IMG/VR virus record: IMGVR_UViG_3300042090_003221
Location: 32,001 to 96,000 of that record
Length of the DNA stretch: 64,000 nucleotides
Source of the DNA: a virus
Direction: 5' to 3' (one strand)
Shown here: in pieces, positions 1-64,000 of the stretch
Numbering within the stretch: the stretch's first letter is position 1
Layout of the letters: each line of letters begins with the position of its first letter
Made by a program: the position numbers and the translations under genes
The notes under the pieces: model-generated
Told to the model about the DNA's origin: nothing
The model's input: the letters and a program-made list of their open reading frames with translations, nothing else
Databases searched by the model: none

Positions 1-146
1 GCCCCGAGGCTACCGGCACGCTAGTCGGTGTTCGGCTGCAGGATACTTTCCTAGCGAAAGTCGATGCTTGGCGGAAAAGTCAGGGCGATCTTCCGGGCCG
101 CCCCGAGGCGATCCGCCGCCTTGTCGAGAAGGCGCTGGAGAAATAA
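1..146 (+). CDS. Ribbon-helix-helix (CopG/Arc-like) DNA-binding protein, 5'-truncated
   Basis: Frame 3 reads ...ATGTLVGVRLQDTFLAKVDAWRKSQGDLPGRPEAIRRLVEKALEK*, the typical alphaproteobacterial RHH pattern. Confidence 0.7.
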   Translation, partial: PEATGTLVGVRLQDTFLAKVDAWRKSQGDLPGRPEAIRRLVEKALEK

Positions 147-175
147 CCTTCTCAACCAGAAAAAGGGGGATCGAC

Positions 176-763
176 ATGGCGCTAAAGGCGTGCCGAGAAT
201 GTGGGAAAGAAGTCAGCACTGAAGCCGACAAGTGTCCTCATTGCGGAGTTGGGGACCCGACTTGGTCTATCCGCAATGACAGGACAAAGCGAGGAAAAGC
301 ATGGGCTGCATTTCTTTCTTTTGCCGTTGTTGTATTTGGCGTCGCGAGATTTCTGGATAGTAACAGCGCGCAGCATTCCGAAGGTCAGGCCGATATTCAG
401 CGACCGGAAGCGCTTTCGCCATCAGTCAAAGCGTCGCCGTCCCCGTCTTGCGCTTCAGATTGGCGTCTTTGTAAAGATAACACCGATTTTGTGGAAAACA
501 ATTTGTTTGGTTGGGGACGAGTTAAGGGAGAATGCAAGGAAGCCGCAGAAACAAAATCTAAATTTGGCACTCCAGAGTGGCCGTGGCTCGCTTTTCATTC
601 CTATATTGGAGGCGATAGCATCCACAATACTGGAACAATATTTGTAAGCGAAGACGACGCTAAATTTTCCAATGCATTTGGAGCGATGGAAAAGGTATCA
701 GTTGAATGTGTATACGATCTAAAAGGGTCGATGGTAAAGGAAGCTATAATCATTCAGCGTTAG
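176..763 (+). CDS. Zinc-ribbon membrane protein (moron-like)
   Basis: CxxC..CPxC ribbon (CRECG..CPHCG), then a hydrophobic TM segment; lower GC; purine-rich RBS before ATG 176. Confidence 0.7.
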   Translation: MALKACRECGKEVSTEADKCPHCGVGDPTWSIRNDRTKRGKAWAAFLSFAVVVFGVARFLDSNSAQHSEGQADIQRPEALSPSVKASPSPSCASDWRLCKDNTDFVENNLFGWGRVKGECKEAAETKSKFGTPEWPWLAFHSYIGGDSIHNTGTIFVSEDDAKFSNAFGAMEKVSVECVYDLKGSMVKEAIIIQR

Positions 764-764
764 A

Positions 765-1010
765 CTAGCGCCCGCCCTGCGCTTTGGAGGCAGTCCGGGC
801 GCGATCTTGGTTCTCCGCCTTGGCGTCGAGCATGTCATTCATGAGCGCGATGTCAGCGAGGTCGAGTGTGCCGTCTTTCAGGCTTTCGTACTTGCAATAC
901 CCGGCGTCGACCGGCCGCAACAGCCAGTCCAAGTTGTCGGGGAGCAGGACCGGATCGTAGGTTAACCCTGCGCCCCGCCGCGGGAAGCGGAGAGGCTTGC
1001 GGGCAAAAAA
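765..1010 (-). CDS. Tail assembly chaperone, -1 frameshift extension (gpT-like)
   Basis: DWLLRPV..CKYESLKDGTLDLADIALMND motif in the -1 frame relative to 962..1429. Confidence 0.7.
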   Translation of the reverse strand, partial: FFARKPLRFPRRGAGLTYDPVLLPDNLDWLLRPVDAGYCKYESLKDGTLDLADIALMNDMLDAKAENQDRARTASKAQGGR

Positions 1011-1429
1011 TTGGAGAAAACCTCCTGCAGCGCGAGCGCGACAACGCGGAGCATCACCGCCAAGTCGCTGTTGATCTCCTCGAACATGGAGCGGTTGGCG
1101 TCCGAGCTCCAGACCCGCGCCCAGCCCTCCCTGCCGTCCTCCTTGCGGTCGACGAGCTCGAGGCAGGAGCCGATGATGAGGCGACGGTCCTCTTCGCTCA
1201 TCTTGGCGAGCTCGCGGGAGACAGGCGTGATGATCTGCCCCAGGCGATCGAGCGGCATAGCGGCGAGGTTGCCGAGGCCATCGCGGCGCAGCTCGATTAG
1301 CAGCGGCGCGAGCTCGCCGACGCCGGATGCGATCAGCGGCGAGATCTTGGACGCCACCGCCAGCTGCCTGAAGGCGTCCATCTTGCGCGCGACGCGATAG
1401 GTCGCGCCGTTGATTTGAAGCGTAGCCAT
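962..1429 (-). CDS. Tail assembly chaperone (gpG-like)
   Basis: Follows the tube gene; slippery T-TTT-TTG near its 3' end. Confidence 0.75.
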   Translation of the reverse strand: MATLQINGATYRVARKMDAFRQLAVASKISPLIASGVGELAPLLIELRRDGLGNLAAMPLDRLGQIITPVSRELAKMSEEDRRLIIGSCLELVDRKEDGREGWARVWSSDANRSMFEEINSDLAVMLRVVALALQEVFSNFLPASLSASRGGAQG

Positions 1430-1432
1430 CTA

Positions 1433-1903
1433 TCAGACCCCGCCGGTCGACTGGTAGTTGTCGCCGAGGATCTGCTCGGAGGCGATGCAGTCGAATTCCC
1501 AGACGTTCATCGCGCCCTCGGTCTTGTAGCCAAGGTTCGTCTGCTTGATGAAGGCGCCGCCCGTGCAAACGATCGAGTCGCCGGTGACGGCGTTGGTGAT
1601 CGTCAGCACGTTCTGCCCCCAATAGGCCGAGGAAACCGCCTGATGGCGATAGAGCGCGTTGAGCTGCGCGTTGCCGGTGGCGGTCTTGAGCAGCGAGACC
1701 GATACGCGCACCGCGGTCGAGGCGCGCAACGAGTGCATGCCATCGCCGCCGGCGCCGACGGTCATTGTGTTCTTGTCGGCCACCTGGGAGAGGCTGATGC
1801 CCTCGTCGGAGAGGCCGGCCGACGAGAGGCTGAACGAGCCCCCAGGGCCGGAAATCGACGCGTTGACGTCAAGGAACGAATAGGCGCCCATCTGAACAGC
1901 CAT
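1433..1903 (-). CDS. Tail tube protein (DUF3277-like)
   Basis: YSFLDVNASISGPGG..DKNTMTVGAGGDGMHS signature; follows sheath. Confidence 0.85.
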   Translation of the reverse strand: MAVQMGAYSFLDVNASISGPGGSFSLSSAGLSDEGISLSQVADKNTMTVGAGGDGMHSLRASTAVRVSVSLLKTATGNAQLNALYRHQAVSSAYWGQNVLTITNAVTGDSIVCTGGAFIKQTNLGYKTEGAMNVWEFDCIASEQILGDNYQSTGGV

Positions 1904-1931
1904 TTTACCTGCCTCCTAAAGTTGGGCGCAA

Positions 1932-3446
1932 TCAGGGATTAACCGAAAGCAGCACGTTGACGGTCTGGACCGCGCCAGCGAGTTTTACTGCAACTTGGAA
2001 AGGAACCGAAACGCGCTCTTCGCGCAAATTCTCGGCCTGCGTTGCGACTGGAGGGTAATATATGTAATACCCCTTCGACAGCGTGCCGCCCTGCGCGAGC
2101 ATGCCGAAGCCGGCAGCGTTCCATTGCCCCGGGGCGAGCAGACCGTTGTTGATGCCAGCCTCGCAGCCCTGCGCGATGGCGTTGGCGATAAGATCGGAGC
2201 CCGCGTCGGTCTGCGGGACCTTGGTCGTGATCGTGTAGAGCAGGTTGAAGACGTCGGTCTGGATCTGGTTTTGCAACCAATCGACGCCCTGGACCTCGTC
2301 GAACCAGTAGCCGTTCGTCATCTGCCCGTTCCAGAGCATGACGGCGCCGTTGTTGACTTTGATGTTGCAGTTCCCGCCCTTGGCGATCAGCGTCGAGAAT
2401 TGCGTCTCGTTGAGGTTCTCGCCCTGAAGGCCCGGCGCCTGCTTATAGGCGAGCGTCAGCGTCGAGTTGTTCGCTGTGAAGTCGACGGTGAAGCCGCGGC
2501 CAAACAGCGTCGCGACCGCATAGGGGTTGTAGCCCGAAAACATCCAAAAGACGCGGCGGTTGTTGAGCGACTGCAGCACGCTCGCGAGGTCGCTGGTCTG
2601 CGTCGGATCGAGGCAGGCGGTGTTGGTGATCGTGGTGCCGAAAATCCGGGTGCGCGATCCCGCGAGGATGAAGGAAGCCACGGCGATATAGTCGGCCTGG
2701 GCCAACGCGACCGTGGTGGCGTCCATCATGCCGTACCAAGCCGACGTCGCCCCGGCGAGCGCCTGAACCGCGGTCAGCGCGGCCTCCGCAGCGGAGCCGA
2801 TGACGGGCGCGGAGGCGCCGGAGGCGGCCGTGAGGCCAAGCAGGGTCGAGATATCGGTGGACCCGCCCAGCGTCACCAGCGTCGAGCCGTAGCTGACGCT
2901 CGACGTCGCGCCTGTGGTTCCGGAGCGGATCTCGAAGCGGCCGAAGCTCGAATTCCAGACGCACGTCACGCCGGCGCCGAACGAGGTGACGAGCGCGGTC
3001 TGGATGATGGCCGCGACGCCGTTGATGTTGATCGCACCGCTGAAATTCAGCGCAGTGATATCGTGCGGAGTCCCGTTGACCACGATATGGAATGAGCCGT
3101 TAGCGACGGCGGTGAAGACGCTGAGAAGCTGTTGCAGCGCCGTCAGCTGCGCGGCCTTGAGCAAGCCGGCGGTCGCCGTCGACGCCCAGCGGCCGATGTA
3201 GAGAATCGCCGGCTGCGGCGACTGCTCGAAGAACAGCGTCGCGGCCTGATACTCCGGCGTGATCGACGTGAAATCCGCCGAGACCTGCAGAATGTTCGAA
3301 TACATGCGATAGCGCTCGCCGAGGTCGATGACGGCGGAATCACCCAGGATCATGAGCGTGCCGAAATTCTCGAACGGCACAGCGTTCGGCGTGAAGGCCA
3401 CGCTGACATTGACGAAATCCGAGACGTCCACGGTTATTGCAGACAT
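1932..3446 (-). CDS. Tail sheath protein (DUF3383-like)
   Basis: PEYQAATLFFEQSPQP, WFDEVQGVDWL, KVPQTDAG motifs; 504 aa. Confidence 0.9.
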   Translation of the reverse strand: MSAITVDVSDFVNVSVAFTPNAVPFENFGTLMILGDSAVIDLGERYRMYSNILQVSADFTSITPEYQAATLFFEQSPQPAILYIGRWASTATAGLLKAAQLTALQQLLSVFTAVANGSFHIVVNGTPHDITALNFSGAININGVAAIIQTALVTSFGAGVTCVWNSSFGRFEIRSGTTGATSSVSYGSTLVTLGGSTDISTLLGLTAASGASAPVIGSAAEAALTAVQALAGATSAWYGMMDATTVALAQADYIAVASFILAGSRTRIFGTTITNTACLDPTQTSDLASVLQSLNNRRVFWMFSGYNPYAVATLFGRGFTVDFTANNSTLTLAYKQAPGLQGENLNETQFSTLIAKGGNCNIKVNNGAVMLWNGQMTNGYWFDEVQGVDWLQNQIQTDVFNLLYTITTKVPQTDAGSDLIANAIAQGCEAGINNGLLAPGQWNAAGFGMLAQGGTLSKGYYIYYPPVATQAENLREERVSVPFQVAVKLAGAVQTVNVLLSVNP

Positions 3447-3461
3447 GGGGCGAAGCTTTCC

Positions 3462-4070
3462 TTATTCGACGAGCGGAGAAACGGATTGCGGTGTTTGCAG
3501 CGGGTCGCTGACGCCGAGGTCGGTGGCGACGGTTCCCTGCATCTGCAGGAGGTTTAGGATCGTCCAATTGAGGACCGTGCGACGGCGGAAGCGCATCGAG
3601 ATATCGACGCGCCGCAGCGTGCGTTGGTTGACCATGTCAGGCAGGAATCGCGACTTGCCGGGGATCTCGACGAGCGCGAGGCCTACGAAGTAGAGCTTCT
3701 CGCGGTTCTGAGGGATCATCAGGCCGGTGCGCAGCACCTTGGCGTTGCCGCGCGCGCTTGGTCCGTAGAAGCTCGCGAGGACCGTGATGATGTCGTTGTC
3801 GACCGAGGTCGACGACCCTTGCCCGACGCCGCTGTGCAGGAGCGAAATGTTCGGGTCCGGGTCCTCGTCGACGACGCCGATCGCGCACCAGTCGGTCGAC
3901 GCCTCGGGCTGCGTCGGCGGCACGAGCTGCCAGCGCGGCCGCACAAGGTTTCCGGGCAAGCCGACGACGCCGGCGACGAGCCCAACTAGGATAGCGTCGA
4001 GCGCGGCGTCTTCGGCCGGCAGCGCCGTCGTCGGCGCGAGATAGCCGCCCGTGCTCGAGTCGTTAGCCAC
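3462..4070 (-). CDS. Neck/tail terminator protein
   Basis: MANDSSTGGYL..LVRPRWQ..P.QP..DWCAIGV pattern; position upstream of sheath. Confidence 0.7.
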   Translation of the reverse strand: MANDSSTGGYLAPTTALPAEDAALDAILVGLVAGVVGLPGNLVRPRWQLVPPTQPEASTDWCAIGVVDEDPDPNISLLHSGVGQGSSTSVDNDIITVLASFYGPSARGNAKVLRTGLMIPQNREKLYFVGLALVEIPGKSRFLPDMVNQRTLRRVDISMRFRRRTVLNWTILNLLQMQGTVATDLGVSDPLQTPQSVSPLVE

Positions 4071-4083
4071 GGGCGCGGCGAGC

Positions 4084-4395
4084 TTAGAACTTGACCGCGG
4101 AAATCAGGCGCGCGCCGTGCGGCGTCCCCGCCCACGGATGCGGCGCCTTGACGCCCGCCGCGGCGCGGCCGGGGCGGCTGATGCGGGCGAGAACGTGCCG
4201 CGCCTTGAGGTTAAGCGGAGGCTTTTCGAGCTGGTGCATCACGAAGGCGATCTGCACGATGGCGAGCGTGCGCGGGTCCTTGACGCGCTCGACGTGGATC
4301 GTCACGTTCGCGACGTCGACCCAGGTCTGTATCGCGGTCTCGTCATAGCGCGAGGCGTGCGGAAACGCCGACTTGACGTCGTCAGTCGAGATCAT
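4084..4395 (-). CDS. Short paralog of DUF4054-like head-tail adaptor
   Basis: AFP..FVMHQL..WAGTPHGARL parallels FPEF..FVAHNL..WNATSYGQRL of 5308..5727. Confidence 0.5.
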   Translation of the reverse strand: MISTDDVKSAFPHASRYDETAIQTWVDVANVTIHVERVKDPRTLAIVQIAFVMHQLEKPPLNLKARHVLARISRPGRAAAGVKAPHPWAGTPHGARLISAVKF

Positions 4396-4408
4396 CGGTC
4401 ATTCCTGT

Positions 4409-4801
4409 TCAGGTTGGCGGGTTGAGGGTCTGCAGATCGCAGGAGGCGTGAATGAAGCCGGCGCCGAAGGATGAGTAATCCTCGGTTGCGCAGACCACGT
4501 AAGCGGCGCCGTGCCATGTCACGACATCAGCGACGCGCTCGCTGACGTCATCGATGCGATGGCCCGACGTGAGTGCGTCGCCGCGGAGATAGACGTCAAT
4601 GAACGCGGTCACGCGCGTACCGTCGTCCAAACGGCGAAGGCTTCCCTTCCCGGGGACGACGATCGCGGACGTGATCGTTGTTGTGGTCGACGCCGTCGCG
4701 CTCACGCCGCCAGCGCCGATGATCTTGGTTTCGGACGTGATGCCGATCGTGTCGTTGAACTCGCGGGAACCGAGAACGTCGCTAAAATCCATATCAGGCA
4801 T
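4409..4801 (-). CDS. Head-tail joining/stopper protein
   Basis: ADVVTWHGAAYVV..DYSSFGAGF motif; synteny. Confidence 0.7.
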   Translation of the reverse strand: MPDMDFSDVLGSREFNDTIGITSETKIIGAGGVSATASTTTTITSAIVVPGKGSLRRLDDGTRVTAFIDVYLRGDALTSGHRIDDVSERVADVVTWHGAAYVVCATEDYSSFGAGFIHASCDLQTLNPPT

Positions 4802-4804
4802 GGA

Positions 4805-5305
4805 TCACGGTTCCTTTTTCGCGATAACGTAAGTGACCGCCTGCCTCATCGCGCCGGTGTCACGCAGCGGGTCCGTTCTGGTGACGCCTCTCGCTACGCG
4901 CTTGGCGATCGTGAGCGGCGCCAGCGGCGCGAACGGACCGTCAACAATCTTTTGCTGGACAGCCGCAGCCGCTATCAGGCCGACCGCCGTCATTTGCTGG
5001 TCGACCTGCGAGAGGTCGCCGTCGAGCGCCTTGACGCCCGCCTTCTTGAACCGCGCAATGGCGTCGGGGAGGATCTTCTCGACGCCCGGGATCAGGAAGG
5101 GGCGAGCTGGGATATTTCTCTCGGGGACGCCGAATTCATGGATATAGCCGAGCTCGGAATTAGTGATCGGCTCCTCGTCGTCGTCCGGATCTCGGGGGCG
5201 CTCCGCGCTCTCCTTCGGGATCCCGACGAGCACCTCCTTCGAGGTCAGGGATTTGATGGCGGCGAGGACGTCGTTGAGGCGCCCCTTCGTGACCTTGACG
5301 CCCAA
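4805..5305 (-). CDS. Neck protein (HK97 gp10-like)
   Basis: IHEFG..NIPARPFL..PLAPLTIAKR..PLRDTG motif; TTG start inferred. Confidence 0.75.
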   Translation of the reverse strand: MGVKVTKGRLNDVLAAIKSLTSKEVLVGIPKESAERPRDPDDDEEPITNSELGYIHEFGVPERNIPARPFLIPGVEKILPDAIARFKKAGVKALDGDLSQVDQQMTAVGLIAAAAVQQKIVDGPFAPLAPLTIAKRVARGVTRTDPLRDTGAMRQAVTYVIAKKEP

Positions 5306-5307
5306 CG

Positions 5308-5727
5308 CTATCCGCGCCTCACGCCATAGACGTGCGGCCGCTGCGGCGTCGATGAATAGACCATCAAGCCAACGCTCGCGCGCGCGAGCATCGCGGCGAG
5401 GCGCTGCCCGTAACTGGTCGCGTTCCAGTCCCCGGCGCCGGCGGTTGTGATCGAGCCCTCGTCGTAGGAGACGCTCAACCCGCCCGCGCTCTTTGACGAG
5501 ATCGGGCCGAGCGTGTCCCCAGGAAGCGCGCCGCCTTGTGCATCGCGCGCGTCCTGCGCATTGAGGACCAAGTTGTGAGCGACGAACAGATAGCACGCCA
5601 AGTCCGCGTTCGCGCCCAGGGCGCTGAGCGCAAGTTGGTTTTGTGCCTGAGTGAGCCAGAAATCCGCGGAGGCCGCGGAGTTCACGAATTCAGGGAAAAC
5701 CGTGACGAACGTGGCGGTATTTGCCAT
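5308..5727 (-). CDS. Head-tail adaptor (DUF4054-like)
   Basis: FPEF..LFVAHNL..SKSAGGLSVSYD..WNATSYGQ. Confidence 0.8.
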   Translation of the reverse strand: MANTATFVTVFPEFVNSAASADFWLTQAQNQLALSALGANADLACYLFVAHNLVLNAQDARDAQGGALPGDTLGPISSKSAGGLSVSYDEGSITTAGAGDWNATSYGQRLAAMLARASVGLMVYSSTPQRPHVYGVRRG

Positions 5728-5731
5728 AGCG

Positions 5732-6337
5732 TCAGTTCGCCCAGAAGCCCTGGAAGGCCCAAAGCGCAGCGTCCGCGGCGAGGGTGGCGCAGTTGATCGT
5801 GACCGCGACCGTGACCGTGGCGGCCTCGGTCAGGGTCAGGGACTGCGGATTCGTCAGCGCCGCGGAAGCGGCGCCGACCTGCGTCGCGAAATGAATCGCG
5901 CTCTGCGTGTTGGAGCCGAACGCGCCGGTCTTGGTGAGCTGCGCCTCCATCGACCAACCCTGACCGTTGGTCGTCACCGCACCCGAGGTCGCGACCGTCG
6001 TGCCGCCAACGACGGCGGCGCCGATGTTCGCGGTCGTCGGGGCGACGATAAGCTTCACCGTCTTGGTGTTGGCGTTGGCGCCGAAGGAACCCGCGGCCCA
6101 GACCTCGATCGTGCGGCTCGCCTGATCGAAGGCGGCCGCCGGGATCGTGGCGGTGGCGACGACATAGTCAGCGGCCGTGCCCGCCGGCGCTGCGCCACCC
6201 GCCGGCGCCTGCATCCACAGGTTGCCGGATGCCCTGAAGGAGCCCGGCGCGGCGGCGCCGCCGGCGAGGGCGGCGGTGTCATTCGGAAGAGCGTTGGACG
6301 GGACGTCGCCAACGTTGGTCGTCATGATTCGGAACAT
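5732..6337 (-). CDS. Putative virion structural protein
   Basis: Ala/Thr/Gly-rich beta-type protein within head operon. Confidence 0.55.
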   Translation of the reverse strand: MFRIMTTNVGDVPSNALPNDTAALAGGAAAPGSFRASGNLWMQAPAGGAAPAGTAADYVVATATIPAAAFDQASRTIEVWAAGSFGANANTKTVKLIVAPTTANIGAAVVGGTTVATSGAVTTNGQGWSMEAQLTKTGAFGSNTQSAIHFATQVGAASAALTNPQSLTLTEAATVTVAVTINCATLAADAALWAFQGFWAN

Positions 6338-6366
6338 TGGCCGAGATCCTTGATCCTAAGAGGAAA

Positions 6367-6810
6367 TTACGAGTCCTTGGTGACGCCGGCGAACTCGGCC
6401 GGCACGGCGTCCGGATTGACGGGCTCGAAGCCGGAGATGAGCGAGCGGCGGTCGCGGGCTTCGCTTTCCGTGCCGCCGGCCTTCGGCGTCGCGAAGATGA
6501 GACCCTTCTCGACCGGCGGGAATTCGCCGTTCTCTGCGAGCCATGTGTTCCAGAATTCGGCGTCGACGTTGTGCGTCAGCGCGAAGCCGCCAACGAGCTG
6601 CTTCTCGCTGTCGACGCCGACCGGCCTCGAGCAGCCCTCGATGACGAGGGTGCGGCCGTCTTTGATGCGCGAGACCACCTCGCGGACGCCGCCGCCGAAG
6701 GCGTCCTCGGTCCTGCTCAACTTCTTCTGGAGCTGGAGACGGAGCGAGAATGGAAGCTTCGAGGCAACGGTAACGGTCGACGCGGAGGTCGAGGCGGGAG
6801 CAGTGGACAT
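6367..6810 (-). CDS. Conserved head-associated protein
   Basis: VTVASKLP..GGFALTHNVDAEFWNTWL..SGFEPVNP; directly after capsid gene. Confidence 0.65.
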   Translation of the reverse strand: MSTAPASTSASTVTVASKLPFSLRLQLQKKLSRTEDAFGGGVREVVSRIKDGRTLVIEGCSRPVGVDSEKQLVGGFALTHNVDAEFWNTWLAENGEFPPVEKGLIFATPKAGGTESEARDRRSLISGFEPVNPDAVPAEFAGVTKDS

Positions 6811-6890
6811 GAAATCTCTCGGAGAATGGCCGTGGCGGGATTGCCGCATCCCGCGTCGTGACAGACGCGGGAGCTGTTTGGTCGGCGCGG

Positions 6891-7928
6891 TCACACGCCG
6901 GTCATGGTCGAGATGGCGATCGGCTGTTTGATGATCGCGCCCCAGGAACCCGCCGTCTTCTTTTGCTGGTAGCTCGAGAGCTGGCGGATGATCGGATGGT
7001 CCTTCATCTTGACGTTGAAGGAGCAGAAGCCCGGCGACTTGCCGTCGTAGTTGTCGGCGATGAGCTGAACGTTCTCAATGCTGTTGACGGTGTAGCGCGG
7101 CGAGGTCTTCACCTTCAGATTCGGGTAGGCCTTCTTGATGGTGTCCATCGCCGAGATGCCGAAGGAGTTCGTCGACACCAGCGCGGCCTCGCGGGACGGC
7201 GAGCACGCGAAAGTCAGCGAATCCTTAGTCTTCACGCGACCGAAGGTCCGGGTCACCAAGTCGTTGAAGAGGATCTGGAAGTCGTTGAGGATCTCGGTCG
7301 GGGCCGCATAGGCGCCGTTCGTGCCCCAGCTCGTGCCGCCCATCGCCTTGGTGACCGGAGTCACGGCCGCCGGCAACGAGGGGTCGTTGAGGAGGCCGTA
7401 GCATTGGAGGCCGGAAACGCCGAAGTGATAGATATAGTCCATGAACTTGTCGAGCGTCGAAGCCGCCGACGTGTTCTGCTCCTGCACCCAATTGATCTTC
7501 GCTTCGCCCGCCTCGTCGATCTCCTTGTCGCCGATGTCGAGCACGGTCTGGAACAAGAAGCTCTGGCGCTGCGGGAAGATGGCGTTGACGTTGGAGCGGC
7601 CGTTGGTGTTACGGTCGCCGTACGCGGAGATCTCGCCCGTGTTTTCAACCACGGTGAAGGTCGCGGTGCGGGTCGTCCAGTCGCCCGTCTTGCGCTCGCC
7701 CAGAATGTTGGCGCCTTCGTTGGGGGCCTGGAGGACACGGACCGTCTCCGGGTCCATGTAGTTGGTCATCCAGAACGGGATGCCGGCAGAGCTCGTGGTG
7801 ACGAGCGTGGGCAGCGCATCCAGCGCACCCTGCCAATCGCTGCGGAACTCGTCGGGGACGTAGTCGTTCGCGTCGGTATGGATGCCCCACTCGCGTTCAA
7901 GGCGCGGGAAGTCCTTATGCTTGTTCAT
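6891..7928 (-). CDS. Major capsid protein (DUF2184-like)
   Basis: ALDALPTLVTTSSAGIP..KTGDWT..YGLLNDPSL..QKKTAGSWGAII motifs. Confidence 0.9.
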   Translation of the reverse strand: MNKHKDFPRLEREWGIHTDANDYVPDEFRSDWQGALDALPTLVTTSSAGIPFWMTNYMDPETVRVLQAPNEGANILGERKTGDWTTRTATFTVVENTGEISAYGDRNTNGRSNVNAIFPQRQSFLFQTVLDIGDKEIDEAGEAKINWVQEQNTSAASTLDKFMDYIYHFGVSGLQCYGLLNDPSLPAAVTPVTKAMGGTSWGTNGAYAAPTEILNDFQILFNDLVTRTFGRVKTKDSLTFACSPSREAALVSTNSFGISAMDTIKKAYPNLKVKTSPRYTVNSIENVQLIADNYDGKSPGFCSFNVKMKDHPIIRQLSSYQQKKTAGSWGAIIKQPIAISTMTGV

Positions 7929-7954
7929 GTTTGATTGATCCTTGTAACGCGCGA

Positions 7955-8461
7955 TTAATCGATCGACGTCGAGGTGATCTTCACGAGGCCGTTGATTGTT
8001 CCGATGGTCGCCGCGTACCACTTGGTCTCGACGTAGCCAGTGACGGTCGCGCCGGTATTGGCGAACTGGACGGTTCCGTCGGCGAGTTTGGCGAACGCCT
8101 TCTGGCCGACGGCGGCGGTGGCGATGGTCGCCTTGACCCAGACATCAGCTTCAATCAGCGGCAATCCGACGGGCATACCCTGCGGGATGGTCATGCCGCC
8201 TTCGGCGAGGTACGTGGTGATCATCGGGTCGCCGAACTCGCGCGCGACGATGCAGCTCGGCGCGCCGGACGCGGCGCTGTTGATCAGCACGGAGTCGGTG
8301 GCGGCGACGTCGCCCCAAGCAAAGCGGCCGACCGTGACGCCGCCAGCGCCAGCGACCCAGGAGCCAGCCGCGCCGGGAAGAACGCGGCGGGGGTTGAGCG
8401 AAGCCAGATCACCCTCAACGGCAGGCGCCTGGGTCATCTGCATGGAATTCGGGAAAGGCAT
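7955..8461 (-). CDS. Head decoration/cement protein
   Basis: APAVEGDLASLNP..GVTVGRFAW..ETKWY; between scaffold and MCP. Confidence 0.75.
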   Translation of the reverse strand: MPFPNSMQMTQAPAVEGDLASLNPRRVLPGAAGSWVAGAGGVTVGRFAWGDVAATDSVLINSAASGAPSCIVAREFGDPMITTYLAEGGMTIPQGMPVGLPLIEADVWVKATIATAAVGQKAFAKLADGTVQFANTGATVTGYVETKWYAATIGTINGLVKITSTSID

Positions 8462-8496
8462 GGGGAGTTACCCTTGATTGATGAGGAGGGAGGAGG

Positions 8497-9630
8497 TCAG
8501 CGCACGAGGCGGTTCGCGTTGGGGTAACGCTTCGCGTATTCCGCAGCTGCGGAAGCGTCCTGCGCGATCTTCGGAGTCGGCTTGACCGCGGCCCCCTTGC
8601 GGGCCTCAGCAAGCGTATCGAAGGTCACCTTCAGTACGGCCGAGGGCAGGGTGTCGACGCCCTTGACGCCGAAGGCCTTGAGGCCGAGGCGGTAGTAGTC
8701 GGTCGCGCTATCGCAGGTCACGACCTTGCCGATCGCAGCCTCAACGGACTCCTTCGCGGAGAAGGTCGCTTTGTTGAAGGCGCGCTCCGCCGCGACGGCG
8801 GCAGTGAGAGCCGCGTCCATCGCGGGTCTGGTGACCATATCGTTGTCCTCTTCATCGTTGGCGTTGGGATCGACTTCGCCGTCCGCCGGGCTGGCGGTTT
8901 CGGTTTGGGCGCCGGGGTCGACCTGCTCTTCACTGTCGGTCGCGGGCGTCTCCTCGGCGCCGATCTTGGCGACGAGCGAGTTGAAATGGTTCATGTCTTC
9001 GGGGGAGAGCTTCGAGGCGAGGAAAGAGCGCGCCATCGCGATGGCGTCGCCGTCGCCGTCACCCTCGACGTCTTCGTTGACGGCGCCTTCGCCTCCGCCC
9101 TCGACGCCGCCTTCGCTCTCGCCGACAGCGGCGGGGTCAACCGCGGGGTCCTTGCCCTTGTTTTCGTCGAGCTCTCCGGCGCTGGGCGGCGGCGCAGCGC
9201 TCGGATCCGTCACCGGTTCCGCGTCGTCCTTGGCCTCGATCGGGGCCGAACCCGCCAGCGCGTCGAGCAGCTTCGCGAGGCCCTCGGCGTCCGCGTCGAC
9301 CGCGAGCCGGCCCTCGACCGCCTTGAGCGCAGCCGCGGACAGCACCGGGAGACGCTCCGCATAATTCTTGTGGTTGATGCCGGCGACGATCGACGTGAAG
9401 TCGATTGCTTGATCCTGGGCGAAGCGCGGGGCGAAGTGAGCCGTAATGCCCCCCAGCACCAGCGCCGCCTTGCGAGTAAGGGGCTTACGAGCCATCTGCG
9501 AATTTTCCTTTTCGTTGAAACCGCCGGCTCCGCCGGCCTCCGCGAGCAGAGAAGCGTCCAGCCCCAGGGCCTTCATCGCTTCCTTTGGACTTGCGAAATT
9601 TTGACGCAGAGCCGCGCCGAGAGGGCTCAT
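8497..9630 (-). CDS. Capsid scaffold-like protein
   Basis: Acidic, disordered; AMDAA, IAQDA motifs; ends YPNANRL. Confidence 0.7.
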   Translation of the reverse strand: MSPLGAALRQNFASPKEAMKALGLDASLLAEAGGAGGFNEKENSQMARKPLTRKAALVLGGITAHFAPRFAQDQAIDFTSIVAGINHKNYAERLPVLSAAALKAVEGRLAVDADAEGLAKLLDALAGSAPIEAKDDAEPVTDPSAAPPPSAGELDENKGKDPAVDPAAVGESEGGVEGGGEGAVNEDVEGDGDGDAIAMARSFLASKLSPEDMNHFNSLVAKIGAEETPATDSEEQVDPGAQTETASPADGEVDPNANDEEDNDMVTRPAMDAALTAAVAAERAFNKATFSAKESVEAAIGKVVTCDSATDYYRLGLKAFGVKGVDTLPSAVLKVTFDTLAEARKGAAVKPTPKIAQDASAAAEYAKRYPNANRLVR

Positions 9631-9783
9631 CAGAGCGATCTCCTGATTGGAGGATTGATTTGCGTCGCCAAGCTGACCCGTGACCAGCTCGCCGAGAACG
9701 GAGCAAAGGGCGCCGAAGCCCTCAACTCGAAACTGACCCCCGAGCAGCGAAGCGCCTCAGCACGGAAAGCCAGAGCCGCGCAG

Positions 9784-10404
9784 TTAGCGAAACGACAACA
9801 GTGCTGCCTCAATGACTGACCAGCCGATTTCGGCAGCCGAGTCCCCGACGATGCAGTCCGGCCCGGCTCTCCCCTCTTCGACGAGGGCAAGGTGATTGCC
9901 TATCAAGTCGCGCATGACTCCGTCGTAGGACTCGCCTTGGTAGGTCCCCGGCGTCATGTCGGGGCGGTAGCGATAGCCGCACGATAGTTGTTGCTGTTTG
10001 CCGCTCTTGATGCGGTTGATTGCTTCGCCGTCCCAGAGCGTGAGGGGCGCCTTCAGGTACGGGCGAGCGAAAGAAACATCGGTTCCAACCGCGCCGGCGA
10101 CCTTGTCGTGAGGGTGATCCTCGGCGTCGATCGGCGTGTGCTGGATCAAGATCGGCTTCCCGGCGAAGGAAGGGGCCGCCTTTTCGAGCTCGTCGGGGTG
10201 ACGCAGGAGCTTGTAAATCCGGTTGGATTCGAGCCCGAGCTCGCGCCATCCGGGGATCTCTTTGCCGAGATACGGATTGATGGCCGCCTTGCTGATGTTC
10301 GCCGTGGAGACGCGCAAATGGCCGTCTTCGTCGAAGGTTCGAACCGACGACCTATCGAGCGCGATCAGCATTTCATGGGGTCCGAGGGGTTGCGGGTGCG
10401 GCAA
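9784..10404 (-). CDS. Prohead maturation protease (DUF2213-like)
   Basis: [36 protein letters not shown]; start may be 10371. Confidence 0.85.
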
Positions 10405-10413
10405 AATCGCCGC

Positions 10414-10443
10414 TTGACACGTTAGGACTTTTTGTCCTAATCT
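10414..10443 (+). promoter_or_regulatory. Array promoter P1 with operator TTAGGAC-TTTTT-GTCCTAA
   Basis: TTGACA (10414) -18 nt- TAATCT; perfect 7-bp inverted repeat 10422-10440. Confidence 0.85.
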
Positions 10444-10490
10444 GTGTTTTGCGGGGTTGAGACGTTCTCCCCCGGGCCGGAGATAGGAAC

Positions 10491-10724
10491 ATGAGGACTG
10501 AACGGATCGCGGACCGCGCCGTGGCGTTCGCCAACAACGTCCGGAAGCTCAATCGCTTCCTCGTTTCGGACCGCGTCACCGACGAGCTGTACGGGTTCAG
10601 GCGCTTCGTCTTGGATGAGCGGAATCTGCGGAGCTACTACGAGCGCCACGAGCCGATCGCGGAATGGCGCGACTTCGAGACCTTCCGGGTCGTGATCGAG
10701 CGGCGCATCGAGTGCGTCGCGTAA
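10491..10724 (+). CDS. Hypothetical protein (P1 operon)
   Basis: RBS AGGA, first gene after P1. Confidence 0.7.
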
Positions 10725-10725
10725 C

Positions 10726-10750
10726 CAGCCCGCGCCGCTGCGGCGGCGCT
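10726..10750 (+). repeat. Intergenic GC hairpin repeat, copy 1
   Basis: CAGCCCGCGCCGC-TGCG-GCGGCGCT; near-identical to 14116-14140. Confidence 0.6.
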
Positions 10751-10773
10751 ATTCCCAGAGGATCGACCCGACG

Positions 10774-10947
10774 ATGCGCCAACCGACGATTTACGAAGCG
10801 CTCAAGGCCCGCCTGGGCCGCGAGCCCAGCAACGCCGAGCTGAAGGCCGACGTTCAGCGAATTCTGCAAGAGGCGTCCGACGTGGCGCTCGTCGCCGCGG
10901 CCGAAGCCGGGCGGCTACCTCACCAGCGAAAGGGAAAACGGAGATGA
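10774..10947 (+). CDS. Small hypothetical protein (57 aa)
   Basis: MRQPTIYEALKARLGREPSNAELK..; ATGA overlap with next gene. Confidence 0.65.
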   Translation: MRQPTIYEALKARLGREPSNAELKADVQRILQEASDVALVAAAEAGRLPHQRKGKRR

Positions 10948-11144
10948 AACCCGAAATCTTCGCAGTTATTTGGTGCGATTTCGTTCCGCTGTCTCTGCCG
11001 TATCCCGGCGCCGGCGAAGCCGTCGCGGCGGCGCAAGCGATGCGCGCCAAAGCCGGGAAGAACGGCGTCACGCTTCAACACCTTCGCGCGGTCCGCTTGG
11101 ACGCGGCGAACAAGCTTCACACTCTTTGGCAACCGGAGAACTAA
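10944..11144 (+). CDS. Hypothetical protein
   Basis: Coupled ORF in P1 operon. Confidence 0.6.
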   Translation: MKPEIFAVIWCDFVPLSLPYPGAGEAVAAAQAMRAKAGKNGVTLQHLRAVRLDAANKLHTLWQPEN

Positions 11145-11147
11145 CAG

Positions 11148-11390
11148 ATGACGACGGGCTTTTACTGCACCGTGAAGCGCGGCGAGAAGACCGCATGGCT
11201 GCTCGGCCCGTTCGCCGAGCACGAGAAGGCGAAAGAATGGGCGTTCGCCGCGTCATGCAAGGCGAGCGATATCGACCCGCGCGTCGCCTTCGACCCCTAT
11301 GGGACGGCGGCGATCACCCGCGAGGGCGTCGAGATCGCCGAGCTGCCGAAGGGCAAACTCAATCACCTTTTCCCGAAGCTTTTCAACTAG
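11148..11390 (+). CDS. Hypothetical protein
   Basis: GGAG RBS; tight packing. Confidence 0.7.
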   Translation: MTTGFYCTVKRGEKTAWLLGPFAEHEKAKEWAFAASCKASDIDPRVAFDPYGTAAITREGVEIAELPKGKLNHLFPKLFN

Positions 11391-11399
11391 GAGGCGTGC

Positions 11400-11897
11400 A
11401 TGGCCGAGGCCGCGAAGCCCAGGATACGGGTCCGATATTCTTCGGTCGACGGGTACGGCAAGACCGACTCGTTTTGCGCGATCGAAGGCGCCCGCAAATT
11501 CGCCTTCCACCACGTCGGCAAGCATGCCGAGTTCGGTACGGACTACGCCGTGAGCTGTGACGGCGTCGGCAAAATCAGGGTCGAGGGCTGCACGCTGGCC
11601 GAGCTGTTCGGCCGCGTCGAGCCCGAGGAACCGACCGACCTCGAGCTCGAGATCGCCGAATTCGGCGACGGTCAGGCCGTGTGGGAAAGCGGCTACGCGC
11701 AAATGTGCGGAATGCCCGCCAAGCGGCTCTTCAACACGAAGGAAGACGACGCCCGCCGCGCCGCGGAACATGCGGCCTGGATGGCGGTCGAGCGCGACAG
11801 CAACGGCCAGCCGGTCCACCGCTCGCCCGGCTGCACATGCAGCGCGATGCAGTTGGCTCTCGTCGGGTGCGAATGCGAAGCCGACGGCCCGTTCTGA
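11400..11897 (+). CDS. Hypothetical protein, paralog of 12360..12779
   Basis: VRYSSVDG..GARKFA..YAVSCDGVGKIRVEGCTLAELF. Confidence 0.75.
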   Translation: MAEAAKPRIRVRYSSVDGYGKTDSFCAIEGARKFAFHHVGKHAEFGTDYAVSCDGVGKIRVEGCTLAELFGRVEPEEPTDLELEIAEFGDGQAVWESGYAQMCGMPAKRLFNTKEDDARRAAEHAAWMAVERDSNGQPVHRSPGCTCSAMQLALVGCECEADGPF

Positions 11898-11925
11898 CCG
11901 TGGCGGTTTGTCGCGTGTTCTGCGC

Positions 11926-11955
11926 TTGACTTATTAGGACAAAAAGTCCTAATCT
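11926..11955 (+). promoter_or_regulatory. Array promoter P2 with operator TTAGGAC-AAAAA-GTCCTAA
   Basis: TTGACT -18 nt- TAATCT; palindrome 11934-11952. Confidence 0.85.
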
Positions 11956-12002
11956 AGCTCTGCGGGGCGGAGTGGTTCGCCCCCGGACCGGGAGTTCCCG
12001 AG

Positions 12003-12086
12003 ATGACCGCGTTTTTCGAGACCGCCGCTTGGTTCTTCGTCTTCGGCATGCTCGCCCGCGAATATCTGACCGGCAACGTGCGGTAA
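12003..12086 (+). CDS. 27-aa hydrophobic peptide
   Basis: GGGAG RBS; MTAFFETAAWFFVFGMLAREYLTGNVR*. Confidence 0.5.
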   Translation: MTAFFETAAWFFVFGMLAREYLTGNVR

Positions 12087-12098
12087 CAGGAGGTCGCG

Positions 12099-12347
12099 AT
12101 GGCTTACGAGATCGTCAAGGGCGCCGGAAAGACCATGTGGCTGATCGAGGCCGCCGCCGGCGAGGGTTACATGCGCTTCTATTCGAAGCGGGAGGCGCAG
12201 GCCTGGATCGACCGGGCGCTGAAGTCCGAAGCCAAGGACGCCGAATTCGAGGTCTACCGCCGCGCTCGCCGGCTCGAAAACGCCCACGAGTATCTCGCTC
12301 GCCGCGCCGTGCGCACCGCGCGCCCCGTTCAGCTCGAATTGTTCTGA
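12099..12347 (+). CDS. Hypothetical protein
   Basis: AGGAGG RBS. Confidence 0.75.
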   Translation: MAYEIVKGAGKTMWLIEAAAGEGYMRFYSKREAQAWIDRALKSEAKDAEFEVYRRARRLENAHEYLARRAVRTARPVQLELF

Positions 12348-12359
12348 GGAGCCCCGCCC

Positions 12360-12779
12360 ATGCTGACCGTTCGCTACAGCGCCGTTGATGGCGCCCAGAT
12401 CACCCGGAAGTTCAAGACGCCCGAGGGAGCCCGCAAGTTCGCGGTTCGCTACGTCGGCGAGACGCCGGAATTTGGCTCGCGCTACGCGGTCAGCTTCGAC
12501 GGCGTCGGCAAGGTGACCGTCGAGGGCTGCACGGTCGCCGAGCTGTTCGCCGGACCCGTAAAACCCGAAATGGTTCCGCTGCACAGCGAGGACTGCGACG
12601 CGCCGACCGAATACGCGCTCAAGAGCGAGTGCGAAGAGATCGTGGTCGACGCGGACAGCGACGAGTGGGGCACTCACCTTCATTACGGCTGGGCTCGCAA
12701 GACCGATCTCGCGCGCTGGAAGGCTGAGCACGAGGCCCGCCTCGCCGCCGACCTCTACGCCGACGACATACCGTTCTGA
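12360..12779 (+). CDS. Hypothetical protein, paralog of 11400..11897
   Basis: VRYSAVDG..GARKFA..YAVSFDGVGKVTVEGCTVAELF. Confidence 0.75.
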   Translation: MLTVRYSAVDGAQITRKFKTPEGARKFAVRYVGETPEFGSRYAVSFDGVGKVTVEGCTVAELFAGPVKPEMVPLHSEDCDAPTEYALKSECEEIVVDADSDEWGTHLHYGWARKTDLARWKAEHEARLAADLYADDIPF

Positions 12780-13191
12780 AGCTGAAAAGGACCTCGGCCG
12801 CGAAGGCGCAAAGGTCCCTCGCAAGCTAAGTCAGGTTTTCGAAACTGCGTCAAGAAACTTTGCGCCCCAACCATGAGGAACCTGATCATGATCAGCAAGA
12901 TACAGAGAGAGGCGCTCGACGACGAGCGCGCAATCGAGGCGTGGAACGAGCGCCGTGCGCTGGGGCAGCCGCTGTGAGTCGCGCACCAAGGCGCCCGAGC
13001 GACGATGCCCTCCGCACCGCGGCGGAGTGGCTCGATGTCAACGAAGGTGATGAAGGGGAGGGGGACGACTGCCGAGCGGTCGCCGACTGGCTTCGCCGGC
13101 AAATCGAAGAGGCCCGGGTCAGGAAGATCGCGCGCGAGACGGGCTTCCCGGTCAAGGTTGTGCGCAAGCTGCTTGCGGAGGACGAAGGCCC

Positions 13192-13512
13192 ATGACCTTC
13201 GACGACGCCTTCCGCGAGATCGGCCGCCGGAGCCTGCCCGGCGGCGGCAAGACAATGGGCGCCGACGAGATCGCGTTCCGAGGCCGCCCGTTCGGTCGCT
13301 GGCTGTCCGCGGTCTCGCGTGTGCGCCTGCGCGACCCGCGCGAGAGCTACATGACGAACGCCGCGCACAGGATCCGCGACTCCAAGGTCGGCGGGGCCGG
13401 CTATTGGGTCGACCTGCGCGTCGCCGGCGACGTCACCGACGACGAGCTCGCCGAGATCCGCGCCCTTGCCCAGGCCGAAGACGCCCGCCCGGTCCGCGTC
13501 CGCCGCGCATGA
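13192..13512 (+). CDS. Hypothetical protein
   Basis: ATGA overlap with upstream ORF. Confidence 0.6.
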   Translation: MTFDDAFREIGRRSLPGGGKTMGADEIAFRGRPFGRWLSAVSRVRLRDPRESYMTNAAHRIRDSKVGGAGYWVDLRVAGDVTDDELAEIRALAQAEDARPVRVRRA

Positions 13513-13550
13513 ATTTTCGCACGCTGCGACAAAAAGCCCGACTTTCCCTC

Positions 13551-13580
13551 TTGACCATTAGGACAAAATGTCCTAATTCT
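13551..13580 (+). promoter_or_regulatory. Array promoter P3 with operator TTAGGAC-AAAAT-GTCCTAA
   Basis: TTGACC -17 nt- TAATTC; palindrome 13558-13576. Confidence 0.85.
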
Positions 13581-13603
13581 GTTTCCGGAGAGAGGAACCT
13601 GAG

Positions 13604-14113
13604 ATGACCAAGCACTATTCCGTCACCGAGACCGCCAAGCTCATCCGCGCCGCGCTCAAGGAAGCCTTTCCGGAGACCAAGTTCTCCGTCCGGTCTTCGA
13701 GCTATTCCATGGGCGCGTCGATCGACGTCTCTTGGACTGACGGCCCGATCAGCGCCCAGGTCGATCTGATCGTGAAGGGCTTCGCCGGCGCTTCCTTCGA
13801 CGGGATGCAGGATCTCAAGAGCCACCACAGCTCGATGCTGAACGGCGAAAAGGTCAGCTTCGGCGCCGACTACGTCCACACCAGCCGCGAGGTTTCCAAG
13901 GCCAAGGTCGCCGCCATCGCCGCGCTGCTCGAGGCCAAGGGTCGAGACCACTGGCTGACCATTTGCGTCCAGGCCGGTCATCCGTTCCCGACCCGCGCCG
14001 TCCAGCGCCACGACAACGCCCAGGACGTGGCGCGCTCGATCCTCCAGCACGTCGCTGACGCCAAATTCGAGGGCCGCAAGGCCTCCGCCGTCGCCGAGCG
14101 GCTCGCCGCCTGA
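13604..14113 (+). CDS. LPD29-like (large polyvalent protein-associated domain) protein
   Basis: TAKLIRAALKEAFPETKFSVRSSSYSMGASIDVSWTDGP..FDGMQD signature. Confidence 0.8.
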   Translation: MTKHYSVTETAKLIRAALKEAFPETKFSVRSSSYSMGASIDVSWTDGPISAQVDLIVKGFAGASFDGMQDLKSHHSSMLNGEKVSFGADYVHTSREVSKAKVAAIAALLEAKGRDHWLTICVQAGHPFPTRAVQRHDNAQDVARSILQHVADAKFEGRKASAVAERLAA

Positions 14114-14115
14114 CA

Positions 14116-14140
14116 CAGCCCGCGCCGCGCCAGCGGCGCT
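14116..14140 (+). repeat. Intergenic GC hairpin repeat, copy 2
   Basis: CAGCCCGCGCCGC-GCCA-GCGGCGCT. Confidence 0.6.
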
Positions 14141-14158
14141 CACCCGAGAGCCTCCGCC

Positions 14159-14374
14159 ATGATCAAGCCGACCGCCGAAGACATCGCCGCCCAGATCCGC
14201 GCCAATCCCGACCTGCGCCGCCGCGTCGCCTCCGCGCTCGCCGAGACCGCCGCCTACGTCGAAAAGGAGGGGCGCCGCTCCGCTGACCTCCGCCCCGCGG
14301 ACGTCACCAAAATATTCGAGTTCTACAAGGCGCACGCCGAGAAGCTGCGCACCGCGCTCGATCTCGCCGCCTGA
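14159..14374 (+). CDS. Hypothetical protein
   Basis: ORF flanked by hairpin repeats. Confidence 0.7.
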   Translation: MIKPTAEDIAAQIRANPDLRRRVASALAETAAYVEKEGRRSADLRPADVTKIFEFYKAHAEKLRTALDLAA

Positions 14375-14382
14375 CATTCCCC

Positions 14383-14401
14383 GCCCCGCGCGAGCGGGGC
14401 T
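14383..14401 (+). repeat. Intergenic GC hairpin repeat, copy 3 (compensatory change)
   Basis: GCCCCGC-GCGA-GCGGGGCT. Confidence 0.55.
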
Positions 14402-14420
14402 CATCCGAGGAACGCGGACC

Positions 14421-14597
14421 ATGCCCAGAGACAAAAGCGACGTGCGCACCGACATAAAGCGCGAGAACGCGGCGCGGAAGCGGCTGCTCGATCGCATAGT
14501 GCTGGCGAAGCAAAACTTGGCCCTATGCAACGGGCGTTTGGCGTCGCTGAAGCAAGAGCTGGCGAATGCGCCGGAGCCTCCGAAATACTTCTATTGA
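14421..14597 (+). CDS. Hypothetical protein
   Basis: GAGGA RBS; 58 aa. Confidence 0.5.
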   Translation: MPRDKSDVRTDIKRENAARKRLLDRIVLAKQNLALCNGRLASLKQELANAPEPPKYFY

Positions 14598-14605
14598 GGT
14601 CGACC

Positions 14606-14845
14606 ATGCACAACCCCGCCCCATGCAAGCGCCGCAAAGGCCTCTATCTCCGCTACAGCGCGAAGAATTGGTCCGACGAATTCGTGTGCTGCGCGTGCGG
14701 CAAGGCGCGCAGGTTCAGCCTCAATTATCTCGGCTTGCGCCGCGTGCCCATGTGCGACGGCGAAAGCATCAAGGCGGGCGAGGCGCTGGAATGGGAAGCA
14801 TGGCGAGCGCTCACCGACCAAGCCAATCGAAAGGAAACCGCCTGA
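14606..14845 (+). CDS. Small Cys-containing hypothetical protein
   Basis: GAGG RBS; CCACG motif. Confidence 0.6.
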   Translation: MHNPAPCKRRKGLYLRYSAKNWSDEFVCCACGKARRFSLNYLGLRRVPMCDGESIKAGEALEWEAWRALTDQANRKETA

Positions 14846-15066
14846 TGCGCGGCATGAACCTTTCAGCCGTCTTCCGTCAGGGCACGGGCAAGCGCTACGA
14901 GCAGCGCCCGCCGGCCAATTGCGTCGCCGCGCGCCGCGCCTGGGACCACTTCTCGACGCTCGGCGAGATCGAGTGGCTTCAGTTGCTCGACGGCTATTGG
15001 GGCGCGCAGCTCCGCGGCGAGCGCGACGTCACCGAGATCGAGGCGATCGAGTTTCGCCGTTACTAA
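14845..15066 (+). CDS. Hypothetical protein
   Basis: TGATG overlap. Confidence 0.6.
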   Translation: MRGMNLSAVFRQGTGKRYEQRPPANCVAARRAWDHFSTLGEIEWLQLLDGYWGAQLRGERDVTEIEAIEFRRY

Positions 15067-15079
15067 AAGGAGACGCATC

Positions 15080-15280
15080 ATGCACAACTACGGTTCAACC
15101 CCTTCCGACTTTCGCGTCGGCCAGCGCGTCGAGATCTCCCCGCACTTCGATCTGTGGATGAGGGGCGCCCGGTGCGGCGCCGTCGTCAAGATCGGCCGCG
15201 AGCGCGTCCATGTCCGCCTCGATCTCTTGCCGGGCCGCGCGCTCCGCTTCTCGGCGACTGACCTAATCGACCGGAGCTGA
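15080..15280 (+). CDS. Small SH3/KOW-like hypothetical protein
   Basis: FRVGQRVE..GAVVKIGRERVHVRLD; AAGGAG RBS. Confidence 0.65.
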   Translation: MHNYGSTPSDFRVGQRVEISPHFDLWMRGARCGAVVKIGRERVHVRLDLLPGRALRFSATDLIDRS

Positions 15281-15284
15281 CGCC

Positions 15285-15710
15285 ATGACGACCATCGACC
15301 TGATCGACAACGCGATTCACACACTGGAGAAGGTCGCCCACGACCTGACGGCGCTGCATAATCTGCGCGCCACAGATCTGGACGCGGAAGCCTTCGAGGC
15401 GAAGCTGAAGGGCGGCGCTCCGCGAGACAGCCTCGAATGGATGACGGACACGGCCACGAGGCTCGCCGAGGTCGACGCCACAATCGCCATCTTGCGCAAG
15501 GGCGTCTCCTATCGCCCGATCGAGACAGCGCCCGTCGACGAGTGCGTGATCCTCGCCACGACCGGCGGCTGCGTCGGCGAGGCCGTCTATGGCGAGAACG
15601 CCGAGGATCCGACGTGGCGCTGGATCCACGCCGACCAGCCGCTGCATCCCAACTTGAAGCCGCTCGGCTGGATGCCGCTGCCGCCGGAGATCGAAACCCC
15701 CGCAACCTGA
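15285..15710 (+). CDS. Hypothetical protein with DUF551-like C-terminus
   Basis: YRPIETAP...WMPLPP. Confidence 0.65.
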   Translation: MTTIDLIDNAIHTLEKVAHDLTALHNLRATDLDAEAFEAKLKGGAPRDSLEWMTDTATRLAEVDATIAILRKGVSYRPIETAPVDECVILATTGGCVGEAVYGENAEDPTWRWIHADQPLHPNLKPLGWMPLPPEIETPAT

Positions 15711-15726
15711 CCCAGGAGCCCGAGAG

Positions 15727-16005
15727 ATGCTCACCAAGGCCGAACACAACCGTCTCGTGAAGTGGGAGACGCGCGTCAACGAGATCGTCGAGCAGCTCCG
15801 CGCGCTCGTCGAGGCGAAGCGCGGGGCGATCGAGGCGCGCCGCGAGAAACACGACGCCCGGTCCGAGAAGTGGCTCGAGAGCGAGAAGGGGCTGGAGGCG
15901 ACCGAGAAGCTCGAGGCCGACGAAAGCCGCCTCGCCGAGCTCGACCAATGCGCCGACGACCTCGAGAACGCGATCAGCACCTTGCCGACGGAAGAGGAGG
16001 AATGA
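15727..16005 (+). CDS. Acidic coiled-coil hypothetical protein
   Basis: AGGAG RBS. Confidence 0.7.
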   Translation: MLTKAEHNRLVKWETRVNEIVEQLRALVEAKRGAIEARREKHDARSEKWLESEKGLEATEKLEADESRLAELDQCADDLENAISTLPTEEEE

Positions 16006-16043
16006 CCGCGACAGCGAGCCGCACGAGGCGGCTCGGTTGTTGT

Positions 16044-16073
16044 TTGACACGATAGGACTTTTTGTCCTATCGT
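16044..16073 (+). promoter_or_regulatory. Array promoter P4 with operator ACGATAGGAC-TTTTT-GTCCTATCGT
   Basis: TTGACA -18 nt- TATCGT; 10-bp arms. Confidence 0.85.
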
Positions 16074-16094
16074 AGGCGCGAAGGGATTTTGCAG

Positions 16095-16757
16095 ATGACG
16101 CACCCGTTCACAGTCTCCGGCCTTGGCGAGGCGCCGTTCAAGCTCGTCGCCGTGGCGCAGATCCCGCCGATCTCGCTCGCGGAATCGAACCCCGCGGCCT
16201 ACCAGCGCGGAATCGCCATGCTCCCGCCCGGTTGCGGGACGTGCAAGCATTGCGGCATGGCGATCATGCTTAATTTCATCGTTGAATCGGCGGAAGGCCG
16301 CCGGTCCGCGATCGGATGCGACTGCATCCGCAAGCTCGGCCACGTCGACAAGCCGCTCGTCAAGGCCGTTGACGAGGCCGCCCGCAAGCTGGCGCGCGAG
16401 AAGCGCCAAGCGGCCGCCGCCGTAAAGCGAGAGGCCAGGGCGGCCGCGTGGCGCGCCGAGAGGGCGCAATGGGAGATCGACAACGCCGAGCGGCTCGCGC
16501 GGGAGAAGGCCGAGCGCGAGGCGGCCGCCGCGGCGCTCGTCGCCCGGGCGCAGCGGTTCGCCTTCATGCTCCCGGCTCTGCGGAGCGCGGAAAGCTCATG
16601 GTGCAGCGAGATCGCCGACGCGATCGAGGCGGGGCGCCCGCCGACCGGCCGCGCCGTCGAGATCCTCCGCGACATTTACGGGCGCCGGTTCGGCCGGAAG
16701 GGCTCGGCGAAGTTCGAGGCGGCCGCCGCGCGGTTCGACGAGACGGTCTCCGCCTGA
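16095..16757 (+). CDS. Putative Zn-binding hypothetical protein
   Basis: CGTCKHCG..IGCDC, then coiled coil. Confidence 0.7.
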   Translation: MTHPFTVSGLGEAPFKLVAVAQIPPISLAESNPAAYQRGIAMLPPGCGTCKHCGMAIMLNFIVESAEGRRSAIGCDCIRKLGHVDKPLVKAVDEAARKLAREKRQAAAAVKREARAAAWRAERAQWEIDNAERLAREKAEREAAAAALVARAQRFAFMLPALRSAESSWCSEIADAIEAGRPPTGRAVEILRDIYGRRFGRKGSAKFEAAAARFDETVSA

Positions 16758-16804
16758 CACAATCCTCGTCGGCTCACGGGGTCGGCATGATCAAGGAAAA
16801 CGCC

Positions 16805-17011
16805 ATGGCAAAGACATTCAAGCTCCACTGGATTCGCGCCGACGGTCAGGGATCGCTCCCGATGGGCGCGTTCCCTTCACGCACCGCGGCGGAAGCCGCC
16901 ATCCCTGCCGCGAAAACCGAGATGCTCGATCAATGCGCCGTCGGCGAAGGGCACGAGGCAGGGATCGAGGCCGGACGGTTCGAGGTCAACGAAGTCGAGG
17001 AGTCCCAATGA
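16805..17011 (+). CDS. Hypothetical protein
   Basis: AAGGA RBS. Confidence 0.6.
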   Translation: MAKTFKLHWIRADGQGSLPMGAFPSRTAAEAAIPAAKTEMLDQCAVGEGHEAGIEAGRFEVNEVEESQ

Positions 17012-17208
17012 CCGACCAAATGCTCGCCGCCCTTGTCGGCGCGATCTCCGGCATCTCGATCGGCGTGTTCTGCGCGGCGACCGGCTATTCCTTCGGATAC
17101 CGCCACGGGATCCTCGCCGGTTGGACGGCGGGTTTCAAAGCGCAGCGCGCGCGGCTCCGGGCGGAGGGCTTCGTCGTGACGGGGCCGATTCCGAAGGCTC
17201 CGGAGTGA
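17008..17208 (+). CDS. Small membrane protein
   Basis: N-terminal TM helix; ATGA overlap. Confidence 0.6.
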   Translation: MTDQMLAALVGAISGISIGVFCAATGYSFGYRHGILAGWTAGFKAQRARLRAEGFVVTGPIPKAPE

Positions 17209-17266
17209 TCTACCGAGGCGCAATGTCGCGGCCCTGATTTAGGGCGCCGGAGCGGCTCAGCTCGAC

Positions 17267-17294
17267 TTGACATTAGGACAAAAGGTCCTAATGT
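17267..17294 (+). promoter_or_regulatory. Array promoter P5 with operator ACATTAGGAC-AAAAG-GTCCTAATGT
   Basis: TTGACA -16 nt- TAATGT; 10-bp arms. Confidence 0.85.
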
Positions 17295-17315
17295 AAGGGC
17301 GAGGAGAGTTTCGCG

Positions 17316-17558
17316 ATGACCAAGCTTCAGGCCTTGCTAGACGAATCCAACGCCGCCGCCAACGGTTCCGTCGCGTATCTTGCCGGGAACCTGATCGAAG
17401 AGGCGGAAGACAACGCCAATCAGACGGCGTTCATCGAAAAGGCCGTTCCTGTCGAGGAACGCGACCGCATGGCCGAAGCGAGCCTCGTTGATCTTCTCGC
17501 CTACTGCAAGGAACCCGAAATCTTGGCGTGGTTCGCCCAGCGTGGGATCGTCGCGTGA
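17316..17558 (+). CDS. Small acidic hypothetical protein
   Basis: GAGGAG RBS, first gene after P5. Confidence 0.75.
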   Translation: MTKLQALLDESNAAANGSVAYLAGNLIEEAEDNANQTAFIEKAVPVEERDRMAEASLVDLLAYCKEPEILAWFAQRGIVA

Positions 17559-17797
17559 TGCCCGCCACCGCCGAGCAGGTCTTCGCCGTGATCAAGAACA
17601 ACGGCGCCGTGCCGTTCCGCCAGCAGCCGACCGAAAAGGCGCTGCGCTACTACGCCGCCCTGATCGTCAAGAGCGGCGCCCGGTTCGCGGCCGACCAGCA
17701 CGCGCGGGACGCTTGGACCGGAATCACGAATTGGGCGCTGTCCAAGAACATCGCCCGGCTCGAGGCCGAAATCGCCAGAAAGGGAGCCCAGGCATGA
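17558..17797 (+). CDS. Hypothetical protein
   Basis: TGATG overlap. Confidence 0.65.
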   Translation: MPATAEQVFAVIKNNGAVPFRQQPTEKALRYYAALIVKSGARFAADQHARDAWTGITNWALSKNIARLEAEIARKGAQA

Positions 17798-18039
17798 CCC
17801 GCCTCACCGAAACAACCCCGGTCTACCTGATCAACACAAAGGCGAACCGCATCGTTCGCAAGTTCGGCAACTTCGACGCCTTCGCCCGCTTTGAGGGCAT
17901 TGCGCTCGGCTCGAACATGCACCTTTTCACAATGCGCGAAATGTCGACGGCCGGTTTCGTCTACGCCGAATGCGACGACACCGGCGACACGATCGCGACG
18001 ATATCGTCCTACCACGTCAACAAGGCGCTCGCCGCCTAA
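17794..18039 (+). CDS. Hypothetical protein
   Basis: ATGA overlap. Confidence 0.65.
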   Translation: MTRLTETTPVYLINTKANRIVRKFGNFDAFARFEGIALGSNMHLFTMREMSTAGFVYAECDDTGDTIATISSYHVNKALAA

Positions 18040-18059
18040 CCTCGGAGGTACAAATCTGA

Positions 18060-19433
18060 ATGTCCAACCGCACGATCGCCCTGCCGGTCACCGTCGCTGA
18101 TATCGTCGAGGAATACGACGCCAAGATTGCCGGGCTCGGCGAGTCCATCGCCCGCTTCGAAGCCGCGCAAACCGCGATGAGGTCGGCGACCTGCATCCAA
18201 GGCGTCTATGCCGAGAGCGTGTTCACCGACGCCCGGTTCTACGAGAACGCGATCAAGCTGAACTTGCGCAAGTCGGGCTGGAAGGCGGTCTATCGCCGCC
18301 TGGACGTTGAGCGCCTCGCCAGCGCCAAGGACAAGAAGCTTTTCGAGCAGACGCTCGCGGATCCGCCGGCGCTGACGCTCGACAACGCCAAGGCGACGTT
18401 CGGCAAATACCTGTTGCAGCCGCGCTTTCATGCGCTGCGCGGACTGGCCGAGGTTTTCAGCGGGCTCGATCCTGCCTACAAGTCGCACAGCAAGGTCAAG
18501 ATCGGCGTCGCCGGCTTGCCGAAGCGGGTCATCATCGGGAACGTCGGCGGCTATGGCTCTTGGGGCCGCGACCGGCTGCGCGATATCCTGAACGCGCTCG
18601 CAGCCGCCCAGGGGAAGCCTCTCGTCGAGCACGACGAGCTCACGCGCGTCGACCGCCTGGGCGGGTTCGAGCACCGCGCCGGCGAGGTCGCCTTCGACGG
18701 CTCCCCGATCAAGGCCTATCGCGACGGCAAGGACGTGGAATGGACGCCGCCGGCGCGCGGTGTCACGCTCAAGAAATTCCTCAACGGCAACGGGCACGTC
18801 ATTTTCGATGCCCCGACGCTGCTCGACATCAACCGCGCGCTGGCGGAGTTCTACGGCGAGGTCTTGCCGGACGCCGAAGACGACGCGCCCAAGGCGAAGC
18901 GCGCCAGCACGAACGTCTCGGCTGATCTCCAGTTCTACCCGACCCCGCGCAAGGCGATCGAGACCGTGCTTGACGAGATCGGGCTGGCGCCGACGCGCGA
19001 CCGCTGGAATGACGCCACGCCGGCGCGGGCGGTTCTCGAGCCCTCATGCGGCGACGGCCGGATCCTCGACGTGATCCGCGAGCGCGGCCACCGCGGGCTC
19101 GGCGTCGAGGTCCACCCGGCCCGGGCCGCCGCGGCGAAGACCAAGGGGCACGCCGTCATCGTCGCGAACTTTCTCGAGCGCCCGGCGGAGCCGCTCTTCG
19201 ACTTCGTGGTTCTCAACCCGCCCTTCAGCGGCCGCCACTGGATGAAGCATCTCGCCCACGCGAAACGCTTCGTGAAGCCCGGCGGGACGCTGGCCTGTAT
19301 CCTGCCGGCGAGCGCGGAATATGACCACGGGGTCGCCAAGGAACACGGCGGCGAGTGGCACGACCTTCCGGTCGCCAGCTTCAGCGAGAGCGGCACGAAT
19401 ATCCCGACCGGCTTCTTGGTCTGGCGGGCATGA
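18060..19433 (+). CDS. DUF4942-type amino-DNA methyltransferase
   Basis: KSHSKVKIG, KFLNGNGH, then QFYPTP, VLEPSCGDG, NPPF. Confidence 0.85.
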   Translation: MSNRTIALPVTVADIVEEYDAKIAGLGESIARFEAAQTAMRSATCIQGVYAESVFTDARFYENAIKLNLRKSGWKAVYRRLDVERLASAKDKKLFEQTLADPPALTLDNAKATFGKYLLQPRFHALRGLAEVFSGLDPAYKSHSKVKIGVAGLPKRVIIGNVGGYGSWGRDRLRDILNALAAAQGKPLVEHDELTRVDRLGGFEHRAGEVAFDGSPIKAYRDGKDVEWTPPARGVTLKKFLNGNGHVIFDAPTLLDINRALAEFYGEVLPDAEDDAPKAKRASTNVSADLQFYPTPRKAIETVLDEIGLAPTRDRWNDATPARAVLEPSCGDGRILDVIRERGHRGLGVEVHPARAAAAKTKGHAVIVANFLERPAEPLFDFVVLNPPFSGRHWMKHLAHAKRFVKPGGTLACILPASAEYDHGVAKEHGGEWHDLPVASFSESGTNIPTGFLVWRA

Positions 19434-19621
19434 TCTGGCCGACCCGCTACGAGGTCGTCCGGGTCCTGCAAGACGGCGACGGCGGCAGGACCTGGACCGT
19501 GCCGCACAGCTCGGCCCGCACCCTGGAAGAGGCCCGCCAGCTCGCCGAGCGCGAGCTCGCCCACTGGATTGTCGTCGAGAGGCGCGTCGTCGCCTCGTCA
19601 AAGAAGCAGGAGAAACCTTGA
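19430..19621 (+). CDS. Hypothetical protein
   Basis: ATGA overlap. Confidence 0.55.
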   Translation: MIWPTRYEVVRVLQDGDGGRTWTVPHSSARTLEEARQLAERELAHWIVVERRVVASSKKQEKP

Positions 19622-20298
19622 TGCGAACGGAACCGACCTTCACATGGATCGAACCCCCGATCGGGCCGCAGCCGCTGCCCGCCTGGGCGAAGGGCGTCGA
19701 GATCGAGTGGATGGGCCACTTCTGCAACCCTCCGCATCTCAAGGTCAAGACGGTCGGCAGCCCTATGCCGGAGGGCGTGTTGTGGCACAAGGACGGCGCC
19801 CGCTACTGGCGCCGGAGCCCCGAGGGCTTCCACGAGGAGAATTCGCACGCCGGTTCGCTGACATGGAGCCAAGTGGATGAGGCTTGGCTGACCTCGCGCG
19901 ATGACGGCTATGGCGGCCGGTGCTGGCGGATCCGGATGGCGCCCGAGGGGCAGTTTGAGCCGCCCTTCGACGTGGTGTTGCTGCGCGGCCCGTGGAACGG
20001 CGACTATCCCGCGGACTGCGACGCGGTCGCCTACTTCGACATGCGGAAGCGCTACGGGCGCGCCGACAGCCGGCCGCGCCCTTGGCACAAGGAAACGTTC
20101 ACCGGCGGTGTCTACATGACGCACGACCTCATCGTGCGCTTGCTCGCGCGGTTTCAGCCGCATCTGCGCATCGCGCGCGTCGAGCATCACGGCCGCGTCA
20201 GGATCGAGCCGGTGAAGCCCGAATGGGACGCTCCGAAGTTCGTCATCATCGAGCGCGAGCGGCAGGAGTATCTGGCGAAGCGCCAAGCCGCGGAGTGA
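19621..20298 (+). CDS. Hypothetical protein
   Basis: AGGAG RBS; GYGGR..LRGPW motif. Confidence 0.7.
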   Translation: MRTEPTFTWIEPPIGPQPLPAWAKGVEIEWMGHFCNPPHLKVKTVGSPMPEGVLWHKDGARYWRRSPEGFHEENSHAGSLTWSQVDEAWLTSRDDGYGGRCWRIRMAPEGQFEPPFDVVLLRGPWNGDYPADCDAVAYFDMRKRYGRADSRPRPWHKETFTGGVYMTHDLIVRLLARFQPHLRIARVEHHGRVRIEPVKPEWDAPKFVIIERERQEYLAKRQAAE

Positions 20299-20310
20299 GG
20301 CGGGCGAAAA

Positions 20311-20340
20311 TTGACAAACAGGACAAAAAGTCCTAACATT
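20311..20340 (+). promoter_or_regulatory. Array promoter P6 with imperfect operator ACAGGAC-AAAAA-GTCCTAA
   Basis: TTGACA -17 nt- TAACAT; left arm has two mismatches. Confidence 0.8.
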
Positions 20341-20375
20341 CCCCGTACGGGGTTTTACGCAAAAGGACGGAACCG

Positions 20376-20822
20376 GTGACCCCAACCCTGATCGAGACCG
20401 AAGCCTTTGTCCGCCGCCTGTTCTTCGGCGTCGTCGACAAGGCCGGGGAGCCTTACGTCGAGCATTGCGTCCGCGTCATGGAGGGTCTGCCCGCGGCCGC
20501 GACGGACGACGAGCGCCACGCCGCGCTCTTGCATGATGTCCTCGAGGACACGGACCTGACCGCGCGCGACCTGCACTTGAGCGGCTACAGCGAGCGGACG
20601 GTCTGGCTTGTCCAGCGCTTGACGAAGTGGAAAGGCGCCGACTATGGCGCCTACGTCGCCGCGATCACAGCCTCGCGCGACGCCGGCCTGATCGCCATCA
20701 AGCGCGCCGACCTAAAGGATAATTCCGACCCGGCGAGGCTCGCGTTGCTGCCGGCGCGCGAGCGCGAGCGGCTCGCGGCGAAATATGCGTCGGCGCGGGA
20801 GATCTTGGAGGCATGGAAGTGA
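20376..20822 (+). CDS. Small alarmone hydrolase (Mesh1/SAH/Aph1-like HD domain)
   Basis: DKAGEPYVEHCVRV..ALLHDVLEDT..LTK..IKRADLKDN, the RelA/SpoT hydrolase motifs. Confidence 0.85.
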   Translation: MTPTLIETEAFVRRLFFGVVDKAGEPYVEHCVRVMEGLPAAATDDERHAALLHDVLEDTDLTARDLHLSGYSERTVWLVQRLTKWKGADYGAYVAAITASRDAGLIAIKRADLKDNSDPARLALLPARERERLAAKYASAREILEAWK

Positions 20823-21121
20823 AAACCTCGCACCCGGTAGACGGGCGGACGCTGAGGCGCACGCGCCCGCTGCCTCATGACCCCGCGCTGCGCAAGAGGG
20901 CGAGAAAGTTCTCGGCTCTCCTCAAGGTGCTCGATATGTCCCAGACGCAAGTCGGGCGGTTCCTCGACTTGGACGGGCGCACGGTGCGCCGCTGGGCGTC
21001 CGGCGACAGGCCGATTCCGATCGCCGTCGAGATCGTCCTGACCTACATGGCGAGGAATGGCCTGACGCCGAAGGAGATCCTCGCCGCCTGCAAGATCAAG
21101 CGACAGCTGGACGTGAGATGA
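20813..21121 (+). CDS. XRE-type HTH regulator, candidate repressor of P1-P6
   Basis: MSQTQVGRFLDLDGRTVRRWASGDRPIP. Confidence 0.8.
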   Translation: MEVKTSHPVDGRTLRRTRPLPHDPALRKRARKFSALLKVLDMSQTQVGRFLDLDGRTVRRWASGDRPIPIAVEIVLTYMARNGLTPKEILAACKIKRQLDVR

Positions 21122-21152
21122 GCAGGTTCCTACCGAAGAAAAGGAGACTGAA

Positions 21153-21377
21153 ATGCAATTCAAGATCACGAACTACTGCGACCTCGACGGGGTGCCCGCC
21201 GTAGTCGCGACGCTGGACACGCCGAAGGGACTCGGAACCTACTGCTTCGAATACGTCGAGGGCCGGTGGCGGGAGCCGGAAGACAACGGCGCCGACGTCA
21301 TGAGCAAGTCCCGGGTCGTGACCCAGGACGTCTTCGAGCGCATGTTCCCTGACGTCGGCCTCCCGACGGCGCCGTAA
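21153..21377 (+). CDS. Small protein, putative immunity to the alarmone synthetase
   Basis: AAGGAG RBS; stop is 1 nt from the stop of the convergent synthetase gene; function inferred. Confidence 0.6.
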   Translation: MQFKITNYCDLDGVPAVVATLDTPKGLGTYCFEYVEGRWREPEDNGADVMSKSRVVTQDVFERMFPDVGLPTAP

Positions 21378-21378
21378 A

Positions 21379-24300
21379 TCAGGCGACGTTCGGTCGGAAG
21401 ATCGAATGCCAAGCCGGATCGAGCTTGTCCTGAACGCCCTTGTAAAGCGCGCTCATCTTGTTGGACAGCTCGGTCCGGGCGACCGGATCCTTTGACTTCT
21501 GCCATTCCTGATACATATCGTGGCCGCCTTGCTTTTCCTTGGCGTCGAGCATGCCGGGCGCCCACATTTGGACCTCGCCGATCTGGCCGCTCTTGAAGCG
21601 CACCATCACCTTGCGGTCGAAATAGCCCTCTGGCGTCTTCGTCCAGCCCTCGTCGGCGACTTCGAAGTGACGCGCGAGCTGGCGCACCACCTTGTCGCTC
21701 TGGTCGGGCATCGGGGTGTCGAAGCCGCCGCGCACCGCGTCGTTGACCTCCTGAACGGTCTTGCCGCGCTCGAGCTTCTCCATGATGCGATCGGTCTTCT
21801 TGACGCCCGGATCCTTCCACTTGAGCCCGATGTCCTGGGCGGCCGCGGCGCAGACGTCGGCGAGCGCCTTCTGATTTTCGGGCGACATCGCGATGAGCTT
21901 GTTGACGTCCGACGGCGCGGACTTGCGCCAGAGGTTCTTGCGCTCCGACGCCCATTCGGGGCCGTGCGCCTTCAGGCCGGGGCGGTAGGGGCGCGCCTCG
22001 GCGACCGCGGGCGCCGCAGGAGCCGCAGGAGCTGCAGGAGCTGCAGCGGGTTTTGCGGCCGCTGGCGCGGCGGGCTTGGCCGCCTGGGCGGGGGCGGGCT
22101 TTGCCGCGGCCGTTGGCGTCGGCTTCGCGGCGGGGCCGCCAGCGGGCTTCCCTACGGCTTTGGACACGTCAGCCTTCGAGGGCATGGGCTGGTAGCCGGA
22201 ATGGCCGGTGAAAATCATGGGGCGGCCCTTGGCGTCTTTCGGCGGCGTGATGGCCTTTTCGCCGCCCTTGGCCTTCGACGCGGGCTTGGCCTCCGACTTG
22301 CCGCCCTTGGCCGGCTTCGCTTTCGCGCCGCCGCCGCCGGATCCGAACTGCCCGGCGTTGCCCGGCTGGCCGCGCTTGTGCTTGCCTTCGTCCCATTTGC
22401 CGGCATCGAGCGCGAGGGCGCGCAGGCCGCGGCGGAGCGGGTCGGCGTCCATCGCCGGCGCCGGGCAGTCGCGCGCAGGCGCACGCGAGGGCTTGGCGGC
22501 CGCGGCGAGCTTGCGCAGGCCGGCGGCGATAGGGCAGGCGTCCATAGCGGCGTCCTTGGCTTTGGGGCGGGCTGCAGGCTTATTTTCTATCGGCGAGACG
22601 TTGTATTCAGCGCCGCCGCGGGCGAATCCTTGCTTCTCGCGCTCGGTCGGGACGTAGGGCTTGCCGGTGCTCGCGTCGATCGGGCCTCCGCCAGATTTAG
22701 GGGAGGCCGCTCCGAATTTAGCCAGTGTTCCCTCGATCTGGCGCTGCAGGTCCGGGCTCTTGCCGTGAACGTGGCCGAGCGCTTGCTGAAGCGCGTCAAT
22801 GGTCGCCTTGCGGTCGCCCTTGGCGTTAAACTCGCGCGCCGCGTTGATCGCTGTGTGAGCCGCGACCTCGTGCTGCGGCAAAGGCTTGTCGAGATCGCTC
22901 TCGGCGGGCTTGGCGGGGGAGGGGGAGGCCGCAGCGAGCTTTTCCGGATCGCCACGGCTAAGCCGATCAACAATACCGTGCATGCCGGCGTTCTTCAGCG
23001 CCTCAATCGAGCCGTGCTGCTTCAGGGCCTCGTAGTCTTTGTCGGTCGGCGCTGGCAAATTCGGCGCGCCGGTGATTTGCTGGCGGCCGAGCGACCCCTC
23101 CTTGTTCTGCATGCGTTGGATATCGGCCCACTCGTGCCCGAAGATCTTCCCGCCGTCGTGGTGATCTTTCGGCGGCGTAGCCGGCTTACGCGCTGTGGCG
23201 GGAGCCTTGAACTCGGCGGGCTTGGCGGCGGTGCTGCGGTTCGCGCGCGACCACTCTTGTACCGCGTCAACTTGGCTGCGGCCCTTGGCGCGTTCCTGAC
23301 GGACGTAGTCTTGCACGCTCATGGACGTCGGCGAACCGCCCGCGGTAGCCTCGGGCTTGGCCGCAGGTTCCTTGGGGTCCTGCGACCCGACCGCCTGCGT
23401 CTTGCGCAGCTGGTGACCGCGCTCGCCGCCGGCGCCCTCCGGGGCGGCTTCGAAGGTGTGCTCGCCGTTCGACCACTGCGGCAACCGGCTGTGTTCGACC
23501 GGGTTGAAGCCGTTTGCCTTCATGTGCGCGTCGAGCTTGGCGAAATGGTCCTTGTCGGAGAAGGAGGCTTGCGACTTGTGGCTCTCGATCGCGCCGCCTT
23601 CGCCCGCGACCCTGCGGTAGCCGAGGCCGCCGAGCTTCAGGCCGGCGCCCTTGCCCTCAGCCGGCTTGCCCTTGGCCGACTGTGAGAACTTCGCGGCCCA
23701 GGCGACGTCTGGATTTCCGGCCGGTTCTTGAGCCGGGGCGGCGTTGCCGGACGCGCCGGCCGCCTCCTTCGGCGGGTCGACCTTCTGGACCTCCCACTTG
23801 CCGCTGCCCGATCGCTTGTCCGCGTCGCGCTCGGCCGCGGCTTTGTTCACGCTCCAGCCGACGACGTGACCCGCCGGCTGCTCGCCACCTTGGCTGACGA
23901 CGGCGTAAAGCGGCTGAGGCTTCGCGCCGCGCTCGGCTTGGCCTGCCCAGAACTTGCGCATCAGGTCGTTGGGTTTAGCCGGCACGCCAGTGCTGGCGCT
24001 GGCGGGCTTGGCGGCTTTGGCGGCGCCCTTGGCCAGGGCGGGGTCGTCGCTGCCGCGCATCTGCTCGTCGAGCAAGGCCTTCTTGTTCTTCAGCGTGGCG
24101 TAGCTCTCGCCGCCGAGCTTTTCGATCTCGGCGTTGGCCTTCGCGTAGTCGCTGAAGTGCTTGTCGCCCTTCGCGCGCGCGGCCCGCGTCGGGCTTCTGA
24201 TCGCGGCCTCATAGGCGCTGTAGGCCTCATGGGCACGGCGCGTTGCGTTTGCGAGATCCTTATCCACGTTGCGCCCGCCCGCGCGCATGGCCTCTTTCTC

Positions 24301-25005
24301 GGCGTTGCGGGCGGCGACGAACTCCTGTTCCAGGGCCTTCATTTCCGGCCCGTTCATCTTCTCGTCGTGGCGCTTGCCGTTCGCGCGCATCGCCTCTTCG
24401 TGCATCTTCTCGGCGGCGGCGACGTCTTTCGTCCGCGTCATGTGCTCGTGCGCTTTGGCGTAAGCCGCCTTGTCGGCCTCGTCGCGCTCCTTGAAGTGCT
24501 TGGCGGAGAGCTCGGAGATCGCGTTCTTGATCTCGTGCGAGGGGCGGGGCGCCTTCGGCTTCGGCTTGTCGCTCAGATGCTCGGAGCCCGGGCCGGAGAA
24601 CGCGGCGTGCGCGCTCGTGCGCGAGTTCGCGCGGCCCTTGCCGGCGCCGCGCGCCTCGCCGATCGGCTTCCCGTTGAACTTGCCGCCCATGCCGCCCTTG
24701 ATCTCGCCGTTCTCGCCGATCAGGACCGGTGTCCCGGGGCCGTTCGCGTTCGGGTGGACGGTGATCCACTTGTCGGCATCCATCGCGAGCCGCGCGAGGC
24801 CGCGCCGCACCGCTGTATCAAGCGCCATCGTTCCGTCGCCCGCCATCTCTTCCCCCGCGTCATCGTTGTCCGGATAATCGTCCCAGCCGCCGGTCGCGGT
24901 GAGCATCTTGTCGGTGTCGCCGGCGTCCGGGTTGCTGAACTCTTCCTCGGAGATCTCCGGCAGCTCGTAATTCGGGTCTTTCGGGACCGGCATGAGCTTA
25001 CGCAT
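21379..25005 (-). CDS. Large putative virion cargo polyprotein with C-terminal RelA/SpoT-type synthetase domain
   Basis: C-term GVKKTDRIMEK..NDAVRG..EGYFD..GEVQMW..AKEKQGGHDMY; repeated AMD/ALD modules; AKP-rich linkers. Confidence 0.8.
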   Translation of the reverse strand: MRKLMPVPKDPNYELPEISEEEFSNPDAGDTDKMLTATGGWDDYPDNDDAGEEMAGDGTMALDTAVRRGLARLAMDADKWITVHPNANGPGTPVLIGENGEIKGGMGGKFNGKPIGEARGAGKGRANSRTSAHAAFSGPGSEHLSDKPKPKAPRPSHEIKNAISELSAKHFKERDEADKAAYAKAHEHMTRTKDVAAAEKMHEEAMRANGKRHDEKMNGPEMKALEQEFVAARNAEKEAMRAGGRNVDKDLANATRRAHEAYSAYEAAIRSPTRAARAKGDKHFSDYAKANAEIEKLGGESYATLKNKKALLDEQMRGSDDPALAKGAAKAAKPASASTGVPAKPNDLMRKFWAGQAERGAKPQPLYAVVSQGGEQPAGHVVGWSVNKAAAERDADKRSGSGKWEVQKVDPPKEAAGASGNAAPAQEPAGNPDVAWAAKFSQSAKGKPAEGKGAGLKLGGLGYRRVAGEGGAIESHKSQASFSDKDHFAKLDAHMKANGFNPVEHSRLPQWSNGEHTFEAAPEGAGGERGHQLRKTQAVGSQDPKEPAAKPEATAGGSPTSMSVQDYVRQERAKGRSQVDAVQEWSRANRSTAAKPAEFKAPATARKPATPPKDHHDGGKIFGHEWADIQRMQNKEGSLGRQQITGAPNLPAPTDKDYEALKQHGSIEALKNAGMHGIVDRLSRGDPEKLAAASPSPAKPAESDLDKPLPQHEVAAHTAINAAREFNAKGDRKATIDALQQALGHVHGKSPDLQRQIEGTLAKFGAASPKSGGGPIDASTGKPYVPTEREKQGFARGGAEYNVSPIENKPAARPKAKDAAMDACPIAAGLRKLAAAAKPSRAPARDCPAPAMDADPLRRGLRALALDAGKWDEGKHKRGQPGNAGQFGSGGGGAKAKPAKGGKSEAKPASKAKGGEKAITPPKDAKGRPMIFTGHSGYQPMPSKADVSKAVGKPAGGPAAKPTPTAAAKPAPAQAAKPAAPAAAKPAAAPAAPAAPAAPAVAEARPYRPGLKAHGPEWASERKNLWRKSAPSDVNKLIAMSPENQKALADVCAAAAQDIGLKWKDPGVKKTDRIMEKLERGKTVQEVNDAVRGGFDTPMPDQSDKVVRQLARHFEVADEGWTKTPEGYFDRKVMVRFKSGQIGEVQMWAPGMLDAKEKQGGHDMYQEWQKSKDPVARTELSNKMSALYKGVQDKLDPAWHSIFRPNVA

Positions 25006-26611
25006 GGTCGCGCCCCTTGTGATCGAACAGCCAGTCGACATGATCTTCGAGCTCTTTCGGCAACGTGCCGCGCTTGTATTCCGGCGACGTTACCAGCGCG
25101 GCGAGCTCCGCGTCGGTTTCTTTGATGTTCGTCGTCGCGTATTCACTGATATTCTCGCGGATCCACTTCTGCCGCGTCGTGTAGTCGATATTCAGCTTTT
25201 GCAGCACGCCCATAAGCCGGTCGGCTGACCGAACGCTCGATCGTAGGCCAAGGGCGTGCGCGAGTTCATGAACAATAGTCGCGCGCGCTTGGTCTTTGCT
25301 CGATGCGCTGACGGACCAATTCGCCTTTCCCGCAGCGATGCGCGCGTCGTTGGCTTCGGCTTGCCCTTGATTGAATTCGCCCCGCTTCGACGGGCTGATC
25401 GAAAAATACCCGACATCACCCTTGCCGGGCTCATTCCTGTACCATGCATGGCCGCAGGACTTGCCCGTCGAGCCCGCCGCCAAGACGACATGAGCCTTCG
25501 ACAGCGCCTTCTTGACGTCGAAGCCGTCGGCTTCCAACTTCGTCAGCGCGTCATTCACTTGCGAGACGATCTCCCGCATGCCCTTCGCCGAGGCGCCGGA
25601 CTGCGTGATATCGATCGGGGTGTGCCCCTTTATGCGGTAGCCCGGGTCGCTTCGCTTGGCCTCAATGATCTTATTGTATTGCTCACGCTTGGCCTTGCCA
25701 TCTTCGCCGTCCTTATCCGGGTGTTTATACCACTCGGAGAACGCCTTCTTGTCGTCGCCGTGCTTAACGCCGTTGATGAAACCGAGGCCGAAGCGCTCTT
25801 TCATGTAGTCGTGAATTTCTTTTGGCGTATCTTTGGCAAACGATTTTCCGCCCGTCGATTCAGCCTTTTTCTTAGTCTTGGGCTGATCCTTTTTGGCTTC
25901 TTTTTCGAGGCGCTTAATTTCGCTTTTGTGTTTATTGTAACCAAAAGCGTGGTTGTTCATTTCATTTCGGCGGGTCTTCGCCCAATCCTTCCACGACAAA
26001 TAAGCCGCATGGTGCGCGGCCATCGCCTTGCGGTGTTCGTCGAGCGTTTTGGCGTTCTCGCTGAGTTTGTTGGCCTCATCCGACAGATGGGCCTTCTTGA
26101 CCCTCTCGAACTCGTACGCTTCCTTGCTGCCGTAGGGGTGCGGGTTCTTGGCGCGCGGATCGAACGGCGGCGCTTCCGGCGGCTTCGGCGCTTCGGCGGG
26201 CTTCGGAAGCGCGAGCCGCTTCTCCGGTCCAGGGCCGAGCCAAATCGCCGGCGAGTGCTGGCTGGTCGAGCCGGACTTCGCCGCGCTCTTGCTGCTCGGA
26301 TTGACGAACTTGCCGTTGAGCTTGCCGCCGGCGCCGCCGATGATCTGCCCTGCGCCGTTGATCAGCGCGGGCTGACCCTTGTTGTCGGGGCCGTTGGGAT
26401 GGATCGTGATCCAGTGCTCGGCGTCCATCGCGAGCCCGCGCCAGCCCGCGGCGTCGTGCGCCGCGCCGCCGAAGCCCGTGAGATCGACGATCTCGGACGT
26501 CCCGCGGAAGACGACGCCGGCGGCGATCTTCGGCGCGGCGTCGGCGGCAAGGCGCGGCTTTCCCAGCGTAGCGGCGAAAGATCGCCAACCGCTTGCGGAT
26601 GCGTCGGTCAT
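24998..26611 (-). CDS. Putative virion cargo protein with C-terminal zincin-like metallopeptidase
   Basis: HELAH..ISEYATTNIKETDAE; N-term GWRSFAA..LAMDAEHWITIH. Confidence 0.75.
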   Translation of the reverse strand: MTDASASGWRSFAATLGKPRLAADAAPKIAAGVVFRGTSEIVDLTGFGGAAHDAAGWRGLAMDAEHWITIHPNGPDNKGQPALINGAGQIIGGAGGKLNGKFVNPSSKSAAKSGSTSQHSPAIWLGPGPEKRLALPKPAEAPKPPEAPPFDPRAKNPHPYGSKEAYEFERVKKAHLSDEANKLSENAKTLDEHRKAMAAHHAAYLSWKDWAKTRRNEMNNHAFGYNKHKSEIKRLEKEAKKDQPKTKKKAESTGGKSFAKDTPKEIHDYMKERFGLGFINGVKHGDDKKAFSEWYKHPDKDGEDGKAKREQYNKIIEAKRSDPGYRIKGHTPIDITQSGASAKGMREIVSQVNDALTKLEADGFDVKKALSKAHVVLAAGSTGKSCGHAWYRNEPGKGDVGYFSISPSKRGEFNQGQAEANDARIAAGKANWSVSASSKDQARATIVHELAHALGLRSSVRSADRLMGVLQKLNIDYTTRQKWIRENISEYATTNIKETDAELAALVTSPEYKRGTLPKELEDHVDWLFDHKGRDHA

Positions 26612-26729
26612 GTGTTGAGCTTCCCCTCGAATGATCAAAACTTCGGCCGATGCGTGGCAGAGGCGAAAAACGCCTTTGACTGCCGAGAGTCTGTGTGTGA
26701 TGCTCCAATCAACCAGGGAGCGTTATGTG

Positions 26730-26948
26730 ATGAAATATACCAAACAAGAATTGGACGAAGCAGCTATCTACGACTTAGCGATCGATGCCCGCACTTCGCG
26801 GGAGCAGGCAGAGAACGGCCCGTATTTTCCAGAAATCGGCATTACCCGCGAAAGCTGCATTGCCTACGCTGAAAAGTGCGAGCGCTCCATTGAGAGATAC
26901 AAAGACGGTGGGGCGCACGCGTTTGTCTTGGGCAAAGAATCGCTTTAG
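26730..26948 (+). CDS. Small antisense protein (possible immunity/moron)
   Basis: GGGAG RBS, TTGACT at 26676; converges on 26945..27715. Confidence 0.6.
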   Translation: MKYTKQELDEAAIYDLAIDARTSREQAENGPYFPEIGITRESCIAYAEKCERSIERYKDGGAHAFVLGKESL

Positions 26949-27715
26949 GTCTTCCGGGCCGTCTTAATCAGGTCCGACCACATGGCGTCAGCTAATTTCT
27001 GCGCGTGGTCGGAAAACATGCCGGCAGAGGATTTCTTGGTTTCATACGCGACGAAGCTTTCGGCCATGAACTCGAAAATGTTCTCCGCGCCATACGCTGA
27101 GGTCTGATTGTTAACAATGTTCAACGGACCTTTCCCACTATAACCCAGGTGCCCGTAGACGATTTTCCAGAATTTCTTGAAGCCTATCTTGTCTTCTAGT
27201 TTCGACGCGAGCAGGTGCCCGAATTCATGCGTCATGACGCCGCCGACGGAAGGGTCATTCATCATTCCGTCCCATTCCTTGGCGTATTTTTCTAGGCCTT
27301 CTTTTGTCCATGCTTTAGGACTCAGATTTATGTTGTTTCCGGAGCGATAAGCCAGCGCTCCCTCGCGTTCGTTTTCTTCTACCTTCGGTGACCCCGCCTC
27401 CGGATATTTTTTCGAAAGCTCGGCGACCCTGGAGTGCGCGACGGTCTTATGGTCATTCTTTCCCCGGACCTCGGAAATGTTTTTGCCCGTAAATTTTCCG
27501 CCTAGACCGCCTTTGACTTCGCCGTTAGCGCCGAGCAATACAGGGGATCCGGGGCCTTCTTTGTTGCCGTGAACTGTGATCCACTTCTCGCCAGCATCCA
27601 TTGCCAGGGCGCGCCATCCTGCCCGCGCCGCCCTCACCTTGCCGTCCTGCGCAAGGCGCGGCTTCGCTACAGCGGCGGCAAAGCTTCGCCAACCGCTCGC
27701 AAGTGCGTCGGGCAT
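26945..27715 (-). CDS. Putative virion cargo protein with zincin-like metallopeptidase
   Basis: HEFGH..SAYGAENIFEFMAESF; N-term GWRSFAA..LAMDAGEKWITVH. Confidence 0.75.
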   Translation of the reverse strand: MPDALASGWRSFAAAVAKPRLAQDGKVRAARAGWRALAMDAGEKWITVHGNKEGPGSPVLLGANGEVKGGLGGKFTGKNISEVRGKNDHKTVAHSRVAELSKKYPEAGSPKVEENEREGALAYRSGNNINLSPKAWTKEGLEKYAKEWDGMMNDPSVGGVMTHEFGHLLASKLEDKIGFKKFWKIVYGHLGYSGKGPLNIVNNQTSAYGAENIFEFMAESFVAYETKKSSAGMFSDHAQKLADAMWSDLIKTARKT

Positions 27716-27750
27716 GGTGTAGAGGTTCCCTGTTTCAGGAGGCGGGTCTG

Positions 27751-28104
27751 ATGATCGACGCGGCGACGCTTGCCGAGGCGCTCCAAATTCCGGAGCGGTT
27801 CTTGACGGCGACGGATTCGGCGCTTGGCGATTTTGTCGAGGCGCTCAATCTCGCTTCAGAGGCCGTGACTGTGGACACGGGGCGCGGCGCGCGCGCAATA
27901 CTCCGTCCCGACGGGAGCCCTGCCGAAGCCGGCGACTTCCGTCAAGGGGAGCGCATTGAGCTCCGCGAATATCAAGTAGGGAATATGGTCGCGAGCTCGA
28001 CCGCCGGCCCGGTCTTCTGGAACGACGGCAGCTTCTTTATCGACGGCGGCGGCAACCGGAAACAGCGCCGGGCGGCGCGGTCTTCGCGCGCTGGTACGCG
28101 ATGA
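27751..28104 (+). CDS. Antisense hypothetical protein
   Basis: AGGAGG RBS. Confidence 0.6.
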   Translation: MIDAATLAEALQIPERFLTATDSALGDFVEALNLASEAVTVDTGRGARAILRPDGSPAEAGDFRQGERIELREYQVGNMVASSTAGPVFWNDGSFFIDGGGNRKQRRAARSSRAGTR

Positions 28105-28141
28105 CCGACTCCGCGAGGGGGCCGTTCAGAGGCGCCGCGGC

Positions 28142-28369
28142 TTAGTTGACCGTGGGCGCCGGCGTGGCGGGCGGCGACACCGGCGCCGCGGGATCGCGCG
28201 GGACAGCCGGGACGTTGACCCAGAACTCGCCGTCCTGACCCTGCCATTTCTGTTTCAGGCTGCCGTCGGGGCCGAAGCACAGATAGGCCGTCGGGGTCGG
28301 ATAGGCGCCAACCGCGGCGTTGACCGCGGCCTCAGTCGCCTCGATGCTCTCGCGCATTGCATCAACCAT
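28142..28369 (-). CDS. Hypothetical protein
   Basis: AAGGAG RBS downstream of MuF. Confidence 0.6.
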   Translation of the reverse strand: MVDAMRESIEATEAAVNAAVGAYPTPTAYLCFGPDGSLKQKWQGQDGEFWVNVPAVPRDPAAPVSPPATPAPTVN

Positions 28370-28384
28370 AGTCTCTTCTCCTTG

Positions 28385-29158
28385 TTAAAACGGGATAATC
28401 GGCTCTCCGACGCATCGGCAATTGAAGATCTGGCCGGGCAGGGAGTGATGGTCCGGGGGATCGCAGAGCGGCGGGTTGAGGTATTCAAACGCTTTGCCGT
28501 TCAGCCTGCGGTGACCGGGGCGGACATCGGAGTCGCCGATCGTGCGCCAGATGAAGTGGGTGCATCCGATCGACTGCGCCCGGGTCTGCGTCAGCACGCT
28601 CCCGGTGCGGGCAACCTCGGTGCGCGCGATCAGCGTCGCCCTCGAGCGCGAGACCTCGCCGGTGCGCATGATCTCGGCGATGTAGGCCGCGGGTCGCTTC
28701 CCCTCGGTGATGCCGGCGAGCGTGACCTTGCGGACGCGCTCCGCGGCCTCGCGCGGAATCGAGGTGATGAGCGAGGTCTGCTCGTTGAGCAGCGCCTGCA
28801 TGACGCCGCCGACGGGGGTGTCGTCGATCTCGCGCCGCAGGTTGCGGCCGATGCGCGCCGCGGCCTCCTTCCAGCCCTGGAGGTCGCGCGAAGACATCTC
28901 GGTGATCATGCGCGTCGTCACGGAGCGCGCCCAGGGATCAAGGATCTTGGCGTATTGCTCGAGCTGGATCTGGACCGCCTCATAGACCGCGGGGTCGGTG
29001 AGGTCGAACCCCGCGATGAGGTCTTGAACGACCTGCGCCACCTTGCGGAGCTGGCGCGCGTACTTGCCCTCGACAACGCGGGCGCGCTTGTACGCCTTGC
29101 CGGCCGGAGTGTCTCCGGCGCGGTCGAAGGCGTGGTCGAGGCGGACGAGGGCGTTCAC
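28385..29158 (-). CDS. Head morphogenesis protein (MuF/SPP1 gp7 family), short form
   Basis: RATLIARTE..WRTIGDSDVRPGH..PGQIFNCRC; GTG start inferred. Confidence 0.9.
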   Translation of the reverse strand: MNALVRLDHAFDRAGDTPAGKAYKRARVVEGKYARQLRKVAQVVQDLIAGFDLTDPAVYEAVQIQLEQYAKILDPWARSVTTRMITEMSSRDLQGWKEAAARIGRNLRREIDDTPVGGVMQALLNEQTSLITSIPREAAERVRKVTLAGITEGKRPAAYIAEIMRTGEVSRSRATLIARTEVARTGSVLTQTRAQSIGCTHFIWRTIGDSDVRPGHRRLNGKAFEYLNPPLCDPPDHHSLPGQIFNCRCVGEPIIPF

Positions 29159-29349
29159 GAGACGGCCCGCATCCGCAGCTCGCGCCGGCGTCTTGCGATG
29201 GCAGCCTTGACCTCCTCGACGCCGAGAACCGACGGAAAGCGAGCGCTCATGCAATGACCCGTCACGTCGTCGAGATACGTTGCTGTCGTGCCGTATTGAT
29301 CGCCGTAGACGTAGGGACGAACGATAATCATTGAAATAAAGTCGTTCAT
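29155..29349 (-). CDS. Hypothetical protein
   Basis: GTGA overlap with MuF. Confidence 0.5.
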   Translation of the reverse strand: MNDFISMIIVRPYVYGDQYGTTATYLDDVTGHCMSARFPSVLGVEEVKAAIARRRRELRMRAVS

Positions 29350-29427
29350 GGTCCTACCCGTTCAAAACGCGCCTTACGAGGGCGCCGTGGATCCAGTCGA
29401 CGTTGAGCCACCACGCCATTGCCCCGC

Positions 29428-29841
29428 TCAACCGAAAGGATACCCCGCCCCCGCCATGAGCGGAGAGACGTGCATGCCGGTGAACATGGCGAGCGACTGC
29501 CCCGGCCCGAGCGCGAGGACGAATGTCTCGCGCGGTTCCCCCGCTGCGGCGCCGTCCCTGTCCGCGCCGAGGATTAGCAGAGGGGAGGCCTCAAGATCAG
29601 CGCTGCGGGTCGCTGCGCTGACCGTCAACCAGAAGCCCGGCAGATAGGCGTGTACGGTGACGGTCTGGCTGTTGCCGAACTCGTCCGTCGCCGTGGAGGT
29701 TGTGTCGCCCGCATCAGACCAGACCTGCAGGCCAAGATTGACGACGTCGAGTCTCCAGCCCTCAGCGGTGACGTAGGCGGCGAGTGCCGGGTCGGCGATG
29801 GCGTCGGCCGGCGTCAGAGCGCAGAAGAGGTAGTCGATCAT
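29428..29841 (-). CDS. Putative fiber-associated protein
   Basis: Follows fiber-like gene. Confidence 0.5.
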   Translation of the reverse strand: MIDYLFCALTPADAIADPALAAYVTAEGWRLDVVNLGLQVWSDAGDTTSTATDEFGNSQTVTVHAYLPGFWLTVSAATRSADLEASPLLILGADRDGAAAGEPRETFVLALGPGQSLAMFTGMHVSPLMAGAGYPFG

Positions 29842-29850
29842 CTCATCGCC

Positions 29851-31635
29851 TCAATTGTTCAAGAGATTGGGACCGCAAGATAAGGCCACGCGAGAAATTA
29901 GGCCATTGTAGGGGTTGTTGCCCTGTGCGTTGCCGATTGTGATTGGCGAAGCAAATGCGGGGAGGGCCGCTGCAACGGGAGCTGATAAGACACCATTGAA
30001 GCGGGACGTGAGCGTCGTTGTCGTGATGGAAGACGCAAACCTGCCAGAAACTCCCACGGACTGCGCCGCTTGCACTGTAGTGGCAAGGGTTGTCCCATTG
30101 TAGGACCACGCCGAGGGAATGCCGATAGTTCCATAACGTCGGTGCAGATAGTAACCAGAGCCAGCGGGCCAGTATAGCGCGACTTGATCCTGTGCGGTGC
30201 TGCCGGTGATTGGTTCATAGGGCGTCGAAACCGTCAGCATCGAACGCGAGGTAGACGCGCCGCAATTCGGGGCCGGGAGGTTGATTATCGTAAGCGCCCG
30301 TGTCACTGCGCCTGAACTCGTCAGTATCGGACCCGTGGCGAAACCCAGCGCCGAGTTGTCGGTTGGCGTCAGGTTGACGGTCGGGTTCGTCGTGAATAGC
30401 GCGCCTGTTATCCCAATCGAGCCGACGTTCTGCGAGTTGTTGACAGTCCAACTAAGTCCGCTGCCGCCAGTGATGACGGTTCCGGCCGAAATTCCAGTAC
30501 CAGTTAGTGTCTGCCCGATGACGATTGAGCCCAGTGAAACCGACGAGACGGTAAGCGTAGTTCCGGAAATGGCGCCTTGGAAATATGAGTCAAACAGGTA
30601 CGCGCCAGCGGGGGGCAGGGAAGAGTAAGAACCTCCAACCGGGACAGAATTGACGCTTGCGACGCCGCCAGAAATGCTGACGTTGACCTGGGCGGTTGTA
30701 GTGCTCGTACCGAACGCAACGTACATATTTCTCGGCGTTGTGCCCGTTCCGCCAGCGCCGCCACTCGCAATCGCCGCGCTCGCGACGGTGGCGGGCAGGT
30801 TGGGGTTAAGCTCGATCTGCGGTTGCCAGAAACGTACCGTGACATCGACTGTAGCGGTCGATGAGTTTAAATTCACAACGAAAGCTGGATAAACAAAAGC
30901 CGTCGCGGACAGCAAGGGAGTCGCTGAAACGACCATCAATTGTCTATTAGCAAGAGCGGCTACCGACGTCGAAGACGTCTTGTTAGAGACAAACGATCCA
31001 CCACTGTTGACGAAGTCAACATTGTAACCTATTGAATTTATATTTGCGACATTCGGTGATGCGATAATCTGCGCATAAACGGACTGACTCCAAGTCTGTC
31101 CGTAACTCGCAGTGATCTGCGTTGACGCCTCGAATGATAAGCCAGGAAACTGATACGACGCCGTGCCGTAGAAGCGCACGTCGACGTAGTTCATGCCATA
31201 GCTGACGCCGGTCGAGACGATCTGCGTCGATAATCCCGGGGCGTAGAGAGACCAATACTGCGGCGGCGTACCCGGGGTTCCAACAACCGCACCCTGCATT
31301 GTTGAATTGCGAATCCCGTTCGTCCGCGCCTCCCACGCCCACAAGCCACAGCCCAGCGTGATCGCGGGAGTATTGGCGGGGAACGGGCCGTAGAGTTGGG
31401 CGTTGCAGACTTCATATTCCTGCGAGGCGCGCGAGACGTTAAGCTGGCTGGGCGTCAGGCCCCAATAGCGGGAGTGAGCGAAGTCCATGTCCGGGTTCGC
31501 GGCGGGCAAGATCCAGCCGGGCGGATTCCCGATCACCGGGAAGATATTTTTCGAGACCGCGGCCGCGGAGCCGGCGCTGAGCAGCGCGCAAACCGCCGCG
31601 AATAGGCTGAGAGCCCTGATCAAACGCGAGGTCAT
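29851..31635 (-). CDS. Head spike/fiber-like protein with signal-peptide-like N-terminus
   Basis: GLWAWEARTNGIRNS, WQPQIE, FATGPILTSSGAVTRA motifs; S/T/G-rich; N-term hydrophobic helix ending AAA. Confidence 0.6.
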   Translation of the reverse strand: MTSRLIRALSLFAAVCALLSAGSAAAVSKNIFPVIGNPPGWILPAANPDMDFAHSRYWGLTPSQLNVSRASQEYEVCNAQLYGPFPANTPAITLGCGLWAWEARTNGIRNSTMQGAVVGTPGTPPQYWSLYAPGLSTQIVSTGVSYGMNYVDVRFYGTASYQFPGLSFEASTQITASYGQTWSQSVYAQIIASPNVANINSIGYNVDFVNSGGSFVSNKTSSTSVAALANRQLMVVSATPLLSATAFVYPAFVVNLNSSTATVDVTVRFWQPQIELNPNLPATVASAAIASGGAGGTGTTPRNMYVAFGTSTTTAQVNVSISGGVASVNSVPVGGSYSSLPPAGAYLFDSYFQGAISGTTLTVSSVSLGSIVIGQTLTGTGISAGTVITGGSGLSWTVNNSQNVGSIGITGALFTTNPTVNLTPTDNSALGFATGPILTSSGAVTRALTIINLPAPNCGASTSRSMLTVSTPYEPITGSTAQDQVALYWPAGSGYYLHRRYGTIGIPSAWSYNGTTLATTVQAAQSVGVSGRFASSITTTTLTSRFNGVLSAPVAAALPAFASPITIGNAQGNNPYNGLISRVALSCGPNLLNN

Positions 31636-31643
31636 GCTCGATC

Positions 31644-32234
31644 TCAGTTCTGCGGGCCGGATAGCGACAAGGACAGCGTCGCGGAGGCGCCGGGAACGTC
31701 GGCGGCGACAGTTTGCAGGCAGGCGTAGAGGTTCTGCGTCGACGTGCCGTCCGCGTTCTTGTAGTCCCACGACAGATTCGTGAGGGGCGCGTAGGTTTTG
31801 GCGTCGCCGGTTGTGATCTGGGGGGCGGCAAACGAAATCGAGACCGGGCCAGCGCCGATGAGATAGGCGTCGTCGGTTGTGCTCGACGCGAAAGCTGCGT
31901 TGTCGGCGCAGGTCGTGTTGGTTGGGTTTTTGTTCCACACCCGCACGACATAGGTCTGCGTCGAGCCCCAAGAGGTCCAGGCGAGCAGCGACGTGATTAT
32001 GCCTGAGCCTCCGTTGCTCCGCCCGAGCGGAATGGTGATCAGTCCGCCGACGGACACGCCCGCGGCGTGCGACGCCGCGGCAGGAGAGGTCGTCGTATGC
32101 TGTGGGCCGCTATCATAGCCGCCCACCGCTCCGAGGCTGAGCCCAGGCAGCTGCGGCGGGTCAGCATACGCCGGGATGGTGGCAAGCATAGACGCCGCCA
32201 ACAAGGCCGTCGACGCGAGGAAAAGCCTGTTCAT
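31644..32234 (-). CDS. Beta-rich protein with Sec-type signal peptide
   Basis: MNRLFLASTALLAASMLATIPAYA|DPP. Confidence 0.6.
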   Translation of the reverse strand: MNRLFLASTALLAASMLATIPAYADPPQLPGLSLGAVGGYDSGPQHTTTSPAAASHAAGVSVGGLITIPLGRSNGGSGIITSLLAWTSWGSTQTYVVRVWNKNPTNTTCADNAAFASSTTDDAYLIGAGPVSISFAAPQITTGDAKTYAPLTNLSWDYKNADGTSTQNLYACLQTVAADVPGASATLSLSLSGPQN

Positions 32235-32271
32235 ACGTAGATCTCCATGAGAGTTGAAGGGTCAGCGCCCG

Positions 32272-34278
32272 CTACGTGGAGGGCTTGAGCGGCTTGGTCA
32301 CTTCGGGCGATGCCGGCGGCGAGCCCTTGGCTGCAGGCTTCGGCGCCGGCTTCGGCAGCTTCGGCGGCTTCAGCGCGGCGAGCTGGTGCGCATGAGGCGC
32401 GGGGGCCGCCGGCTTCGGGGCCGCAGGAGCTGCGGGAGCACCGCCCTCGGCCGGGAGGTCACCACCCAGATCGCCCGGCTTTCCGGGGGATCCGCCTGGA
32501 TTTGCGCCACCCAGAGCACCGCCCTGTTCCGTCCCGCCCGGGGCGCCGGGAGCGCCCGGCGGGCCGCCCATACCCGGCGGCATGCCCGGGGGACCGTCGC
32601 CCTGCGGCTCCGGCGGATCCTCGTCGGCCTTCGCGATGTCGTCGTCGGTTATCTCGATTCCGACGCCGGTGACCGCGGACGAGGTCCGGATCATCTGCAG
32701 CGCCTTCTTCGGCCCGATCAACTGCGCGTCGAGCATCTTGGTCACGGCGTCGACGACCGTGCCCGCCATCGTCGCCTTTTCAGCATGCGTCATCGGGTAG
32801 GGGACGCTCGCGTCGGAGTTAAGCGCGGCATAGGGGCCGTCGGTGTCGGCGGTGACGCGGTTGCGCTCCTCTTGACCCGAGATCGCGCGCGACTCCACCA
32901 GCGTCTTGCCTGTGTCCGCGTCGGCCTTGCGCAGGTCCGCCTTCTCCTGTTCGGTAAGCTCGATCAGGGGCACGAACTTGAAGATGATGTCCTCGTCGAC
33001 GTCCCCGAACTCGTCGAGCTGGATCACGCGAACGACGGTCTCAAGATTCGGCCGCAGGGTCGCTTCCTGATAGGAGAGAACACGATCCTCCCAGCAACGC
33101 ATTTCCTGATCGCCCGACGCGTTGAGGCCGCTCGGCGAAATGCCCGTGAGCTTGACCAGCGGGATCTGCGTGATCGACGCCATGTGCTCTTGCGCCTGGG
33201 ACTGGATGCCCTCGAGGCCGGAAATGGGCGCGGAGACGTTGGCGAACGCCTCCTTGTCCTTGTCGATCGCCAAAACGCCGCTGTTCGTTTTCGTGGCGTT
33301 GAAGACGTCGACGCGGTTGAAGAAGGCCTCGCCGCCGCCGCCCGCGAGGATATCGGCCATGTTCGTGGAGAGCACGAACGTCGAGAACGCCTTGACGATC
33401 GAGGTGACGCCCTGACGGACGTCCAGCCAGTTGTCGACGTAGGGGCGCGCCATCTGCGTGGCGCTGAGGCCCGCGAACGCATAGGCGGGCTTCAGAATGT
33501 CGGGGACCTCGCGCGCCACAAAGGTCAGGAACCGGCTCGCATGCACTTGCTGGCCGAGCACGAACCACTGCGAGGGCTTATAGAAGTCGGCCGCCAGCGG
33601 GTTGCTGGAATTGTAGCTCTGGGGGAAACACCAGACGGGCTCCACGACCCTGATATCGCGCAGCGTGCCCTGTACGATCTTGGCTTTGGACACGTCGGAG
33701 TTGCCGCGGCCGATGTCCTCGATGAGCTCCGGCCCTTGGACGTCGCCGAAATCCATGAACCAGTGACCGCGGCCGAAGAGGCAGTCGTGCTCGAGAACCT
33801 CGCGCGCCTTGGACTGCAGGTTGAGGCGTGTGATCCTCTCCTCGATTTTCTTGATCCGCTCCTTCTTGTCCTTCCCACCGGCGCTTGAGAATTCGATCCA
33901 GTTGCGGCTCGCTTCGGTCGCGACCGTTTCGGCGATGAGGCGGTACTCGCCGCGCTGCGCGAGGATCGAAAGCAGCGGGAACCCCAGGAACTGCTGCCCT
34001 TCCTCGGAGCCCCAGCCGCCGCTATAGGCCCAGGACTCGACCTCTTGAGCGCTCGCCGCGTCGTCGAGCGCCATCTCGGGCGTCCCGGCCGGCACGACGC
34101 CGGGGCGGGGCTTGTAGGCCTCGAACACCCTGCCTCGCGCCGCGGACGCGCCGCGCCTGCTCTTGGCTCGCGCCGCCGTCGCTGCGGAGACAGCGAACTT
34201 CTCCGGCGCCGGCATCAGGGCAAGCGCGGCCTTCGCCGTCTTGCCGCCCGAGCGCTTGACTTTGGTCTTTTTACCCAC
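32272..34278 (-). CDS. Portal protein (DUF1073-like) with Pro/Gly-rich tail
   Basis: FLGFPLLSILAQRGEYR, VHASRFL, IPLVKLTGISPSGLNASG. Confidence 0.9.
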   Translation of the reverse strand: MGKKTKVKRSGGKTAKAALALMPAPEKFAVSAATAARAKSRRGASAARGRVFEAYKPRPGVVPAGTPEMALDDAASAQEVESWAYSGGWGSEEGQQFLGFPLLSILAQRGEYRLIAETVATEASRNWIEFSSAGGKDKKERIKKIEERITRLNLQSKAREVLEHDCLFGRGHWFMDFGDVQGPELIEDIGRGNSDVSKAKIVQGTLRDIRVVEPVWCFPQSYNSSNPLAADFYKPSQWFVLGQQVHASRFLTFVAREVPDILKPAYAFAGLSATQMARPYVDNWLDVRQGVTSIVKAFSTFVLSTNMADILAGGGGEAFFNRVDVFNATKTNSGVLAIDKDKEAFANVSAPISGLEGIQSQAQEHMASITQIPLVKLTGISPSGLNASGDQEMRCWEDRVLSYQEATLRPNLETVVRVIQLDEFGDVDEDIIFKFVPLIELTEQEKADLRKADADTGKTLVESRAISGQEERNRVTADTDGPYAALNSDASVPYPMTHAEKATMAGTVVDAVTKMLDAQLIGPKKALQMIRTSSAVTGVGIEITDDDIAKADEDPPEPQGDGPPGMPPGMGGPPGAPGAPGGTEQGGALGGANPGGSPGKPGDLGGDLPAEGGAPAAPAAPKPAAPAPHAHQLAALKPPKLPKPAPKPAAKGSPPASPEVTKPLKPST

Positions 34279-35902
34279 GTCGCATCCCTCGCGGCGGCAC
34301 GCCGGCCCGGCGCATTGCCTCTTGACTGATAATCATTGGTCGATTGACGCCTGACATTCGGATCATCACGGCGTCGGCAAGGTTCGGCGACTTTGTGCCG
34401 TCAGGCGCCTTGTTGATGACGATCTTGCCGACGGTGTTTGTTTTGAACGTCGGTTGCGATAGCTCGGCGACGAGCTTGGCACGGTGCTTGAGCCCTAACG
34501 GAATCGAGATCAGCTCATCAGGGCTGGCCTTGACGCCCTCAGTCACGGCGCGGAATGTTTTCTGAAAGCGGGTCCGCAAGGACCACCACTTTTGCGCCTT
34601 GAGGTTCAGGAAGTAGTCTTCGTTTTTGCGGCCCCTGACGTCCTCGGACGATGGCTCATCGACGCCAGCGGAGCCGCGGAACATTTGCACGCTGATGGTG
34701 CGAGCGTTGCGCTTAGCCCGCTCTTCATTGATCACGCGTGCGTCGCCGCGCACCCCAGCGCCTAGACCGTCGCCGTCGTAGGTGAAGCCGTCGTAGCCGT
34801 GCTCCTCGCAGAAGCCAAATACCTTGATGACGGTCCCGAATATGTCGTCGCCCTTGCCGGACCACTCCTCGAGCGCCTCGAGCACGACGCCGTGCGCGCC
34901 GCAGTACGCGTTGAGATCCTTGCCCTCGTCGGCGACATCGAGCGCGCCGTAGCGCGAACCGGTCGGCTTGAAGTCGAGCACGACATGGGCGTCGATCGCG
35001 GCCTGGACCCAGGCGGAGGGAATGAGGACGCCTGCGACCGAAGACGCGAAATCGATGTCGATTTCCTGCGCGATCGTGACGGGATCGAGGTCGACGAGCT
35101 GCTTCTGATACCAGACCTCGTCTTTGCGAGGATCGTCACGCCAGTGGAAGCGGAAGACCCTCTCCTCGGGCCATTCGACGACCTTGCGGTGGAACGGGTT
35201 CCCGAGGCCGTTCGCGGTGCTGATATCGATGCGGCATGTCGTGGTTTGCGATAGCGCGGCGTCGACGGTTTCGGGCCGCTCGAGGTACGCGGCCTCGTCA
35301 ACGAAATAGATCGAGGCGCGGTCGCCGCGGCCGATGTTGTCGCCGGCCTCGCCGGTCATGATCGACTCGGTGTCGCGGAACATGATCCGCATGTACGGAG
35401 CGTCGTTCTTGGGGTCGAAGTTGCCGCGGAACTCCGGCGGCAGGAGCTCGACGAACTTTCGCGCCTTCCAGAACAGGGACTTCGGGGCGCCGAGCTTGTC
35501 GACGTATTCCTCTTTGCGTGACCCCCAGCCGATCGCGACGCCCTCGTTGAACAGGCAGAGCGTGCAGGACAGCGCGATGGCGACCCAGGACGCGCCGGAC
35601 TCACGCGACTTCGGCGACACCCCGGGCTCGCAGGCGCGCCAGCGCGCTAGGATCCAGTTCACGAGCTCGCGCTGGCGCGGGAACAAAATAAAAGGAACGA
35701 TCGGCGGGAGCCCAAGCGCGATGTTGCGCGGGTCGAAAGTGCAGCCCCAATCCGAGATGAAGTCGGCGGGGTTATCTTTGTAGTGCGCCCTCAGCGCCGG
35801 GAGGAGCTCAGGTTTGGCGCGGATCTCTCTATAAGTCTTGGTTCTTTGTGCGAAAACCCGGGGGTAGTCCGGATTCTTGTGGTCGAACCAATCAAGGTGC
35901 AT
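34271..35902 (-). CDS. terL: Terminase large subunit
   Basis: KSRESGASW (Walker A variant), GRGDR..FVDEAA (Walker B), LDVADEGKD, SPNLADA. Confidence 0.92.
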   Translation of the reverse strand: MHLDWFDHKNPDYPRVFAQRTKTYREIRAKPELLPALRAHYKDNPADFISDWGCTFDPRNIALGLPPIVPFILFPRQRELVNWILARWRACEPGVSPKSRESGASWVAIALSCTLCLFNEGVAIGWGSRKEEYVDKLGAPKSLFWKARKFVELLPPEFRGNFDPKNDAPYMRIMFRDTESIMTGEAGDNIGRGDRASIYFVDEAAYLERPETVDAALSQTTTCRIDISTANGLGNPFHRKVVEWPEERVFRFHWRDDPRKDEVWYQKQLVDLDPVTIAQEIDIDFASSVAGVLIPSAWVQAAIDAHVVLDFKPTGSRYGALDVADEGKDLNAYCGAHGVVLEALEEWSGKGDDIFGTVIKVFGFCEEHGYDGFTYDGDGLGAGVRGDARVINEERAKRNARTISVQMFRGSAGVDEPSSEDVRGRKNEDYFLNLKAQKWWSLRTRFQKTFRAVTEGVKASPDELISIPLGLKHRAKLVAELSQPTFKTNTVGKIVINKAPDGTKSPNLADAVMIRMSGVNRPMIISQEAMRRAGVPPRGMRRG

Positions 35903-36085
35903 TTGCGGCTTACGGCTCTATCTATGAGGCCAAAACGAAGCGGCCCGGCTCATTGTGAGAACCGGGCCGCAGGCGTCGATCCGCGTCGACGCTCGCCTAC
36001 TCGAACCGTCCGTCGCCACAGTCTGGGGCGCTCGGGTTGCCTTTGGTTCTTTCGCTAGTATTTCAGAACGGCAGTAGCCAGCGGG

Positions 36086-36412
36086 TTACGCGGCGTCGGG
36101 CGTGCCCTTGATCGCCATGCCCGGAATCCATCCGAGCTCGCGGTTCCAGGCGCTCCGGACAGCCGCAAGCGCCTCGTCGGCGGTCAGGCTATCGATGATG
36201 AGGAAATCCACGTTGATCTTGTCTTTGGCGAACGTCTTGCGGAGATAGACCTCGGTCGGCGTCACCTCGGCGATGACGGCGTCTGCAAGCCAGCTGACGC
36301 AAGCCATCCGCCTCTCGGGCGCCGTGACGAACGTGGCGCGCTCGTTGATCCAGAGCCGGTCGCCGTCGCGGGAACCGCCGACGCACGGGAGCGAGATATG
36401 ATCATGCGGCAT
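36086..36412 (-). CDS. Hypothetical protein
   Basis: CVGGSRDG motif. Confidence 0.55.
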   Translation of the reverse strand: MPHDHISLPCVGGSRDGDRLWINERATFVTAPERRMACVSWLADAVIAEVTPTEVYLRKTFAKDKINVDFLIIDSLTADEALAAVRSAWNRELGWIPGMAIKGTPDAA

Positions 36413-36673
36413 CAGGCGCGTTCCGCAGCGCCGCGGCGCTCGCGGGGGACGGTCACCACGCCACCGACTGGACGCCATGCACGATCTGCCCGCGGTCATC
36501 GAAGCACGGCTTCTGCAACAGCCAGCGCTTCGCCTCTGCCTCGGCCATCACGCCGGAGCCGGAGCGGGCGCATGACGCGACGCCGTTGAGGTCGTATCGG
36601 ATCTCGGTCCCGCATCCGTGCGTGGTGGAGTAGTGGCGGACTCGGACGTTCGAGATCACCCGCTTCAGCGCAG

Positions 36674-37399
36674 TCATCGCGCGCATCCGTCCGCCGCGGC
36701 GTTCAGGTCGCCGGCGATCCGGCGAGCTTCGTCTCGCGAGATCATCCATCCGCCGAGAAACTCTCCGTCGGCGGTGAGCTCGAACGCAACCTTGCCGGTC
36801 GCCCGGGTATGAGGCGTGCTGAAGACGCGAAGACCATCGGTCAGCGCCGGCGCGGGCTTTTGCTTTGCAAGCTCGGCGGTAGCCCAGCGGGTGAAGGCGT
36901 CGGACGGCGGCGGGGCGGCAATCGACCAATGCCTGGGCAGATCTAGGCAAGCCCGCTTGTCTTTGGCGTAGAAATCGCGAAGGGCGGCGTTCGGCGGGAA
37001 CGCGACGGCGAGCACGCGGGCGCGGAAATCGGCGTCCGTCTCGTCGCGTTGGCGAGGCGCCCGGTAGGGGTAGTCGTCGGGCAGCGCGCCGAAACCGAAC
37101 TCCTCGGAGGCGCGGTCGAGATCGGCGCCAGTCGCGGTCATGATGCCGGCCGGCTGAATGGACTCCGGCTCATATACGCGAGCGGGCGCGTCTATAGTGT
37201 CGCGCCAGAGCAAACGAACGTTGTCGGGTTGCATGCTGACGACGAGACGCTTTTCCGTGTCGGGAACGCGGCCGGTGACGGTGACGACGCCGGGCATGCC
37301 GTGATGCGCGTAACCAACGTCGACGTGCTCGGCGAGTTTGTCGTCGATCAGCGCGCGCAGCACTTGGTCGAATGAGGCCGCCTTCGGGTCATGTTCCAT
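36674..37399 (-). CDS. Hypothetical protein
   Basis: TATGADLD..ETDADFRARV baseplate-J-like fragment. Confidence 0.55.
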   Translation of the reverse strand: MEHDPKAASFDQVLRALIDDKLAEHVDVGYAHHGMPGVVTVTGRVPDTEKRLVVSMQPDNVRLLWRDTIDAPARVYEPESIQPAGIMTATGADLDRASEEFGFGALPDDYPYRAPRQRDETDADFRARVLAVAFPPNAALRDFYAKDKRACLDLPRHWSIAAPPPSDAFTRWATAELAKQKPAPALTDGLRVFSTPHTRATGKVAFELTADGEFLGGWMISRDEARRIAGDLNAAADGCAR

Positions 37400-37814
37400 C
37401 GGGTGCCTTCCGGGTCAGGGTGTAGACGCGCTCGCGGTAACCGCCGGGTGCGCCGATCTCAGGAACAGATACGGTCTTGATGCCGCGCGCGGCGAGCTGC
37501 AGCCACTTCGCGCCGGCGAGCGCCTCGGCCTCGGTCGCAAACCCGTCGAGCGCGGCGACGTCAGTTTCGATCCGCCAGCCTTTGGCGGCCTTGATGGCGC
37601 GAGGTTCGGTCACGCGTTTCTCATGTTGATTTGCTTTGCCCGGCGACCTTCCCAGCCTTGCGCATGCGGTCGAAGGCGACGGTGAGATTGCCCTCGTCGA
37701 AGGCGCGGCGGGCGCGCTCGAGATGCGCCTGCGGCCGTCTGCGCACGATCTCGGCGAGCGTCAGATACGGCGTAGACGGCGCGACGCCGTCGCCCCAGGA
37801 TTCGATGCGGGCGC

Positions 37815-38453
37815 TCACGCCGCGGCGCCCTCGTATTTGGCCTTGAGCGCGGCGAGCGTATGCCGCTCCATTGCCTCCTGATGCGCGACGGCGCGCTTTA
37901 GCTGGACGGCGCGGTCTTCCGCCATGAGCTTCTCGCGCTTGGCCTCGACACTCTTCACGAGATGACCGAACGCGGTGTCATCGAGGTCGAAGATCTTCAG
38001 GTCGGAGACCGGAGCGGTGTGGACCTCGACCTCGCCGTCATGGTCGCCTCTAGACCAGCGCAGCCAGACAGTGTCGTCTCTGGCTTCGAGCCAGACCAGC
38101 GCATCTTCGTCGGGGGCATGAAATCCAGCCGCTTGCGCCAGCGGAACCGCGCGCTTGAGGGTCAAGCGATTGAGCTCGTCGATCAAGGCGATGACTTTGG
38201 GCGTGCTCTCGACCGGCGCGAAATCCTCGCCGTCATGCCACCCCAGCTTCGGCTCCGCCGGCGCGCTCGCCTTCTCCGCGCCGCGCACCTCGACGCTCAC
38301 CGTGACGACGGTTCCGGGCTCGACACTCTGCAGCGCGGTGCGGACCGGGGAATATTCGTCCCCGAACATGGCCTCCAGCCAGCTCGGGCAGCCGTCTATG
38401 TAGTTCCCGCGCGCCCCGCCATCGCGGAAGTTGTAGGTGAGCTCGACCTTCAT
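37815..38453 (-). CDS. Hypothetical protein
   Basis: GGAG RBS; operon context. Confidence 0.6.
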   Translation of the reverse strand: MKVELTYNFRDGGARGNYIDGCPSWLEAMFGDEYSPVRTALQSVEPGTVVTVSVEVRGAEKASAPAEPKLGWHDGEDFAPVESTPKVIALIDELNRLTLKRAVPLAQAAGFHAPDEDALVWLEARDDTVWLRWSRGDHDGEVEVHTAPVSDLKIFDLDDTAFGHLVKSVEAKREKLMAEDRAVQLKRAVAHQEAMERHTLAALKAKYEGAAA

Positions 38454-38764
38454 TTACCGCTCCAGCGCCTTGCGTTCAGCTTCGCTGGCGATACCAAAGT
38501 CGTCGGCCTATGCAGTTACCTTGAAGCTGCTCTCATCGAACTCGATCAGACGCCCCTCGATCTTGGCGGCGTGAAGCAGGATCAGATAGGCGAGCTGGCG
38601 CGCGAACGCCGCGGTGCAGCGCAGGGTTGCCGGGGAGCCCGTCGCGAAGTCGTTCAGGGCGAGCACGACCCGCTCCTCCTCCTCGCAATAGGTGACCTCG
38701 ACGCCCTGCGGGTTCGCGACGGGGCGGCCGCGAGCAGGGGAGGGGATGGTCCGCGTCGACGCGG

Positions 38765-39370
38765 TCACGCCGCGCCGCCTCTCATGAGCGCCTGATAGAC
38801 CCTCGCCGCTTCGACGGGGTCGATGGGGGGCGGGGCCGTTCCCGGCGCCGCTCCGGCTCCCGGCGGCGGCGCCACGGCATCGAGGTTGAACGCCTGACGC
38901 TCCAGGGGGATCAGCCGGGCGGTGACGCGCGAGAGCTTCTCGAGCAGGTCGCCCGGGCTCTCCTTCTCGCCCATGAAGTTCTCGACCCCGGAGCTGCCCC
39001 CATTGAGCTTGGCGGCGAGCGCGTCGGCGAGGACGCGCTTGATGCCGTGGAGCTGGCTGATATCGCGCCGGTGCGTCAGCGTGACATCGAGCCCGCGGAG
39101 CGATGCAGCCTCGACGATCTCGGCGTTGCTCGCCCGTGGGGACTGCGTACCGTCCTGCGTACCATCGACGCGTACCAGCTTCTCGCGTACCGCCTCGCGT
39201 ACCTTGTCGGCGAGGGCGCGGGTCCATTGGTCCCTCTTGGCCCTCTTACGGATCGCGCCTTCGGTGACGCCGGATATATCTGCGATCTGGCGGATGGAGA
39301 GCTGGCCGGCGCGGAACTCGCGCTCGATCATCTCCCAATCGGCACGGGGCTTCTCGGGCTTGTCGGTCAC
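38765..39370 (-). CDS. terS: Terminase small subunit
   Basis: DWEMIEREFRAGQLSIRQIA..TEGAIRKRAKRDQW; C-term DPVEAARVYQALM. Confidence 0.75.
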   Translation of the reverse strand: MTDKPEKPRADWEMIEREFRAGQLSIRQIADISGVTEGAIRKRAKRDQWTRALADKVREAVREKLVRVDGTQDGTQSPRASNAEIVEAASLRGLDVTLTHRRDISQLHGIKRVLADALAAKLNGGSSGVENFMGEKESPGDLLEKLSRVTARLIPLERQAFNLDAVAPPPGAGAAPGTAPPPIDPVEAARVYQALMRGGAA

Positions 39371-40176
39371 GGCTTGAGTGTCTGGGTTAGGGTGGCGGGG
39401 TTCGTGACGAGGGAGGGCGCGGCCGCGGCGGCGCCCGCGTAGGGGGCCGAAGGGGCTGAGGGGGCACGGCGAGGGCAGAGCGCGCCCTTGCACGTCGCCT
39501 CGCTACCGGGCGGGCAGACGCAGCCATGGGGAGAGGGCGGGACGGGATGCACGGGCACGAACCAGCCCGGGTCGCGCGGCGGCATAGGCAAGCCAATCGG
39601 CGGATAGGGTGCGTAGGGCGCGCCCCCAAGCCCGGTCGGGCACCGGTAAGGAGGAACCCGGCAGGCTCCCGTACACGCGCACATCATCGCTTCGGCTTCC
39701 GTTTTGGTTTCGGTGGCTTCGGAGGCCTGGGGGCGGCGAGGGCCTCCCGGGCGGCGACGAGGCGAGCGCCCTTGTCGCGGGTCGGGCCGACGAAGACGGT
39801 CTTGGCGGTCGACTTCGCGGGGTCCTTGGGGATGGCAAGCGGGGCGCGGGGCGCGTCGACGAAGCGGATCACAGCCCGAGCTCATCCGCGGCGAGGTCGT
39901 CGGACAGCTTGAGGACCATCCTTCGGAACTGGTTGAGGCGCTTGTTGAGGCGGCTGAGCTTCGCGTCGACGTCGAGCGCGCGCGGGCGCTCGACCTTGTC
40001 GACGAAGTCGGCGATGGCGTCCCGGGCGCGCCCCAGGAGCACCACGGCGTCGGTGAGGCGCGGGTCGGCGCCGAGGCTCTCGACGAGGCGCATGGCCTCG
40101 AGGATGGCGTGCTCGACCGTGGTCTGGCGGAGCTCGTCGCAGCGGCGGAGCGGGTCGAAGGCGGGCGAGGACATGG

Positions 40177-40941
40177 TCAGGCTGCCTTTCGGATGGCGAG
40201 CGCTTCGCTGAGGCGCCGGCGGGCGGCGTCGAAATATCCCGGGTCGATCTCGACCCCTATGAACTTGCGGCCGGACTCGACGGCAGCGACTCCGGTCGTG
40301 CCGGAGCCCATCGCGAAATCGAGAACAGCCTCGCCCTCGTTGCTGTAGGTCCGGACCAAGTAGCTCATCAGGTCGACGGGCTTCTGGGTCGGATGGACCC
40401 GCTCCGGAGAGTCGTTGTTCAGGATGGCGAACTTCTGGACCGACCGCGGATAGCGAACAGTTTGGCCGCCGTAGGGATCTGACTCTCGCTGCGCGCCATA
40501 GTTGGGCGTGAACGTCGTCCGCTTGGCGTAGTTGCCGGGCTTGTGGCCCACGGTCATCTGCGGGTTGTAGGTCATCGACCCGGAGCTGAAAACGAGCACG
40601 CTCTCGTGGTAGCGCATCGGCGACTTCTTGCAGTTCAGATGCCCCGTTCCCTTATTTTTCTCCCAGACCCACTCGTGGCGGAACCACTTCGGCCGGCTGC
40701 ATACGAGCGCTGAGGCGAAGGGCTGGATGGCCGTCAGAACCACAGCGCCGCGGCACATACGGCCGATCTCTGCCCACAACGGGTCAAGCGGGATGACGGA
40801 GTCCCACGAGTTCTGCGTCGTGCCGTAGGGCGGGTCCCCGATGACGCAATCGACGCCTTCGATCAGCGGCAGGACCTCACGGCAGTCACCAAGCCAGATC
40901 TCGACGCCCTCAGCGAGGACCTCCTTGCGAGGCGGGCTCAC
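40177..40941 (-). CDS. DNA amino-methyltransferase, beta class
   Basis: DPPY..HPTQKP..VLDFAMGSGTTG. Confidence 0.92.
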   Translation of the reverse strand: MSPPRKEVLAEGVEIWLGDCREVLPLIEGVDCVIGDPPYGTTQNSWDSVIPLDPLWAEIGRMCRGAVVLTAIQPFASALVCSRPKWFRHEWVWEKNKGTGHLNCKKSPMRYHESVLVFSSGSMTYNPQMTVGHKPGNYAKRTTFTPNYGAQRESDPYGGQTVRYPRSVQKFAILNNDSPERVHPTQKPVDLMSYLVRTYSNEGEAVLDFAMGSGTTGVAAVESGRKFIGVEIDPGYFDAARRRLSEALAIRKAA

Positions 40942-40942
40942 G

Positions 40943-41155
40943 TCAGACCCCGAGGCTCAGCGCAACACAGGCGCGCGAGAGCCAGATCAGGAGCGAGACC
41001 ACGAGGGCGCCGCCGAAATAAAAGAGGCCCGAGGGATTGGGGAAGAAACCGCCGCCCGGCTCGTTGGCGGACGCCCAGGACGCCCAGCCGAACGCGACCA
41101 CGGTGACGAGGATCGCGATCAGCGTATAGATCGAGACCGAGACGGTGAAGTGCAT
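40943..41155 (-). CDS. Small two-TM membrane protein
   Basis: Two hydrophobic helices. Confidence 0.5.
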   Translation of the reverse strand: MHFTVSVSIYTLIAILVTVVAFGWASWASANEPGGGFFPNPSGLFYFGGALVVSLLIWLSRACVALSLGV

Positions 41156-42023
41156 AGGTCAGCTCCGGCTGTGACGGGCAGGGAGGACGCGCCAAGGAGA
41201 GAACCGGCGCGCCGCGCGCCGCGAGGACCGCAAGGCAGAGGAGAAGGCGCCGGCGGCGGCGAGGATGAGGGCCGCGGCGAAGCAGGCCGTGATGAAGAGG
41301 ATTGCGCGGGAGACCACGGTCAGCGTTCCTCGGGCAAGCAGTTGCCCGGCGCGAGATCGAGGAGGGTCTTGCCGTCGACGCCGCGCACCTTCACCGGGCC
41401 ACAGATTTTGCCGCCCGGGCCGAACTCGACCACGGCCGCGGGGATTGGGATCGAGCGTACGCCGTGAGCCGGAACCGTGGCCCCGACGAGGCCGGGGCGA
41501 TCGTCGGCGTGCGCCGAGAGCGTCGCGCCTATGACGGCGAGCGCGATGACATACGCGGCGTAAATCGGAAGTGACAGCGGGAATTTCATGGCGGCTCCGA
41601 TGATCTGGGTTGCTCAGACGAAATCGGGCTTCCCGCCGATCAGCGCCTCATCGACCGCGCGGCGCACGCGGGTGACGATGGCGTTGCGCCGCATCTCAAC
41701 GGGGCCGATCGTGCCGGTGGAGAAGCGACCACCCTCGTAGCCGCGCGCGAACAGATCTTCGATGTCGCGCGCCACGTCCAAGACGAGAGCGTCGAGCTGA
41801 GCTGGATCCCGCCACTTCTGTGCCAGCCCCAGGAGGCGCTTCGCCTCCTCTGCCTGCAGGTGCAGGTCGGCCGATTCCTCGCCCTTGTCGGCGAGCATCT
41901 GCTGGAGCTCGGCGATTTTATCGGCGTCAGACGACATGGATCCTCGGGGGTTGGAGTTGACGGCCATTCCCCTCTCGGGACGCTGGCCCATCGCTGCGCG
42001 CGCCGGAGCGCGTTCGTTAGGAC

Positions 42024-42099
42024 TGGTGCCGCCGGGGCGGTCTCGAACCCCCGGCCTGCCGCTTACAAGGCGGCTGCTCTACCCCTGAGCTACGGCGGC
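42024..42099 (-). tRNA. tRNA-Thr(TGT)
   Basis: GCCGCCG acceptor, loop CTTGTAA, TTCGA, encoded CCA; one-base bulge in T stem. Confidence 0.85.
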
Positions 42100-42103
42100 G
42101 AAT

Positions 42104-42178
42104 TGGCTGAAGAGGCAGGATTCGAACCTGCAGCCACTCGATTAACAGTCGAGAGCTCTACCGTTGAGCTACTCTCCA
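42104..42178 (-). tRNA. tRNA-Asn(GTT)
   Basis: Cloverleaf with loop CTGTTAA, GGTTCGAATCC, encoded CCA. Confidence 0.92.
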
Positions 42179-42198
42179 AAGACGCCCGATCGGGCGCG

Positions 42199-42444
42199 TC
42201 ACCAGAAATATTTGTGCGGCTTGCGCCACGTCGGCCAGCACGCTGCATCGGCGTCGATGCGATCGAACAGGACGGCGCGCTCAAGGCGCTTGTCGCGCCG
42301 GCGCGGCGGGCGACGGTGAAAGACCAAATCCCACCAAGCAGGCCAGTTGCTCAACCAGCGCCAGTCGTCGACCCGGTCCTTGCGCTCACGCGGCATTTTG
42401 CCGCCGCGCGTGCGTGCGGCCGGCATTTTTCTTCGGAAATGCAT
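42199..42444 (-). CDS. Trp/Arg-rich small protein
   Basis: AAGGAG RBS; WLSNWPAWWDLVFHRRP. Confidence 0.65.
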   Translation of the reverse strand: MHFRRKMPAARTRGGKMPRERKDRVDDWRWLSNWPAWWDLVFHRRPPRRRDKRLERAVLFDRIDADAACWPTWRKPHKYFW

Positions 42445-42701
42445 GACGTTGGGCTCCTTGTCCCTATGACGTCATGGCGGCCTCCTATGGTTGTCCGGCG
42501 TGGGTTCTCGTACGGCGCTTTTGCCCAATTCGATCATTTCGGTGACGTCAACGAAATGATCCTCCGGCGGCTGGCGCGCCGATCGGGAATGCTACGTCCA
42601 CGTTGCGCGCTCGCTAGGTTGATATGCCAGCGATCCGCCGAAGCTATATCCGGGCTCCCGTTCGTCGGACGGAGGGATAGCCGTGGAGCTTACAGGGTTC
42701 G

Positions 42702-43082
42702 TTACGCCGCTTCGGCGAGGCGGGTCAACGCCTCGTCTTTCCACGCCTCGAGCAGGCCTGCGACCTCGCGGCGGTCGCCTCTGCCGTAGCGCTGAACCAG
42801 CTTGGTGACCTTGTCCCAATCGGGCAGCGAGTACGTCGTCGGCTCGACCTGACGGTAGGAGCGGCCGCGCAAGAAAGCGTAGGCCAAGCATGCCGCGCGC
42901 GCCTCGGGGCGCACCACGCAGAGGCGGTGATTCCGCAACCCGGCGTAGGTCGACTCGAGATCGCGGCGCCGCGCCGGCTTGTCCATGCGCGCCGCGCGGG
43001 CGAGACAGACGATCTCCTCGCGCTTGATCAACACCGCCTCAGCGGCGAGGCTCAAGACCTTGATTTTCAGATAGGCTTTCAT
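42702..43082 (-). CDS. Conserved phage hypothetical protein
   Basis: LKIKVLSLAAEAVLIKREE..HRLCVVRPEARAACLAYAFLRGRSY; GGAGA RBS. Confidence 0.75.
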   Translation of the reverse strand: MKAYLKIKVLSLAAEAVLIKREEIVCLARAARMDKPARRRDLESTYAGLRNHRLCVVRPEARAACLAYAFLRGRSYRQVEPTTYSLPDWDKVTKLVQRYGRGDRREVAGLLEAWKDEALTRLAEAA

Positions 43083-43220
43083 CAATTTTCTCCGATGGTT
43101 GGTGAAGTTCTTGCCGTCCATCGGGCGGCGGGGGACCGCGGATCGATCTACAACATGACCAGCCTCATAGTTGGCGCTCGCACGGCGCTGGGATACCCGT
43201 CTCGTGGGCTAGACGATCTT

Positions 43221-43291
43221 TGGCGCCCGCACGCGGGTTCGAACCGCGACGCCGTAGGAGTAGAAGCCCTGACGTGAGCCAGTCTGCGGGC
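43221..43291 (-). tRNA. Atypical tRNA-Arg(TCT)-like element lacking a canonical D arm
   Basis: Perfect 7-bp acceptor, perfect T arm, CCA, loop CTTCTAC; no U8/D stem. Confidence 0.55.
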
Positions 43292-43862
43292 AAAAGGTCG
43301 GAGTCATGCGCCCTGGTCGAACGCTACCCAGGCAGCCGAAGAGGATGCCCCGGACGTCGCCGCGACCGGCTCGATACGGCGGGGAACGGACGACTCCGGA
43401 AGCTGCAGGCTCGCCAGCGGCGCGGCGTCGCGGCGGAGATCGGCGAGGAAAGCCGCCTCCTCGCGCTCGTCGTAACGGACCTCGTCGTCTGAGACGATCT
43501 TGCGAGAGCGGCCGCGACTCATGCCGGCGCTTGCTGTTTCGCAGCGCGCGCCCAGCGTGCTGCGGTGTCGTCGTCAAGGTAGCGGGCGATGGCGCGATAG
43601 ACGCGCTTGTGATCAGGCCTCTTGACCCAGGCAGGGACCGGCAACTTGTGGGGGACGTAGTCCTCAACCACGTGCCAGATCAAGCCGGGCCGGCCGGGCG
43701 GACGGTCGCCGCCCACGGGTTTCGTGGACGCGACAGCGCCGAGCTCACGCATCTGGACGAGCTGCTCGTAGACGCTTTTCGGTTTCAGGTTGGTCGCCTT
43801 GATAATCTGACCCGAGGTCCGGGCTCCCCGGCGCATCGCGTCGAGGATCTGATCGCGATGCG

Positions 43863-44741
43863 TCACGGGCGCGCCACGCTTGCGTTGCGTTGGTCGAGTG
43901 CGGAGCGGCCGGGCGGCGGAGTGCCCGCGATTTCGCAAAGACCGGTCACGCGATGGTCGATGATGCGCGGCGCCAGCGCGGAGCCGCGTACTGTCTTGGC
44001 GGCGCGCATCGCTATCGCGGCGCTGGCGAGGGCGGCGGCGGCCGGCGAGGGTGTCAGGCGCGGCGTCGGTGCAGCGATCGGGGCACTGCTAGGAGCCTTT
44101 GGCGGGTTACTGAGAGCTTTCGGCGGCTTCACGAGAGCCTTCGGCGGCGAGGGCTCGACGTCGCGCATGACGGCGTCGTAAGCGCGCTGGATTTCCTTCG
44201 GTGGGTGCGTGAAGACGACCTCGACAGGCTCTCGCGCGGGCGCGGGCACGAGGGCGGTAGCGACGCGCTGCGCGATCTTGCTCAGCGGGCGGGTGACGAC
44301 GGCGGGGGCGTCGAGCTTAGGCTCGACAGGGGTCGTCGGCGGTGGCGCGGCTGCTGCTCCCGGCAGGAGCTCGGTCCAGTCACGGCCGCAATAGGTCAGG
44401 GCGGCGTCGATCGCCGCGGCCGCCGTCATCGCCGTCCAGTTGCAGGCGCCGCGAACGTCGTTGAGGCGGCCGAGATCGAACCACTTCAGCGAGCCGCTCT
44501 TGAGGCCGGCGCGATAGCTCGCGAGGCAGCCGGCTTGACCTATACGGGAGCCGAGCGTGAGGCGCGGCGCCGTCGGGTACTCGTGTGCCAGAGCGAGGCC
44601 GGCATAAAGGCGCGCGCGCGACCCATGCATGCCCTGGAGGACATCGATCGGGTCCTCGCCCTCACGCGCGGCCGCGGCGCGCACGGCGCACAAGATTTCG
44701 TCCGCAGTCGGCCAAACGACCGCGATGTCGGCAGGGGACAC
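43863..44741 (-). CDS. Hypothetical protein
   Basis: Long ORF in early/middle operon; C-term PPPGRSAL. Confidence 0.6.
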   Translation of the reverse strand: MSPADIAVVWPTADEILCAVRAAAAREGEDPIDVLQGMHGSRARLYAGLALAHEYPTAPRLTLGSRIGQAGCLASYRAGLKSGSLKWFDLGRLNDVRGACNWTAMTAAAAIDAALTYCGRDWTELLPGAAAAPPPTTPVEPKLDAPAVVTRPLSKIAQRVATALVPAPAREPVEVVFTHPPKEIQRAYDAVMRDVEPSPPKALVKPPKALSNPPKAPSSAPIAAPTPRLTPSPAAAALASAAIAMRAAKTVRGSALAPRIIDHRVTGLCEIAGTPPPGRSALDQRNASVARP

Positions 44742-45203
44742 GTTGAACTCCAGAAGAAGCGAGGTTAGGCGCCGTTCAGCCCTTGCCGAAGACGTGCCGC
44801 ACCAGTTCGTCGAACGCGCTGGCGTTGGCCTCGCGCCGCTCCTCGCGCTCGATGCGGTGGATCAGGACCCAGGCTGAGAAGCCGGCGGCGTCGATCGTGA
44901 AGGCCTCGGCCGGGACCAACAACGAGCGCTCATCGTCGTCGAGCCAATGTAGCCGGAGACCGAGATCGCAGCGCGTCAGCCAGCGGGATTCCGCGGCCGA
45001 CGGGCCAAGCTCTCCCATGCCCCGGGCGAACGCCACGGCGCGAGACAGCAAGGCCTCATAGGCGGCGAAGATCTCGTCGGGCGCCATCGGACGCCCGTCA
45101 TAGCGCGAGACAGCCCAGAAACGCAAAACGCGCCAGCGAATGTCGCGGCGCGTTGTAGGCAAAGAGGTCCCGCAAAGGCGATTACGCGATTTGCGGGCAG
45201 GCG

Positions 45204-45509
45204 TCAACCCGATTGAGACGCTCGCTTCGGCCATCGCGCACTGACGACGCCGAGGGGTAACCCGTATTTTCCCCGAACCCTCTGAATCGTCTTCTGCGAG
45301 CACCCGAGGATCGAGGCCGCCTCCTTGTATGTTCGTCCCGGCAGGGTCTCGCGGATCTTATCAACCCATTCTGCCGTGTAATAATGTTCAAAAAGCGGGC
45401 GGCAAATATCACCACTCATGTTGCGCAGGTCACGGCGATAGTGCGTGTCGCACATTCCGCGCGCGTGACCGGTTTTGTTGCAGTTGGGAACCGAGCAGAC
45501 GAAAGACAT
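45204..45509 (-). CDS. Zn-finger plus HTH protein
   Basis: CSVPNC..ARGMCDTHY; TYKEAASILGCSQKTI. Confidence 0.65.
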   Translation of the reverse strand: MSFVCSVPNCNKTGHARGMCDTHYRRDLRNMSGDICRPLFEHYYTAEWVDKIRETLPGRTYKEAASILGCSQKTIQRVRGKYGLPLGVVSARWPKRASQSG

Positions 45510-45520
45510 GGCCGCTCCCA

Positions 45521-46396
45521 TCACGCCGAGTGCCGGCCGCGGTCCCAGACGCCGTAGCGCATGGCGAGCAGGTAGAGGCCGTGCTTGAGCATATCGACGT
45601 CATGGGCCAGCGGCTCCGTGTAGTCGTAGCAAAGCCGGACCATAGCCGAGGGACAGCGCGGCATAACGGAGCGGAGCTCCGCGTCGGCGCCGGCGAGCGC
45701 GAGCTCGGCGGCCTGGATGAAGGCGCGGTCCTCTTCGATCTGCTCTTTCGTCGGGTCGCCGCCGGCCCCGTCGCCGTGCGGGATCCCGGCGTCGCAGTCC
45801 TCGACATTGAAGCCGCGCGCGACCTTCACGGCGCGGATCTCCCCGGCATAATGCTCGCCGGCGGCATGCATCGAGTCGGCGAAGCGGCGGTCGCGCGGCC
45901 AGTTCTTGGCGCAGAAGCGACCCAGCGGAAACGCGAGGCGCGGATCGTCCGGCGATATCTCGCCGACGCGGTGCGGCTGCGCCAGCGCCACCGACATCGC
46001 GGAAGCGCGCGCCGCCGCCGCCTTGCGCTCGTCGGCGGGGCGGCGGTCGTTCTCGGCCGTCGGAATCTCGGGCGTCGCCTTCGGCTTCGACAGGGCCGTC
46101 GAGGTCGTGACGGGAATCGAGCTCACCACCGGCGCGCGAGCAACGACGTCCTTCGCGCGCTTGCCCGTCGGGCATAGCGTCACTCCCGGGTCGGACACCG
46201 GGGCGAAGTCGGAAACGGTCATCTCAATCATTGCCACGGGCGGTCTCTCCTGGGGATAGGCGAGACGGTCCGAGGCATTCTCGGGGCGCAAAGTTGCCTT
46301 GCCTGAGACGGCTCGGGGTTGCAAGCCCCCGAGCCGCTGCGGGCCTGTGGATTCCCCAGCCTTACGCGCGAGTGCGCACAAGAGGGGCGAAATCAT
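45521..46396 (-). CDS. Hypothetical protein (possible late regulator)
   Basis: Position at end of replication operon; start uncertain. Confidence 0.45.
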   Translation of the reverse strand: MISPLLCALARKAGESTGPQRLGGLQPRAVSGKATLRPENASDRLAYPQERPPVAMIEMTVSDFAPVSDPGVTLCPTGKRAKDVVARAPVVSSIPVTTSTALSKPKATPEIPTAENDRRPADERKAAAARASAMSVALAQPHRVGEISPDDPRLAFPLGRFCAKNWPRDRRFADSMHAAGEHYAGEIRAVKVARGFNVEDCDAGIPHGDGAGGDPTKEQIEEDRAFIQAAELALAGADAELRSVMPRCPSAMVRLCYDYTEPLAHDVDMLKHGLYLLAMRYGVWDRGRHSA

Positions 46397-46715
46397 AGGT
46401 CTGCCTGAGATAGGAGCCGAGCCGCGTGCAGCCGTCAGCGTCCCCTGGAAGCTCGCCGCCGCGCTCGGCGATCCAGACTTCCGGCGCCCGGTCGTCGCGC
46501 TTCCCGTTGCACTCCAAGCAGGCCATTGCGAGGTTTTGGATCCCGTCCTTGCCGCCTTCGGCCTTGCGCTTCAGGTGCTCACGCGTCGCCATACGTCGTG
46601 GATCTCGGGGCGATGTCCAAGGGAGCCAGCACAGCTCATCGCAGTAAAAGCAAAGACCCTCCTGCTCCTTGAATAGGCGACGGAGGCGGTTGCGCTTGGT
46701 GTTGCCGCTCGCCAT
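46362..46715 (-). CDS. HNH endonuclease
   Basis: CFYC..ATREH..NLAMACLECN. Confidence 0.85.
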   Translation of the reverse strand: MASGNTKRNRLRRLFKEQEGLCFYCDELCWLPWTSPRDPRRMATREHLKRKAEGGKDGIQNLAMACLECNGKRDDRAPEVWIAERGGELPGDADGCTRLGSYLRQTYDFAPLVRTRA

Positions 46716-46833
46716 TTTTTCCACCCTCCAAGCGTGACGACGAGGACGGTCTTCCAGCCCTTGCCTTTGATTTTCATGAGGCGGCGCTCGGTGCGCGCGC
46801 GCCGCCAGATCGGACGACGACTCGCGGAACCCA

Positions 46834-47574
46834 TCACACGCCGAGCGCTTTGTGGATGCGGTCGACGTTCTTGCCGACGCGGTCCGCGGCGCCTTTCAGG
46901 GACTTGATCGCCTCCGTGAGATCGGATTGGCGCTTGAGCGAGGCCTCAGCCTCCGTCTGCAACTTCTCCGCCTTCTCGAGCACGAGCTGGACGTCGGCGA
47001 GAACCGCGCGCGCCTCCGTGAGTTGGGTGCGGATTTCCTCGTTGGCGGCCTCGGGTCCGAAATTCTCGTCGCGGATCCCGCTGACCCATGCGCGCGGGAC
47101 GCTGAGGTCGTCAGCGATGCGCTGATCTGTCCAGCCGGCGGAATAGCCCGCGGTCTCATTCAGATAGACGTCGTTCAGTTTCGCGAAGATGATTCGCTTG
47201 TCGTCGCGCGTCATCGCCGGCGGCGGCTCCACTAGGACTGCCTGGATCGCTTGAACCGGCTCAACCAGCGCCGGCGGCGCAGTCGGGACAACGCTGAGAG
47301 TCACCTTCGTCATGTCCTTTTCCTTTTCCTTTTTCTTATTCGCAGGGTTGCATTCCGGGCACAGGTCACGGCCCCGGCGCCCGTCGCTACAGTCCCATCC
47401 GCGCGCTTCGAATTTCCGCGCCGTGATGTCCGGAGGAAACCGGCCTCGTGTCCCCAGAGAGATTTGCTCGAACTCGCCGCACGTCCCGCAACGGGCGATC
47501 ATGACTCCGGCAGATCCGCCGCCGGCGACGGTAATGCCCGCTTTCTCAAATTCTTCGTTTCGTTGATGTTTCAT
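46834..47574 (-). CDS. Zn-finger/HTH hypothetical protein
   Basis: CGTC..CPEC; WTDQRIADDLSVPRAWV. Confidence 0.65.
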   Translation of the reverse strand: MKHQRNEEFEKAGITVAGGGSAGVMIARCGTCGEFEQISLGTRGRFPPDITARKFEARGWDCSDGRRGRDLCPECNPANKKKEKEKDMTKVTLSVVPTAPPALVEPVQAIQAVLVEPPPAMTRDDKRIIFAKLNDVYLNETAGYSAGWTDQRIADDLSVPRAWVSGIRDENFGPEAANEEIRTQLTEARAVLADVQLVLEKAEKLQTEAEASLKRQSDLTEAIKSLKGAADRVGKNVDRIHKALGV

Positions 47575-47820
47575 GGATTTCCCCTTCCCTCTCTCGATGT
47601 CATCGGCGTCCATGCCGTTCTGCGTAGCGTTGCGCGTCCTGCCTCGCCGCCTGCGGGTATTGCCGGGCGTCCTCTTGCTGGAGAAACTTGAGGTCCTCTG
47701 CGCTCAGCGTCATTCCGCGCTCTCGCGCGAAGCGGCGCCACCAGTCGCCGAGCGTTTCGCGATGCAGCCACGCAACGAGGCGCGTCCCGTCGCCGGCATC
47801 AGGCTTCTCGTCATCGACGG

Positions 47821-49710
47821 TCACTCCGCGGCGATCGGGGCGGCGCGGCGGCGCGCGAGCTCGACCAGCGCGGCGCGCCCGATGTGCTCCGCGTAGGCCG
47901 GAGGAATCGCCTCGCTCATCTCCGCGAGAGTCATCCAGTCGATCCCGAGAGCCTCGCTGGCCGCGGCCTTGTGGCCGCCAACCCAGACGTCGCGCGTCCC
48001 GCGGCCGCCGGCGCGCGCCGACCGGCGTCGGGCGTGGCCGCCGTAGACCCCGATCACGGGGCGCGGGTCGCGCGCGCAGACGCATTCGGGTTGCGGGATT
48101 GAGAAGCTGGCCTCGAACAGGCGACGCCGCTGCAGCCGGCAGCCCTGGGCACCGAGGCCGAACATGCAGCCGCAGAGGGTGACCGGGCTCCGCATGCTCC
48201 AAGCGGCTTCCTCGACGTTTTCAATGACCCAGAGGGCTCCGGTGGCCTGGAGCCGTTCGCGCATCGCGTCGATCAGCAAGGGGGCGCCGACAGCGCCCGG
48301 CGCGTGGCGCATTGCTGAATATCCTTGGCAGTTGTGTACGACGATACCGTCGGCGCAGTAGGTTTCATCCTCATCAACCGAAAGGTTGAAAACCCGCTGC
48401 GCAACCGGAGACGAAACAACGGATCGAACAAGGCCCCATCCGTGCTGGTCGTCAAACCGAAACGACCTCGCGGTTTTGGAAAACCTTACCTGGAAGTGGG
48501 GGCGCTCGCGCACGGTTCGCCCCTCGATTTCAGTCGTGCCTATTCCCCCCGGGCGCCTCGGCTCGCTCTTAGTGATCGTCGCGCTAAGCCCGGATTGGTT
48601 CAAGAGCATGCGCACCCCAACGGCGAGGGCGCGGGAAACCGTCGTGAAGCCCGTTACGGCGCCGCCCGTGTAGCGCGGGTCGTTTTTCACGTACCCGTCG
48701 GCGAGTTGATAACCGTCCAGAAAGGACTGGCGGTATTCGCGGCTCGCGCCGTGAAGCCAAGACGGAATCTTTTTGTTGGCGGCGCCGATGCCGAAATGCT
48801 CCTTAAGCCAAGCACATAGACGCCTTGACCCTGACCTCGCCTTGGCGGAGGTTCGCTCGATTGAAACGCTGCAACGCAAACCTGCCTCAGCCATTAGGGA
48901 GCGCAACAATTCGGCGTCTTGCTGAGCGCCGCAGATCAGCACGTCGTCGCGCGTGACCCATCCGTCTCCAACCCAATAACCGAGGAATTTGGCGAACCCC
49001 AGCGTGGCCGCGTCGGCCGCGGGCGCGCCCCTGACATCAATCATGCCGTCGGAGATTGCGTAGGCGCGCGCCGACGACGCCTCGGCCTCGGTGTCGTAAG
49101 AGCCGATGTAGACCGTGCGGCTCCCTTTCGAGCCATACGCGCGGTAGCGTTTGACCTTTTCGTCAAAGACGTAGCCGGCCGAGCTTGGCGGAATTGGCGG
49201 GACGCTGGCTTCCGGGACTAAGGCGACGGTCGCCCACCTTTGCCCCTCCATAGCGCCGGCGTCTGTCCACTCAGCCGCGTCGGACAAGCTGACATAACCG
49301 TCCGGCGCTCGCCGGCTCGTTTTCGAGTAGAACGGGTGCTCTGCGGTCGTCGTGAGGCCCCAGTGGCCCTGCCCCTTCAGGGTTACGGTCGGCGACCACG
49401 CCGATCCAATTTGCGTCACCCTTCGCCAGCGCGCGTTGTGCGTGAGGACAAGGTCACCAACCACTACCTGCTCGATCGGCACTTGCCCGCGCGCCGTGAA
49501 AATTAGGGTTCCGGCGGGGAAGCAGGGCGGCGACGCCCACACGAGGTCAAAACCGGAGAAATCGAACTTCAGCGCGTCGGCCTGGACGAACGCGAACGGA
49601 TAGCGCTTGCGTGCTTTGATATCGACGCCGACGACGCTGAACCCGGCGCGGTGGAGACCCATTCCGGCGCCGCCGGCACAGGAAAAGAGATCGAGCGCGC
49701 GGGGCTTCAC
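47821..49710 (-). CDS. C5-cytosine DNA methyltransferase containing an intein
   Basis: LDLFSCAGG, WASPP|intein|CQ, IENV motifs; GTG start. Confidence 0.9.
   Translation of the reverse strand: MKPRALDLFSCAGGAGMGLHRAGFSVVGVDIKARKRYPFAFVQADALKFDFSGFDLVWASPPCFPAGTLIFTARGQVPIEQVVVGDLVLTHNARWRRVTQIGSAWSPTVTLKGQGHWGLTTTAEHPFYSKTSRRAPDGYVSLSDAAEWTDAGAMEGQRWATVALVPEASVPPIPPSSAGYVFDEKVKRYRAYGSKGSRTVYIGSYDTEAEASSARAYAISDGMIDVRGAPAADAATLGFAKFLGYWVGDGWVTRDDVLICGAQQDAELLRSLMAEAGLRCSVSIERTSAKARSGSRRLCAWLKEHFGIGAANKKIPSWLHGASREYRQSFLDGYQLADGYVKNDPRYTGGAVTGFTTVSRALAVGVRMLLNQSGLSATITKSEPRRPGGIGTTEIEGRTVRERPHFQVRFSKTARSFRFDDQHGWGLVRSVVSSPVAQRVFNLSVDEDETYCADGIVVHNCQGYSAMRHAPGAVGAPLLIDAMRERLQATGALWVIENVEEAAWSMRSPVTLCGCMFGLGAQGCRLQRRRLFEASFSIPQPECVCARDPRPVIGVYGGHARRRSARAGGRGTRDVWVGGHKAAASEALGIDWMTLAEMSEAIPPAYAEHIGRAALVELARRRAAPIAAE
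48331..49524 (-). mobile_element. Intein (398 aa) with LAGLIDADG homing endonuclease
   Basis: Starts CFPAGT, block B TTAEHPF, FLGYWVGDG and FLDGYQLADG, ends VVHN|C. Confidence 0.92.
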
Positions 49711-49975
49711 AGCGCGCCCCCGAACAGGTCGGGACCTCGCGGCGCCCCCTTGGTCACGACGTTGATGGCGTCCTCGATGACGCCGCGGAAGGCCTCCGGA
49801 TAGACGGCGAAGCAATGGGAGCCCCGGCCGCTGGCCTTCGCGCGCAGCTCCTTGGCGGGGAGGCGGCCGTAGCGGTCGACGAAGCGGTCGCGCACCGCGG
49901 CGCCGACCGCCCATGTCAATTTCGGCTCGGGCTCAAGCCCCTTTGCCTTGAAGACGTCAATCACGGTGATGCGGG

Positions 49976-50443
49976 TCACGCGCGCTCCAATGCGGTTGAG
50001 GGATAGAGGACGAGCTCGACGCCGGCTTCGGCGAACATCGTGGCGCCGTGCGCGAACGTGTCGTTCCAACGCGGATTGTTGCTCGTGAGGGAAACGACGC
50101 GCTTAATGCCCGCCTGGATGATCAGGCCGGAGCAGTTGTTGCCGCCATCGGCGCCGCTGCAGGGCTGAAACGGCCAGGAATAGAGGGTGTAGCCGTGGAG
50201 CGACTCCCGCGCGGTGACGATCGCGTTCGCCTCAGCGTGGACGGTACGCGCGTACTTGGTCGCGCGCTCATCGTAGAGGTGAGAGTCGTCACAGCAACCC
50301 CGGGCAAATCCATTGTACCCGACGCTCGCGACCGTGCGGTTCGGCCGCACGATGACGGCGCCGACCTGGGTTGAGGGGTCCTTCGAAGCTTCGGCCATGT
50401 ATTTGGCGAGCCCGATGAAGAACGCATCCCACTCCGCGCTCAT
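49976..50443 (-). CDS. dCMP deaminase
   Basis: SKDPSTQVGA, GYNG, HAEANA, PC..C. Confidence 0.9.
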   Translation of the reverse strand: MSAEWDAFFIGLAKYMAEASKDPSTQVGAVIVRPNRTVASVGYNGFARGCCDDSHLYDERATKYARTVHAEANAIVTARESLHGYTLYSWPFQPCSGADGGNNCSGLIIQAGIKRVVSLTSNNPRWNDTFAHGATMFAEAGVELVLYPSTALERA

Positions 50444-50685
50444 GCCGCGACTCCGCGCTTGCGGAGCTCGTCGGACCCGACCGGGCGCCAGCCGTACAAG
50501 CCCGACATCGCGAACTCGCGCTCATCGCCGCTCTCGACGCAGTAGGCTTTGAAGAGGTATTGCGGGTCAGTGTGCCAGTCGTTCGCCCCGAACCGGAAGC
50601 TGCCCTCGATCACGCGAACGATGCGTTTGCGGCGCTCCCCGCGCCAGTTCAGATAATCGATTTCGACATAGTCGCGGATATGCAT
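50440..50685 (-). CDS. Stand-alone WYL-like domain protein
   Basis: IDYLNWRGE..R..PQYLFKAYC..REFAM. Confidence 0.65.
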   Translation of the reverse strand: MHIRDYVEIDYLNWRGERRKRIVRVIEGSFRFGANDWHTDPQYLFKAYCVESGDEREFAMSGLYGWRPVGSDELRKRGVAA

Positions 50686-51216
50686 CAGGCGTTCCCTTCG
50701 CCGGTCTTGAGCCAATGGATTTCCAGGGCGTCGAGCAGGCGCTCGATGCGGTTGAGTTCGGCCAGCGCCTCGTCTTGCTCGTCGAGCAGAAGCGAGGCCT
50801 TTCCCTTGGACAGCGCGACCTCGAGGTCGGTGCGGCGCGTTTTCAGCGACGCCACCGCGCCGCTCGGGACTCTCGGGATCCGACCCGCGGCTAGGGCGTC
50901 CAAGCCGTCATCGAGCGCCAGCTTGACGGCATAGTGCATCGGGGACGGGAACCTCATTGGACGGCCTCGCGATCGTCGTGATGGTCGGGCTCGGCGGGCT
51001 CCGGCGCCGGCGGCGGGAGCGGCGGGAGACCAATGACCGGGCTCGCCAGAGCGCGGTTGCTGAGGCGCATAGGCGTCGCCTTCGACCGAACGGTGAACGC
51101 CACGATCTGCTCCTCAAGCGCGTCGTCGACGATCACGGCGCGCAAATCGTTCATCGCCGTTCTGCGGGCAGCCAGATTGTCAATCGAGCGCCGCACCTCA
51201 TCACGGAAGGAATTGC

Positions 51217-51792
51217 TCATGCGCCGATTCCTCTGATCAGGGCCTTCAGCTCAGCGAACTTCGCCGGCGAGATCGGCACAGGCTTGGGCTTGGTCAGCGC
51301 CGGGGCATCGAGCAGCTGGCCGATGCGGCACAGCTCGCCGCGGGGCTCGACTTCGAGCTCACGCGCCCGCACGTACAGGTCGCCCGCGGACGGCCGCCAC
51401 CGGCCATGTTTGCCCTGCCGGTACTCCCTCGCGGCCGCCTGGAGCGACGCCAGCGTGAGCCCGTCGAGGTCCTCGAGATCCTGACGCACCAGCGCCAGCG
51501 CCTCGTCGGGGTTCGTCACGGTCTGCGACGGCATGCCCCCCAAGGTCGCCAGCACGACCGCAATCTCCTTGCGCGACGCCGGGTAGAGCGCGGCCGTAAG
51601 AGCCTGTCGGCGGGCCTGCAGCGCCGCGAGCGCGGTGGCGGGGATAACCTCGCGGTGCAGCGAACCGTCAGCGAGCGCCGACAACCCAGCCGTCAACGCA
51701 GCCCGAACCTCCAGCGGCATGATCGCGGGGAGGGTCGGAGTCGCCGCTGGCCGCACCGTCGTCTTCACTTTGGTCAGTTGGTTCGTCGTCAT
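51217..51792 (-). CDS. Putative replication-associated protein
   Basis: Directly downstream of initiator. Confidence 0.5.
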   Translation of the reverse strand: MTTNQLTKVKTTVRPAATPTLPAIMPLEVRAALTAGLSALADGSLHREVIPATALAALQARRQALTAALYPASRKEIAVVLATLGGMPSQTVTNPDEALALVRQDLEDLDGLTLASLQAAAREYRQGKHGRWRPSAGDLYVRARELEVEPRGELCRIGQLLDAPALTKPKPVPISPAKFAELKALIRGIGA

Positions 51793-52549
51793 CGGAGGCG
51801 GCTTCCATCAGGGCTTGCATGCGGGGCGAGAGGGGGGCGTCGCGTGGCGGCGGCCGGGCGGACGGGGGCGGGATCCGCAGCGGCCCCGTGCTCGCCGGTG
51901 CGTCCTCCCAGCGACGCTGGTTGAGGAACGTCGCCGGGTTAAGCCAAGGTCGATCGGGGGGCTTGTCGCGGACGTAGGCGGCGACGCCGGTCATGATCGC
52001 GTCGATCTCGTCGGCGTGCCGGGAGAACGCGCGCTCCGCTACCGGACGCCCGACCTTGTTCGGCCACGCTTTCCAGAACCGAGAGAACGCGAGGCGCGCT
52101 TGCGCGATTTTCTCTGATACTACGCTAGTAGTATCTAGCCCTTGAGAAGATGGCAGAGGTTCGCTTGGTTTTTGCTGATGCTCTTGCTTTGGCGGATCGT
52201 TAGCTTTTGCTAGAAGCGCCTCTTTTGTTTTCAGAGCTTTAGCGTTACCACCACGCGAACCACACTCGGCTCTTGCCTCCGCCTTCGAGAGGGCCTTAGC
52301 CCTCTCCATTTCGAGACGAGAATTGACCCAATCCGCGGTGAAGAACTCCTGCAGAACGGGCTTCGACGCGCTCCACTGCCGGTCCGTCATGCGGGCGATG
52401 CGGGCGAGAAAACGGTCCTCTTTCGGCAGGCTCCCCTTCTGCCAATAGTGCATGAGAAGGTGCAGATACGCGCCGCTCTCGGCCGCGTTCAGGTGCGTGG
52501 TCGCCGAGAGGTAGTCGGCGACGTACAGGGGCATATACGGCGGGCTCAT
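51668..52549 (-). CDS. DUF1376/YdaU-family replication initiator
   Basis: YMPLYVADYL..GAYLHLLMHYW; FWKAWPNKVG..PATFLNQRRW. Confidence 0.85.
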   Translation of the reverse strand: MSPPYMPLYVADYLSATTHLNAAESGAYLHLLMHYWQKGSLPKEDRFLARIARMTDRQWSASKPVLQEFFTADWVNSRLEMERAKALSKAEARAECGSRGGNAKALKTKEALLAKANDPPKQEHQQKPSEPLPSSQGLDTTSVVSEKIAQARLAFSRFWKAWPNKVGRPVAERAFSRHADEIDAIMTGVAAYVRDKPPDRPWLNPATFLNQRRWEDAPASTGPLRIPPPSARPPPRDAPLSPRMQALMEAASDDDEPTDQSEDDGAASGDSDPPRDHAAGGSGCVDGWVVGAR

Positions 52550-52986
52550 GCGAGTGTCGCCTCTATGCCGAATTCCGCGCCGACGGCGTCTAGAGCCCAA
52601 TCTTCGGGTTTGCCGGCGGCGATAAAATATTGAACCGCCTCGCGCGGCGACATGCACCAGACTTCAACAGCCTCGATGCATACGATTCCCTCAGCTTCGC
52701 ATGAGAGGCCAATTGGGTCGGCGAAGAACCACTCTCCGCAGACACGGAAGCGGTCGAGCTCGGTGTGGAGCGTCCGCTCTAATCCTGCAGCAAGCGCGCG
52801 CGACGGCGCGGCCCAAGCCTCGTTGAGTTGAAGTCGATAAGGGCTTGCCGTCTGCAGGGTGGCGAGCCGAGATTTCACATTCGCGCTCACGCCAATCTTG
52901 AACATGCGCGCGCTGGAATTGAGGTCGATCGGCGCGCCCGGCGGCGCCGGCGCGTCTGACTCGATCAGGTAGACGTAGCAGCTCAT
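52546..52986 (-). CDS. GIY-YIG/T5orf172-family protein
   Basis: YVYLI..KIGVS..RLATLQTASP..GEWF. Confidence 0.8.
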   Translation of the reverse strand: MSCYVYLIESDAPAPPGAPIDLNSSARMFKIGVSANVKSRLATLQTASPYRLQLNEAWAAPSRALAAGLERTLHTELDRFRVCGEWFFADPIGLSCEAEGIVCIEAVEVWCMSPREAVQYFIAAGKPEDWALDAVGAEFGIEATLA

Positions 52987-53609
52987 GGCTTCTCGCCTCC
53001 TAGGACCGCGCCCATGATCGTCTCGACCTCGGCGAGCAGCTCGGCGTCGACCTTGATCGCCGCCTCGATCCGGCGGAATCCATGTAAGATCGTTGTGTGA
53101 TCGCGATCTCCGAAGGCCCACCCTATCGTCGGTAGCGAGTGGGTCGTGAGGCGTCGGGCTAGATACATCGCGACATGACGAGGGCGAATGATTTTCAAGG
53201 TTCTGCGCTGGCCAATCAGGTCGGTGCGGGAGACGTAATAGAAGCTGCAGCAAGCCCTGATGATGAACGCGATTGACGGCTCGCCCAGATGCGATAGCGG
53301 GGCGCGCACCATCACCTCCAGGCGCTCGATCGGCGTCAGGATCGACGGCGGCAAAGCGGTGGACTTGGCGATCGGCAGATCAGCCGTGGGCGCACGCACG
53401 GGCGTGGGCGACCTGCGCGGCCATACGCGAGCCTCTGGCGGGACGTCGTCACGCTCCCTGCGCGCCACGGTCATCGCGACGCGGTAGACGCCAGCGGCCC
53501 GCGCGGCCTTACGGTAGGCCGCCCACTCGGCTAAGCTGGCGCCGGCGCGCGGCGGAGCGATCACGCAGGGCGGGTTGACCTCTGAGGGGTCGATATACAG
53601 CGCGAGCAT
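52983..53609 (-). CDS. Protein with DnaA C-terminal HTH domain
   Basis: RPRHVAMYLARRLTTHSLPTIGWAFGDRDHTTILHG. Confidence 0.85.
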   Translation of the reverse strand: MLALYIDPSEVNPPCVIAPPRAGASLAEWAAYRKAARAAGVYRVAMTVARRERDDVPPEARVWPRRSPTPVRAPTADLPIAKSTALPPSILTPIERLEVMVRAPLSHLGEPSIAFIIRACCSFYYVSRTDLIGQRRTLKIIRPRHVAMYLARRLTTHSLPTIGWAFGDRDHTTILHGFRRIEAAIKVDAELLAEVETIMGAVLGGEKP

Positions 53610-53613
53610 GGCG

Positions 53614-53961
53614 TCACGCCTCGCCGATCGAGATTTGGCGGCGCCGCTTCGCGCTGACTGGCGCTGGGCGGTCCTCGCCGGCGACGAATTGGCTGCAGGC
53701 CTTGGCGTGATGCGGGACCGCGCGGCCGGCGATGCCTTGGGCGAGGCTCGTGCGCCTGTGGCAGCGCTTGGGCTCCAGCTCGCCGCCGGCGACCGCGGGC
53801 TCATAGCCAAAATTGCCGCGCCCCCAATGCGAGCACTCGCGGCACGTATGCGGCGAGCCCGGAATCGCGAACGACGCCTGTCCGGCAAATGTCGCTTTGA
53901 GCCACGCGTTGACCTCCGGCGCATGGGCGTGGGTCAGGCCCTCCGTGAGGAGCTCCTTCAT
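53614..53961 (-). CDS. Cys-containing hypothetical protein
   Basis: GQASFA..TCRECSHW..AKAC. Confidence 0.6.
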   Translation of the reverse strand: MKELLTEGLTHAHAPEVNAWLKATFAGQASFAIPGSPHTCRECSHWGRGNFGYEPAVAGGELEPKRCHRRTSLAQGIAGRAVPHHAKACSQFVAGEDRPAPVSAKRRRQISIGEA

Positions 53962-54566
53962 TTCCCGACCCCTATTAGCCAGCGAAGCTGCGTGCATCCC
54001 GGCGGCGGAGGCGGCGCGAGCTTGTCCCAGACCAGCCACAACCAATCCGCGGATCCGCCTTCGGCCTTGTTGCCGGCGAGCAGGTATTCGCCGGGAGGGC
54101 ACGAAATGCGCGGCGTCACGATCCAGGCGCGGTGCGGCGTGAGCTCGGAATAGAGCCCGCCGGCGCGGTCTGCGCCGGCCAGGAACCGGATATCGAGGAA
54201 CATCGCGATCTTGCCGGCTGCGAGCTTGTGCGCCTGACGGATGAAGGCCTCGGCGCCCTTGGCGCGATAGAAAGGCGGGTTGCAGACGATATTCGGGGCG
54301 AGCTCGGCGCCGTCGGCGAGAAAGTCTCGCTCGCCGACGAACCACGGCTCGTTGGTGCGGCGCTTGATGTCGGTTCCGACGACGTCGTAGCCGGCGCGCG
54401 TCGCGGCTTCCATGATGTTTCCGCCGCCGCAAGAAGGATCCCAGATAGCTCCGGAGAAGCGCTCGACTGCGAACAGGGCGTCGCTGGCGCATTGCCCCTC
54501 GACATACCAATCTAAGGGGTCGCGCTCGAAAACCTTCGCATTGAGATCGCGGGTCGGCGCGTTCAT
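53958..54566 (-). CDS. DNA amino-methyltransferase (NPPF type)
   Basis: DWY..IWDPSCGGG..IVCNPPF. Confidence 0.85.
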   Translation of the reverse strand: MNAPTRDLNAKVFERDPLDWYVEGQCASDALFAVERFSGAIWDPSCGGGNIMEAATRAGYDVVGTDIKRRTNEPWFVGERDFLADGAELAPNIVCNPPFYRAKGAEAFIRQAHKLAAGKIAMFLDIRFLAGADRAGGLYSELTPHRAWIVTPRISCPPGEYLLAGNKAEGGSADWLWLVWDKLAPPPPPGCTQLRWLIGVGK

Positions 54567-54925
54567 TTCGGCGCTCCAACCACGCGCCAGACCACTTCCA
54601 GGGCGCCCCGGCCCGGGCCTGATCTCCAGGCGTGGAATTCGACATCGCCGCGCTCGCGAAGCCTGTGCAGCATGCGCCGCGCCCCATGAGCCTTGATCCC
54701 GAGCAGGGGCGCGAGATCGCTCGCGGTTTGCGGGCAGGACCGGAGCGCGTCGATGGCCTTCACCTCGCGGCAAACGTGCGGCGGGACAATGGAGATGCTG
54801 TACATGCGCAGCAGCTTGCGATGGACACTGCCGGGGCGGACGCCCAGGATTGGCGCGAGAGCGACATAGCTCGCTCCGTTAGCGAGCATTTCGCTGATGC
54901 TTTCAGGCAACGTTTGCGTGGACAT
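54563..54925 (-). CDS. Winged-HTH protein
   Basis: TASDLAPLLGI..RRMLHRL. Confidence 0.55.
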   Translation of the reverse strand: MSTQTLPESISEMLANGASYVALAPILGVRPGSVHRKLLRMYSISIVPPHVCREVKAIDALRSCPQTASDLAPLLGIKAHGARRMLHRLRERGDVEFHAWRSGPGRGALEVVWRVVGAPK

Positions 54926-55302
54926 AGCTCACCGGGTCTCTTGTGATTAGTGGGCGGCCGTCGACGAGCTCGCGTCCGAGGCCTCAACCAGCTTGCGGCG
55001 CTCGTCGCCCGTTAGCCTGACGAGCGTGGCCGATGCAGCGGTCGCGTATTCAATCAAAGACCTGAGCCGCTCCCCTCGGGGCGCCCGCTCTCCGCCGCTT
55101 ACGACGGAAATCATTCGCTCCACGGCGAGCGGCTCGAGCGCGCGGGTGCGGTCGGCGTACTGCCTTGCGAGCGTGTTCGCGGCGGCTCTGGCCTGCGTGA
55201 GCAGGAAATCTAGCTGCGCACCCTTGGGAGCGTGCTTGTCTCCTCCGGACACGATCGAGATCATGGATTTCACGGCGGAGGCTTGGCTGGACAGGGACGT
55301 CG

Positions 55303-55677
55303 TCACAACACGATCTCCTCGATTTTTACGCCGTGGTAGAGCTCGATCGCCTTGCGCCGGAGCTTGTAATAGGGGTCCTTCGCCGTCCCGTCGGACTTGA
55401 CCTCTTCGAGGACGTAGCGCGCCTTGGCGTGATCGAAATATTTGAAGTCGACCGTGAGCGAGCAGAGCAGCGCGGTTCCAATAAACGCTTTCAGCTCATG
55501 CTGCGGCTCCAGCTCGGAGATCTCGCCGATGCGCTGGCGAAGCTTCAGCGTTGCAAAGACGGACGCCTCCATGGCGCTATCAAAGACGATCCCGTCGACG
55601 GTGCGCGCCTCAACCTTGGCGACGCCGTAGCGGCCGCGCTTGGGTTTGTCTGACGGGAGGCGGACGGGGATAGCCAT
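55303..55677 (-). CDS. DUF1064-like PD-(D/E)XK nuclease
   Basis: VDGIVFDSAMEA..VDFKY..EEVK. Confidence 0.75.
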   Translation of the reverse strand: MAIPVRLPSDKPKRGRYGVAKVEARTVDGIVFDSAMEASVFATLKLRQRIGEISELEPQHELKAFIGTALLCSLTVDFKYFDHAKARYVLEEVKSDGTAKDPYYKLRRKAIELYHGVKIEEIVL

Positions 55678-55680
55678 GAC

Positions 55681-56439
55681 TTAGCCCGCAGCCAAGAGAG
55701 GCGACTTCACCCAATCCCACTTTGCGCGATCGGCCTTGATCTGCGCATAGTTGGTCGGGTGCTGCGCCGCGAAGTCAGGCATGTGCGGGCCAGCGACGTA
55801 GCCTTCCGGCGTCTTCGTCAGCCAGCCGAGACGCGCCTCTGTCCAGCGGCCCGGGTCGACGCCGGCGGAGCGAAAATCAGATCGCGTAATCGGCCGCGTC
55901 TCTAGCAGGACCGCCAGCTTGATCGCCTGGATCTTCCAGTGCGTGAGTTGGACCGGGGCCGAGGCGCCGGCGGCGACGTCGGGGACATAGTCCGGCAGAA
56001 CGTGACGCTTCACCGGCGCCCATTCGTGCCAATCGTAGAACGGGCCGTTCCTGTCGCCGGGGAGCGATGGGCTGAAGAAAAACGGAAAGCGGGAGTTCCT
56101 GTCGCGACGCAGTGAGATCACCGTGATCCCAAGCGCGTGGCAGATCGGCGCGAGATCATTTTCGCACGCATAGCCCGGGACGAGCACGGCACGAAAATCG
56201 GGGCCGACGACCCCATGGGAGTAGCGCTCCGGCAGCGCCTGCGCGACAACCTTGTTGTTGAGGCGGAGCTTGGCCTCGATGCCGACCTGCGCGCCGTCAG
56301 CGCGGACGGCAAGAATGTCCCACCCAGCGGTTTCCGCGAAGAAGCGCCAGCCCGAATACCGGTCACGCTTCGCGGCCTCAATGAAGGCGGCGCAGAGCTC
56401 GGACTCGAGCTCGAACCGCGGCTCCTTGTCGGCCATCAC
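55681..56439 (-). CDS. PD-(D/E)XK-like hypothetical protein
   Basis: [14 protein letters not shown]. Confidence 0.6.
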
Positions 56440-56744
56440 GAGGAACCCAGCGCCGCCAAGTAGAGATCGATCAGGGTCTCTTCCTCGGTCCGCTCGGACG
56501 GGTCCTTCGCCCGGATGCGGACGACCGCCTTGAGGATTTTGGGATCGAAGCCGTTGCCTTTGGCCTCGGCGTAGACCTCTTTGATGTCCTCGCCGAGCGC
56601 CTTGCGCTCTTCGTGCAAGCGCTCAATCCGCTCGACGTATGAGCGGAGGTGACCGGAGTTGATCTCATCGGTCGCTTCGGGCGCTTCGGGCGCCTGCACC
56701 CGTGCGCGTTGCATGTCGTGTGCCATCTCGACGTGTGTCATCAC
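56436..56744 (-). CDS. gapR: GapR/DUF2312 DNA-binding protein
   Basis: [35 protein letters not shown]. Confidence 0.85.
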
Positions 56745-56850
56745 CTTGACCCGTAAGCGGAAGGAATGGACGGGTCGGCAGCCGTAGCCACCAACCCGCC
56801 GCGCGCCCCGTCGAATGCTCTCGCACCGCCGGTAACTTTGATCTCAAAGG

Positions 56851-57309
56851 TCATTCGCTAGCTCTTTCTCCAGCGCGGCCTGAAGCGTCGCCTGCGCTGT
56901 CGATCGCATCCGCTCCGCTTTCGAGCGCAGCGGCGACAGCGCCGAGAGCCTTATCGAGCGCACCCGCCGTGCCATCCATCGCATCAGCCAAGACAAGTAC
57001 GATCTTGGCGATGGCGGTGCGTGGGGTGATTTCGACGGGCATTCTGCCGGCTTTTTTTTGTTTGCCATAAGCCAATCCGAGTTTCACAAAGTCGGCTGTG
57101 TCGACTTTTTTTGGTGGGTTGTAGTTGAGGGCCTTCAGGGTAGCGAAGCTGACCCCAAACTTGCGGGACACGCGGCGCATGGCGTTCCCGTAGTCGCCAG
57201 CCCGCACCATGTCGCCAAGCGTCAGCGCCTTGGCGAAGTCTGATGCATCGTCCACATATGCGCTTGCGCCAGTCATAGGTTCATGACTCCGGTTAATTTT
57301 TTCCTGCAT
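56851..57309 (-). CDS. Hypothetical protein (CII-like position)
   Basis: Downstream of cro. Confidence 0.45.
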   Translation of the reverse strand: MQEKINRSHEPMTGASAYVDDASDFAKALTLGDMVRAGDYGNAMRRVSRKFGVSFATLKALNYNPPKKVDTADFVKLGLAYGKQKKAGRMPVEITPRTAIAKIVLVLADAMDGTAGALDKALGAVAAALESGADAIDSAGDASGRAGERASE

Positions 57310-57718
57310 TAGGAATTGCCCTCATGCCAAACAACCAATATGAGGGAACAGGATGACGCAGACCAAGACTTGAGCTTCACCCGACTGTGTTACTGGACCT
57401 GGGCCGTCGTGAAGAAATCCAACGCCGCCCGTCGCGCGCCAACGCGTCAGGCCGCAACTCAATCAGTCAAACCTAGCGTGATCGCTGCGAATTTCGCCAA
57501 ACAGAACATCGCAGGACCAGCCGATAACCGCGCCAACGGTCTCGGAAATCCTGACGGAAAACAGACAGCCGAGAAAGAGGGCTGCGTTGCCGACGAGCCA
57601 GCCGGCCGCCATGTCGATTAGCGTGTTCATGGGAGACCCTGATGATGAGGAAAGAGGCGGCGCTGATGAGAGCAGCGCCGCCAGTGAACGCGGGCCTGGG
57701 AGGCATGGCTCGCGTTGT

Positions 57719-58009
57719 TCATGCCCGCGCCCCATCGGGGATTAGGCGGGCTTCAATGCGTAGGAGGGCGTGGCCGGCGATAGCCCGCAGCCGTGCGCGA
57801 TCTGGGCCGTCCGTCGGGAGGCCAGCCACTGCGAAATCGATGCGGCCCGCCTCGGGATTGGGAAACACGGCGACTGCCGACAAGCCAGTCACGTTGCGCA
57901 GGAACTGCTGATATTCAGCGTCGGACGGAGAGGATGACGGGCTCATGCCCCCGTGAGAGATGGCGTAATCGCGGATGAAGGTCAGCGCGGCGTGCTGGCG
58001 CGGAGTCAT
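57719..58009 (-). CDS. Protein with LexA-like N-terminal fragment
   Basis: MTPRQHAALTFIRDY..GMSPS. Confidence 0.5.
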   Translation of the reverse strand: MTPRQHAALTFIRDYAISHGGMSPSSSPSDAEYQQFLRNVTGLSAVAVFPNPEAGRIDFAVAGLPTDGPDRARLRAIAGHALLRIEARLIPDGARA

Positions 58010-58011
58010 GG

Positions 58012-58248
58012 TCAGGCGGCCTTGCCGCTATTAGCGCGCTCGGCGAACCTTGCCGAGTGCATCCGCACAAGGGCGTCGTATGCTCCAAACACGGAGCCGC
58101 GCCGATCACCCTCAGCGGCAATGGCCTGCCAGTATTTCGGCGGGATCGAGTCCCGCGCCTTCATCGTGCGAACATGGCTGCCGGGGATCGACAGAATTTT
58201 CGCGAGCGGCTCAATGCCGATTTCGTCAATGACGTCTTTGAAGGTCAT
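58012..58248 (-). CDS. Cro-like regulator
   Basis: FKDVIDEIG..MKARDSIPPKYW; divergent from CI. Confidence 0.75.
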   Translation of the reverse strand: MTFKDVIDEIGIEPLAKILSIPGSHVRTMKARDSIPPKYWQAIAAEGDRRGSVFGAYDALVRMHSARFAERANSGKAA

Positions 58249-58254
58249 TTTGCA

Positions 58255-58322
58255 TCGCTACAACGGGTAGCGACAGAAGTCAACACGGCACGTAGCGATT
58301 TTGACGCTACACTAGGTAGCAT
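58255..58322. promoter_or_regulatory. OR-like operator region, TCGCTAC-N5-GTAGCGA
   Basis: Perfect site 58255-58273, degenerate 58280-58298, near-perfect 58304-58322. Confidence 0.75.
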
Positions 58323-58848
58323 GGATGCGGGCGGGAAATTGCGAAGAGAGCAGGGCGCACGGCTTCGTCTGGCGCGCGAGGCAGCGGGCTTTAAGTCGGC
58401 GCGCGCCGCGGCTATGGCAAACGATTGGGCGGAAAGCTCATATCGAGCGCACGAGTCCGGCACGCGCACAATAGGACAGGACGACGCCGAAGCCTATGCC
58501 CGAAGGTTTAGAGCGAGCGGCGCGGATGTCTCGGCAAGCGAGATTTTGTTCGGTGGGCGCGGCACATCGCAAGTCCGGCGCGGCGCCCCCGCCACGGGGG
58601 GCGCTGGCAATAGCGATGACGCCGACCAGTTGACGCCCGATCACATCGAGATGGCCGTGAACCTTTCGGCGTACATGCTGGAGACGCAGGTGAGTGCGAA
58701 GATTGCTGAGGCATGGCGCGAGCTTGTTCGAGAAGCAGCTCGCAACAGAGAAAGCAATCAACGTCTACAAGATCAATTGGCCCATCAGAAAGAATCCGCC
58801 GCAAAGCGCGATCCTGCAAAATCAGCGTTGCGTTCCAAAGGTCGATAA
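58321..58848 (+). CDS. CI-like repressor (XRE HTH)
   Basis: GARLRLAREAAGFKSARAAA..SYRAHESGTR. Confidence 0.8.
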   Translation: MDAGGKLRREQGARLRLAREAAGFKSARAAAMANDWAESSYRAHESGTRTIGQDDAEAYARRFRASGADVSASEILFGGRGTSQVRRGAPATGGAGNSDDADQLTPDHIEMAVNLSAYMLETQVSAKIAEAWRELVREAARNRESNQRLQDQLAHQKESAAKRDPAKSALRSKGR

Positions 58849-59164
58849 CTTTCACCCCCCCCCCCCCCGCACACACAAATCACGCCTCCGATGCAATGTT
58901 GATATGGCGATTACGTAGTGGCCTCACGCTAATGTCGTCAATGTCCTAGAACATAGGCGGGATTGCCCGCTTTCTGTGGCCTGCGCTTCAAGCCTATGTT
59001 TTCACAGCAATATGCGTAGATGGGGTTCGATTATAATCGAAACACGGTTTGACCGAAGCGGTTAACATAACAAGCAAATAGTCAGTAAAAGATTGGCGGC
59101 TTTCAAGATGGGCGAGGAAAAGCCGGCCTCGCATGTGGCAAAACCGCGCATCAAGTGGTAAAAA

Positions 59165-59428
59165 ATGAGGAAATCGCCCATGCGGAGCGACGAGGGGTTT
59201 TTGGCAAAGCATTGGACAAGGATTGGCGTCTTCGAAATAACTGATGTTTACCTAGCTGGGACGAGGTGTTACCGTCTTTATATAGACGAGACTTTGCTTG
59301 GAAACTATTTTGAATGGGCTGATGCCGTAAAAAGCATATCCCTGGGCGAGCGCGACGCTAAATTGGCGGAGCCGGGGAGGTCGCTAAACGTCCCGGCTCA
59401 CTGGGGCGACTGGAACGACCTCAGATAG
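59165..59428 (+). CDS. Hypothetical protein in immunity region
   Basis: Low-GC ORF after CI. Confidence 0.5.
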   Translation: MRKSPMRSDEGFLAKHWTRIGVFEITDVYLAGTRCYRLYIDETLLGNYFEWADAVKSISLGERDAKLAEPGRSLNVPAHWGDWNDLR

Positions 59429-59659
59429 CACGCTGAGCGCGCCCGCAATCATTGCTGCGCTCGATGTCGTCAGCGAGACCTCGAAATCCTCGCCGCCAGC
59501 GCGGAATCCGATAGTGACGCCTTCGGGGCAATCCCCCCAGACGGCGAACACCGAAGCGTCCAGGAATCTACCCGGCCGGAACGGCGCTGTGGCGAGCCCT
59601 GCAAGGCCCCCTGGGATGATCCTGCGGCGAGTTCTCATTCACACCCCTTGAAGCGTTGC

Positions 59660-59683
59660 AAGCGGCCTCCGGGCCGCTTTTTT
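59660..59683 (+). terminator. Rho-independent terminator
   Basis: AAGCGGCC-TCCG-GGCCGCTT followed by a T run. Confidence 0.7.
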
Positions 59684-59735
59684 GTTGCGGCCACGCCTCC
59701 CCTATAGCGGGTGAGCGGGGGAGGGGGAAGAAAAA

Positions 59736-59791
59736 TCGCTACACGGCGTGCTGAAACCGCTTGACCGGTATCGCTACCGCATGTAGCGATA
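59736..59791 (+). promoter_or_regulatory. PL-like promoter with OL operators
   Basis: TTGACC at 59761; TATCGCTAC-CGCAT-GTAGCGATA 59769-59791; degenerate site at 59736. Confidence 0.75.
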
Positions 59792-60676
59792 AGCCATCGA
59801 CGCAGCCGAGAGCAAGCAGATGGCGACCGAAACCCACGCAGACCTAGACGCCTTCCTCGACGCCGAGGATTTCGCGCTCGACCAGCGCCGGGCCGCCGTT
59901 CGCGCCGCCTCTCCCGCGATCACCTACGCCGATGATGAGGATGACGAAGAGGCCGAGGCGTGGTCGCGGCAACTGCTTTCCACGCGTGCCTGCGCGCAAA
60001 GCAAGCTTTGACTGGAGTAACAACCATGACCGACTTCGCAACCTACCACGCCGCTACCTCTCTCGCTTCCGATCTCCACGCCAAGCTTGATGCCATCCGT
60101 GCCGATGCGGCCAAGCGCGGCGGATACTCCACCACAGACATGGAAGACATTCTGATGGCCGAAGTTGGCGTCGAGCGCGTGCTGCGCCGGCTGCTGCGCC
60201 TGACGCAGATGGCCGCGAACGCCGAAGCGCCCGCCCTCAACATCGCTGCGGAGTAGCAAACATGCGCCTGACTTATGCTCTCGCCGATCTCGCAATCGAC
60301 TGCGTCGGAGCCCTGGGCATCATGGTCGTCCTGATCGTGGTTTTCTCGTGAATCCGTTCCAAATCCCGGCAGTCGGCGATATCGAGCCGGTCATGACCGA
60401 AGCTGACCGCGAGGCCGCGGTCGACCGGGTCGTCAAGGCGTGCTGCGGCTCCTACACGATGCATACCGCGCTGACCGTGGCGAGCGGGCTCGGGCTCAAG
60501 TTGCTCAAGATCGGATATCCTCGGATCCAGCGCGCGCTCAATGACGCCCGCGCCGCGCAAGAGGCCGCGGAGCGCGCCGCGAAGAGTTTCCCCACTGGCT
60601 TGGACGCCAACTAGCGCGCGGCGGCGGGTTCAATCAACCGCTCCCGGCGGACCCGGGAATTTAAAGGGAAGTCCAA

Positions 60677-61090
60677 ATGAAGCTTACTCTCGCCCTCGCG
60701 GCGCTTCTGATCGCGGCGCCCGCGTTCGCCCAAGATTATCAGAAGGTCCGAAACGCGCCCAGCCTCGGCGACTACAACGCGAAGCTGGAGGAGGTTCATG
60801 TCTCCCCGATCAACGCTGACGCGCTGCATGGTTCGCCACTGGTCGCTGTCATCAACAAGACCCATTCCGCGATCCGCGAGATCTCCTGCGACGGCCATCT
60901 CTGGGGCACGCTGGCTATCGCGGTCCCGGGCGGCCGTATCCCCTCGGGCGGCATCGGCATCGTCAACTTCGACAAGGGCAACTGCAACAAGGGCCTCCAC
61001 GTCAAGACCGGCGACGGCCAACTCCACGACGTCCCGGGTCAGGACGTCAGCGCCCTGACCATCCTGACGATCGAATCCGAGGAGTGGTGA
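60677..61090 (+). CDS. Secreted protein
   Basis: Signal peptide MKLTLALAALLIAAPAFA|Q. Confidence 0.7.
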   Translation: MKLTLALAALLIAAPAFAQDYQKVRNAPSLGDYNAKLEEVHVSPINADALHGSPLVAVINKTHSAIREISCDGHLWGTLAIAVPGGRIPSGGIGIVNFDKGNCNKGLHVKTGDGQLHDVPGQDVSALTILTIESEEW

Positions 61091-61537
61091 TGAGCCGGAG
61101 CGACGACAAGGCGTCGACGGCCGGAGAGGCCGTCGGCAAGGCCGTCGACGCCGCGGCTAGCGTCGTCACCGGCGGCGTCGACCTCGCGAAAGGCGCTATT
61201 GCGGATCCCGCGGGAACCGCGCGCGGACTGCTCGGAAAGGCGGGCAGATTCTTGTCCGGCTTAGCCGAGAAGCCGAAGGACAAGTAACCGCCCGGCCCCG
61301 AGCGGAATTTTCGGGGCCAACCCTTTTAGGACATTTTCAGGAGGTCGAGTTGGTCAGGCTTAAATCGTTTTCGTTCTGGAACATGCTCGCTGCGATTGCT
61401 GCGACGCTGCTCGGCGTCACGGCGTTTTCTGTGGTGTCGGTCTTGATCGCGCTCATCGCCGTCACACTCATCGTCCTGCTTTGGTTGATCTCCTGGGTTG
61501 AGGGACAGCGCAGCGCCATCGCATATGGAGTTGCGAA

Positions 61538-62545
61538 ATGAACGCGCACACGCAGGCCCCTGTCGATCCGTGGTCGCACTGGCGCGACGCTATCGCGGCT
61601 CGCAAGCAGGTCGATATGCCGGTCAACGAGGTCGCGCTCGGCTACTATCGCGCCCGTGATGGTGAGTGCGTTGCGTTCCTGCCTGATGGCGCCGGTCATA
61701 TCTACGTCTGGCGCACGAGCGATTGGCCGCCGCCGAAGCATTGGGACGCCGTCGTCGAGCTGTTCGCGAAGGTCTGCCTCCGCCCGGTCAGCCATGAGGA
61801 CGCGACACATTACGGCGAGCACGGCCGCTGGCCGGAGGAGGTCGCGCCCGTCGAGGTCGACGCCTCGCTGCCGCCGCACGAACAGGCGGACGCCAAGATC
61901 ACTGCGCAGCGCGCGGCTATGGTGGCGTGGCTCAAGGAAACCGGCGAGATCAAGACGCAGGAGCAAGCGGACAAGTGCGGCAACTTCGCCGACACCTTCC
62001 ACAAGATCTGGCAGGAGGCAGAAGCCGCCCGCAAGGCTGAGAAAAAGCCGCACGATGAAGCGGGGGCCGCGGTCCAGAAGAAGTGGGTTCCCGTCGTTGA
62101 CCGCGCGAATGAGCTGAAGGTCTACGCGAAGAAGGCCACGGAACCGTTCCTGATCGCCGAGAAGGCGCGCATCGCCGCGGAGGAGAAAGCCGCCGCCGAA
62201 GCCCGCGCCAAGGCCGCGCGCGAGGCCAAGGAGGCCGCCGACGCCGCCGCGATAGCTGCCGCGAGCGCTGCCGCCGCCGCGGGCGAGCCGGCGCCCCTTC
62301 CTGTAGCCGCTCCCGCGCCGGTGTTCGCGCCGCCGCCGCAGAAAGCCAAGGCCGGACGGGTGCATCTGCGCACGCGCACGGTCCATGAGATCACCGATAT
62401 GCGCAAGTTTCTCGCGCATCTCGCCGACATGAACGAGATCCCGCGCGAAATCACTGACGCATTCCAGCTGATCGTCAACCGCTGGCGCTTCGCCGGCGTC
62501 GAAGTCCCGGGCGTCGAAGCCAAGACCGTCGAGGGGGCCGCGTAA
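61538..62545 (+). CDS. Coiled-coil hypothetical protein of recombination module
   Basis: Long ORF upstream of HNH/Bet. Confidence 0.65.
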   Translation: MNAHTQAPVDPWSHWRDAIAARKQVDMPVNEVALGYYRARDGECVAFLPDGAGHIYVWRTSDWPPPKHWDAVVELFAKVCLRPVSHEDATHYGEHGRWPEEVAPVEVDASLPPHEQADAKITAQRAAMVAWLKETGEIKTQEQADKCGNFADTFHKIWQEAEAARKAEKKPHDEAGAAVQKKWVPVVDRANELKVYAKKATEPFLIAEKARIAAEEKAAAEARAKAAREAKEAADAAAIAAASAAAAAGEPAPLPVAAPAPVFAPPPQKAKAGRVHLRTRTVHEITDMRKFLAHLADMNEIPREITDAFQLIVNRWRFAGVEVPGVEAKTVEGAA

Positions 62546-62546
62546 G

Positions 62547-63119
62547 GTGAATTCGATCTGCGCTGTCACTAACTGCCAAGGCGTCGTGACGGCGAAGGGC
62601 TATTGCGATCGGCATTACCGACGCTTTCGCGTTCATGGAGACCCGCTCGGTGGCCGAACAGTTCCGGGTGAGCTGACCGCGTTCGTCGAAATGGCGGCGA
62701 AGTGCAAAGACGAAGAATGCCTCATGTGGCCATTCGGCCGGAATAGCGGCGGATACGGCGTGGTCAAATATCAAGGCAAACAAGACGGGGCGCACAGGGT
62801 GATTTGCAAGATCGTCAACGGAGCGCCACCGACTCCTGAGCATCAGGCCGCGCATTCTTGCGGGAAGGGCAAAAGCGGCTGTGTAAACGGATCACACCTT
62901 CGCTGGGCAACTCCGCAAGAAAATTCTGACGACAAGGCTGTTCATCAGACCGTGTCCAGGGGGGAGTCTGTGTTTGGCGCAAAACTCACAGAAACAGACG
63001 TCAGGGCAATTCGATCGACGCCGGGGATAAATCAAAGTGAGATGGCTAAGAAGCTAGGCGTCACAGTGTCTGCGGTGAACTTTGTTGTAACAGGCAAAAC
63101 ATGGAGGCACGTTCAATGA
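62547..63119 (+). CDS. HNH homing endonuclease
   Basis: ECLMW..GYG..AHRV..AAHSCG..CVNGSHLRWATPQENSDD plus C-term HTH. Confidence 0.85.
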   Translation: MNSICAVTNCQGVVTAKGYCDRHYRRFRVHGDPLGGRTVPGELTAFVEMAAKCKDEECLMWPFGRNSGGYGVVKYQGKQDGAHRVICKIVNGAPPTPEHQAAHSCGKGKSGCVNGSHLRWATPQENSDDKAVHQTVSRGESVFGAKLTETDVRAIRSTPGINQSEMAKKLGVTVSAVNFVVTGKTWRHVQ

Positions 63120-64000
63120 GTAACATCACTACGCTACCCGCCGCACGCAAGGACATTGTGACGAGCGTCTCTTTCAACGATCTGCGCTTGCCGTATCACG
63201 AAGCATTCGCCGATGGGTTCGGAATCGACAACATTCGTTGGAAGGTTTTGATCGACACGGTTTTCCCGACAGCGAAGACGGTCGATTCGATCGCGATGGC
63301 TCTTTCCTATTGCAAACAGCGAAGCCTCGATCCTTTCAAAAAACCGATTCATATCGTGCCGATGTATTCCACCGCTAAGCGTGAATACGTCGAGACGGTC
63401 TGGCCCGGGATCTCCGAGCTGCGCACCACAGCAACGCGGACGGGCGAATATGCGGGATGCGACGCCGCCGTGTTCGGCCCGACGATCAAGCGCGAGTTCA
63501 AAGGCATCGGCGAGGTCTGGGAAAACCGCCAGAAGGTTGAACGCGAAGTCAGCGTCACCGTCGAATATCCGGAGTGGTGTCAGGTCACCATTCATCGCGC
63601 GATCCGCGGGCAGCGCGTCGCTTTCGTTGGCCCGAAAGTCTTCTGGACTGAGTCCTACGCGCGCCGCGGCAAAGCCGACATTCCGAATGAAATGTGGTGC
63701 AAGCGTCCGTTCGGTCAGATCGAAAAATGCGCCGAGGCCGCCGCGCTGCGCCGCGCCTTTCCCGAGGAAATCGGCAACGAGTACACCGCCGACGAGATGG
63801 AAGGGCAGATCCTGTTCAGCGCGCCCGCGGCCGCTGAGCAGCCGGCGAAGTCGAAGCTCCCCCCGACGCCCCCGCCGCCGGCTTTGGAAAAGCCCCGTCC
63901 CGAGACCGACGAGCGCGCCGAGACGCGCTCGCCTGATGTCGGCGCCGGGAAACCCAAGGTCCCGCCCGGCCCTCCGCCTGTCGTCAGTAGCGGCAGAACG
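63116..64000 (+). CDS. bet: Bet/RecT single-strand annealing recombinase, 3'-truncated
   Basis: YCKQRSLDPFKKPIHIVPM..PGISELRTTATRTGEYAG..MWCKRPFGQIEKCAEAAALRRAFPE. Confidence 0.85.
   Translation, partial: MSNITTLPAARKDIVTSVSFNDLRLPYHEAFADGFGIDNIRWKVLIDTVFPTAKTVDSIAMALSYCKQRSLDPFKKPIHIVPMYSTAKREYVETVWPGISELRTTATRTGEYAGCDAAVFGPTIKREFKGIGEVWENRQKVEREVSVTVEYPEWCQVTIHRAIRGQRVAFVGPKVFWTESYARRGKADIPNEMWCKRPFGQIEKCAEAAALRRAFPEEIGNEYTADEMEGQILFSAPAAAEQPAKSKLPPTPPPPALEKPRPETDERAETRSPDVGAGKPKVPPGPPPVVSSGRT

Follow-up and report, generated by a model that had tools for sequence, protein, structure and literature searches.

A putative mosaic of cargo genes, protection genes and an operator-controlled island in the head module of a wetland prophage

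Apk2/Tis1-like/Aph1 modules of temperate phages contain (p)ppApp synthetase toxins fused to MuF (Ahmad et al. 2023, PMC10083569; Paulet et al. 2025, PMC12226406). Among MuF polymorphic toxins, 20% carry metallopeptidase payloads, and RelA-like domains are frequent (Jamet et al. 2017, PMC5576092). Polyvalent proteins have been described in phages and conjugative elements (Iyer et al. 2017, PMC5512222), and a large protein of this kind, gp47 of phi24B, was detected in virions by proteomics (bioRxiv 10.64898/2026.04.10.717836). The packaging and injection of MuF-associated and polyvalent toxins, and the way in which they are addressed to the head, are posed as an open question in the papers on Apk2/Aph1 and on MuF toxins (PMC10083569, PMC12226406, PMC5576092).

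The window analyzed here is a stretch of 64,000 nucleotides from a wetland prophage, whose provirus record comprises 115.8 kb. On its minus strand lie the genes for the portal protein (32272-34278; PF06381, 6e-77), a 289-aa MuF minor head protein (28385-29254; PF04233, E 1.5e-17; phrog_324, 1e-57), and the DUF2213 prohead protease (9784-10404; PF09979, E 2.7e-51; phrog_2229, 3e-87), at which the head operon restarts. The MuF domain occupies residues 173-282 of a stand-alone protein without a toxin extension, and the putative toxins are encoded by separate genes. An initial sequence-only reading had described the head operon as split between MuF and the prohead protease. This is indeed the case, since the two genes are directly adjacent in most related loci showing both of them (e.g. 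L088, L094, L100, L109, and L110), and thus the approximately 18 kb that separate them here are inserted. The most probable explanation, to which we assign a probability of about 0.55, is that the region represents a mosaic of a cargo cassette, protection genes, and an operator-controlled island, located where a head module of the portal_3/MuF/DUF2213 type is prone to recombination. Gene content, folds, operator statistics, and the distribution of the N-terminal module are observed; packaging, toxicity, operator binding by the island HTH protein (f2), and timing are what we infer within it. Against this explanation, late transcription would have to cross 11 kb of antisense genes to reach the DUF2213 and capsid genes.

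Three late-strand proteins, g256, g546, and g1220, were found to combine a common N-terminal module with enzymatic C-termini, as had been noticed from the sequence. The g256 protein (26945-27715, minus strand) consists of a leader, the N-module (nt 27431-27640), and a small zincin-like HEFGH domain, whose atlas structure matches include clusters of the phage M48/Peptidase_Mx1 type and a cluster that is 92% Phage_Mu_F (TM 0.62-0.71). In g546 (24998-26611, minus strand, probably starting at 26611 rather than at 26638), the leader and the N-module (nt 26264-26473) are followed by a linker and a metallopeptidase-like HELAH domain with weak, sub-threshold Pfam matches to Reprolysin_3 (0.0049), Matrixin, and Astacin. 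The atlas structural look-alikes of both proteins (TM 0.5-0.7) fall into Peptidase_Mx/Mx1, M48, M10, and MuF-fused clusters. Judging by the HExxH motifs, the weak family matches, and these look-alikes, g256 and g546 are candidate zincin-type peptidases. Homologs of g546 with 55-56% identity occur in L145 and L141, and portal-module fusions to its C-terminal domain were found in L109 and L132.

Two small plus-strand ORFs within the cargo block, both delineated from the sequence, were absent from the earlier account. One of them, s72 (26730-26948; 72 aa), has an AGGGAG ribosome-binding site and converges on and overlaps the stop of g256; the other, s117 (27751-28104; 117 aa), has an AGGAGG ribosome-binding site and is located between g75 and g256. 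Both are orphans without a Pfam match, and both are covered by exact contigs (26733-26963 with depth 10.3 for s72; 27673-27976 and 27988-28138 for s117) from an RNA library that is unstranded and may contain DNA carry-over. In all six relatives out of six, a small acidic ORF is coupled to the g546-like gene, and this ORF is homologous to aa 17-65 of g1220. From this gene context, candidate partners of the peptidases would be, for g546, the coupled acidic peptide that forms part of g1220 in this phage and, for g256, s72 as a partner or inhibitor; both seem likelier in this role than products of the first five island units (P1-P5).

The g1220 protein (21379-25005, minus strand) begins with this acidic leader (aa ~17-65), which relatives encode as a small gene of its own, and continues with the N-module (nt 24622-24831), an Ala/Pro/Lys-rich linker of about 880 aa, and a C-terminal Tas1/Apk-like synthetase domain (nt 21382-21984). 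Its start is probably at 24993 or 25005 rather than at 25041. The long middle part has no family match, and no MuF match was obtained for the protein in Pfam or PHROG. The last 200 aa are modeled as an RSH synthetase fold (AF2 pLDDT 96.6, pTM 0.90), for which the best Foldseek matches are 8vx3 and Tas1 6ox6_A (E 4e-8 to 1e-7, TM 0.64-0.68, probability 1.0), followed by SAS1, SAS2, and Rel. The synthetase motifs (K..EK, D..R, GY, E.Q, H..Y) are present at aa 1080-1177, and K62, R85, Y121, E137, and Y158 are invariant across 28 Apk-domain homologs. The modeled domain is predicted to be a Tas1/Apk-like pyrophosphokinase, which would make (p)ppApp and drain ATP. The Apk-domain family has 627 representatives, with homologs embedded in proteins of 1,100-4,900 aa fused to portal, MuF, or ddrB-ParB; among 50 examined, the fusion partner is the portal in nine, MuF in five, DUF2213 in two, and ddrB-ParB in ten, and ART-PolyVal, Acb1, and NUDIX also occur. 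Each of g256, g546, and g1220 has one recognizable effector domain, not the two or more per polypeptide of a polyvalent architecture.

The shared module, of approximately 55 aa (L-A-x-D-x-x-K-WITVHPNG...PVLI...GGMGGKFNGK), is the most novel element of the locus. It matches phrog_25904 and the N-terminus of phrog_62 and occurs in at least 211 proteins; no description of it was found in family libraries or in the searchable literature, and its AF2 model (pLDDT only 66) has no match in PDB. The module lies within the first 120 aa in 104 of 126 copies, and in the remainder it directly follows the portal or DUF2213 or is repeated ahead of successive effectors of a polyprotein. Of 128 copies, 103 retain the aspartate at position -4. 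Across 78 viral loci, the gene with the module shares the strand of the head genes without exception and lies inside or beside portal-MuF-DUF2213-MCP, and the module is in none of the best 150 Apk-domain homologs. Its N-terminal position, or its location directly behind the portal or DUF2213 in other phages, supports head loading. Together with the portal, MuF, and DUF2213 fusions of the Apk family, this favors the original view of g256, g546, and g1220 as cargo-type head proteins. We would suggest tentatively, at clearly less than even odds, that the module and the preceding acidic L-A-x-D motif form a portable tag for head loading and/or maturation cleavage in portal_3/MuF/DUF2213-type phages, so that any enzyme following it would be encapsidated and released for delivery, be it encoded by a free gene, joined to the portal or the prohead protease, or placed among the domains of a polyprotein. 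If this is true, the module would be a non-covalent or processable counterpart of the MuF fusion and a general rule for recognizing injected phage effectors from sequence.

The three proteins could instead be released at lysis or otherwise exported to act on neighboring bacteria, as proposed for MuF polymorphic toxins, with immunity genes protecting the lysogen population. Published work states outright that the role of MuF toxins is yet to be settled (PMC5576092, PMC10083569), immunity genes adjoining toxins fit interbacterial antagonism, and exported alarmone synthetases exist, 8vx3 being the top fold match of g1220. However, the covalent linkage of the module to domains of the portal and the prohead protease in many phages puts it in the interior of the head, and no signal peptide was noticed by eye in the three sequences. 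We regard this explanation as very unlikely.

The plus-strand island comprises 11 kb with about 26 small genes, most of them orphans, arranged as six transcription units, and no near relatives of it were found. The six same-operator promoters proposed at the outset are confirmed: all are sigma-70-like, with a 19-bp palindrome TTAGGAC-N5-GTCCTAA over the spacer and the -10 box, and the units start at 10414, 11926, 13551, 16044, 17267, and 20311. The operator sites, all of them intergenic and on the plus strand, number six versus 0.67 expected, none of 100 shuffles reaches this number, and they are the only sites in the whole provirus record. The promoter and operator of P1 (10414-11897) lie 10 nt from the DUF2213 start codon, and this unit contains small orphans including a4 (11400-11897), which has a paralog, b2 (12360-12779), among the small orphans of P2 (11926-13512). 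P3 (13551-16005) encodes a solo LPD29 protein (13604-14113; PF18847, E 3.8e-24) and six small orphans, P4 (16044-17208), preceded by a terminator-like hairpin at 16015-16035, encodes orphans of 220 and 66 aa, and P5 (17267-20298) contains three ORFs of about 80 aa, a DUF4942 and SAM methyltransferase gene (18060-19433), a 63-aa ORF, and a 225-aa orphan. No antidotes were seen in P1-P5. The initial idea that the array carries the antidotes of the effectors is thus not supported; only the last operon, with the predicted antidote of the toxin, is tied to the cargo.

This last unit, P6 (20311-21377, plus strand), has an imperfect operator (left arm ACAGGAC) and, as anticipated, contains genes for a predicted alarmone hydrolase, an HTH protein, and a small protein abutting the synthetase gene. 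The best PDB match of f1 (20376-20822), a single-domain HD protein of about 150 aa, is Aph1 (7smg_A; phmmer E 3.6e-14), aligned over residues 3-142 with LLHDVLEDT at the Aph1 HD motif; its Pfam HD_4 match is below the cut-off (23.1 versus 27.2 bits). This match supports a true Aph1-like antidote facing the synthetase: by similarity, f1 is predicted to degrade (p)ppApp. The second gene, f2 (20813-21121), encodes an HTH_23 protein (E 5.7e-6), for which family scans yielded no Aca-named match but only HTH_23 and unnamed phrogs. Because four phage loci that are unrelated to this one (L027, L025, L040, and L055) have f2-like HTH genes downstream of an identical arrangement of -35 box, operator, and -10 box, f2 is the likely binder of the island operators; this arrangement has four matches in 0.70 Mb versus none in 2.9 Mb of other loci. 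The third gene, f3 (21153-21377), encodes a 74-aa orphan and stops 1 nt from the g1220 stop, and no homologs of it were found among 5.8 billion proteins. As a candidate Tis1 relative it was rejected, phmmer against PDB (including the 6ox6 complex) giving only chance Fab matches (E 1.4).

Within a late operon, units that lie on the opposite strand and have their own promoters and a terminator form a classic moron layout, and the island may consist of prophage genes for lysogenic conversion, superinfection exclusion, or defense, expressed in the lysogen under their own regulator and unrelated to early infection, with Aph1 shielding the lysogen from (p)ppApp toxins of kin phages or neighbors. Exact RNA-library contigs from the natural sample cover P6 (20358-20665 and 20784-21603, the latter with depth 11.7) as well as a section of the methyltransferase gene; the library is unstranded and may contain DNA carry-over. 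Aph1 is known to protect also against Tas1 (PMC10083569). On the other hand, PADLOC found no defense-system protein in the island beyond a generic methyltransferase similarity, and operators over the -10 box of every unit argue for repression and not for constitutive expression. We consider this alternative rather unlikely.

The sequence-only reading had gone further and proposed an integrated system. In its fullest form, cargo and island would have evolved as a single unit. The effectors would act first after injection, followed by the island as an immediate-early regulon of anti-defense genes and antidotes, which is switched on in a cell that lacks the repressor and later silenced, while every antidote stays on in the lysogen. 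The island does adjoin the cargo genes and its last operon holds the predicted synthetase antidote; it also has solo domains of polyvalent proteins (LPD29 and the DUF4942 methyltransferase), and the operator geometry fits Aca-like autorepression. However, the co-occurrence of the two halves, a check set beforehand, was not observed: an antisense array, Aph1, or an f2-type HTH gene accompanies none of the 78 module loci and none of the 31 viral Apk loci. Where L145, L132, L125, L118, and L122 have additional genes at the MuF-DUF2213 junction, these invariably belong to the late strand; the promoter/operator/HTH unit occurs without head cargo in L055 and L027, the candidate peptidase partners lie outside the regulon, and g256 and g546 have a GC content of about 60% versus about 65% in the island. 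Joint evolution is therefore unlikely in our judgment. Since no Aph1 was detected near the Apk domain in those 31 loci, self-toxicity and a need for immunity are not general.

Under the mosaic reading, the module would load each cargo protein into the prohead, delimit it for processing, or both, and the cargo would be delivered with the DNA or released at lysis. This cargo would consist of a Tas1/Apk-like pyrophosphokinase and two putative zincin-type peptidases, such as are found as MuF fusions among the MuF toxins. Protection genes would adjoin each payload, namely the P6 operon for g1220, the translationally coupled acidic peptide for g546, and the convergent 72-aa ORF for g256; f3 may or may not be a binder. 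A dimer of f2 on the palindrome might repress each island unit, the imperfect P6 operator permitting some leaky expression of repressor and antidote in the lysogen under tighter control of P1-P5, and in a naive cell without f2 all six promoters would fire.

The locus separates the payloads from MuF, and they share a short, strongly conserved module. Its covalent attachment to portal and prohead-protease domains in many other phages makes it a testable candidate for the signal by which such proteins are addressed or processed, and its sequence could help to find delivered effectors in metagenomes. With the toxin on the late strand and the predicted enzymatic antidote in a presumably autoregulated operon, the two would follow opposite transcriptional programs, a simple natural case for studying how phages keep from poisoning the cells that produce them. 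The regulon of six promoters with a single operator offers a compact system for studies of Aca-like control.

The initial reading did not recognize the combination as described; at its core, the pairing of toxin and hydrolase follows the logic of the published Apk2-Aph1 systems (PMC10083569, PMC12226406). As there, the head module encodes a Tas1-like RSH toxin domain beside a small HD hydrolase, with Aph1 as its nearest relative of solved structure, and a further small gene adjoins the toxin gene. In contrast to Apk2, the toxin domain is not fused to MuF and belongs to a 1,200-aa protein, behind a different N-module and a long linker; the hydrolase gene is read from the other strand, as part of an operon that is controlled by an operator and also contains an HTH gene, and the adjacent 74-aa protein has no similarity to Tis1. 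The MuF toxins share the payload repertoire, the position after portal and MuF, and small neighboring ORFs as candidate immunity genes, whereas here MuF is short and stands alone, and the free-standing payload genes are tagged by the WITVHPNG module, which is absent from PMC5576092. The Apk-domain family, LPD29, and the methyltransferase are domains of polyvalent proteins, but the payloads are unbundled, with one effector per protein and a module on each, and LPD29 and the methyltransferase are solo on the other strand.

Internal proteins of T4, with a capsid-targeting sequence in a leader of ~10 aa, and Dar proteins of P1 use an N-terminal signal to load enzymes into the prohead for delivery with DNA. 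A similar N-terminal signal is proposed here, and a protease might cleave at the conserved acidic motif that precedes the module; in contrast to these systems, to which it has no sequence relationship, the element is conserved over ~55 aa. Finally, Aca-type autorepressors control anti-CRISPR operons and ArdK controls plasmid anti-restriction genes. Like them, f2 is a small HTH protein within an operon that it presumably represses, and palindromic operators overlap the promoter; unlike them, six dispersed promoters form a single regulon of about 26 genes inside a head operon.

The window covers bases 32001-96000 of a 115.8-kb IMG/VR provirus record, rated complete and assembled from a wetland metagenome; as the GC content of its DNA is about 65%, genes were called by third-position GC. 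On the minus (late) strand, the head genes run from terminase (34271-35902) and portal (Phage_portal_3, 32272-34278) through a 706-aa ORF (29851-31971) and a 137-aa ORF to MuF (28385-29254), followed by a 75-aa ORF and three cargo genes, g256, g546 and g1220. Next comes an 11-kb block of plus-strand genes (the island, 10491-21377), beyond which the late strand resumes with the DUF2213 prohead protease (9784-10404), a scaffold-like 377-aa protein and a likely capsid gene. In the 78 viral loci recovered with the N-terminal module of the cargo proteins, the genes for portal, MuF, DUF2213 and the capsid normally form an unbroken run, and therefore the stretch of about 18 kb between MuF and DUF2213 is an insertion. 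The split of the head operon described in the sequence-only reading is thus present in the window, the corresponding region being usually intact in relatives. Extra genes at the same junction, in every case on the late strand, were found also in L145, L132, L125, L118 and L122, so that the MuF-DUF2213 junction is a hot spot for added genes. No match was found among 50,697 phage records, either by megablast of positions 9700-29300 or by tblastn of g1220.

Several features of the flanking genes were recorded as well. The 706-aa ORF has third-position GC below that of its neighbours, a signal-peptide-like stretch from M113 and a Ser/Thr/Gly-rich body; a family search produced no match, and a weak homolog (E 3e-9) adjoins a module gene in L089. 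Two ORFs of one frame (8497-10404, minus strand), divided by two stops and about 150 nt, encode the DUF2213 protease (206 aa) and the 377-aa protein, the latter matching phrog_2229 over the C-terminal part of that family, and their counterpart in the relatives L109, L110, L162 and L164 is one protein of about 450 aa. A single read-through gene in the window was ruled out because of the two in-frame stops and the non-coding-looking sequence of the gap. A second DNA methyltransferase of the prophage is encoded at 40177-40941 on the minus strand (N6_N4_Mtase, E 1.4e-27), and most of the other genes at 36-57 kb fall in no Pfam family.

The three cargo proteins share a leader and a module of about 55 aa, as had been noticed from the sequence. 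A profile built from the three window copies retrieved at least 211 proteins. In the 120 best of these, 104 of 126 copies are found in the N-terminal 120 aa, and the remaining ones are located directly behind a portal domain, beside DUF2213, or repeated before successive effector domains; P0152, P0153, P0154, P0155, P0157 and P0197 carry the module repeatedly in one polypeptide. Its partner domains include an ADP-ribosyltransferase toxin, Zeta toxin, NUDIX, glutamine deamidase and ddrB-ParB. Ahead of the module tryptophan, the motif L-A-x-D-(A/D)-(D/E)-K is conserved, its D being shared by 103 of 128 copies. No Pfam entry for the module turned up in the scan made for this analysis, and its motif string does not occur in the searchable literature; a structural model of moderate confidence predicts a helix, a three-stranded meander and a glycine loop, and with this model as query no PDB look-alike was found at E <= 0.001. 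In all 78 viral loci the module gene has the orientation of the head genes and takes one of five forms: fused to portal, fused to DUF2213, or free between MuF or portal and DUF2213, after the capsid gene, or ahead of terminase or portal. This linkage to head genes gives strong comparative support for g256, g546 and g1220 as putative head-internal cargo. A precedent is provided by phage phi24B, whose particles contain a 2,811-aa polyvalent protein, as detected by virion proteomics (bioRxiv 10.64898/2026.04.10.717836).

The enzymatic C-termini proposed for the cargo proteins are supported to different degrees. The last 200 aa of g1220 (21379-25041, minus strand) match the Tas1 toxin weakly in sequence (E 0.57). 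An exhaustive HMMER search collected 627 representatives of this domain family, and an alignment with 27 of them yielded an AlphaFold model with pLDDT of 96.6, for which Foldseek ranked the exported alarmone synthetase 8vx3 and Tas1 (6ox6) at the top and SAS1, SAS2 and Rel below. The K..EK, D..R, GY, E.Q and H..Y residues are invariant across the alignment, and the assignment to RelA/SpoT-type synthetases holds. A single-protein scan of viral contigs with this Apk-like domain gave no match; homologs of the domain include P0002 (80% identity) and P0003 (59%). Among 50 longer family members, the partner domains are ddrB-ParB (10), portal (9), MuF (5) and DUF2213 (2), along with ART-PolyVal, Acb1 and NUDIX, and in 31 viral loci the domain is embedded in proteins of 1,100-4,900 aa; it is a polyvalent-protein domain. 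For the two candidate peptidases, HExxH motifs are present as described (HEFGH in g256, HELAH in g546), and the likeness of their C-terminal domains to zincins comes from sub-threshold metzincin-type Pfam matches and from phage zincin clusters of the ESM Atlas, including those dominated by MuF-family minor capsid proteins. Scanning viral contigs with g256 resulted in just four short motif-level matches, and a word-indexed search for its homologs of near length returned the query itself alone.

The g1220 gene has a composite N-terminus. In six of six relatives that have a free g546-like gene, this gene is followed by a translationally coupled acidic ORF of 50-63 aa, which is homologous to residues 17-65 as encoded in the g1220 frame; therefore, in the window this ORF is fused in frame to the g1220 module, whose gene probably starts at 24993 or 25005. 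At about residues 865-905, inside a long Ala/Pro/Lys-rich linker, the leader motif of g1220 recurs in degenerate form (RRGLRALALDAGKW), with KHKRGQPGNAGQFG after it; this could be what is left of a second module, or else a processing site. The linker and the 75-aa and 137-aa ORFs had no Pfam match at E up to 5. A different arrangement is seen in the low-GC (42%) phages L124-L129 (e.g. L125:2473-12925), where three module-tagged genes and a separate 310-aa ORF with the Apk domain lie between portal and DUF2213, and same-strand ORFs of 110-193 aa after the cargo genes are candidate immunity genes; no Aph1-like match was detected in these loci.

The island comprises about 26 genes in six plus-strand units (P1-P6), each beginning with a -35 box TTGAC(A/T/C), a gap of 1-3 nt and the operator TTAGGAC-N5-GTCCTAA, the right arm of which enters the -10 box; the left arm of the sixth operator is imperfect. 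Six operators compare with 0.67 expected; in 100 shuffles the count never came to six, and the whole 115-kb record holds no further copy, in full accord with the six same-operator promoters reported opposite the late strand. The sixth promoter is predicted to drive f1, f2 and f3, the proposed alarmone hydrolase, HTH protein and small gene abutting the synthetase, all three of which were found: among solved structures, f1 is closest to the (p)ppApp hydrolase Aph1 (7smg, E 3.6e-14), f2 is an HTH_23 protein, and f3 is a 74-aa orphan, the stop codon of which is 1 nt from that of g1220. The other recognisable genes are a solo LPD29, DUF4942 with a SAM-methyltransferase, relatives of which are parts of giant phage proteins, and the paralogs a4 (11400-11897) and b2 (12360-12779), both on the plus strand (phmmer E 5e-23; 76% identity over 128 nt), so there is partial duplication between P1 and P2. 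None of the remaining genes belongs to a Pfam, PHROG or PADLOC family, and PADLOC reported generic methyltransferase similarity and nothing else. L121 (1537-4847) is the sole relative with an island-type gene next to cargo, a 646-aa methyltransferase related to the DUF4942 one (E 7e-41), on the opposite strand and directly adjoining a gene that joins the module to a g546-type C-terminus.

Scanning viral contigs with the f2 HTH gave one weak locus, and the core operator pattern found mostly single chance sites, few loci being informative. Among 78 loci found solely through this pattern, four (L027, L025, L040 and L055) encode an f2-like HTH; in each, the operator precedes the HTH gene on the strand of that gene and is placed between -35 and -10 boxes as in the island. 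Across 2.9 Mb of other loci there was no f2-like match. The promoter, operator and HTH gene therefore form a portable autoregulatory unit, which exists apart from head cargo, and f2 is the likely binder of the island operator. In the phage contig L055, two promoters of this type precede a small-gene array; both TTGACA-operator promoters are nearly identical to that of P6, and the segment 419-8435, with the f2-like gene at 3966-4289 and small plus-strand genes, looks like an early-region counterpart of the island.

The suggestion that the array carries the antidotes of the effectors is supported for the synthetase, for which P6 encodes the Aph1-like f1 as predicted antidote, and is not supported for g256 and g546, for which no partners were found in P1-P5. 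Likelier partners are the acidic peptide that is coupled to g546-like genes in relatives and, for g256, s72. Two plus-strand ORFs lie inside the cargo block: s72 (26730-26948, 72 aa), with a good ribosome-binding site, converges on and overlaps the g256 stop, and s117 (27751-28104, 117 aa), preceded by AGGAGG, is located between g256 and the 75-aa gene. Both are orphans, and neither they nor f3 matched Pfam at E up to 5; a word-indexed search with f3 returned the query itself alone. In species-representative genomes, Aph1-like genes occupy 80 loci, mostly of Gram-positive lineages and at most 47% identical, with an adjacent Apk domain in one and head genes in none, and no near relative of the window phage was reached through them. 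In the RNA library X3, a wetland metatranscriptome of another study, contigs identical to the window were counted; they carry no strand, start or level information and may include DNA carry-over. Exact contigs cover P6 (20358-20665 and 20784-21603, the latter with the regional maximum depth of 11.7), the island methyltransferase gene (19124-19460), s72 (26733-26963, depth 10.3) and s117 (27673-28138), a weak hint that the plus-strand protection genes are expressed in the environment. No exact contigs were present for P1-P4, for most of g1220 or for MuF, missing cover not being evidence of silence. One more exact contig (25359-25549) falls inside the g546 coding region, and could be late mRNA or an antisense transcript.

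Judged from the cargo side, the two halves are not the one system supposed in the sequence-only reading: the antisense block, the Aph1-like gene, f2, f3 and LPD29 occur in none of the 78 module loci and none of the 31 Apk loci. Moreover, the GC content of g256, g546 and their small neighbours is about 5% below that of the island, which suggests separate acquisition. On the island side, the phage collections yielded no near relative for comparison. The region is best read as a mosaic, in which a cargo cassette with its protection genes encoded nearby adjoins an island that regulates itself. The island genes would be of early, anti-defence or moron type, and the last operon would have captured, or been built around, the synthetase antidote and the regulator.

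The central toxin-hydrolase logic of the combination first proposed has already been published, and its halves do not co-occur in the relatives sampled. In temperate phages, both a Tis1-like binder and a hydrolase counteract (p)ppApp synthetase toxins that are fused to MuF (PMC10083569, PMC12226406). The window shares with this Apk2-Aph1 system the pairing of a synthetase with an Aph1-like hydrolase, whereas its toxin is not fused to MuF, its hydrolase is on the other strand, and f3 has no detectable similarity to Tis1. Polyvalent and MuF toxins delivered by the head are likewise already known, and so is autoregulation of the Aca-like kind. What is new is that the payloads are separate from MuF and bear as a tag a widespread module found in neither the scanned libraries nor the searchable literature, that the antidote belongs to a six-promoter, single-operator regulon inside the head operon, and that a peptidase-coupled acidic peptide is fused to the next cargo protein.

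Follow-up and report, generated by a model that had tools for sequence, protein, structure and literature searches.

A prophage locus within the window (the whole 64,000-nt stretch of DNA that was analysed) encodes a 1220-aa head-module protein that ends in a Tas1-like alarmone-synthetase domain, with antidote genes facing it on the opposite strand. We read it, with a probability of roughly 0.68, as a phage toxin/immunity locus of the (p)ppApp-synthetase kind whose architecture is unlike that of the published Apk2 loci. The first descriptions of phage-carried toxins of this kind date from no earlier than 2023-2025. The earlier note had pointed to five RelA/SpoT-type synthetase motifs at the end of the long protein and to a hydrolase gene and a 74-aa ORF on the other strand, and these observations were confirmed: the motifs lie at residues 1079-1180 of the minus-strand translation, both plus-strand ORFs are present, and the stop codon of the 74-aa ORF (21375-21377) is 1 nt away from that of the toxin gene (21379-21381). 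The GC3 of the three ORFs is 0.85-0.89, which is coding-like in a genome of 65% GC. The interpretation that the note had built on these observations was, as a whole, partly supported, as described below for the individual features (Table 1).

Table 1. Features of the locus in the window, and placement of the homologues of the 74-aa protein in related loci (L numbers).
Feature	Position or locus	Strand	Evidence or remark
Sigma-70-like promoter, TTGACA-N17-TAACAT (predicted)	20311..20339	+	promoter scan 10/12
Operator palindrome AGGACAAAAAGTCCT (AGGAC-N5-GTCCT)	20320-20334	+	in promoter spacer and -10 region
148-aa HD-domain small alarmone hydrolase, Aph1 type	20376..20822	+	phrog_990, 1e-33
102-aa HTH protein (HTH_23/Xre-like)	20813..21121	+	Pfam HTH_23, E 5.7e-6
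74-aa protein, unnamed family, candidate cognate immunity protein (binder)	21153..21377	+	
1220-aa head-module "cargo" protein	21379..25041	-	GC3 0.85; phrog_25904 at residues 79-136
Tas1/Apk-like alarmone-synthetase (toxSAS) domain	21397..21978	-	residues ~1022-1215 of the 1220-aa protein
Internal second leader copy RRGLRALALDAGKW, then KHKRGQPGNAGQFG motif	22327..22446	-	
N-terminal module LAMDA-x-KWITVHPN...GGxGGK	24652..24819	-	alignment A3; common to the two preceding zincin-motif proteins
546-aa cargo protein, shared N-terminal module and HELAH zincin motif	24998..26638	-	
256-aa cargo protein, shared N-terminal module and HEFGH zincin motif	26945..27715	-	
Stand-alone MuF-like head-morphogenesis gene, 289 aa	28385..29254	-	Phage_Mu_F E 1.5e-17; phrog_324
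74-aa homologues, convergent	L033/35, L034, L036, L040, L061, L032		
74-aa homologues, nested antisense in polyvalent virion-protein ORFs	L037, L002, L023, L043		
74-aa homologue, fused in frame	L039		

The toxin domain was not recognised as a member of any family in Pfam, PHROGs or NCBIfam searches, and as a single sequence it matched Tas1 with an E-value of only 0.67. A profile built from 28 relatives, in contrast, matched Tas1 (6OX6_A) over its residues 244-435 with an E-value of 4.4e-19, and SaEAS (8VX3) with an E-value of 1.5e-6. The AF2 model of the domain (pLDDT 95.3) has the alarmone-synthetase fold, and Foldseek ranked SaEAS 8VX3 first (5e-8), followed by Tas1 6OX6_A (1e-7) and then by SAS1/RelP/RelQ, so that both the nucleotidyltransferase fold and the Tas1/Apk kinship proposed in the earlier note were borne out. 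The residues of the catalytic and ATP site were mapped with the guidance of PMC12691689: D1101, R1104, E1156 and Q1158 are present, are invariant or nearly so in the 28 relatives, and correspond to D121, R124, E182 and Q184 of SaEAS (equivalents of R330, E382 and Q384 of Apk1); K1081 of the syn1-like motif is also kept. These results indicated an intact pyrophosphokinase domain of the Tas1/Apk family at the C-terminus of the 1220-aa protein.

By analogy with Tas1 and Apk2, the product of this domain would be (p)ppApp: the enzyme would move pyrophosphate from ATP to the 3'-OH of ATP or ADP, draining ATP and blocking purine synthesis as those two toxins do. The acceptor site speaks less clearly. 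The residues that follow GY in syn3 are G-x-N in Apk and S-x-H in RSH enzymes (PMC12226406), and the motif here, GYFDRK, which is invariant across the toxin clade, has D and K at the G-x-N positions; in addition, syn2 is AVR, as in (p)ppGpp synthetases. Since GYFDRK is neither of the two signatures and syn2 is AVR, these motifs do not settle the product. The main product could thus be (p)ppGpp, both alarmones together as with SaEAS, or the result of another acceptor, which the HD enzyme would then clear. The RSH-like AVR, the un-Apk-like D-R-K at the syn3 position and the preference for guanylate acceptors of SaEAS, the top fold match, all fit that possibility. [quoted passage not shown]

A further alternative is that the toxin, like FaRel2, PhRel2 or CapRel, would pyrophosphorylate the 3'-CCA end of tRNA and block translation instead of draining ATP. 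It belongs to the same toxSAS superfamily as those enzymes. Pyrophosphorylation of tRNA can moreover be undone by small alarmone hydrolases, and an HD neighbour is therefore compatible with such a target. The nearest relatives in sequence and fold (Tas1 and SaEAS) are, however, nucleotide-producing enzymes, no CapRel or FaRel2 structure stood among the matches listed, and the pseudo-Zn-finger domains by which tRNA-targeting toxSAS are neutralised (PMC11782079) have no counterpart here, so that a tRNA target appears very improbable and synthesis of (p)ppApp is the reading that we retain.

The first gene of the opposite strand, which had been called a Mesh1-like HD hydrolase, proved to be an HD hydrolase indeed, with its likeness to Aph1 and not to Mesh1. 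Its best PDB match is 7SMG, annotated "(p)ppApp hydrolase" (E 3.6e-14, residues 3-142 against 5-139 of Aph1), whereas MESH1 was matched with E-values of 0.003-0.02 only. The two proteins are of almost the same size (148 aa versus 149 aa for Aph1) and the metal motifs are kept (H..HD..D; H, HD, ED, D..DN in the Aph1 alignment). The specificity signature of Aph1 comprises D24, R96, D116, R119, K133 and Y134, of which D24 and R119 confer specificity for (p)ppApp (PMC10083569). Five of these six residues are found here, namely D21, D118, R121, K136 and Y137 for Aph1 D24, D116, R119, K133 and Y134, and the sixth, Aph1 R96, aligns with an Ala, with an Arg located five residues further on. From these alignments the protein is probably a (p)ppApp hydrolase, which would destroy the product of the toxin and thus act as a generic second antidote added only by this phage. 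None of the 88 related loci had an HD hydrolase homologue less than 8 kb away from its toxin domain, and the operon described here is therefore all that ties the hydrolase to the toxin.

An AGGAG ribosome-binding site stands 7 nt upstream of the ATG of the 74-aa ORF, and the AF2 model of its product, built from five sequences, reached a pLDDT of 88. Searches of Pfam, PHROGs, NCBIfam and the PDB gave no match for the family, a word-based search with the protein alone returned only itself, and the ESM Atlas held no informative neighbour. In 11 other distinct loci a homologue was found directly beside, or overlapping, the 3' end of a toxin domain of this clade (HMM E-values between 1e-39 and 6e-4, and between 1e-32 and 1e-14 once the search was iterated). 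All of these ORFs, which lie at a distance of 0-100 nt from the toxin-domain end, possess an ATG and a Shine-Dalgarno sequence of their own; they are convergent with the toxin gene, nested antisense within a polyvalent virion-protein ORF or, in one locus, fused in frame (Table 1). In the toxin-domain tree all 10 included loci with a 74-aa homologue fell in one well-supported clade (96/86), while the sister clade carried a homologue in 0 of 47 rows; furthermore, jackhmmer iteration of the family did not extend it to the marine clade of ~1100-aa proteins. We also weighed whether the ORF could be an artefact, read antisense from the decayed remains of a C-terminal extension of the toxin gene. This was rejected, because six stand-alone loci have a closed frame on the toxin strand, the ATG and Shine-Dalgarno sequence are kept everywhere and the protein folds confidently in the model. 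Hence the 74-aa ORF is a real gene, and its family is a constant neighbour of this toxin clade; the earlier note's view of it as a dedicated partner of the toxin finds support both in this adjacency and in the clade-wide co-occurrence.

We infer that the 74-aa protein is the specific immunity protein, which would inhibit the toxin domain by binding it directly. It might instead be an HTH co-regulator, a chaperone or an assembly factor, in which case the hydrolase would be the sole antidote in this locus. That no likeness to Tis1, or to other known immunity proteins, was found would suit such a role (Tis1 was not among the matches of phmmer or of a 12-sequence profile against the PDB at E up to 10, nor was it matched by the model in Foldseek and two VIA-align runs, where the best Z, 3.9, fell on unrelated chains), as would the pairing of its gene with an HTH gene in three loci. 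Against this, the position of the 74-aa gene tracks the toxin domain and not the HTH gene, even where it is nested antisense or in frame with no HTH gene nearby. Moreover, the relatives that carry a 74-aa homologue have no hydrolase within 8 kb, so that their hosts would need some other protection. A role other than inhibition therefore seems improbable, and direct binding remains the preferred function.

The toxin-bearing gene is located in the head module, after the portal and MuF genes. At its N-terminus the product has a leader and WITVH module; a long stretch rich in Ala, Pro and Lys follows, and the leader then recurs, together with an HPR-like motif, ahead of the toxin domain. A Pfam search of the 1220-aa protein found no family, MuF included; MuF is here a separate gene, two genes upstream, and the protein is for this reason not an Apk2 in the strict sense. 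All three cargo proteins (1220, 546 and 256 aa) match phrog_25904, the 546-aa protein also gave a weak match to Reprolysin_3 (E 0.017), and two small plus-strand ORFs located between the cargo genes had no match in PHROGs. The shared N-terminal module is a candidate capsid-targeting or processing module, by means of which the toxin protein and its two zincin-motif neighbours would be loaded into the capsid and ejected with the DNA. The KHKRGQPGNAGQFG motif that follows the second leader copy also heads the short homologues and flanks the toxin cassette in L037 and L039, which suggests that leader copy and motif mark a module boundary. Among the relatives, the toxin domain is fused to a portal protein (L035) or lies inside proteins that match the "internal virion protein" family phrog_6651. 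Packaging of the toxin, which would be expressed late in the cycle, is consistent with this context.

As judged from the sequence, the genes for the HD hydrolase, the HTH protein and the 74-aa protein make up a single operon behind the predicted promoter and operator, in which the genes overlap or sit close together (the last 10 nt of the HD gene are also the first of the HTH gene). The separate control of the antidotes, which had been proposed from the letters, is upheld by this predicted promoter with a palindrome in its spacer. Perfect copies of the palindrome occur six times (10424, 11936, 13560, 16054, 17275 and 20320; 1.2 expected by chance), all of them confined to the plus-strand block, a group of ~30 small genes under one shared operator that includes the antidote genes and looks like an early or anti-defence region. 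In L061 and L040 the gene just before that of the 74-aa homologue likewise codes for an HTH homologue, and the HTH protein is a candidate regulator of the antidote operon, which would be repressible. In one wetland metatranscriptome, identical RNA contigs covered positions 20358-20665 and 20784-21603 (depth 11.7) and no contig lay on 21604-25358, the body of the toxin gene; these contigs are unstranded, and contig-free stretches alone are not evidence of silence. The decoupled timing of toxin and antidotes that the earlier note had suggested thus gained weak support, from coverage of the operon.

The antidote operon would accordingly be transcribed from its own promoter in the lysogen, during early infection or both, and would shield the carrying or phage-producing cell for as long as the late, convergent toxin gene is silent or its product is being packaged. 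A different role is conceivable, in which the ejected synthetase would briefly shut down host metabolism or defences and the early antidote operon would then switch the toxin off. Such a take-over of the host was proposed for the RelA/SpoT domains of polyvalent proteins by Iyer et al. (PMC5512222), and the early or anti-defence look of the ~30-gene block with its shared operator agrees with it, but the environmental RNA contigs fit lysogenic expression at least equally. We hold take-over to be doubtful although possible; it is compatible with protection of the carrying or producing cell, and the present data do not separate the two.

The opposite-strand placement of the immunity gene may itself be a functional design, and we tentatively propose that toxin and antidote form a portable cassette. 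With the antidote on the other strand, in a stop-poor phase and with coinciding third codon positions, such a cassette could be inserted in the middle of a polyvalent ORF without breaking it, a placement exemplified by L037, L002, L023 and L043. In the present phage it would have been resolved into convergent genes and upgraded with the Aph1 hydrolase and the HTH regulator under a lysogen or early operator. If this design were true, a lysogen would be protected from the toxin that virions of kin phages deliver, and a cell without the immunity would be arrested when injected.

The toxin-domain clade is large (625 cluster representatives) and yet it is missed by curated family models. With tblastn the domain had no match in ~50,000 GenBank phage records or ~72,000 PLSDB plasmids, megablast of positions 20300-25100 against GenBank phages gave none, and IMG/VR, when scanned for exact peptide patterns taken from the toxin sequence alone, likewise yielded none; the IMG/VR relatives were found with patterns from the smaller alignment A2, alignment A1 being too divergent for patterns. 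The locus thus adds a toxin borne on a presumably virion-targeting scaffold other than MuF, together with a new small-protein family as its constant partner on the opposite strand (in frame in L039), whose genes are in some relatives even embedded within the ORF that carries the toxin and would there escape standard gene callers. It also shows the double-antidote logic, a candidate binder plus an Aph1 hydrolase, assembled again under what appears to be independent transcriptional control, and it offers a compact, testable system in which to ask at what stage an alarmone toxin delivered by capsids is intended to act, and on which cells.

Among the known systems, SaEAS of Streptomyces albidoflavus (PDB 8VX3) shares the conserved active-site architecture of the toxin domain. 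It is a bifunctional enzyme that produces (p)ppApp as well as (p)ppGpp, with a preference for guanylate acceptors; unlike the protein described here, it is Sec-exported and has no immunity gene (PMC12691689). Tas1 (Apk1)-Tis1, the type VI pair of Pseudomonas aeruginosa (PDB 6OX6), provides the best profile match of the toxin domain and one of its top fold matches. The ATP-site residues of Tas1 have equivalents here, whereas K1144 and H1125 stand here in place of its N370 and K353, its delivery is by PAAR/T6SS and not, as we suppose here, by way of a phage-head protein, and its partner Tis1 is not matched by the 74-aa family. As with the RelA/SpoT domains of polyvalent proteins (PMC5512222), the relatives of the toxin domain lie in multidomain virion proteins of 1100-2900 aa, beside zincin-type and other effector domains and in the same head-module context. 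In this phage, unlike in those proteins, the effectors are split into three genes with a common N-terminal module; an opposite-strand immunity gene was not described by Iyer et al. 2017 (PMC5512222). The closest parallel is with the three-gene Apk2/IapK (BcTis1)/Aph1 loci of temperate phages of Bacteroides caccae, Streptococcus pneumoniae, Mannheimia and Pasteurella (PMC10083569, PMC12226406), in which a head-module protein likewise bears a C-terminal Tas1-like pyrophosphokinase toxin domain and immunity is likewise double, consisting of a small dedicated protein (here a candidate binder) and an Aph1-type HD hydrolase. Unlike in those loci, the small protein here has no detectable similarity to Tis1, the acceptor motif is GYFDRK, and the toxin is carried not by a MuF fusion but by the leader/WITVH module common to the two zincin-motif proteins. 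Furthermore, the antidotes of the Apk2 loci are co-oriented and downstream of the toxin gene, whereas here they are convergent with it, in an operon with its own predicted promoter and operator and an HTH gene.

The window (bases 32001-96000 of a 115.8-kb IMG/VR provirus record, G+C about 65%) carries a Mu-like head and tail module on its minus strand; the identity of its portal to GenBank phage portals does not exceed 42%. A plus-strand block splits the head module: the genes of three cargo proteins (1220, 546 and 256 aa) lie on one side, and on the other side the minus-strand module continues with genes for the prohead protease, the scaffold, the major head protein and the tail sheath. Two adjoining tRNA genes are also located inside the prophage.

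Features of the window and of related loci (L-numbers denote fetched loci that carry relatives of the toxin domain)
Feature	Position	Strand	Remark
Putative operator, AGGAC-N5-GTCCT	10424, 11936, 13560, 16054, 17275, 20320	plus	six copies
About 30 small genes	10491-21377	plus	~11-kb block
Predicted promoter	20311-20339		TTGACA-N17-TAACAT
HD protein, 148 aa	20376-20822	plus	
HTH protein, 102 aa	20813-21121	plus	
74-aa protein	21153-21377	plus	candidate immunity protein
1220-aa cargo protein	21379-25041	minus	after MuF; toxin domain at residues ~1022-1215
(K/D)H(P/K)RGQPGNAGQFG motif	22327-22446	minus	ahead of toxin domain
546-aa cargo protein	24998-26638	minus	after MuF; HELAH zincin (HExxH) motif
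72-aa ORF	26730-26948	plus	
256-aa cargo protein	26945-27715	minus	after MuF; HEFGH zincin (HExxH) motif
117-aa ORF	27751-28104	plus	between 256-aa cargo gene and MuF
MuF	28385-29254	minus	Pfam Phage_Mu_F, E 1.5e-17
706-aa protein		minus	head module, listed between portal and MuF; function not assigned
Portal	32272-34278	minus	
Large terminase	34271-35902	minus	
tRNA-Thr (TGT), tRNA-Asn (GTT)	42024-42178	minus	
Nested antisense 74-aa homologues	L037:8555-8797, L002:8564-8788, L023:8615-8836, L043:1805-2050	minus	directly behind toxin domain
Fused 74-aa-like domain	L039:3296-3499	plus	in frame, directly after toxin domain; 1241-aa protein
Portal-toxin domain fusion	L035:2838-5921	plus	1027 aa

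The earlier note had read RelA/SpoT synthetase motifs at the end of the 1.2k-aa protein, and these were borne out at residues 1079-1180. The last 213 residues had no match in Pfam, PHROGs or NCBIfam, and with a single-sequence query Tas1 was the top PDB match, but with an E-value of 0.67. When 1.8 billion cluster representatives were searched exhaustively with HMMER, 625 relatives of the toxin domain were recovered (445 at E < 1e-10), many of them embedded in proteins of 1000-5000 aa. A profile of 28 relatives matched Tas1 (PDB 6OX6_A) over the entire toxin domain, residues 244-435, with an E-value of 4.4e-19, and the exported synthetase SaEAS (8VX3) with 1.5e-6. The AlphaFold2 model of the domain was very confident (pLDDT 95.3, pTM 0.89), and Foldseek ranked SaEAS and Tas1 as its best matches, with SAS1, RelP and RelQ, all small alarmone synthetases, next. 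The conserved ATP site consists of D121, R124, E182 and Q184 in SaEAS (R330, E382 and Q384 in Apk1; PMC12691689). Their counterparts D1101, R1104, E1156 and Q1158 are invariant or nearly so across the family, so that the enzyme looks active, as judged from these residues. K1144 and H1125 replace Apk1 N370 and K353, respectively. The acceptor site is unusual, since its GYFDRK motif, invariant in the clade, is neither the 'GxN' of Apk nor the 'SxH' syn3 of RSH enzymes, and syn2 is AVR, as in (p)ppGpp synthetases. Swaps of the syn2 and syn3 motifs in Apk2 left specificity unchanged (PMC12226406); hence, these motifs are poor predictors of the product.

The product would be (p)ppApp, and the strongest indirect argument comes from the neighbouring hydrolase. 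The HD ORF does lie on the opposite strand, as the earlier note had proposed, but the label "Mesh1-like" called for correction: the closest solved relative of the protein is Aph1 (7SMG, 149 aa), which it matched end to end (E 3.6e-14), whereas MESH1 gave only 0.003-0.02 and the hydrolase domains of SpoT and Rel about 1e-5. Aph1 is a (p)ppApp-specific hydrolase from a Bacteroides prophage, with the signature D24, R96, D116, R119, K133 and Y134, in which D24 and R119 were shown to confer the specificity (PMC10083569). Five of these six residues are retained in the HD protein, D24 and R119 among them, together with the metal-binding H, HD and D motifs. This signature points to (p)ppApp as the probable product of the adjacent synthetase.

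The 74-aa ORF, proposed to be antisense to the synthetase with the two stops 1 nt apart, was found exactly so, with a good ribosome binding site (AGGAG, 7 nt upstream of the ATG). No match to the protein was obtained in Pfam, PHROGs, NCBIfam or PDB. Its family was modelled confidently (pLDDT 88) as two helices and three strands; no solved structure matched this fold, and Tis1 never surfaced in sequence-profile or fold searches. The family has only ten called proteins in a collection of 5.8 billion, none with a name or a Pfam domain.

With the toxin alignment as query, 88 related loci were retrieved from IMG/VR, GTDB genomes and JGI metagenomes, and homologues of the 74-aa protein were sought by tblastn, HMM and jackhmmer. 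They were detected in 11 distinct loci, always at the 3′ boundary of the toxin domain. In L033/L035, L034, L036, L040, L061 and L032 the homologue is a convergent stand-alone gene, as in the window, that overlaps the toxin end by 4-50 nt; in two of these loci, L061 and L040, it likewise comes after an HTH gene. In L037, L002/L038, L023/L046 and L043 the toxin ORF has no stop and continues for 1485-2902 codons, with the homologue antisense within it. All nested copies have their own ATG and Shine-Dalgarno sequence and are phased so that the third codon positions of both strands coincide, and the plus frame opposite them encodes a linker rich in Ser, Pro, Thr and Ala. That the long plus-frame ORFs are real is shown by their matches to PHROG families, among them the 'internal virion protein' phrog_6651, downstream of the nested gene. 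In L039 the 74-aa-like domain is fused to the toxin domain, with an internal ATG at the domain start.

When 60 toxin domains were placed on a maximum-likelihood tree, the linked loci among them (10/10) fell in one clade (support 96/86), whose sole further member is a contig ending 45 nt past the toxin domain; in the sister clade the small gene was found in 0 of 47 rows. This sister clade (L004-L022 and about 40 similar loci, marine and freshwater) encodes proteins of ~1100 aa in which the toxin domain occupies residues ~780-960 and precedes a conserved tail of ~135 aa, and neither a 74-aa relative nor a hydrolase relative was present within 8 kb. The conserved linkage is the pattern expected of a cognate immunity protein, for which the 74-aa protein is the candidate. 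Furthermore, an HD hydrolase was absent within 8 kb of the toxin domain in every related locus fetched (n = 88); therefore, the small protein would be the main partner of the toxin, and the hydrolase would have been added in this lineage.

The HD, HTH and 74-aa genes form one unit, in which the HD and HTH genes overlap by 10 nt. The predicted sigma-70-like promoter ahead of the HD gene was the best in the 8 kb scanned, and its spacer and -10 region contain AGGACAAAAAGTCCT. The palindrome AGGAC-N5-GTCCT occurs in six perfect copies versus 1.2 expected by chance, and none was found in the 64 kb of the window outside the plus-strand block. Run X3, a metatranscriptome from a wetland, contained contigs with sequences identical to those of the window. 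One (20358-20665) starts just downstream of the promoter, and another (20784-21603; 820 nt, depth 11.7) covers the HD end, the HTH and 74-aa genes and 225 nt of the toxin 3′ end, with no X3 contig on the remainder of the toxin gene (21604-25358). In addition, contigs at 26733-26963 and 27673-28138 coincide with two small plus-strand ORFs between the minus-strand cargo genes. As X3 is a single sample with strandless contigs, and RNA libraries may be contaminated with DNA, these contigs hint weakly at expression of the plus-strand genes without that of the late operon.

The first of these ORFs (72 aa) carries AGGGAG 9 nt upstream of its ATG, is covered by the former contig at depth 10.3, and overlaps the stop end of the 256-aa HEFGH gene by 4 nt, convergent like the toxin/74-aa pair; its product may be an inhibitor of the HEFGH peptidase. 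The 117-aa ORF is covered by contigs 27673-27976 and 27988-28138. Neither ORF has a family match.

The three cargo proteins share the N-terminal block G(W/L)R-x-LAMDA-x-(K/H)WIT(V/I)H...GGxGGK (alignment A3 of these proteins; phrog_25904), as if a polyvalent protein had been divided into genes with one effector each. In the 1220-aa protein a second leader copy (residues ~866-890) is followed by the KHKRGQPGNAGQFG motif, which is also found at the start of short homologues and, in L037 and L039, flanking the toxin cassette. The motif (K/D)H(P/K)RGQPGNAGQFG, which precedes the toxin domain in the window and in short homologues, lies on both sides of the toxin-plus-antisense cassette of L037 (7857-7961 and 8871-9065), and may mark a boundary between modules or be a site of recombination or cleavage. 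In L035 a portal 40% identical to that of the window is fused to a Tas1-like toxin domain, and the fusion overlaps at its 3′ end with a homologue of the 74-aa protein that is 70 aa long and convergent. Other relatives lie downstream of MuF (L037, L039) or within giant internal-virion-type proteins. RelA/SpoT domains in polyvalent proteins were described by Iyer et al., who proposed injection with the DNA (PMC5512222). Given these contexts and this proposal, packaging of the 1220-aa protein in the virion is plausible.

Taken as a whole, the observation of synthetase motifs faced by antisense HD and 74-aa ORFs was confirmed. The identities assigned to the synthetase, the hydrolase and the 74-aa protein are supported, and the packaging and timing are supported only indirectly. 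In the published scheme, Apk2, a fusion of MuF with a (p)ppApp synthetase, is followed by two co-oriented genes, one for the strain-specific Tis1-like binder IapK and one for Aph1, an interchangeable hydrolase (PMC10083569, PMC12226406). The window follows an equal logic and has a true Aph1 homologue, but its candidate binder belongs to a family without detectable relation to Tis1, and it lacks two defining features of Apk2: its MuF is a separate gene, and its putative immunity genes are convergent with the toxin gene rather than co-oriented. The conserved opposite-strand putative immunity gene is the most interesting feature.

Follow-up and report, generated by a model that had tools for sequence, protein, structure and literature searches.

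A conserved N-terminal module shared by three candidate head-carried proteins of a prophage and by proteins encoded among phage head genes

Proteins injected together with phage DNA, such as toxins and anti-defence enzymes, are hard to spot by sequence. In the Dar antirestriction system of phage P1, packaging depends on a hierarchy of Hdf and DarA, and the N-terminus of DarB is needed for it. The internal proteins IPI-III and Alt of phage T4 carry a capsid-targeting sequence (CTS) of about 10 residues, which is itself the address and is removed by gp21; these proteins accompany the DNA on injection, and foreign proteins can be given the CTS as well (PMC9026906). Propeptides of head proteins are cut by gp245 of SPN3US after A-X-E, with a preference for Ser at P1', and in phiKZ after S/A-X-E (PMC10052503, PMC9026906).

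Three consecutive prophage genes on the late (minus) strand, P0001, P0002 and P0003, were compared with these systems. The window is the whole stretch of DNA analysed (64 kb). The genes form a cassette downstream of a MuF head gene, in the order TerL-portal-...-MuF-cassette, with two ORFs between portal and MuF. Each product contains a module of about 45 residues, LAMDA-x-WIT[VI]H...GGxGGK[FL]xGK, which in two of them stands before an HExxH enzyme, a different one in each, and in the third before an alarmone-synthetase-like toxin. The presence of this module in all three genes, claimed by the sequence-only reading that started the work, was confirmed: it is located on the minus strand at 24667-24789 in P0001 (residues 85-125, numbered from ATG 25041), at 26309-26434 in P0002 (LAMDAEHWITIH...GGAGGKLNGK) and at 27482-27607 in P0003 (residues 37-78, beginning with LAMD at 27596-27607). 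In a six-frame scan of the window, WIT[VI]H and GGxGGK were confined to these three proteins, and a search of the complete provirus record (115.8 kb) with the module profile gave the same three sites only (E 1e-36 to 9e-35). In the AF2 model of P0003, residues 41-80 (pLDDT 89-95) fold into three short beta strands, after which comes a Gly-rich loop. The module family is absent from Pfam and NCBIfam; it appears to be uncatalogued so far, and could still be an LPD listed only in the external files of Iyer 2017.

The small HExxH protein P0003 (256 aa; 26945..27715, minus strand) comprises a putative propeptide, the module and an HEFGH domain (HEFGH at 27215-27229). It has no family in Pfam or NCBIfam, and homologue searches with its C-terminal part found none. 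Its N-terminal leader (residues 1-24; 27644..27715, minus strand) ends in L-A-Q-D and is similar to that of P0002: both proteins, P0002 being read from ATG 26611, have the common start x-D-A-x-A-S-G-W-R-S-F-A-A...K-P-R-L-A-x-D described earlier. Elsewhere a leader of this type was found, among the matches listed, only in the close relative P0030.

P0002 (537 aa from ATG 26611; 24998..26611, minus strand) is composed of leader, module, linker and a lethal-factor/PPEP-like zincin domain containing HELAH (25256-25270); the Shine-Dalgarno-like site GAGGGGAAG lies a few bases upstream of the ATG. The AF2 model of residues 237-546 (pLDDT 83.6, pTM 0.81) was best matched in VIA-align by the anthrax lethal factor catalytic domain (1yqy_A, residues 456-771; Z 10.3, rmsd 3.9 A over 188 residues), the sole match with Z of at least 8, and then by PPEP-3 (Z 7.9) and PPEP-2 (Z 7.6). 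Foldseek alone gave nothing significant for this model; there was no match above threshold to the Pfam ATLF model, and Reprolysin_3, M10 and Astacin appeared as sub-threshold Pfam matches. In Pfam scans ATLF was matched by one other module protein. With an HExxH motif in a predicted lethal-factor-like catalytic fold, the C-terminal domain of P0002 is a candidate M34/lethal-factor-PPEP-like peptidase.

The longest ORF of P0001 starts at 25041 (1220 aa); from ATG 25005, which shares ATGCGTAA with the stop codon of P0002, the protein has 1208 aa (21379..25005, minus strand). It consists of an acidic leader, the module, a middle part of about 740 aa for which no match was found, a second degenerate header, a Pro/Ala linker and a toxin domain. 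MALD (24817-24828) stands just upstream of the module, and LAMD (24778-24789) is formed by the first four residues of the module. The second header (22327..22458, minus strand) reads PAMD...LALD-AG-K-W-D-E-G-K-H-K-R...G-Q-F-G-S-G-G-G-G and is a weak match to the module HMM (i-E 0.0017 in a 10-sequence database). The alarmone-synthetase-like toxin domain (21382-22014, minus strand) is without a match in Pfam, and its phmmer match to Tas1 (6ox6) is weak (E 0.76). Homologues that are 34-65% identical are joined to a portal (PF06381) or a DUF2213 protease, and in these fusions the domain is preceded by the short motif seen in the second header, [WF]-x-E-x-x-H-P-R-x3-G-K-[FW], followed by G-S-G-G in 4 of 6. 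In P0001 there are two header units but a single effector that can be recognised, and P0002 and P0003 have one effector each. The description of the three proteins as unrelated enzymes can stand with a qualification: two are different HExxH proteins, between which no similarity was detectable, and the third carries an alarmone-synthetase-like domain.

The explanation we consider probable is that the three genes encode head-carried proteins with a two-part header that is cut after A-x-D, the module being a portable handle. The analysis shows module homology, head-gene context, fusions, position-specific A-x-D conservation and agreement with a boundary seen by cryo-EM; from these we infer packaging, cleavage, the P1 position and what the module would bind. 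The first part of the header would be a variable leader ending in hydrophobic-A-x-D, and the second a conserved mini-domain of about 45 residues, W-I-T-V-H-P-N-G ... G-G-x-G-G-K-F-x-G-K. The cargo genes would be expressed together with the head operon, and their products (the small HExxH protein, the lethal-factor/PPEP-like zincin and the two-unit protein ending in the alarmone-synthetase-like toxin) would go into the procapsid. There the DUF2213 prohead protease would cleave after the Asp of A-x-D, as it would at the conserved A-x-D in capsid, portal, MuF and scaffold proteins, and the module would become the new N-terminus of each enzyme. This handle could then hold the cargo in the portal region or close to it, lead it out with the DNA, or do both. 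The WITxH module may in this way act as the loading or ejection tag that the sequence-only reading had proposed.

An HMM of the module and a catalogue of its C-terminal partners, both suggested in that reading, were prepared. At E<=1e-3 the profile matched 886 clusters (50% identity), of which 327 reach E<=1e-10; some 20 positions of the module are invariant or almost so. The module is mostly found at residues ~15-75, in proteins 81-4150 aa long. Its partners (ADP-ribosyltransferases, ddrB-ParB, LPD1/3/5, NUDIX, InPase, PBECR3, Gln_amidase, RelA_SpoT and ATLF) correspond to the polyvalent-protein repertoire; 11 module proteins carry DUF2213 and 6 the portal domain. Some relatives combine 2-4 modules with several enzymes, and the module is repeated in giant polyvalent proteins. 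Five of 50,697 phage records carry it, P1 not being among the five; it heads 'helicase' proteins of Bordetella phage PHB04 and of Morganella phage Mecenats66, where the order is portal, minor head protein, module-bearing 'helicase', protease, capsid. In many proteins the module is reached already at residues 3-12. The N-terminal helix, earlier regarded as a targeting peptide, is not conserved; many family members open directly with the module.

The module gene is located among head genes in 78 of 80 viral loci from IMG/VR. Of the 85 module ORFs in these loci, 16 have the module fused behind the portal and 23 are fusions of the type module-X-protease; free genes number 11 in the interval from portal/MuF to protease and 25 following the capsid gene. 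The proposal of a modular head-cargo system is supported by this distribution, 39 of the 85 ORFs being fused to portal or prohead protease, and by the recurrence of P0002- and P0001-type domains in portal or protease fusions (for P0002, the portal-module-domain fusions P0036, L063 and L064). Since the same header stands on head proteins of other phages, it probably marks proteins carried in the head. It is also kept in portal and scaffold fusions, which would be packaged anyway, so that a role besides, or other than, addressing is indicated.

The same context could be explained by a module that docks to portal (or MuF) as a pure packaging signal for free effectors, A-x-D being incidental. The position of the cassette shortly after portal and MuF, the presence of a portal gene in 73 of 80 loci and, by Rosetta-stone logic, the portal-module fusions in 16 of 80 loci agree with docking. 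However, the MuF domain (PF04233) was found in 0 of 144 scanned module proteins, and MuF is absent altogether from several loci (L006, L041-L043, L047 and L052). Docking would be redundant in portal and protease-scaffold fusions, yet the module is retained there, and the conservation of A-x-D across head proteins is not incidental. We regard this explanation as unlikely.

The A-x-D sites of the head proteins were located on the minus strand of the window. The portal protein (Phage_portal_3; 32272..34278), which has a Pro/Gly-rich C-terminal tail, carries MALD at 34063-34074; its column reads A-x-D in 26 of 39 homologues, and D72 is at least 90% conserved. The DUF2213 prohead protease (9784..10404; PF09979, E 2.7e-51; phrog_2229 'head maturation protease', E 3e-87) has IALD (10354-10365) just ahead of the Pfam domain, with A-x-D in 18 of 23. 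In the scaffold protein (8497..9630), A-x-D is conserved at 9295-9306 (13 of 23), 8815-8826 (PAMD, 15 of 23) and 8557-8568 (IAQD, 20 of 23). In the major capsid protein (6891..8021; phrog_264), G-A-L-D (7818-7829) is the point where similarity to other capsid proteins starts, and its column is A-x-D in 23 of 25. The MuF gene upstream of the cassette (28385..29254; PF04233, E 1.5e-17; phrog_324, E 1e-57) encodes a short head protein of 289 aa without a toxin extension; its HAFD (29123-29134) does not line up with the conserved MuF column.

The recurrence of A-x-D claimed for head proteins is real as to the named portal, MuF, protease, scaffold (PAMD, IAQD) and capsid sites, but the raw number is at chance, the observed count being reached by 31 to 500 of 500 residue shuffles. 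Five sites (portal, protease, two scaffold, capsid), however, fall on columns with A-x-D in 60-92% of homologues. Among the conserved X.Y patterns of the portal, MuF, scaffold and capsid alignments, A-x-D ranks first: it accounts for 9 of the 103 positions, the next pattern for 3. In control alignments (sheath, neck, terminase and tail) the figure is 2 of 212 (Fisher p 0.001). A putative small-x-acidic maturation motif is suggested by the alignments at conserved positions of head-internal, not tail or terminase, proteins. The capsid GALD aligns with A62-M63-D64 of Pa193 gp26, whose model begins at residue 66. In the Pbunavirus capsid protein, which has a single A-x-D (residues 62-64), the part visible by cryo-EM starts two residues past the Asp. 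Capsid residues 1-65 of E217 and Pa193 are invisible, the models starting at 66; the E217 authors noted that the N-terminus could be disordered rather than removed, and the Pa193 authors named the DUF2213 homologue a scaffolding protein (PMC10329688, PMC11456595). DUF2213 is termed a protease solely by annotation. As a prohead-protease site, A-x-D is favoured by conservation confined to head-internal proteins and by the Pbunavirus boundary, but not by raw counts. It also occurs within 9 residues before the module Trp in 95 of 153 modules, 70 of the 95 having three residues between Asp and Trp; giant InPase-type proteins have G-Q-Q-E-F there instead. This Asp, four positions ahead of the Trp, might belong to the fold of the module and not mark a cleavage site.

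These sites also bear on a second alternative, in which the module is a mere processing cassette that marks cuts in head polyproteins, without a role in loading or ejection. The module lies where domains meet: it follows portal, and in multi-module proteins such as P0005, P0006, P0007 and P0015 it precedes each effector. The short H-P-R...G-K-F form stands between carrier and toxin, and an A-x-D or G/S-x-D usually stands immediately ahead of the module. Nevertheless, proteins that begin with the module at residues 3-12 have nothing to remove, and conserved A-x-D is found in capsid, portal and scaffold proteins without such a module. A 45-residue fold with about 20 near-invariant positions is more than an A-x-D protease site needs. 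A purely processing function seems improbable.

Hardly credible is a header that acts outside the virion, as an intracellular pro-domain or regulator silencing toxic enzymes in the producer with gene position coincidental: two cargoes do look toxin-like and in need of restraint, and antisense small ORFs adjoin them, but the header is also present on non-toxic-looking domains (ParB-like, NUDIX, LPDs) and 'helicase'-annotated proteins and is fused covalently to portal and to prohead protease, which are themselves head components.

The two-part header of head-carried proteins is preferred. A wider version can be offered only tentatively, and is in our opinion rather doubtful: the WITVHPNG...GGKF module and its short form may be one undescribed 'cargo header' of tailed phages from many bacterial phyla, which, after a small-x-Asp cut, would be the N-terminal leader of every injected effector on its way out through portal and tail. 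If header and A-x-D are a portable, predictable code for protein loading and delivery, they would provide a search key for injected effectors. A conserved header that marks such proteins, with a readable maturation motif, would allow cargo to be catalogued from genomes and metagenomes. The concept of phage polymorphic toxins would be widened past MuF fusions, and a testable design for bringing foreign proteins into non-T4 capsids would be available. The A-x-D result predicts maturation sites in capsid, portal and scaffold of therapeutic Pbunavirus phages; it bears on the choice between cleavage and disorder for the capsid N-terminus missing from their published structures.

Among known systems, the Dar proteins of P1 resemble the module proteins in being large and of helicase/methylase type, and the module proteins would likewise be packaged in the head through N-terminal determinants. 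The T4 CTS is likewise a short N-terminal leader on unrelated head proteins, with a small-x-acidic site, where the cut would here be the counterpart of the T4 one. There is no sequence similarity between the two, and in the present header a folded 45-residue module is conserved and would stay, the part cut off being variable. The proteases also belong to different families (gp21 and DUF2213), and P1 is Glu in T4 and would be Asp here.

The cleavage code of the giant phages SPN3US and phiKZ is similar in its small P3, acidic P1, Ser/Ala P1' and hydrophobic P4, in that its sites close the N-terminal propeptides of capsid proteins, portal proteins and ejection proteins, and in having several redundant sites per propeptide (PMC10052503, PMC9026906). 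It differs in Glu instead of Asp and in the protease family, and cleavage there was established by mass spectrometry, whereas here it is predicted.

MuF polymorphic toxins, including Apk2 (PMC5576092, PMC12226406), share with the cassette a variable, swappable C-terminal toxin domain and a gene position in the head module near portal/MuF. A (p)ppApp-synthetase-type domain may be among the toxins in both, and nearby small genes may be antidotes. In MuF toxins, however, the MuF domain (PF04233 or PF06152 type) is part of the toxin polypeptide, whereas here MuF is a separate short gene and the N-terminal element is another module; P0001-P0003 gave no Pfam match at E<=0.1.

Phage-type polyvalent proteins (Iyer et al. 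2017, PMC5512222) have the same partner repertoire (ART, ddrB-ParB, LPDs, InPase, PBECR, NUDIX, RelA/SpoT and zincins) and the same portal-terminase head-gene context, with portal fusions described. The module is unnamed in the main text of that article and is not among the LPD families of Pfam. P0002 and P0003 differ from polyvalent proteins in being single-effector 'solo' forms.

The three neighbouring minus-strand genes P0001, P0002 and P0003 open with a common header, a variable leader ending in A-x-D followed by a module of about 45 residues. The sequence-only reading had recognized the element L-A-M-D-A-x(2,3)-W-I-T-[VI]-H...G-G-x-G-G-K-[FL]-x-G-K in all three proteins, and it is indeed present in each. 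Header motifs were confined to these genes in a six-frame scan of the window, and a module profile matched only the three cassette copies in the whole provirus record. P0002 and P0003 have in common a 24-residue leader, which terminates in R-L-A-x-D, and each of the three leaders contains two or three A-x-D sites. The N-terminal helix (GWRSF), previously proposed as part of a general targeting signal, was seen, among the matches listed, in one close relative only and is missing from most family members; this role of the helix was rejected. AlphaFold2 models the module confidently (pLDDT 89–95), with three short strands and then a loop rich in glycine. The P0003 model had no Foldseek match in the PDB at E ≤ 0.001, nothing useful on the module came from the ESM Atlas, and no known fold was matched.

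The window (bases 32001–96000 within the 115.8-kb IMG/VR provirus record) carries on its minus strand the head operon of a contractile-tailed phage. The terminase large subunit (34271–35902, -) and the portal protein (Phage_portal_3; 32272–34278, -) are followed by an ORF with a signal-peptide-like start (29851–31971, -), a short MuF protein (28385–29254, -), a 102-codon ORF (-) and the cassette of P0003 (26945–27715, -), P0002 (24998–26611, -) and P0001 (21379–25005, -, or with the start at 25041). Downstream of the cassette, the operon is interrupted by an opposite-strand block of about 11 kb and then continues with the DUF2213 prohead protease (9784–10404, -), scaffold (8497–9630, -) and major capsid protein (6891–8021, -), after which neck and sheath genes are located. 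P0002 most likely starts with the ATG at 26611, preceded by a GAGGGGAAG site, and P0001 with the ATG at 25005, overlapping the P0002 stop as ATGCGTAA (24998–25005, -). An AAGGGG site precedes this overlap, and such an arrangement suggests translational coupling of both cargo genes.

Several other features of this region were observed. The gap of about 300 bases between P0003 and P0002 is occupied on the opposite strand by a 105-codon ORF (26631–26948, +), a 72-codon version of which would begin with MKYTKQ; its composition is protein-like, no Pfam family was found for it, and a role as antidote or immunity gene to one of the HExxH proteins is possible. The ORF at 29851–31971 (-) has a plausible start at about 31638 (MTSRLIRAL..., with the look of a signal peptide), giving a Ser/Thr/Gly-rich protein of about 595 residues in a stretch of lower G+C content (0.59). 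It has no match in Pfam or PHROG; within the head operon it may represent a 'moron' whose product is secreted or displayed on the surface. The last 120 or so residues of the portal protein (32272–32640, -) form a Pro/Gly/Ala-rich low-complexity tail at the position where related phages have module-effector fusions instead. Genes for tRNA-Thr(TGT) and tRNA-Asn(GTT) lie side by side within the provirus (42024–42178, -).

The profile built from the three window copies (61 columns) made it possible to catalogue the module and its partners, as the sequence-only reading had proposed: 886 representative clusters among 1.84 billion were retrieved at E ≤ 1e-3, 327 of them at E ≤ 1e-10. In these proteins, which range from 81 to 4150 residues, the module is mostly positioned at residues 15–75, and two to four copies are present in some of them. 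Its partners include ADP-ribosyltransferases, ddrB-ParB, LPD1/3/5, NUDIX, InPase, PBECR3, glutamine deamidase, RelA_SpoT, ATLF-type peptidase and DUF5710 domains; DUF2213 was found in 11 module proteins and a portal domain in 6, and no MuF domain was detected among the module proteins scanned. Module-bearing prophages belong to Pasteurellaceae, Enterobacteriaceae, Desulfovibrionaceae, Nitrosomonas, Azospirillum, Planctomycetes, Clostridia and others, and only 5 of the 50,697 phage genomes deposited contain it. No family in Pfam or NCBIfam corresponds to the module, a literature search with the motif string gave no match, and PHROGs includes it solely at the N-terminal end of two families, phrog_25904 (unknown function) and phrog_62 ('DNA helicase'). 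The module is a widespread, uncatalogued element, which may be one of the LPDs of Iyer et al. 2017 absent from Pfam.

Genomic contexts were derived from related IMG/VR loci by our own crude ORF calls (longest ORFs, greedy selection). Recognizable head genes surround the module gene in 78 of 80 loci. Among 85 module ORFs, 16 are portal-module-effector fusions, with the module 13–125 (mostly 20–40) residues past the portal domain; 23 join module, variable region, protease and scaffold in a single frame; 11 are free genes between portal/MuF and protease, as in the window; 25 are free genes after the capsid and head-completion genes; and 10 have another or partial context. In the Morganella phage Mecenats66, whose describing paper contains no virion proteomics, the order is portal, minor head protein, module-bearing 'helicase', protease and capsid. 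The peptidase domain of P0002 occurs elsewhere in portal-module-peptidase fusions (P0036, L063, L064), and the toxin domain of P0001 on portal and on DUF2213 proteins. Since the module is N-terminal to the effector in all arrangements, module and effector together look like a mobile unit.

In other phyla, the module stands at the front of giant proteins or recurs in runs of three or four adjacent genes. Proteins of 1500–1950 residues headed by it (L102, L105, L111, L112, L114, L115, L117, L118, L120, L122) were observed in genomes of Nitrosomonas, Parvibaculum, Caballeronia, Binatia, Spirochaetes and others; about half of these loci have another giant ORF (1370–1814 codons) just upstream, and head genes of the window lineage were not detected nearby. 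Clostridia MAG contigs (L125–L131) contain three or four consecutive genes, each opening with a module-like header, and one of their proteins has a second copy near residues 720–757. These arrays are a Firmicutes counterpart of the window cassette.

The cargo domains of the three window proteins differ from one another. The C-terminal 310 residues of P0002 are modelled with confidence (pLDDT 83.6). In structural comparison this model matches anthrax lethal factor best, over its catalytic domain (Z 10.3, 188 residues, rmsd 3.9 Å), and Pro-Pro endopeptidases come next (Z 7.6–7.9); Foldseek by itself was not significant for this domain. The P0003 cargo carries an HEFGH motif, and a homologue search returned no relative of the whole protein and, among longer proteins, none of its C-terminal part. 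A putative toxin domain occupies the last 210 residues of P0001; its sequence comparison with Tas1 reached only E 0.76.

P0001 is divided into two units by a second, degenerate header (22327–22458, -), comprising a helix with A-x-D and then K-W-D-E-G-K-H-K-R...G-Q-F-G-S-G-G-G-G. At the equivalent place before the toxin domain, homologues fused to portal or protease (P0157–P0162) carry [WF]-x-E-x-x-H-P-R-x3-G-K-[FW], with G-S-G-G after it in four of the six. Motif similarity and one weak HMM match suggest that this short header could be the module minus its middle hairpin.

The best supported reading takes P0001–P0003 as cargo enzymes inside the head that share one type of header. The DUF2213 protein (a protease by annotation only) probably trims the leader at A-x-D, which would place the module at the mature N-terminus. 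A loading or ejection tag had been envisaged for the module; it may hold the cargo close to the portal or serve as a leader for exit. It cannot be an address alone, since portal and scaffold fusions retain it, and it cannot be a cutting site alone, since many proteins start with it. Complex prediction for two portal copies (residues 100–545) with P0003 residues 1–95, run without controls, scored 0.00 and counts neither for nor against portal binding.

The recurrence of A-x-D in head proteins, on which the sequence-only reading had relied, does not stand as raw frequency: counts in window proteins are at chance level against shuffles, and raw enrichment was rejected. For each head protein, non-redundant homologues were therefore collected from the 80 loci and aligned (variable regions approximately), and at specific columns the motif proved to be conserved: at the N-terminus of the capsid (23/25) and portal (26/39) proteins, in the N-terminal region of MuF (16/29), just upstream of the protease domain (18/23), at three internal scaffold positions and about 20 residues from the scaffold end (20/23). 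The flanks of these sites agree (hydrophobic-A-[MQLF]-D-[AS]). A.D ranks first of 400 X.Y patterns in head proteins, with 9 of 103 conserved positions (the next pattern has 3), versus 2 of 212 in pooled sheath, neck, terminase and one tail protein (Fisher p 0.001). In 95 of 153 modules A-x-D lies no more than nine residues before the module Trp, the Asp-Trp gap being three residues in 70 of these; most of the remaining portal fusions have G/S-x-D. The papers retrieved that mention DUF2213 have nothing on cleavage in their titles or abstracts.

The window capsid protein is homologous to E217 gp25 and Pa193 gp26 (E ~1e-17), and the Pbunavirus capsid protein (one genome) has a single A-x-D at residues 62–64. 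In the cryo-EM structures of E217 and Pa193 the capsid protein is visible only from residue 66 (PMC10329688, PMC11456595), the missing N-terminus being cleaved or disordered according to the E217 authors (PMC10329688); with both options kept, these structures independently support A-x-D as a maturation site. As a second boundary, the part of the Pa193 scaffold seen within the capsid was considered; it comprises residues 286–326, and an A-x-D lies inside it at 289–291. In SPN3US, gp245 cleaves after A-X-E, favouring Ser at P1' and either Val or Ala at P4, and trims the propeptides of capsid, portal and ejection proteins at several redundant sites; the maturation code of phiKZ is S/A-X-E (PMC10052503, PMC9026906). 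The A-x-D of the window lineage closely resembles these proven codes, and the several A-x-D sites in each window leader are similar to the redundant propeptide sites of SPN3US.
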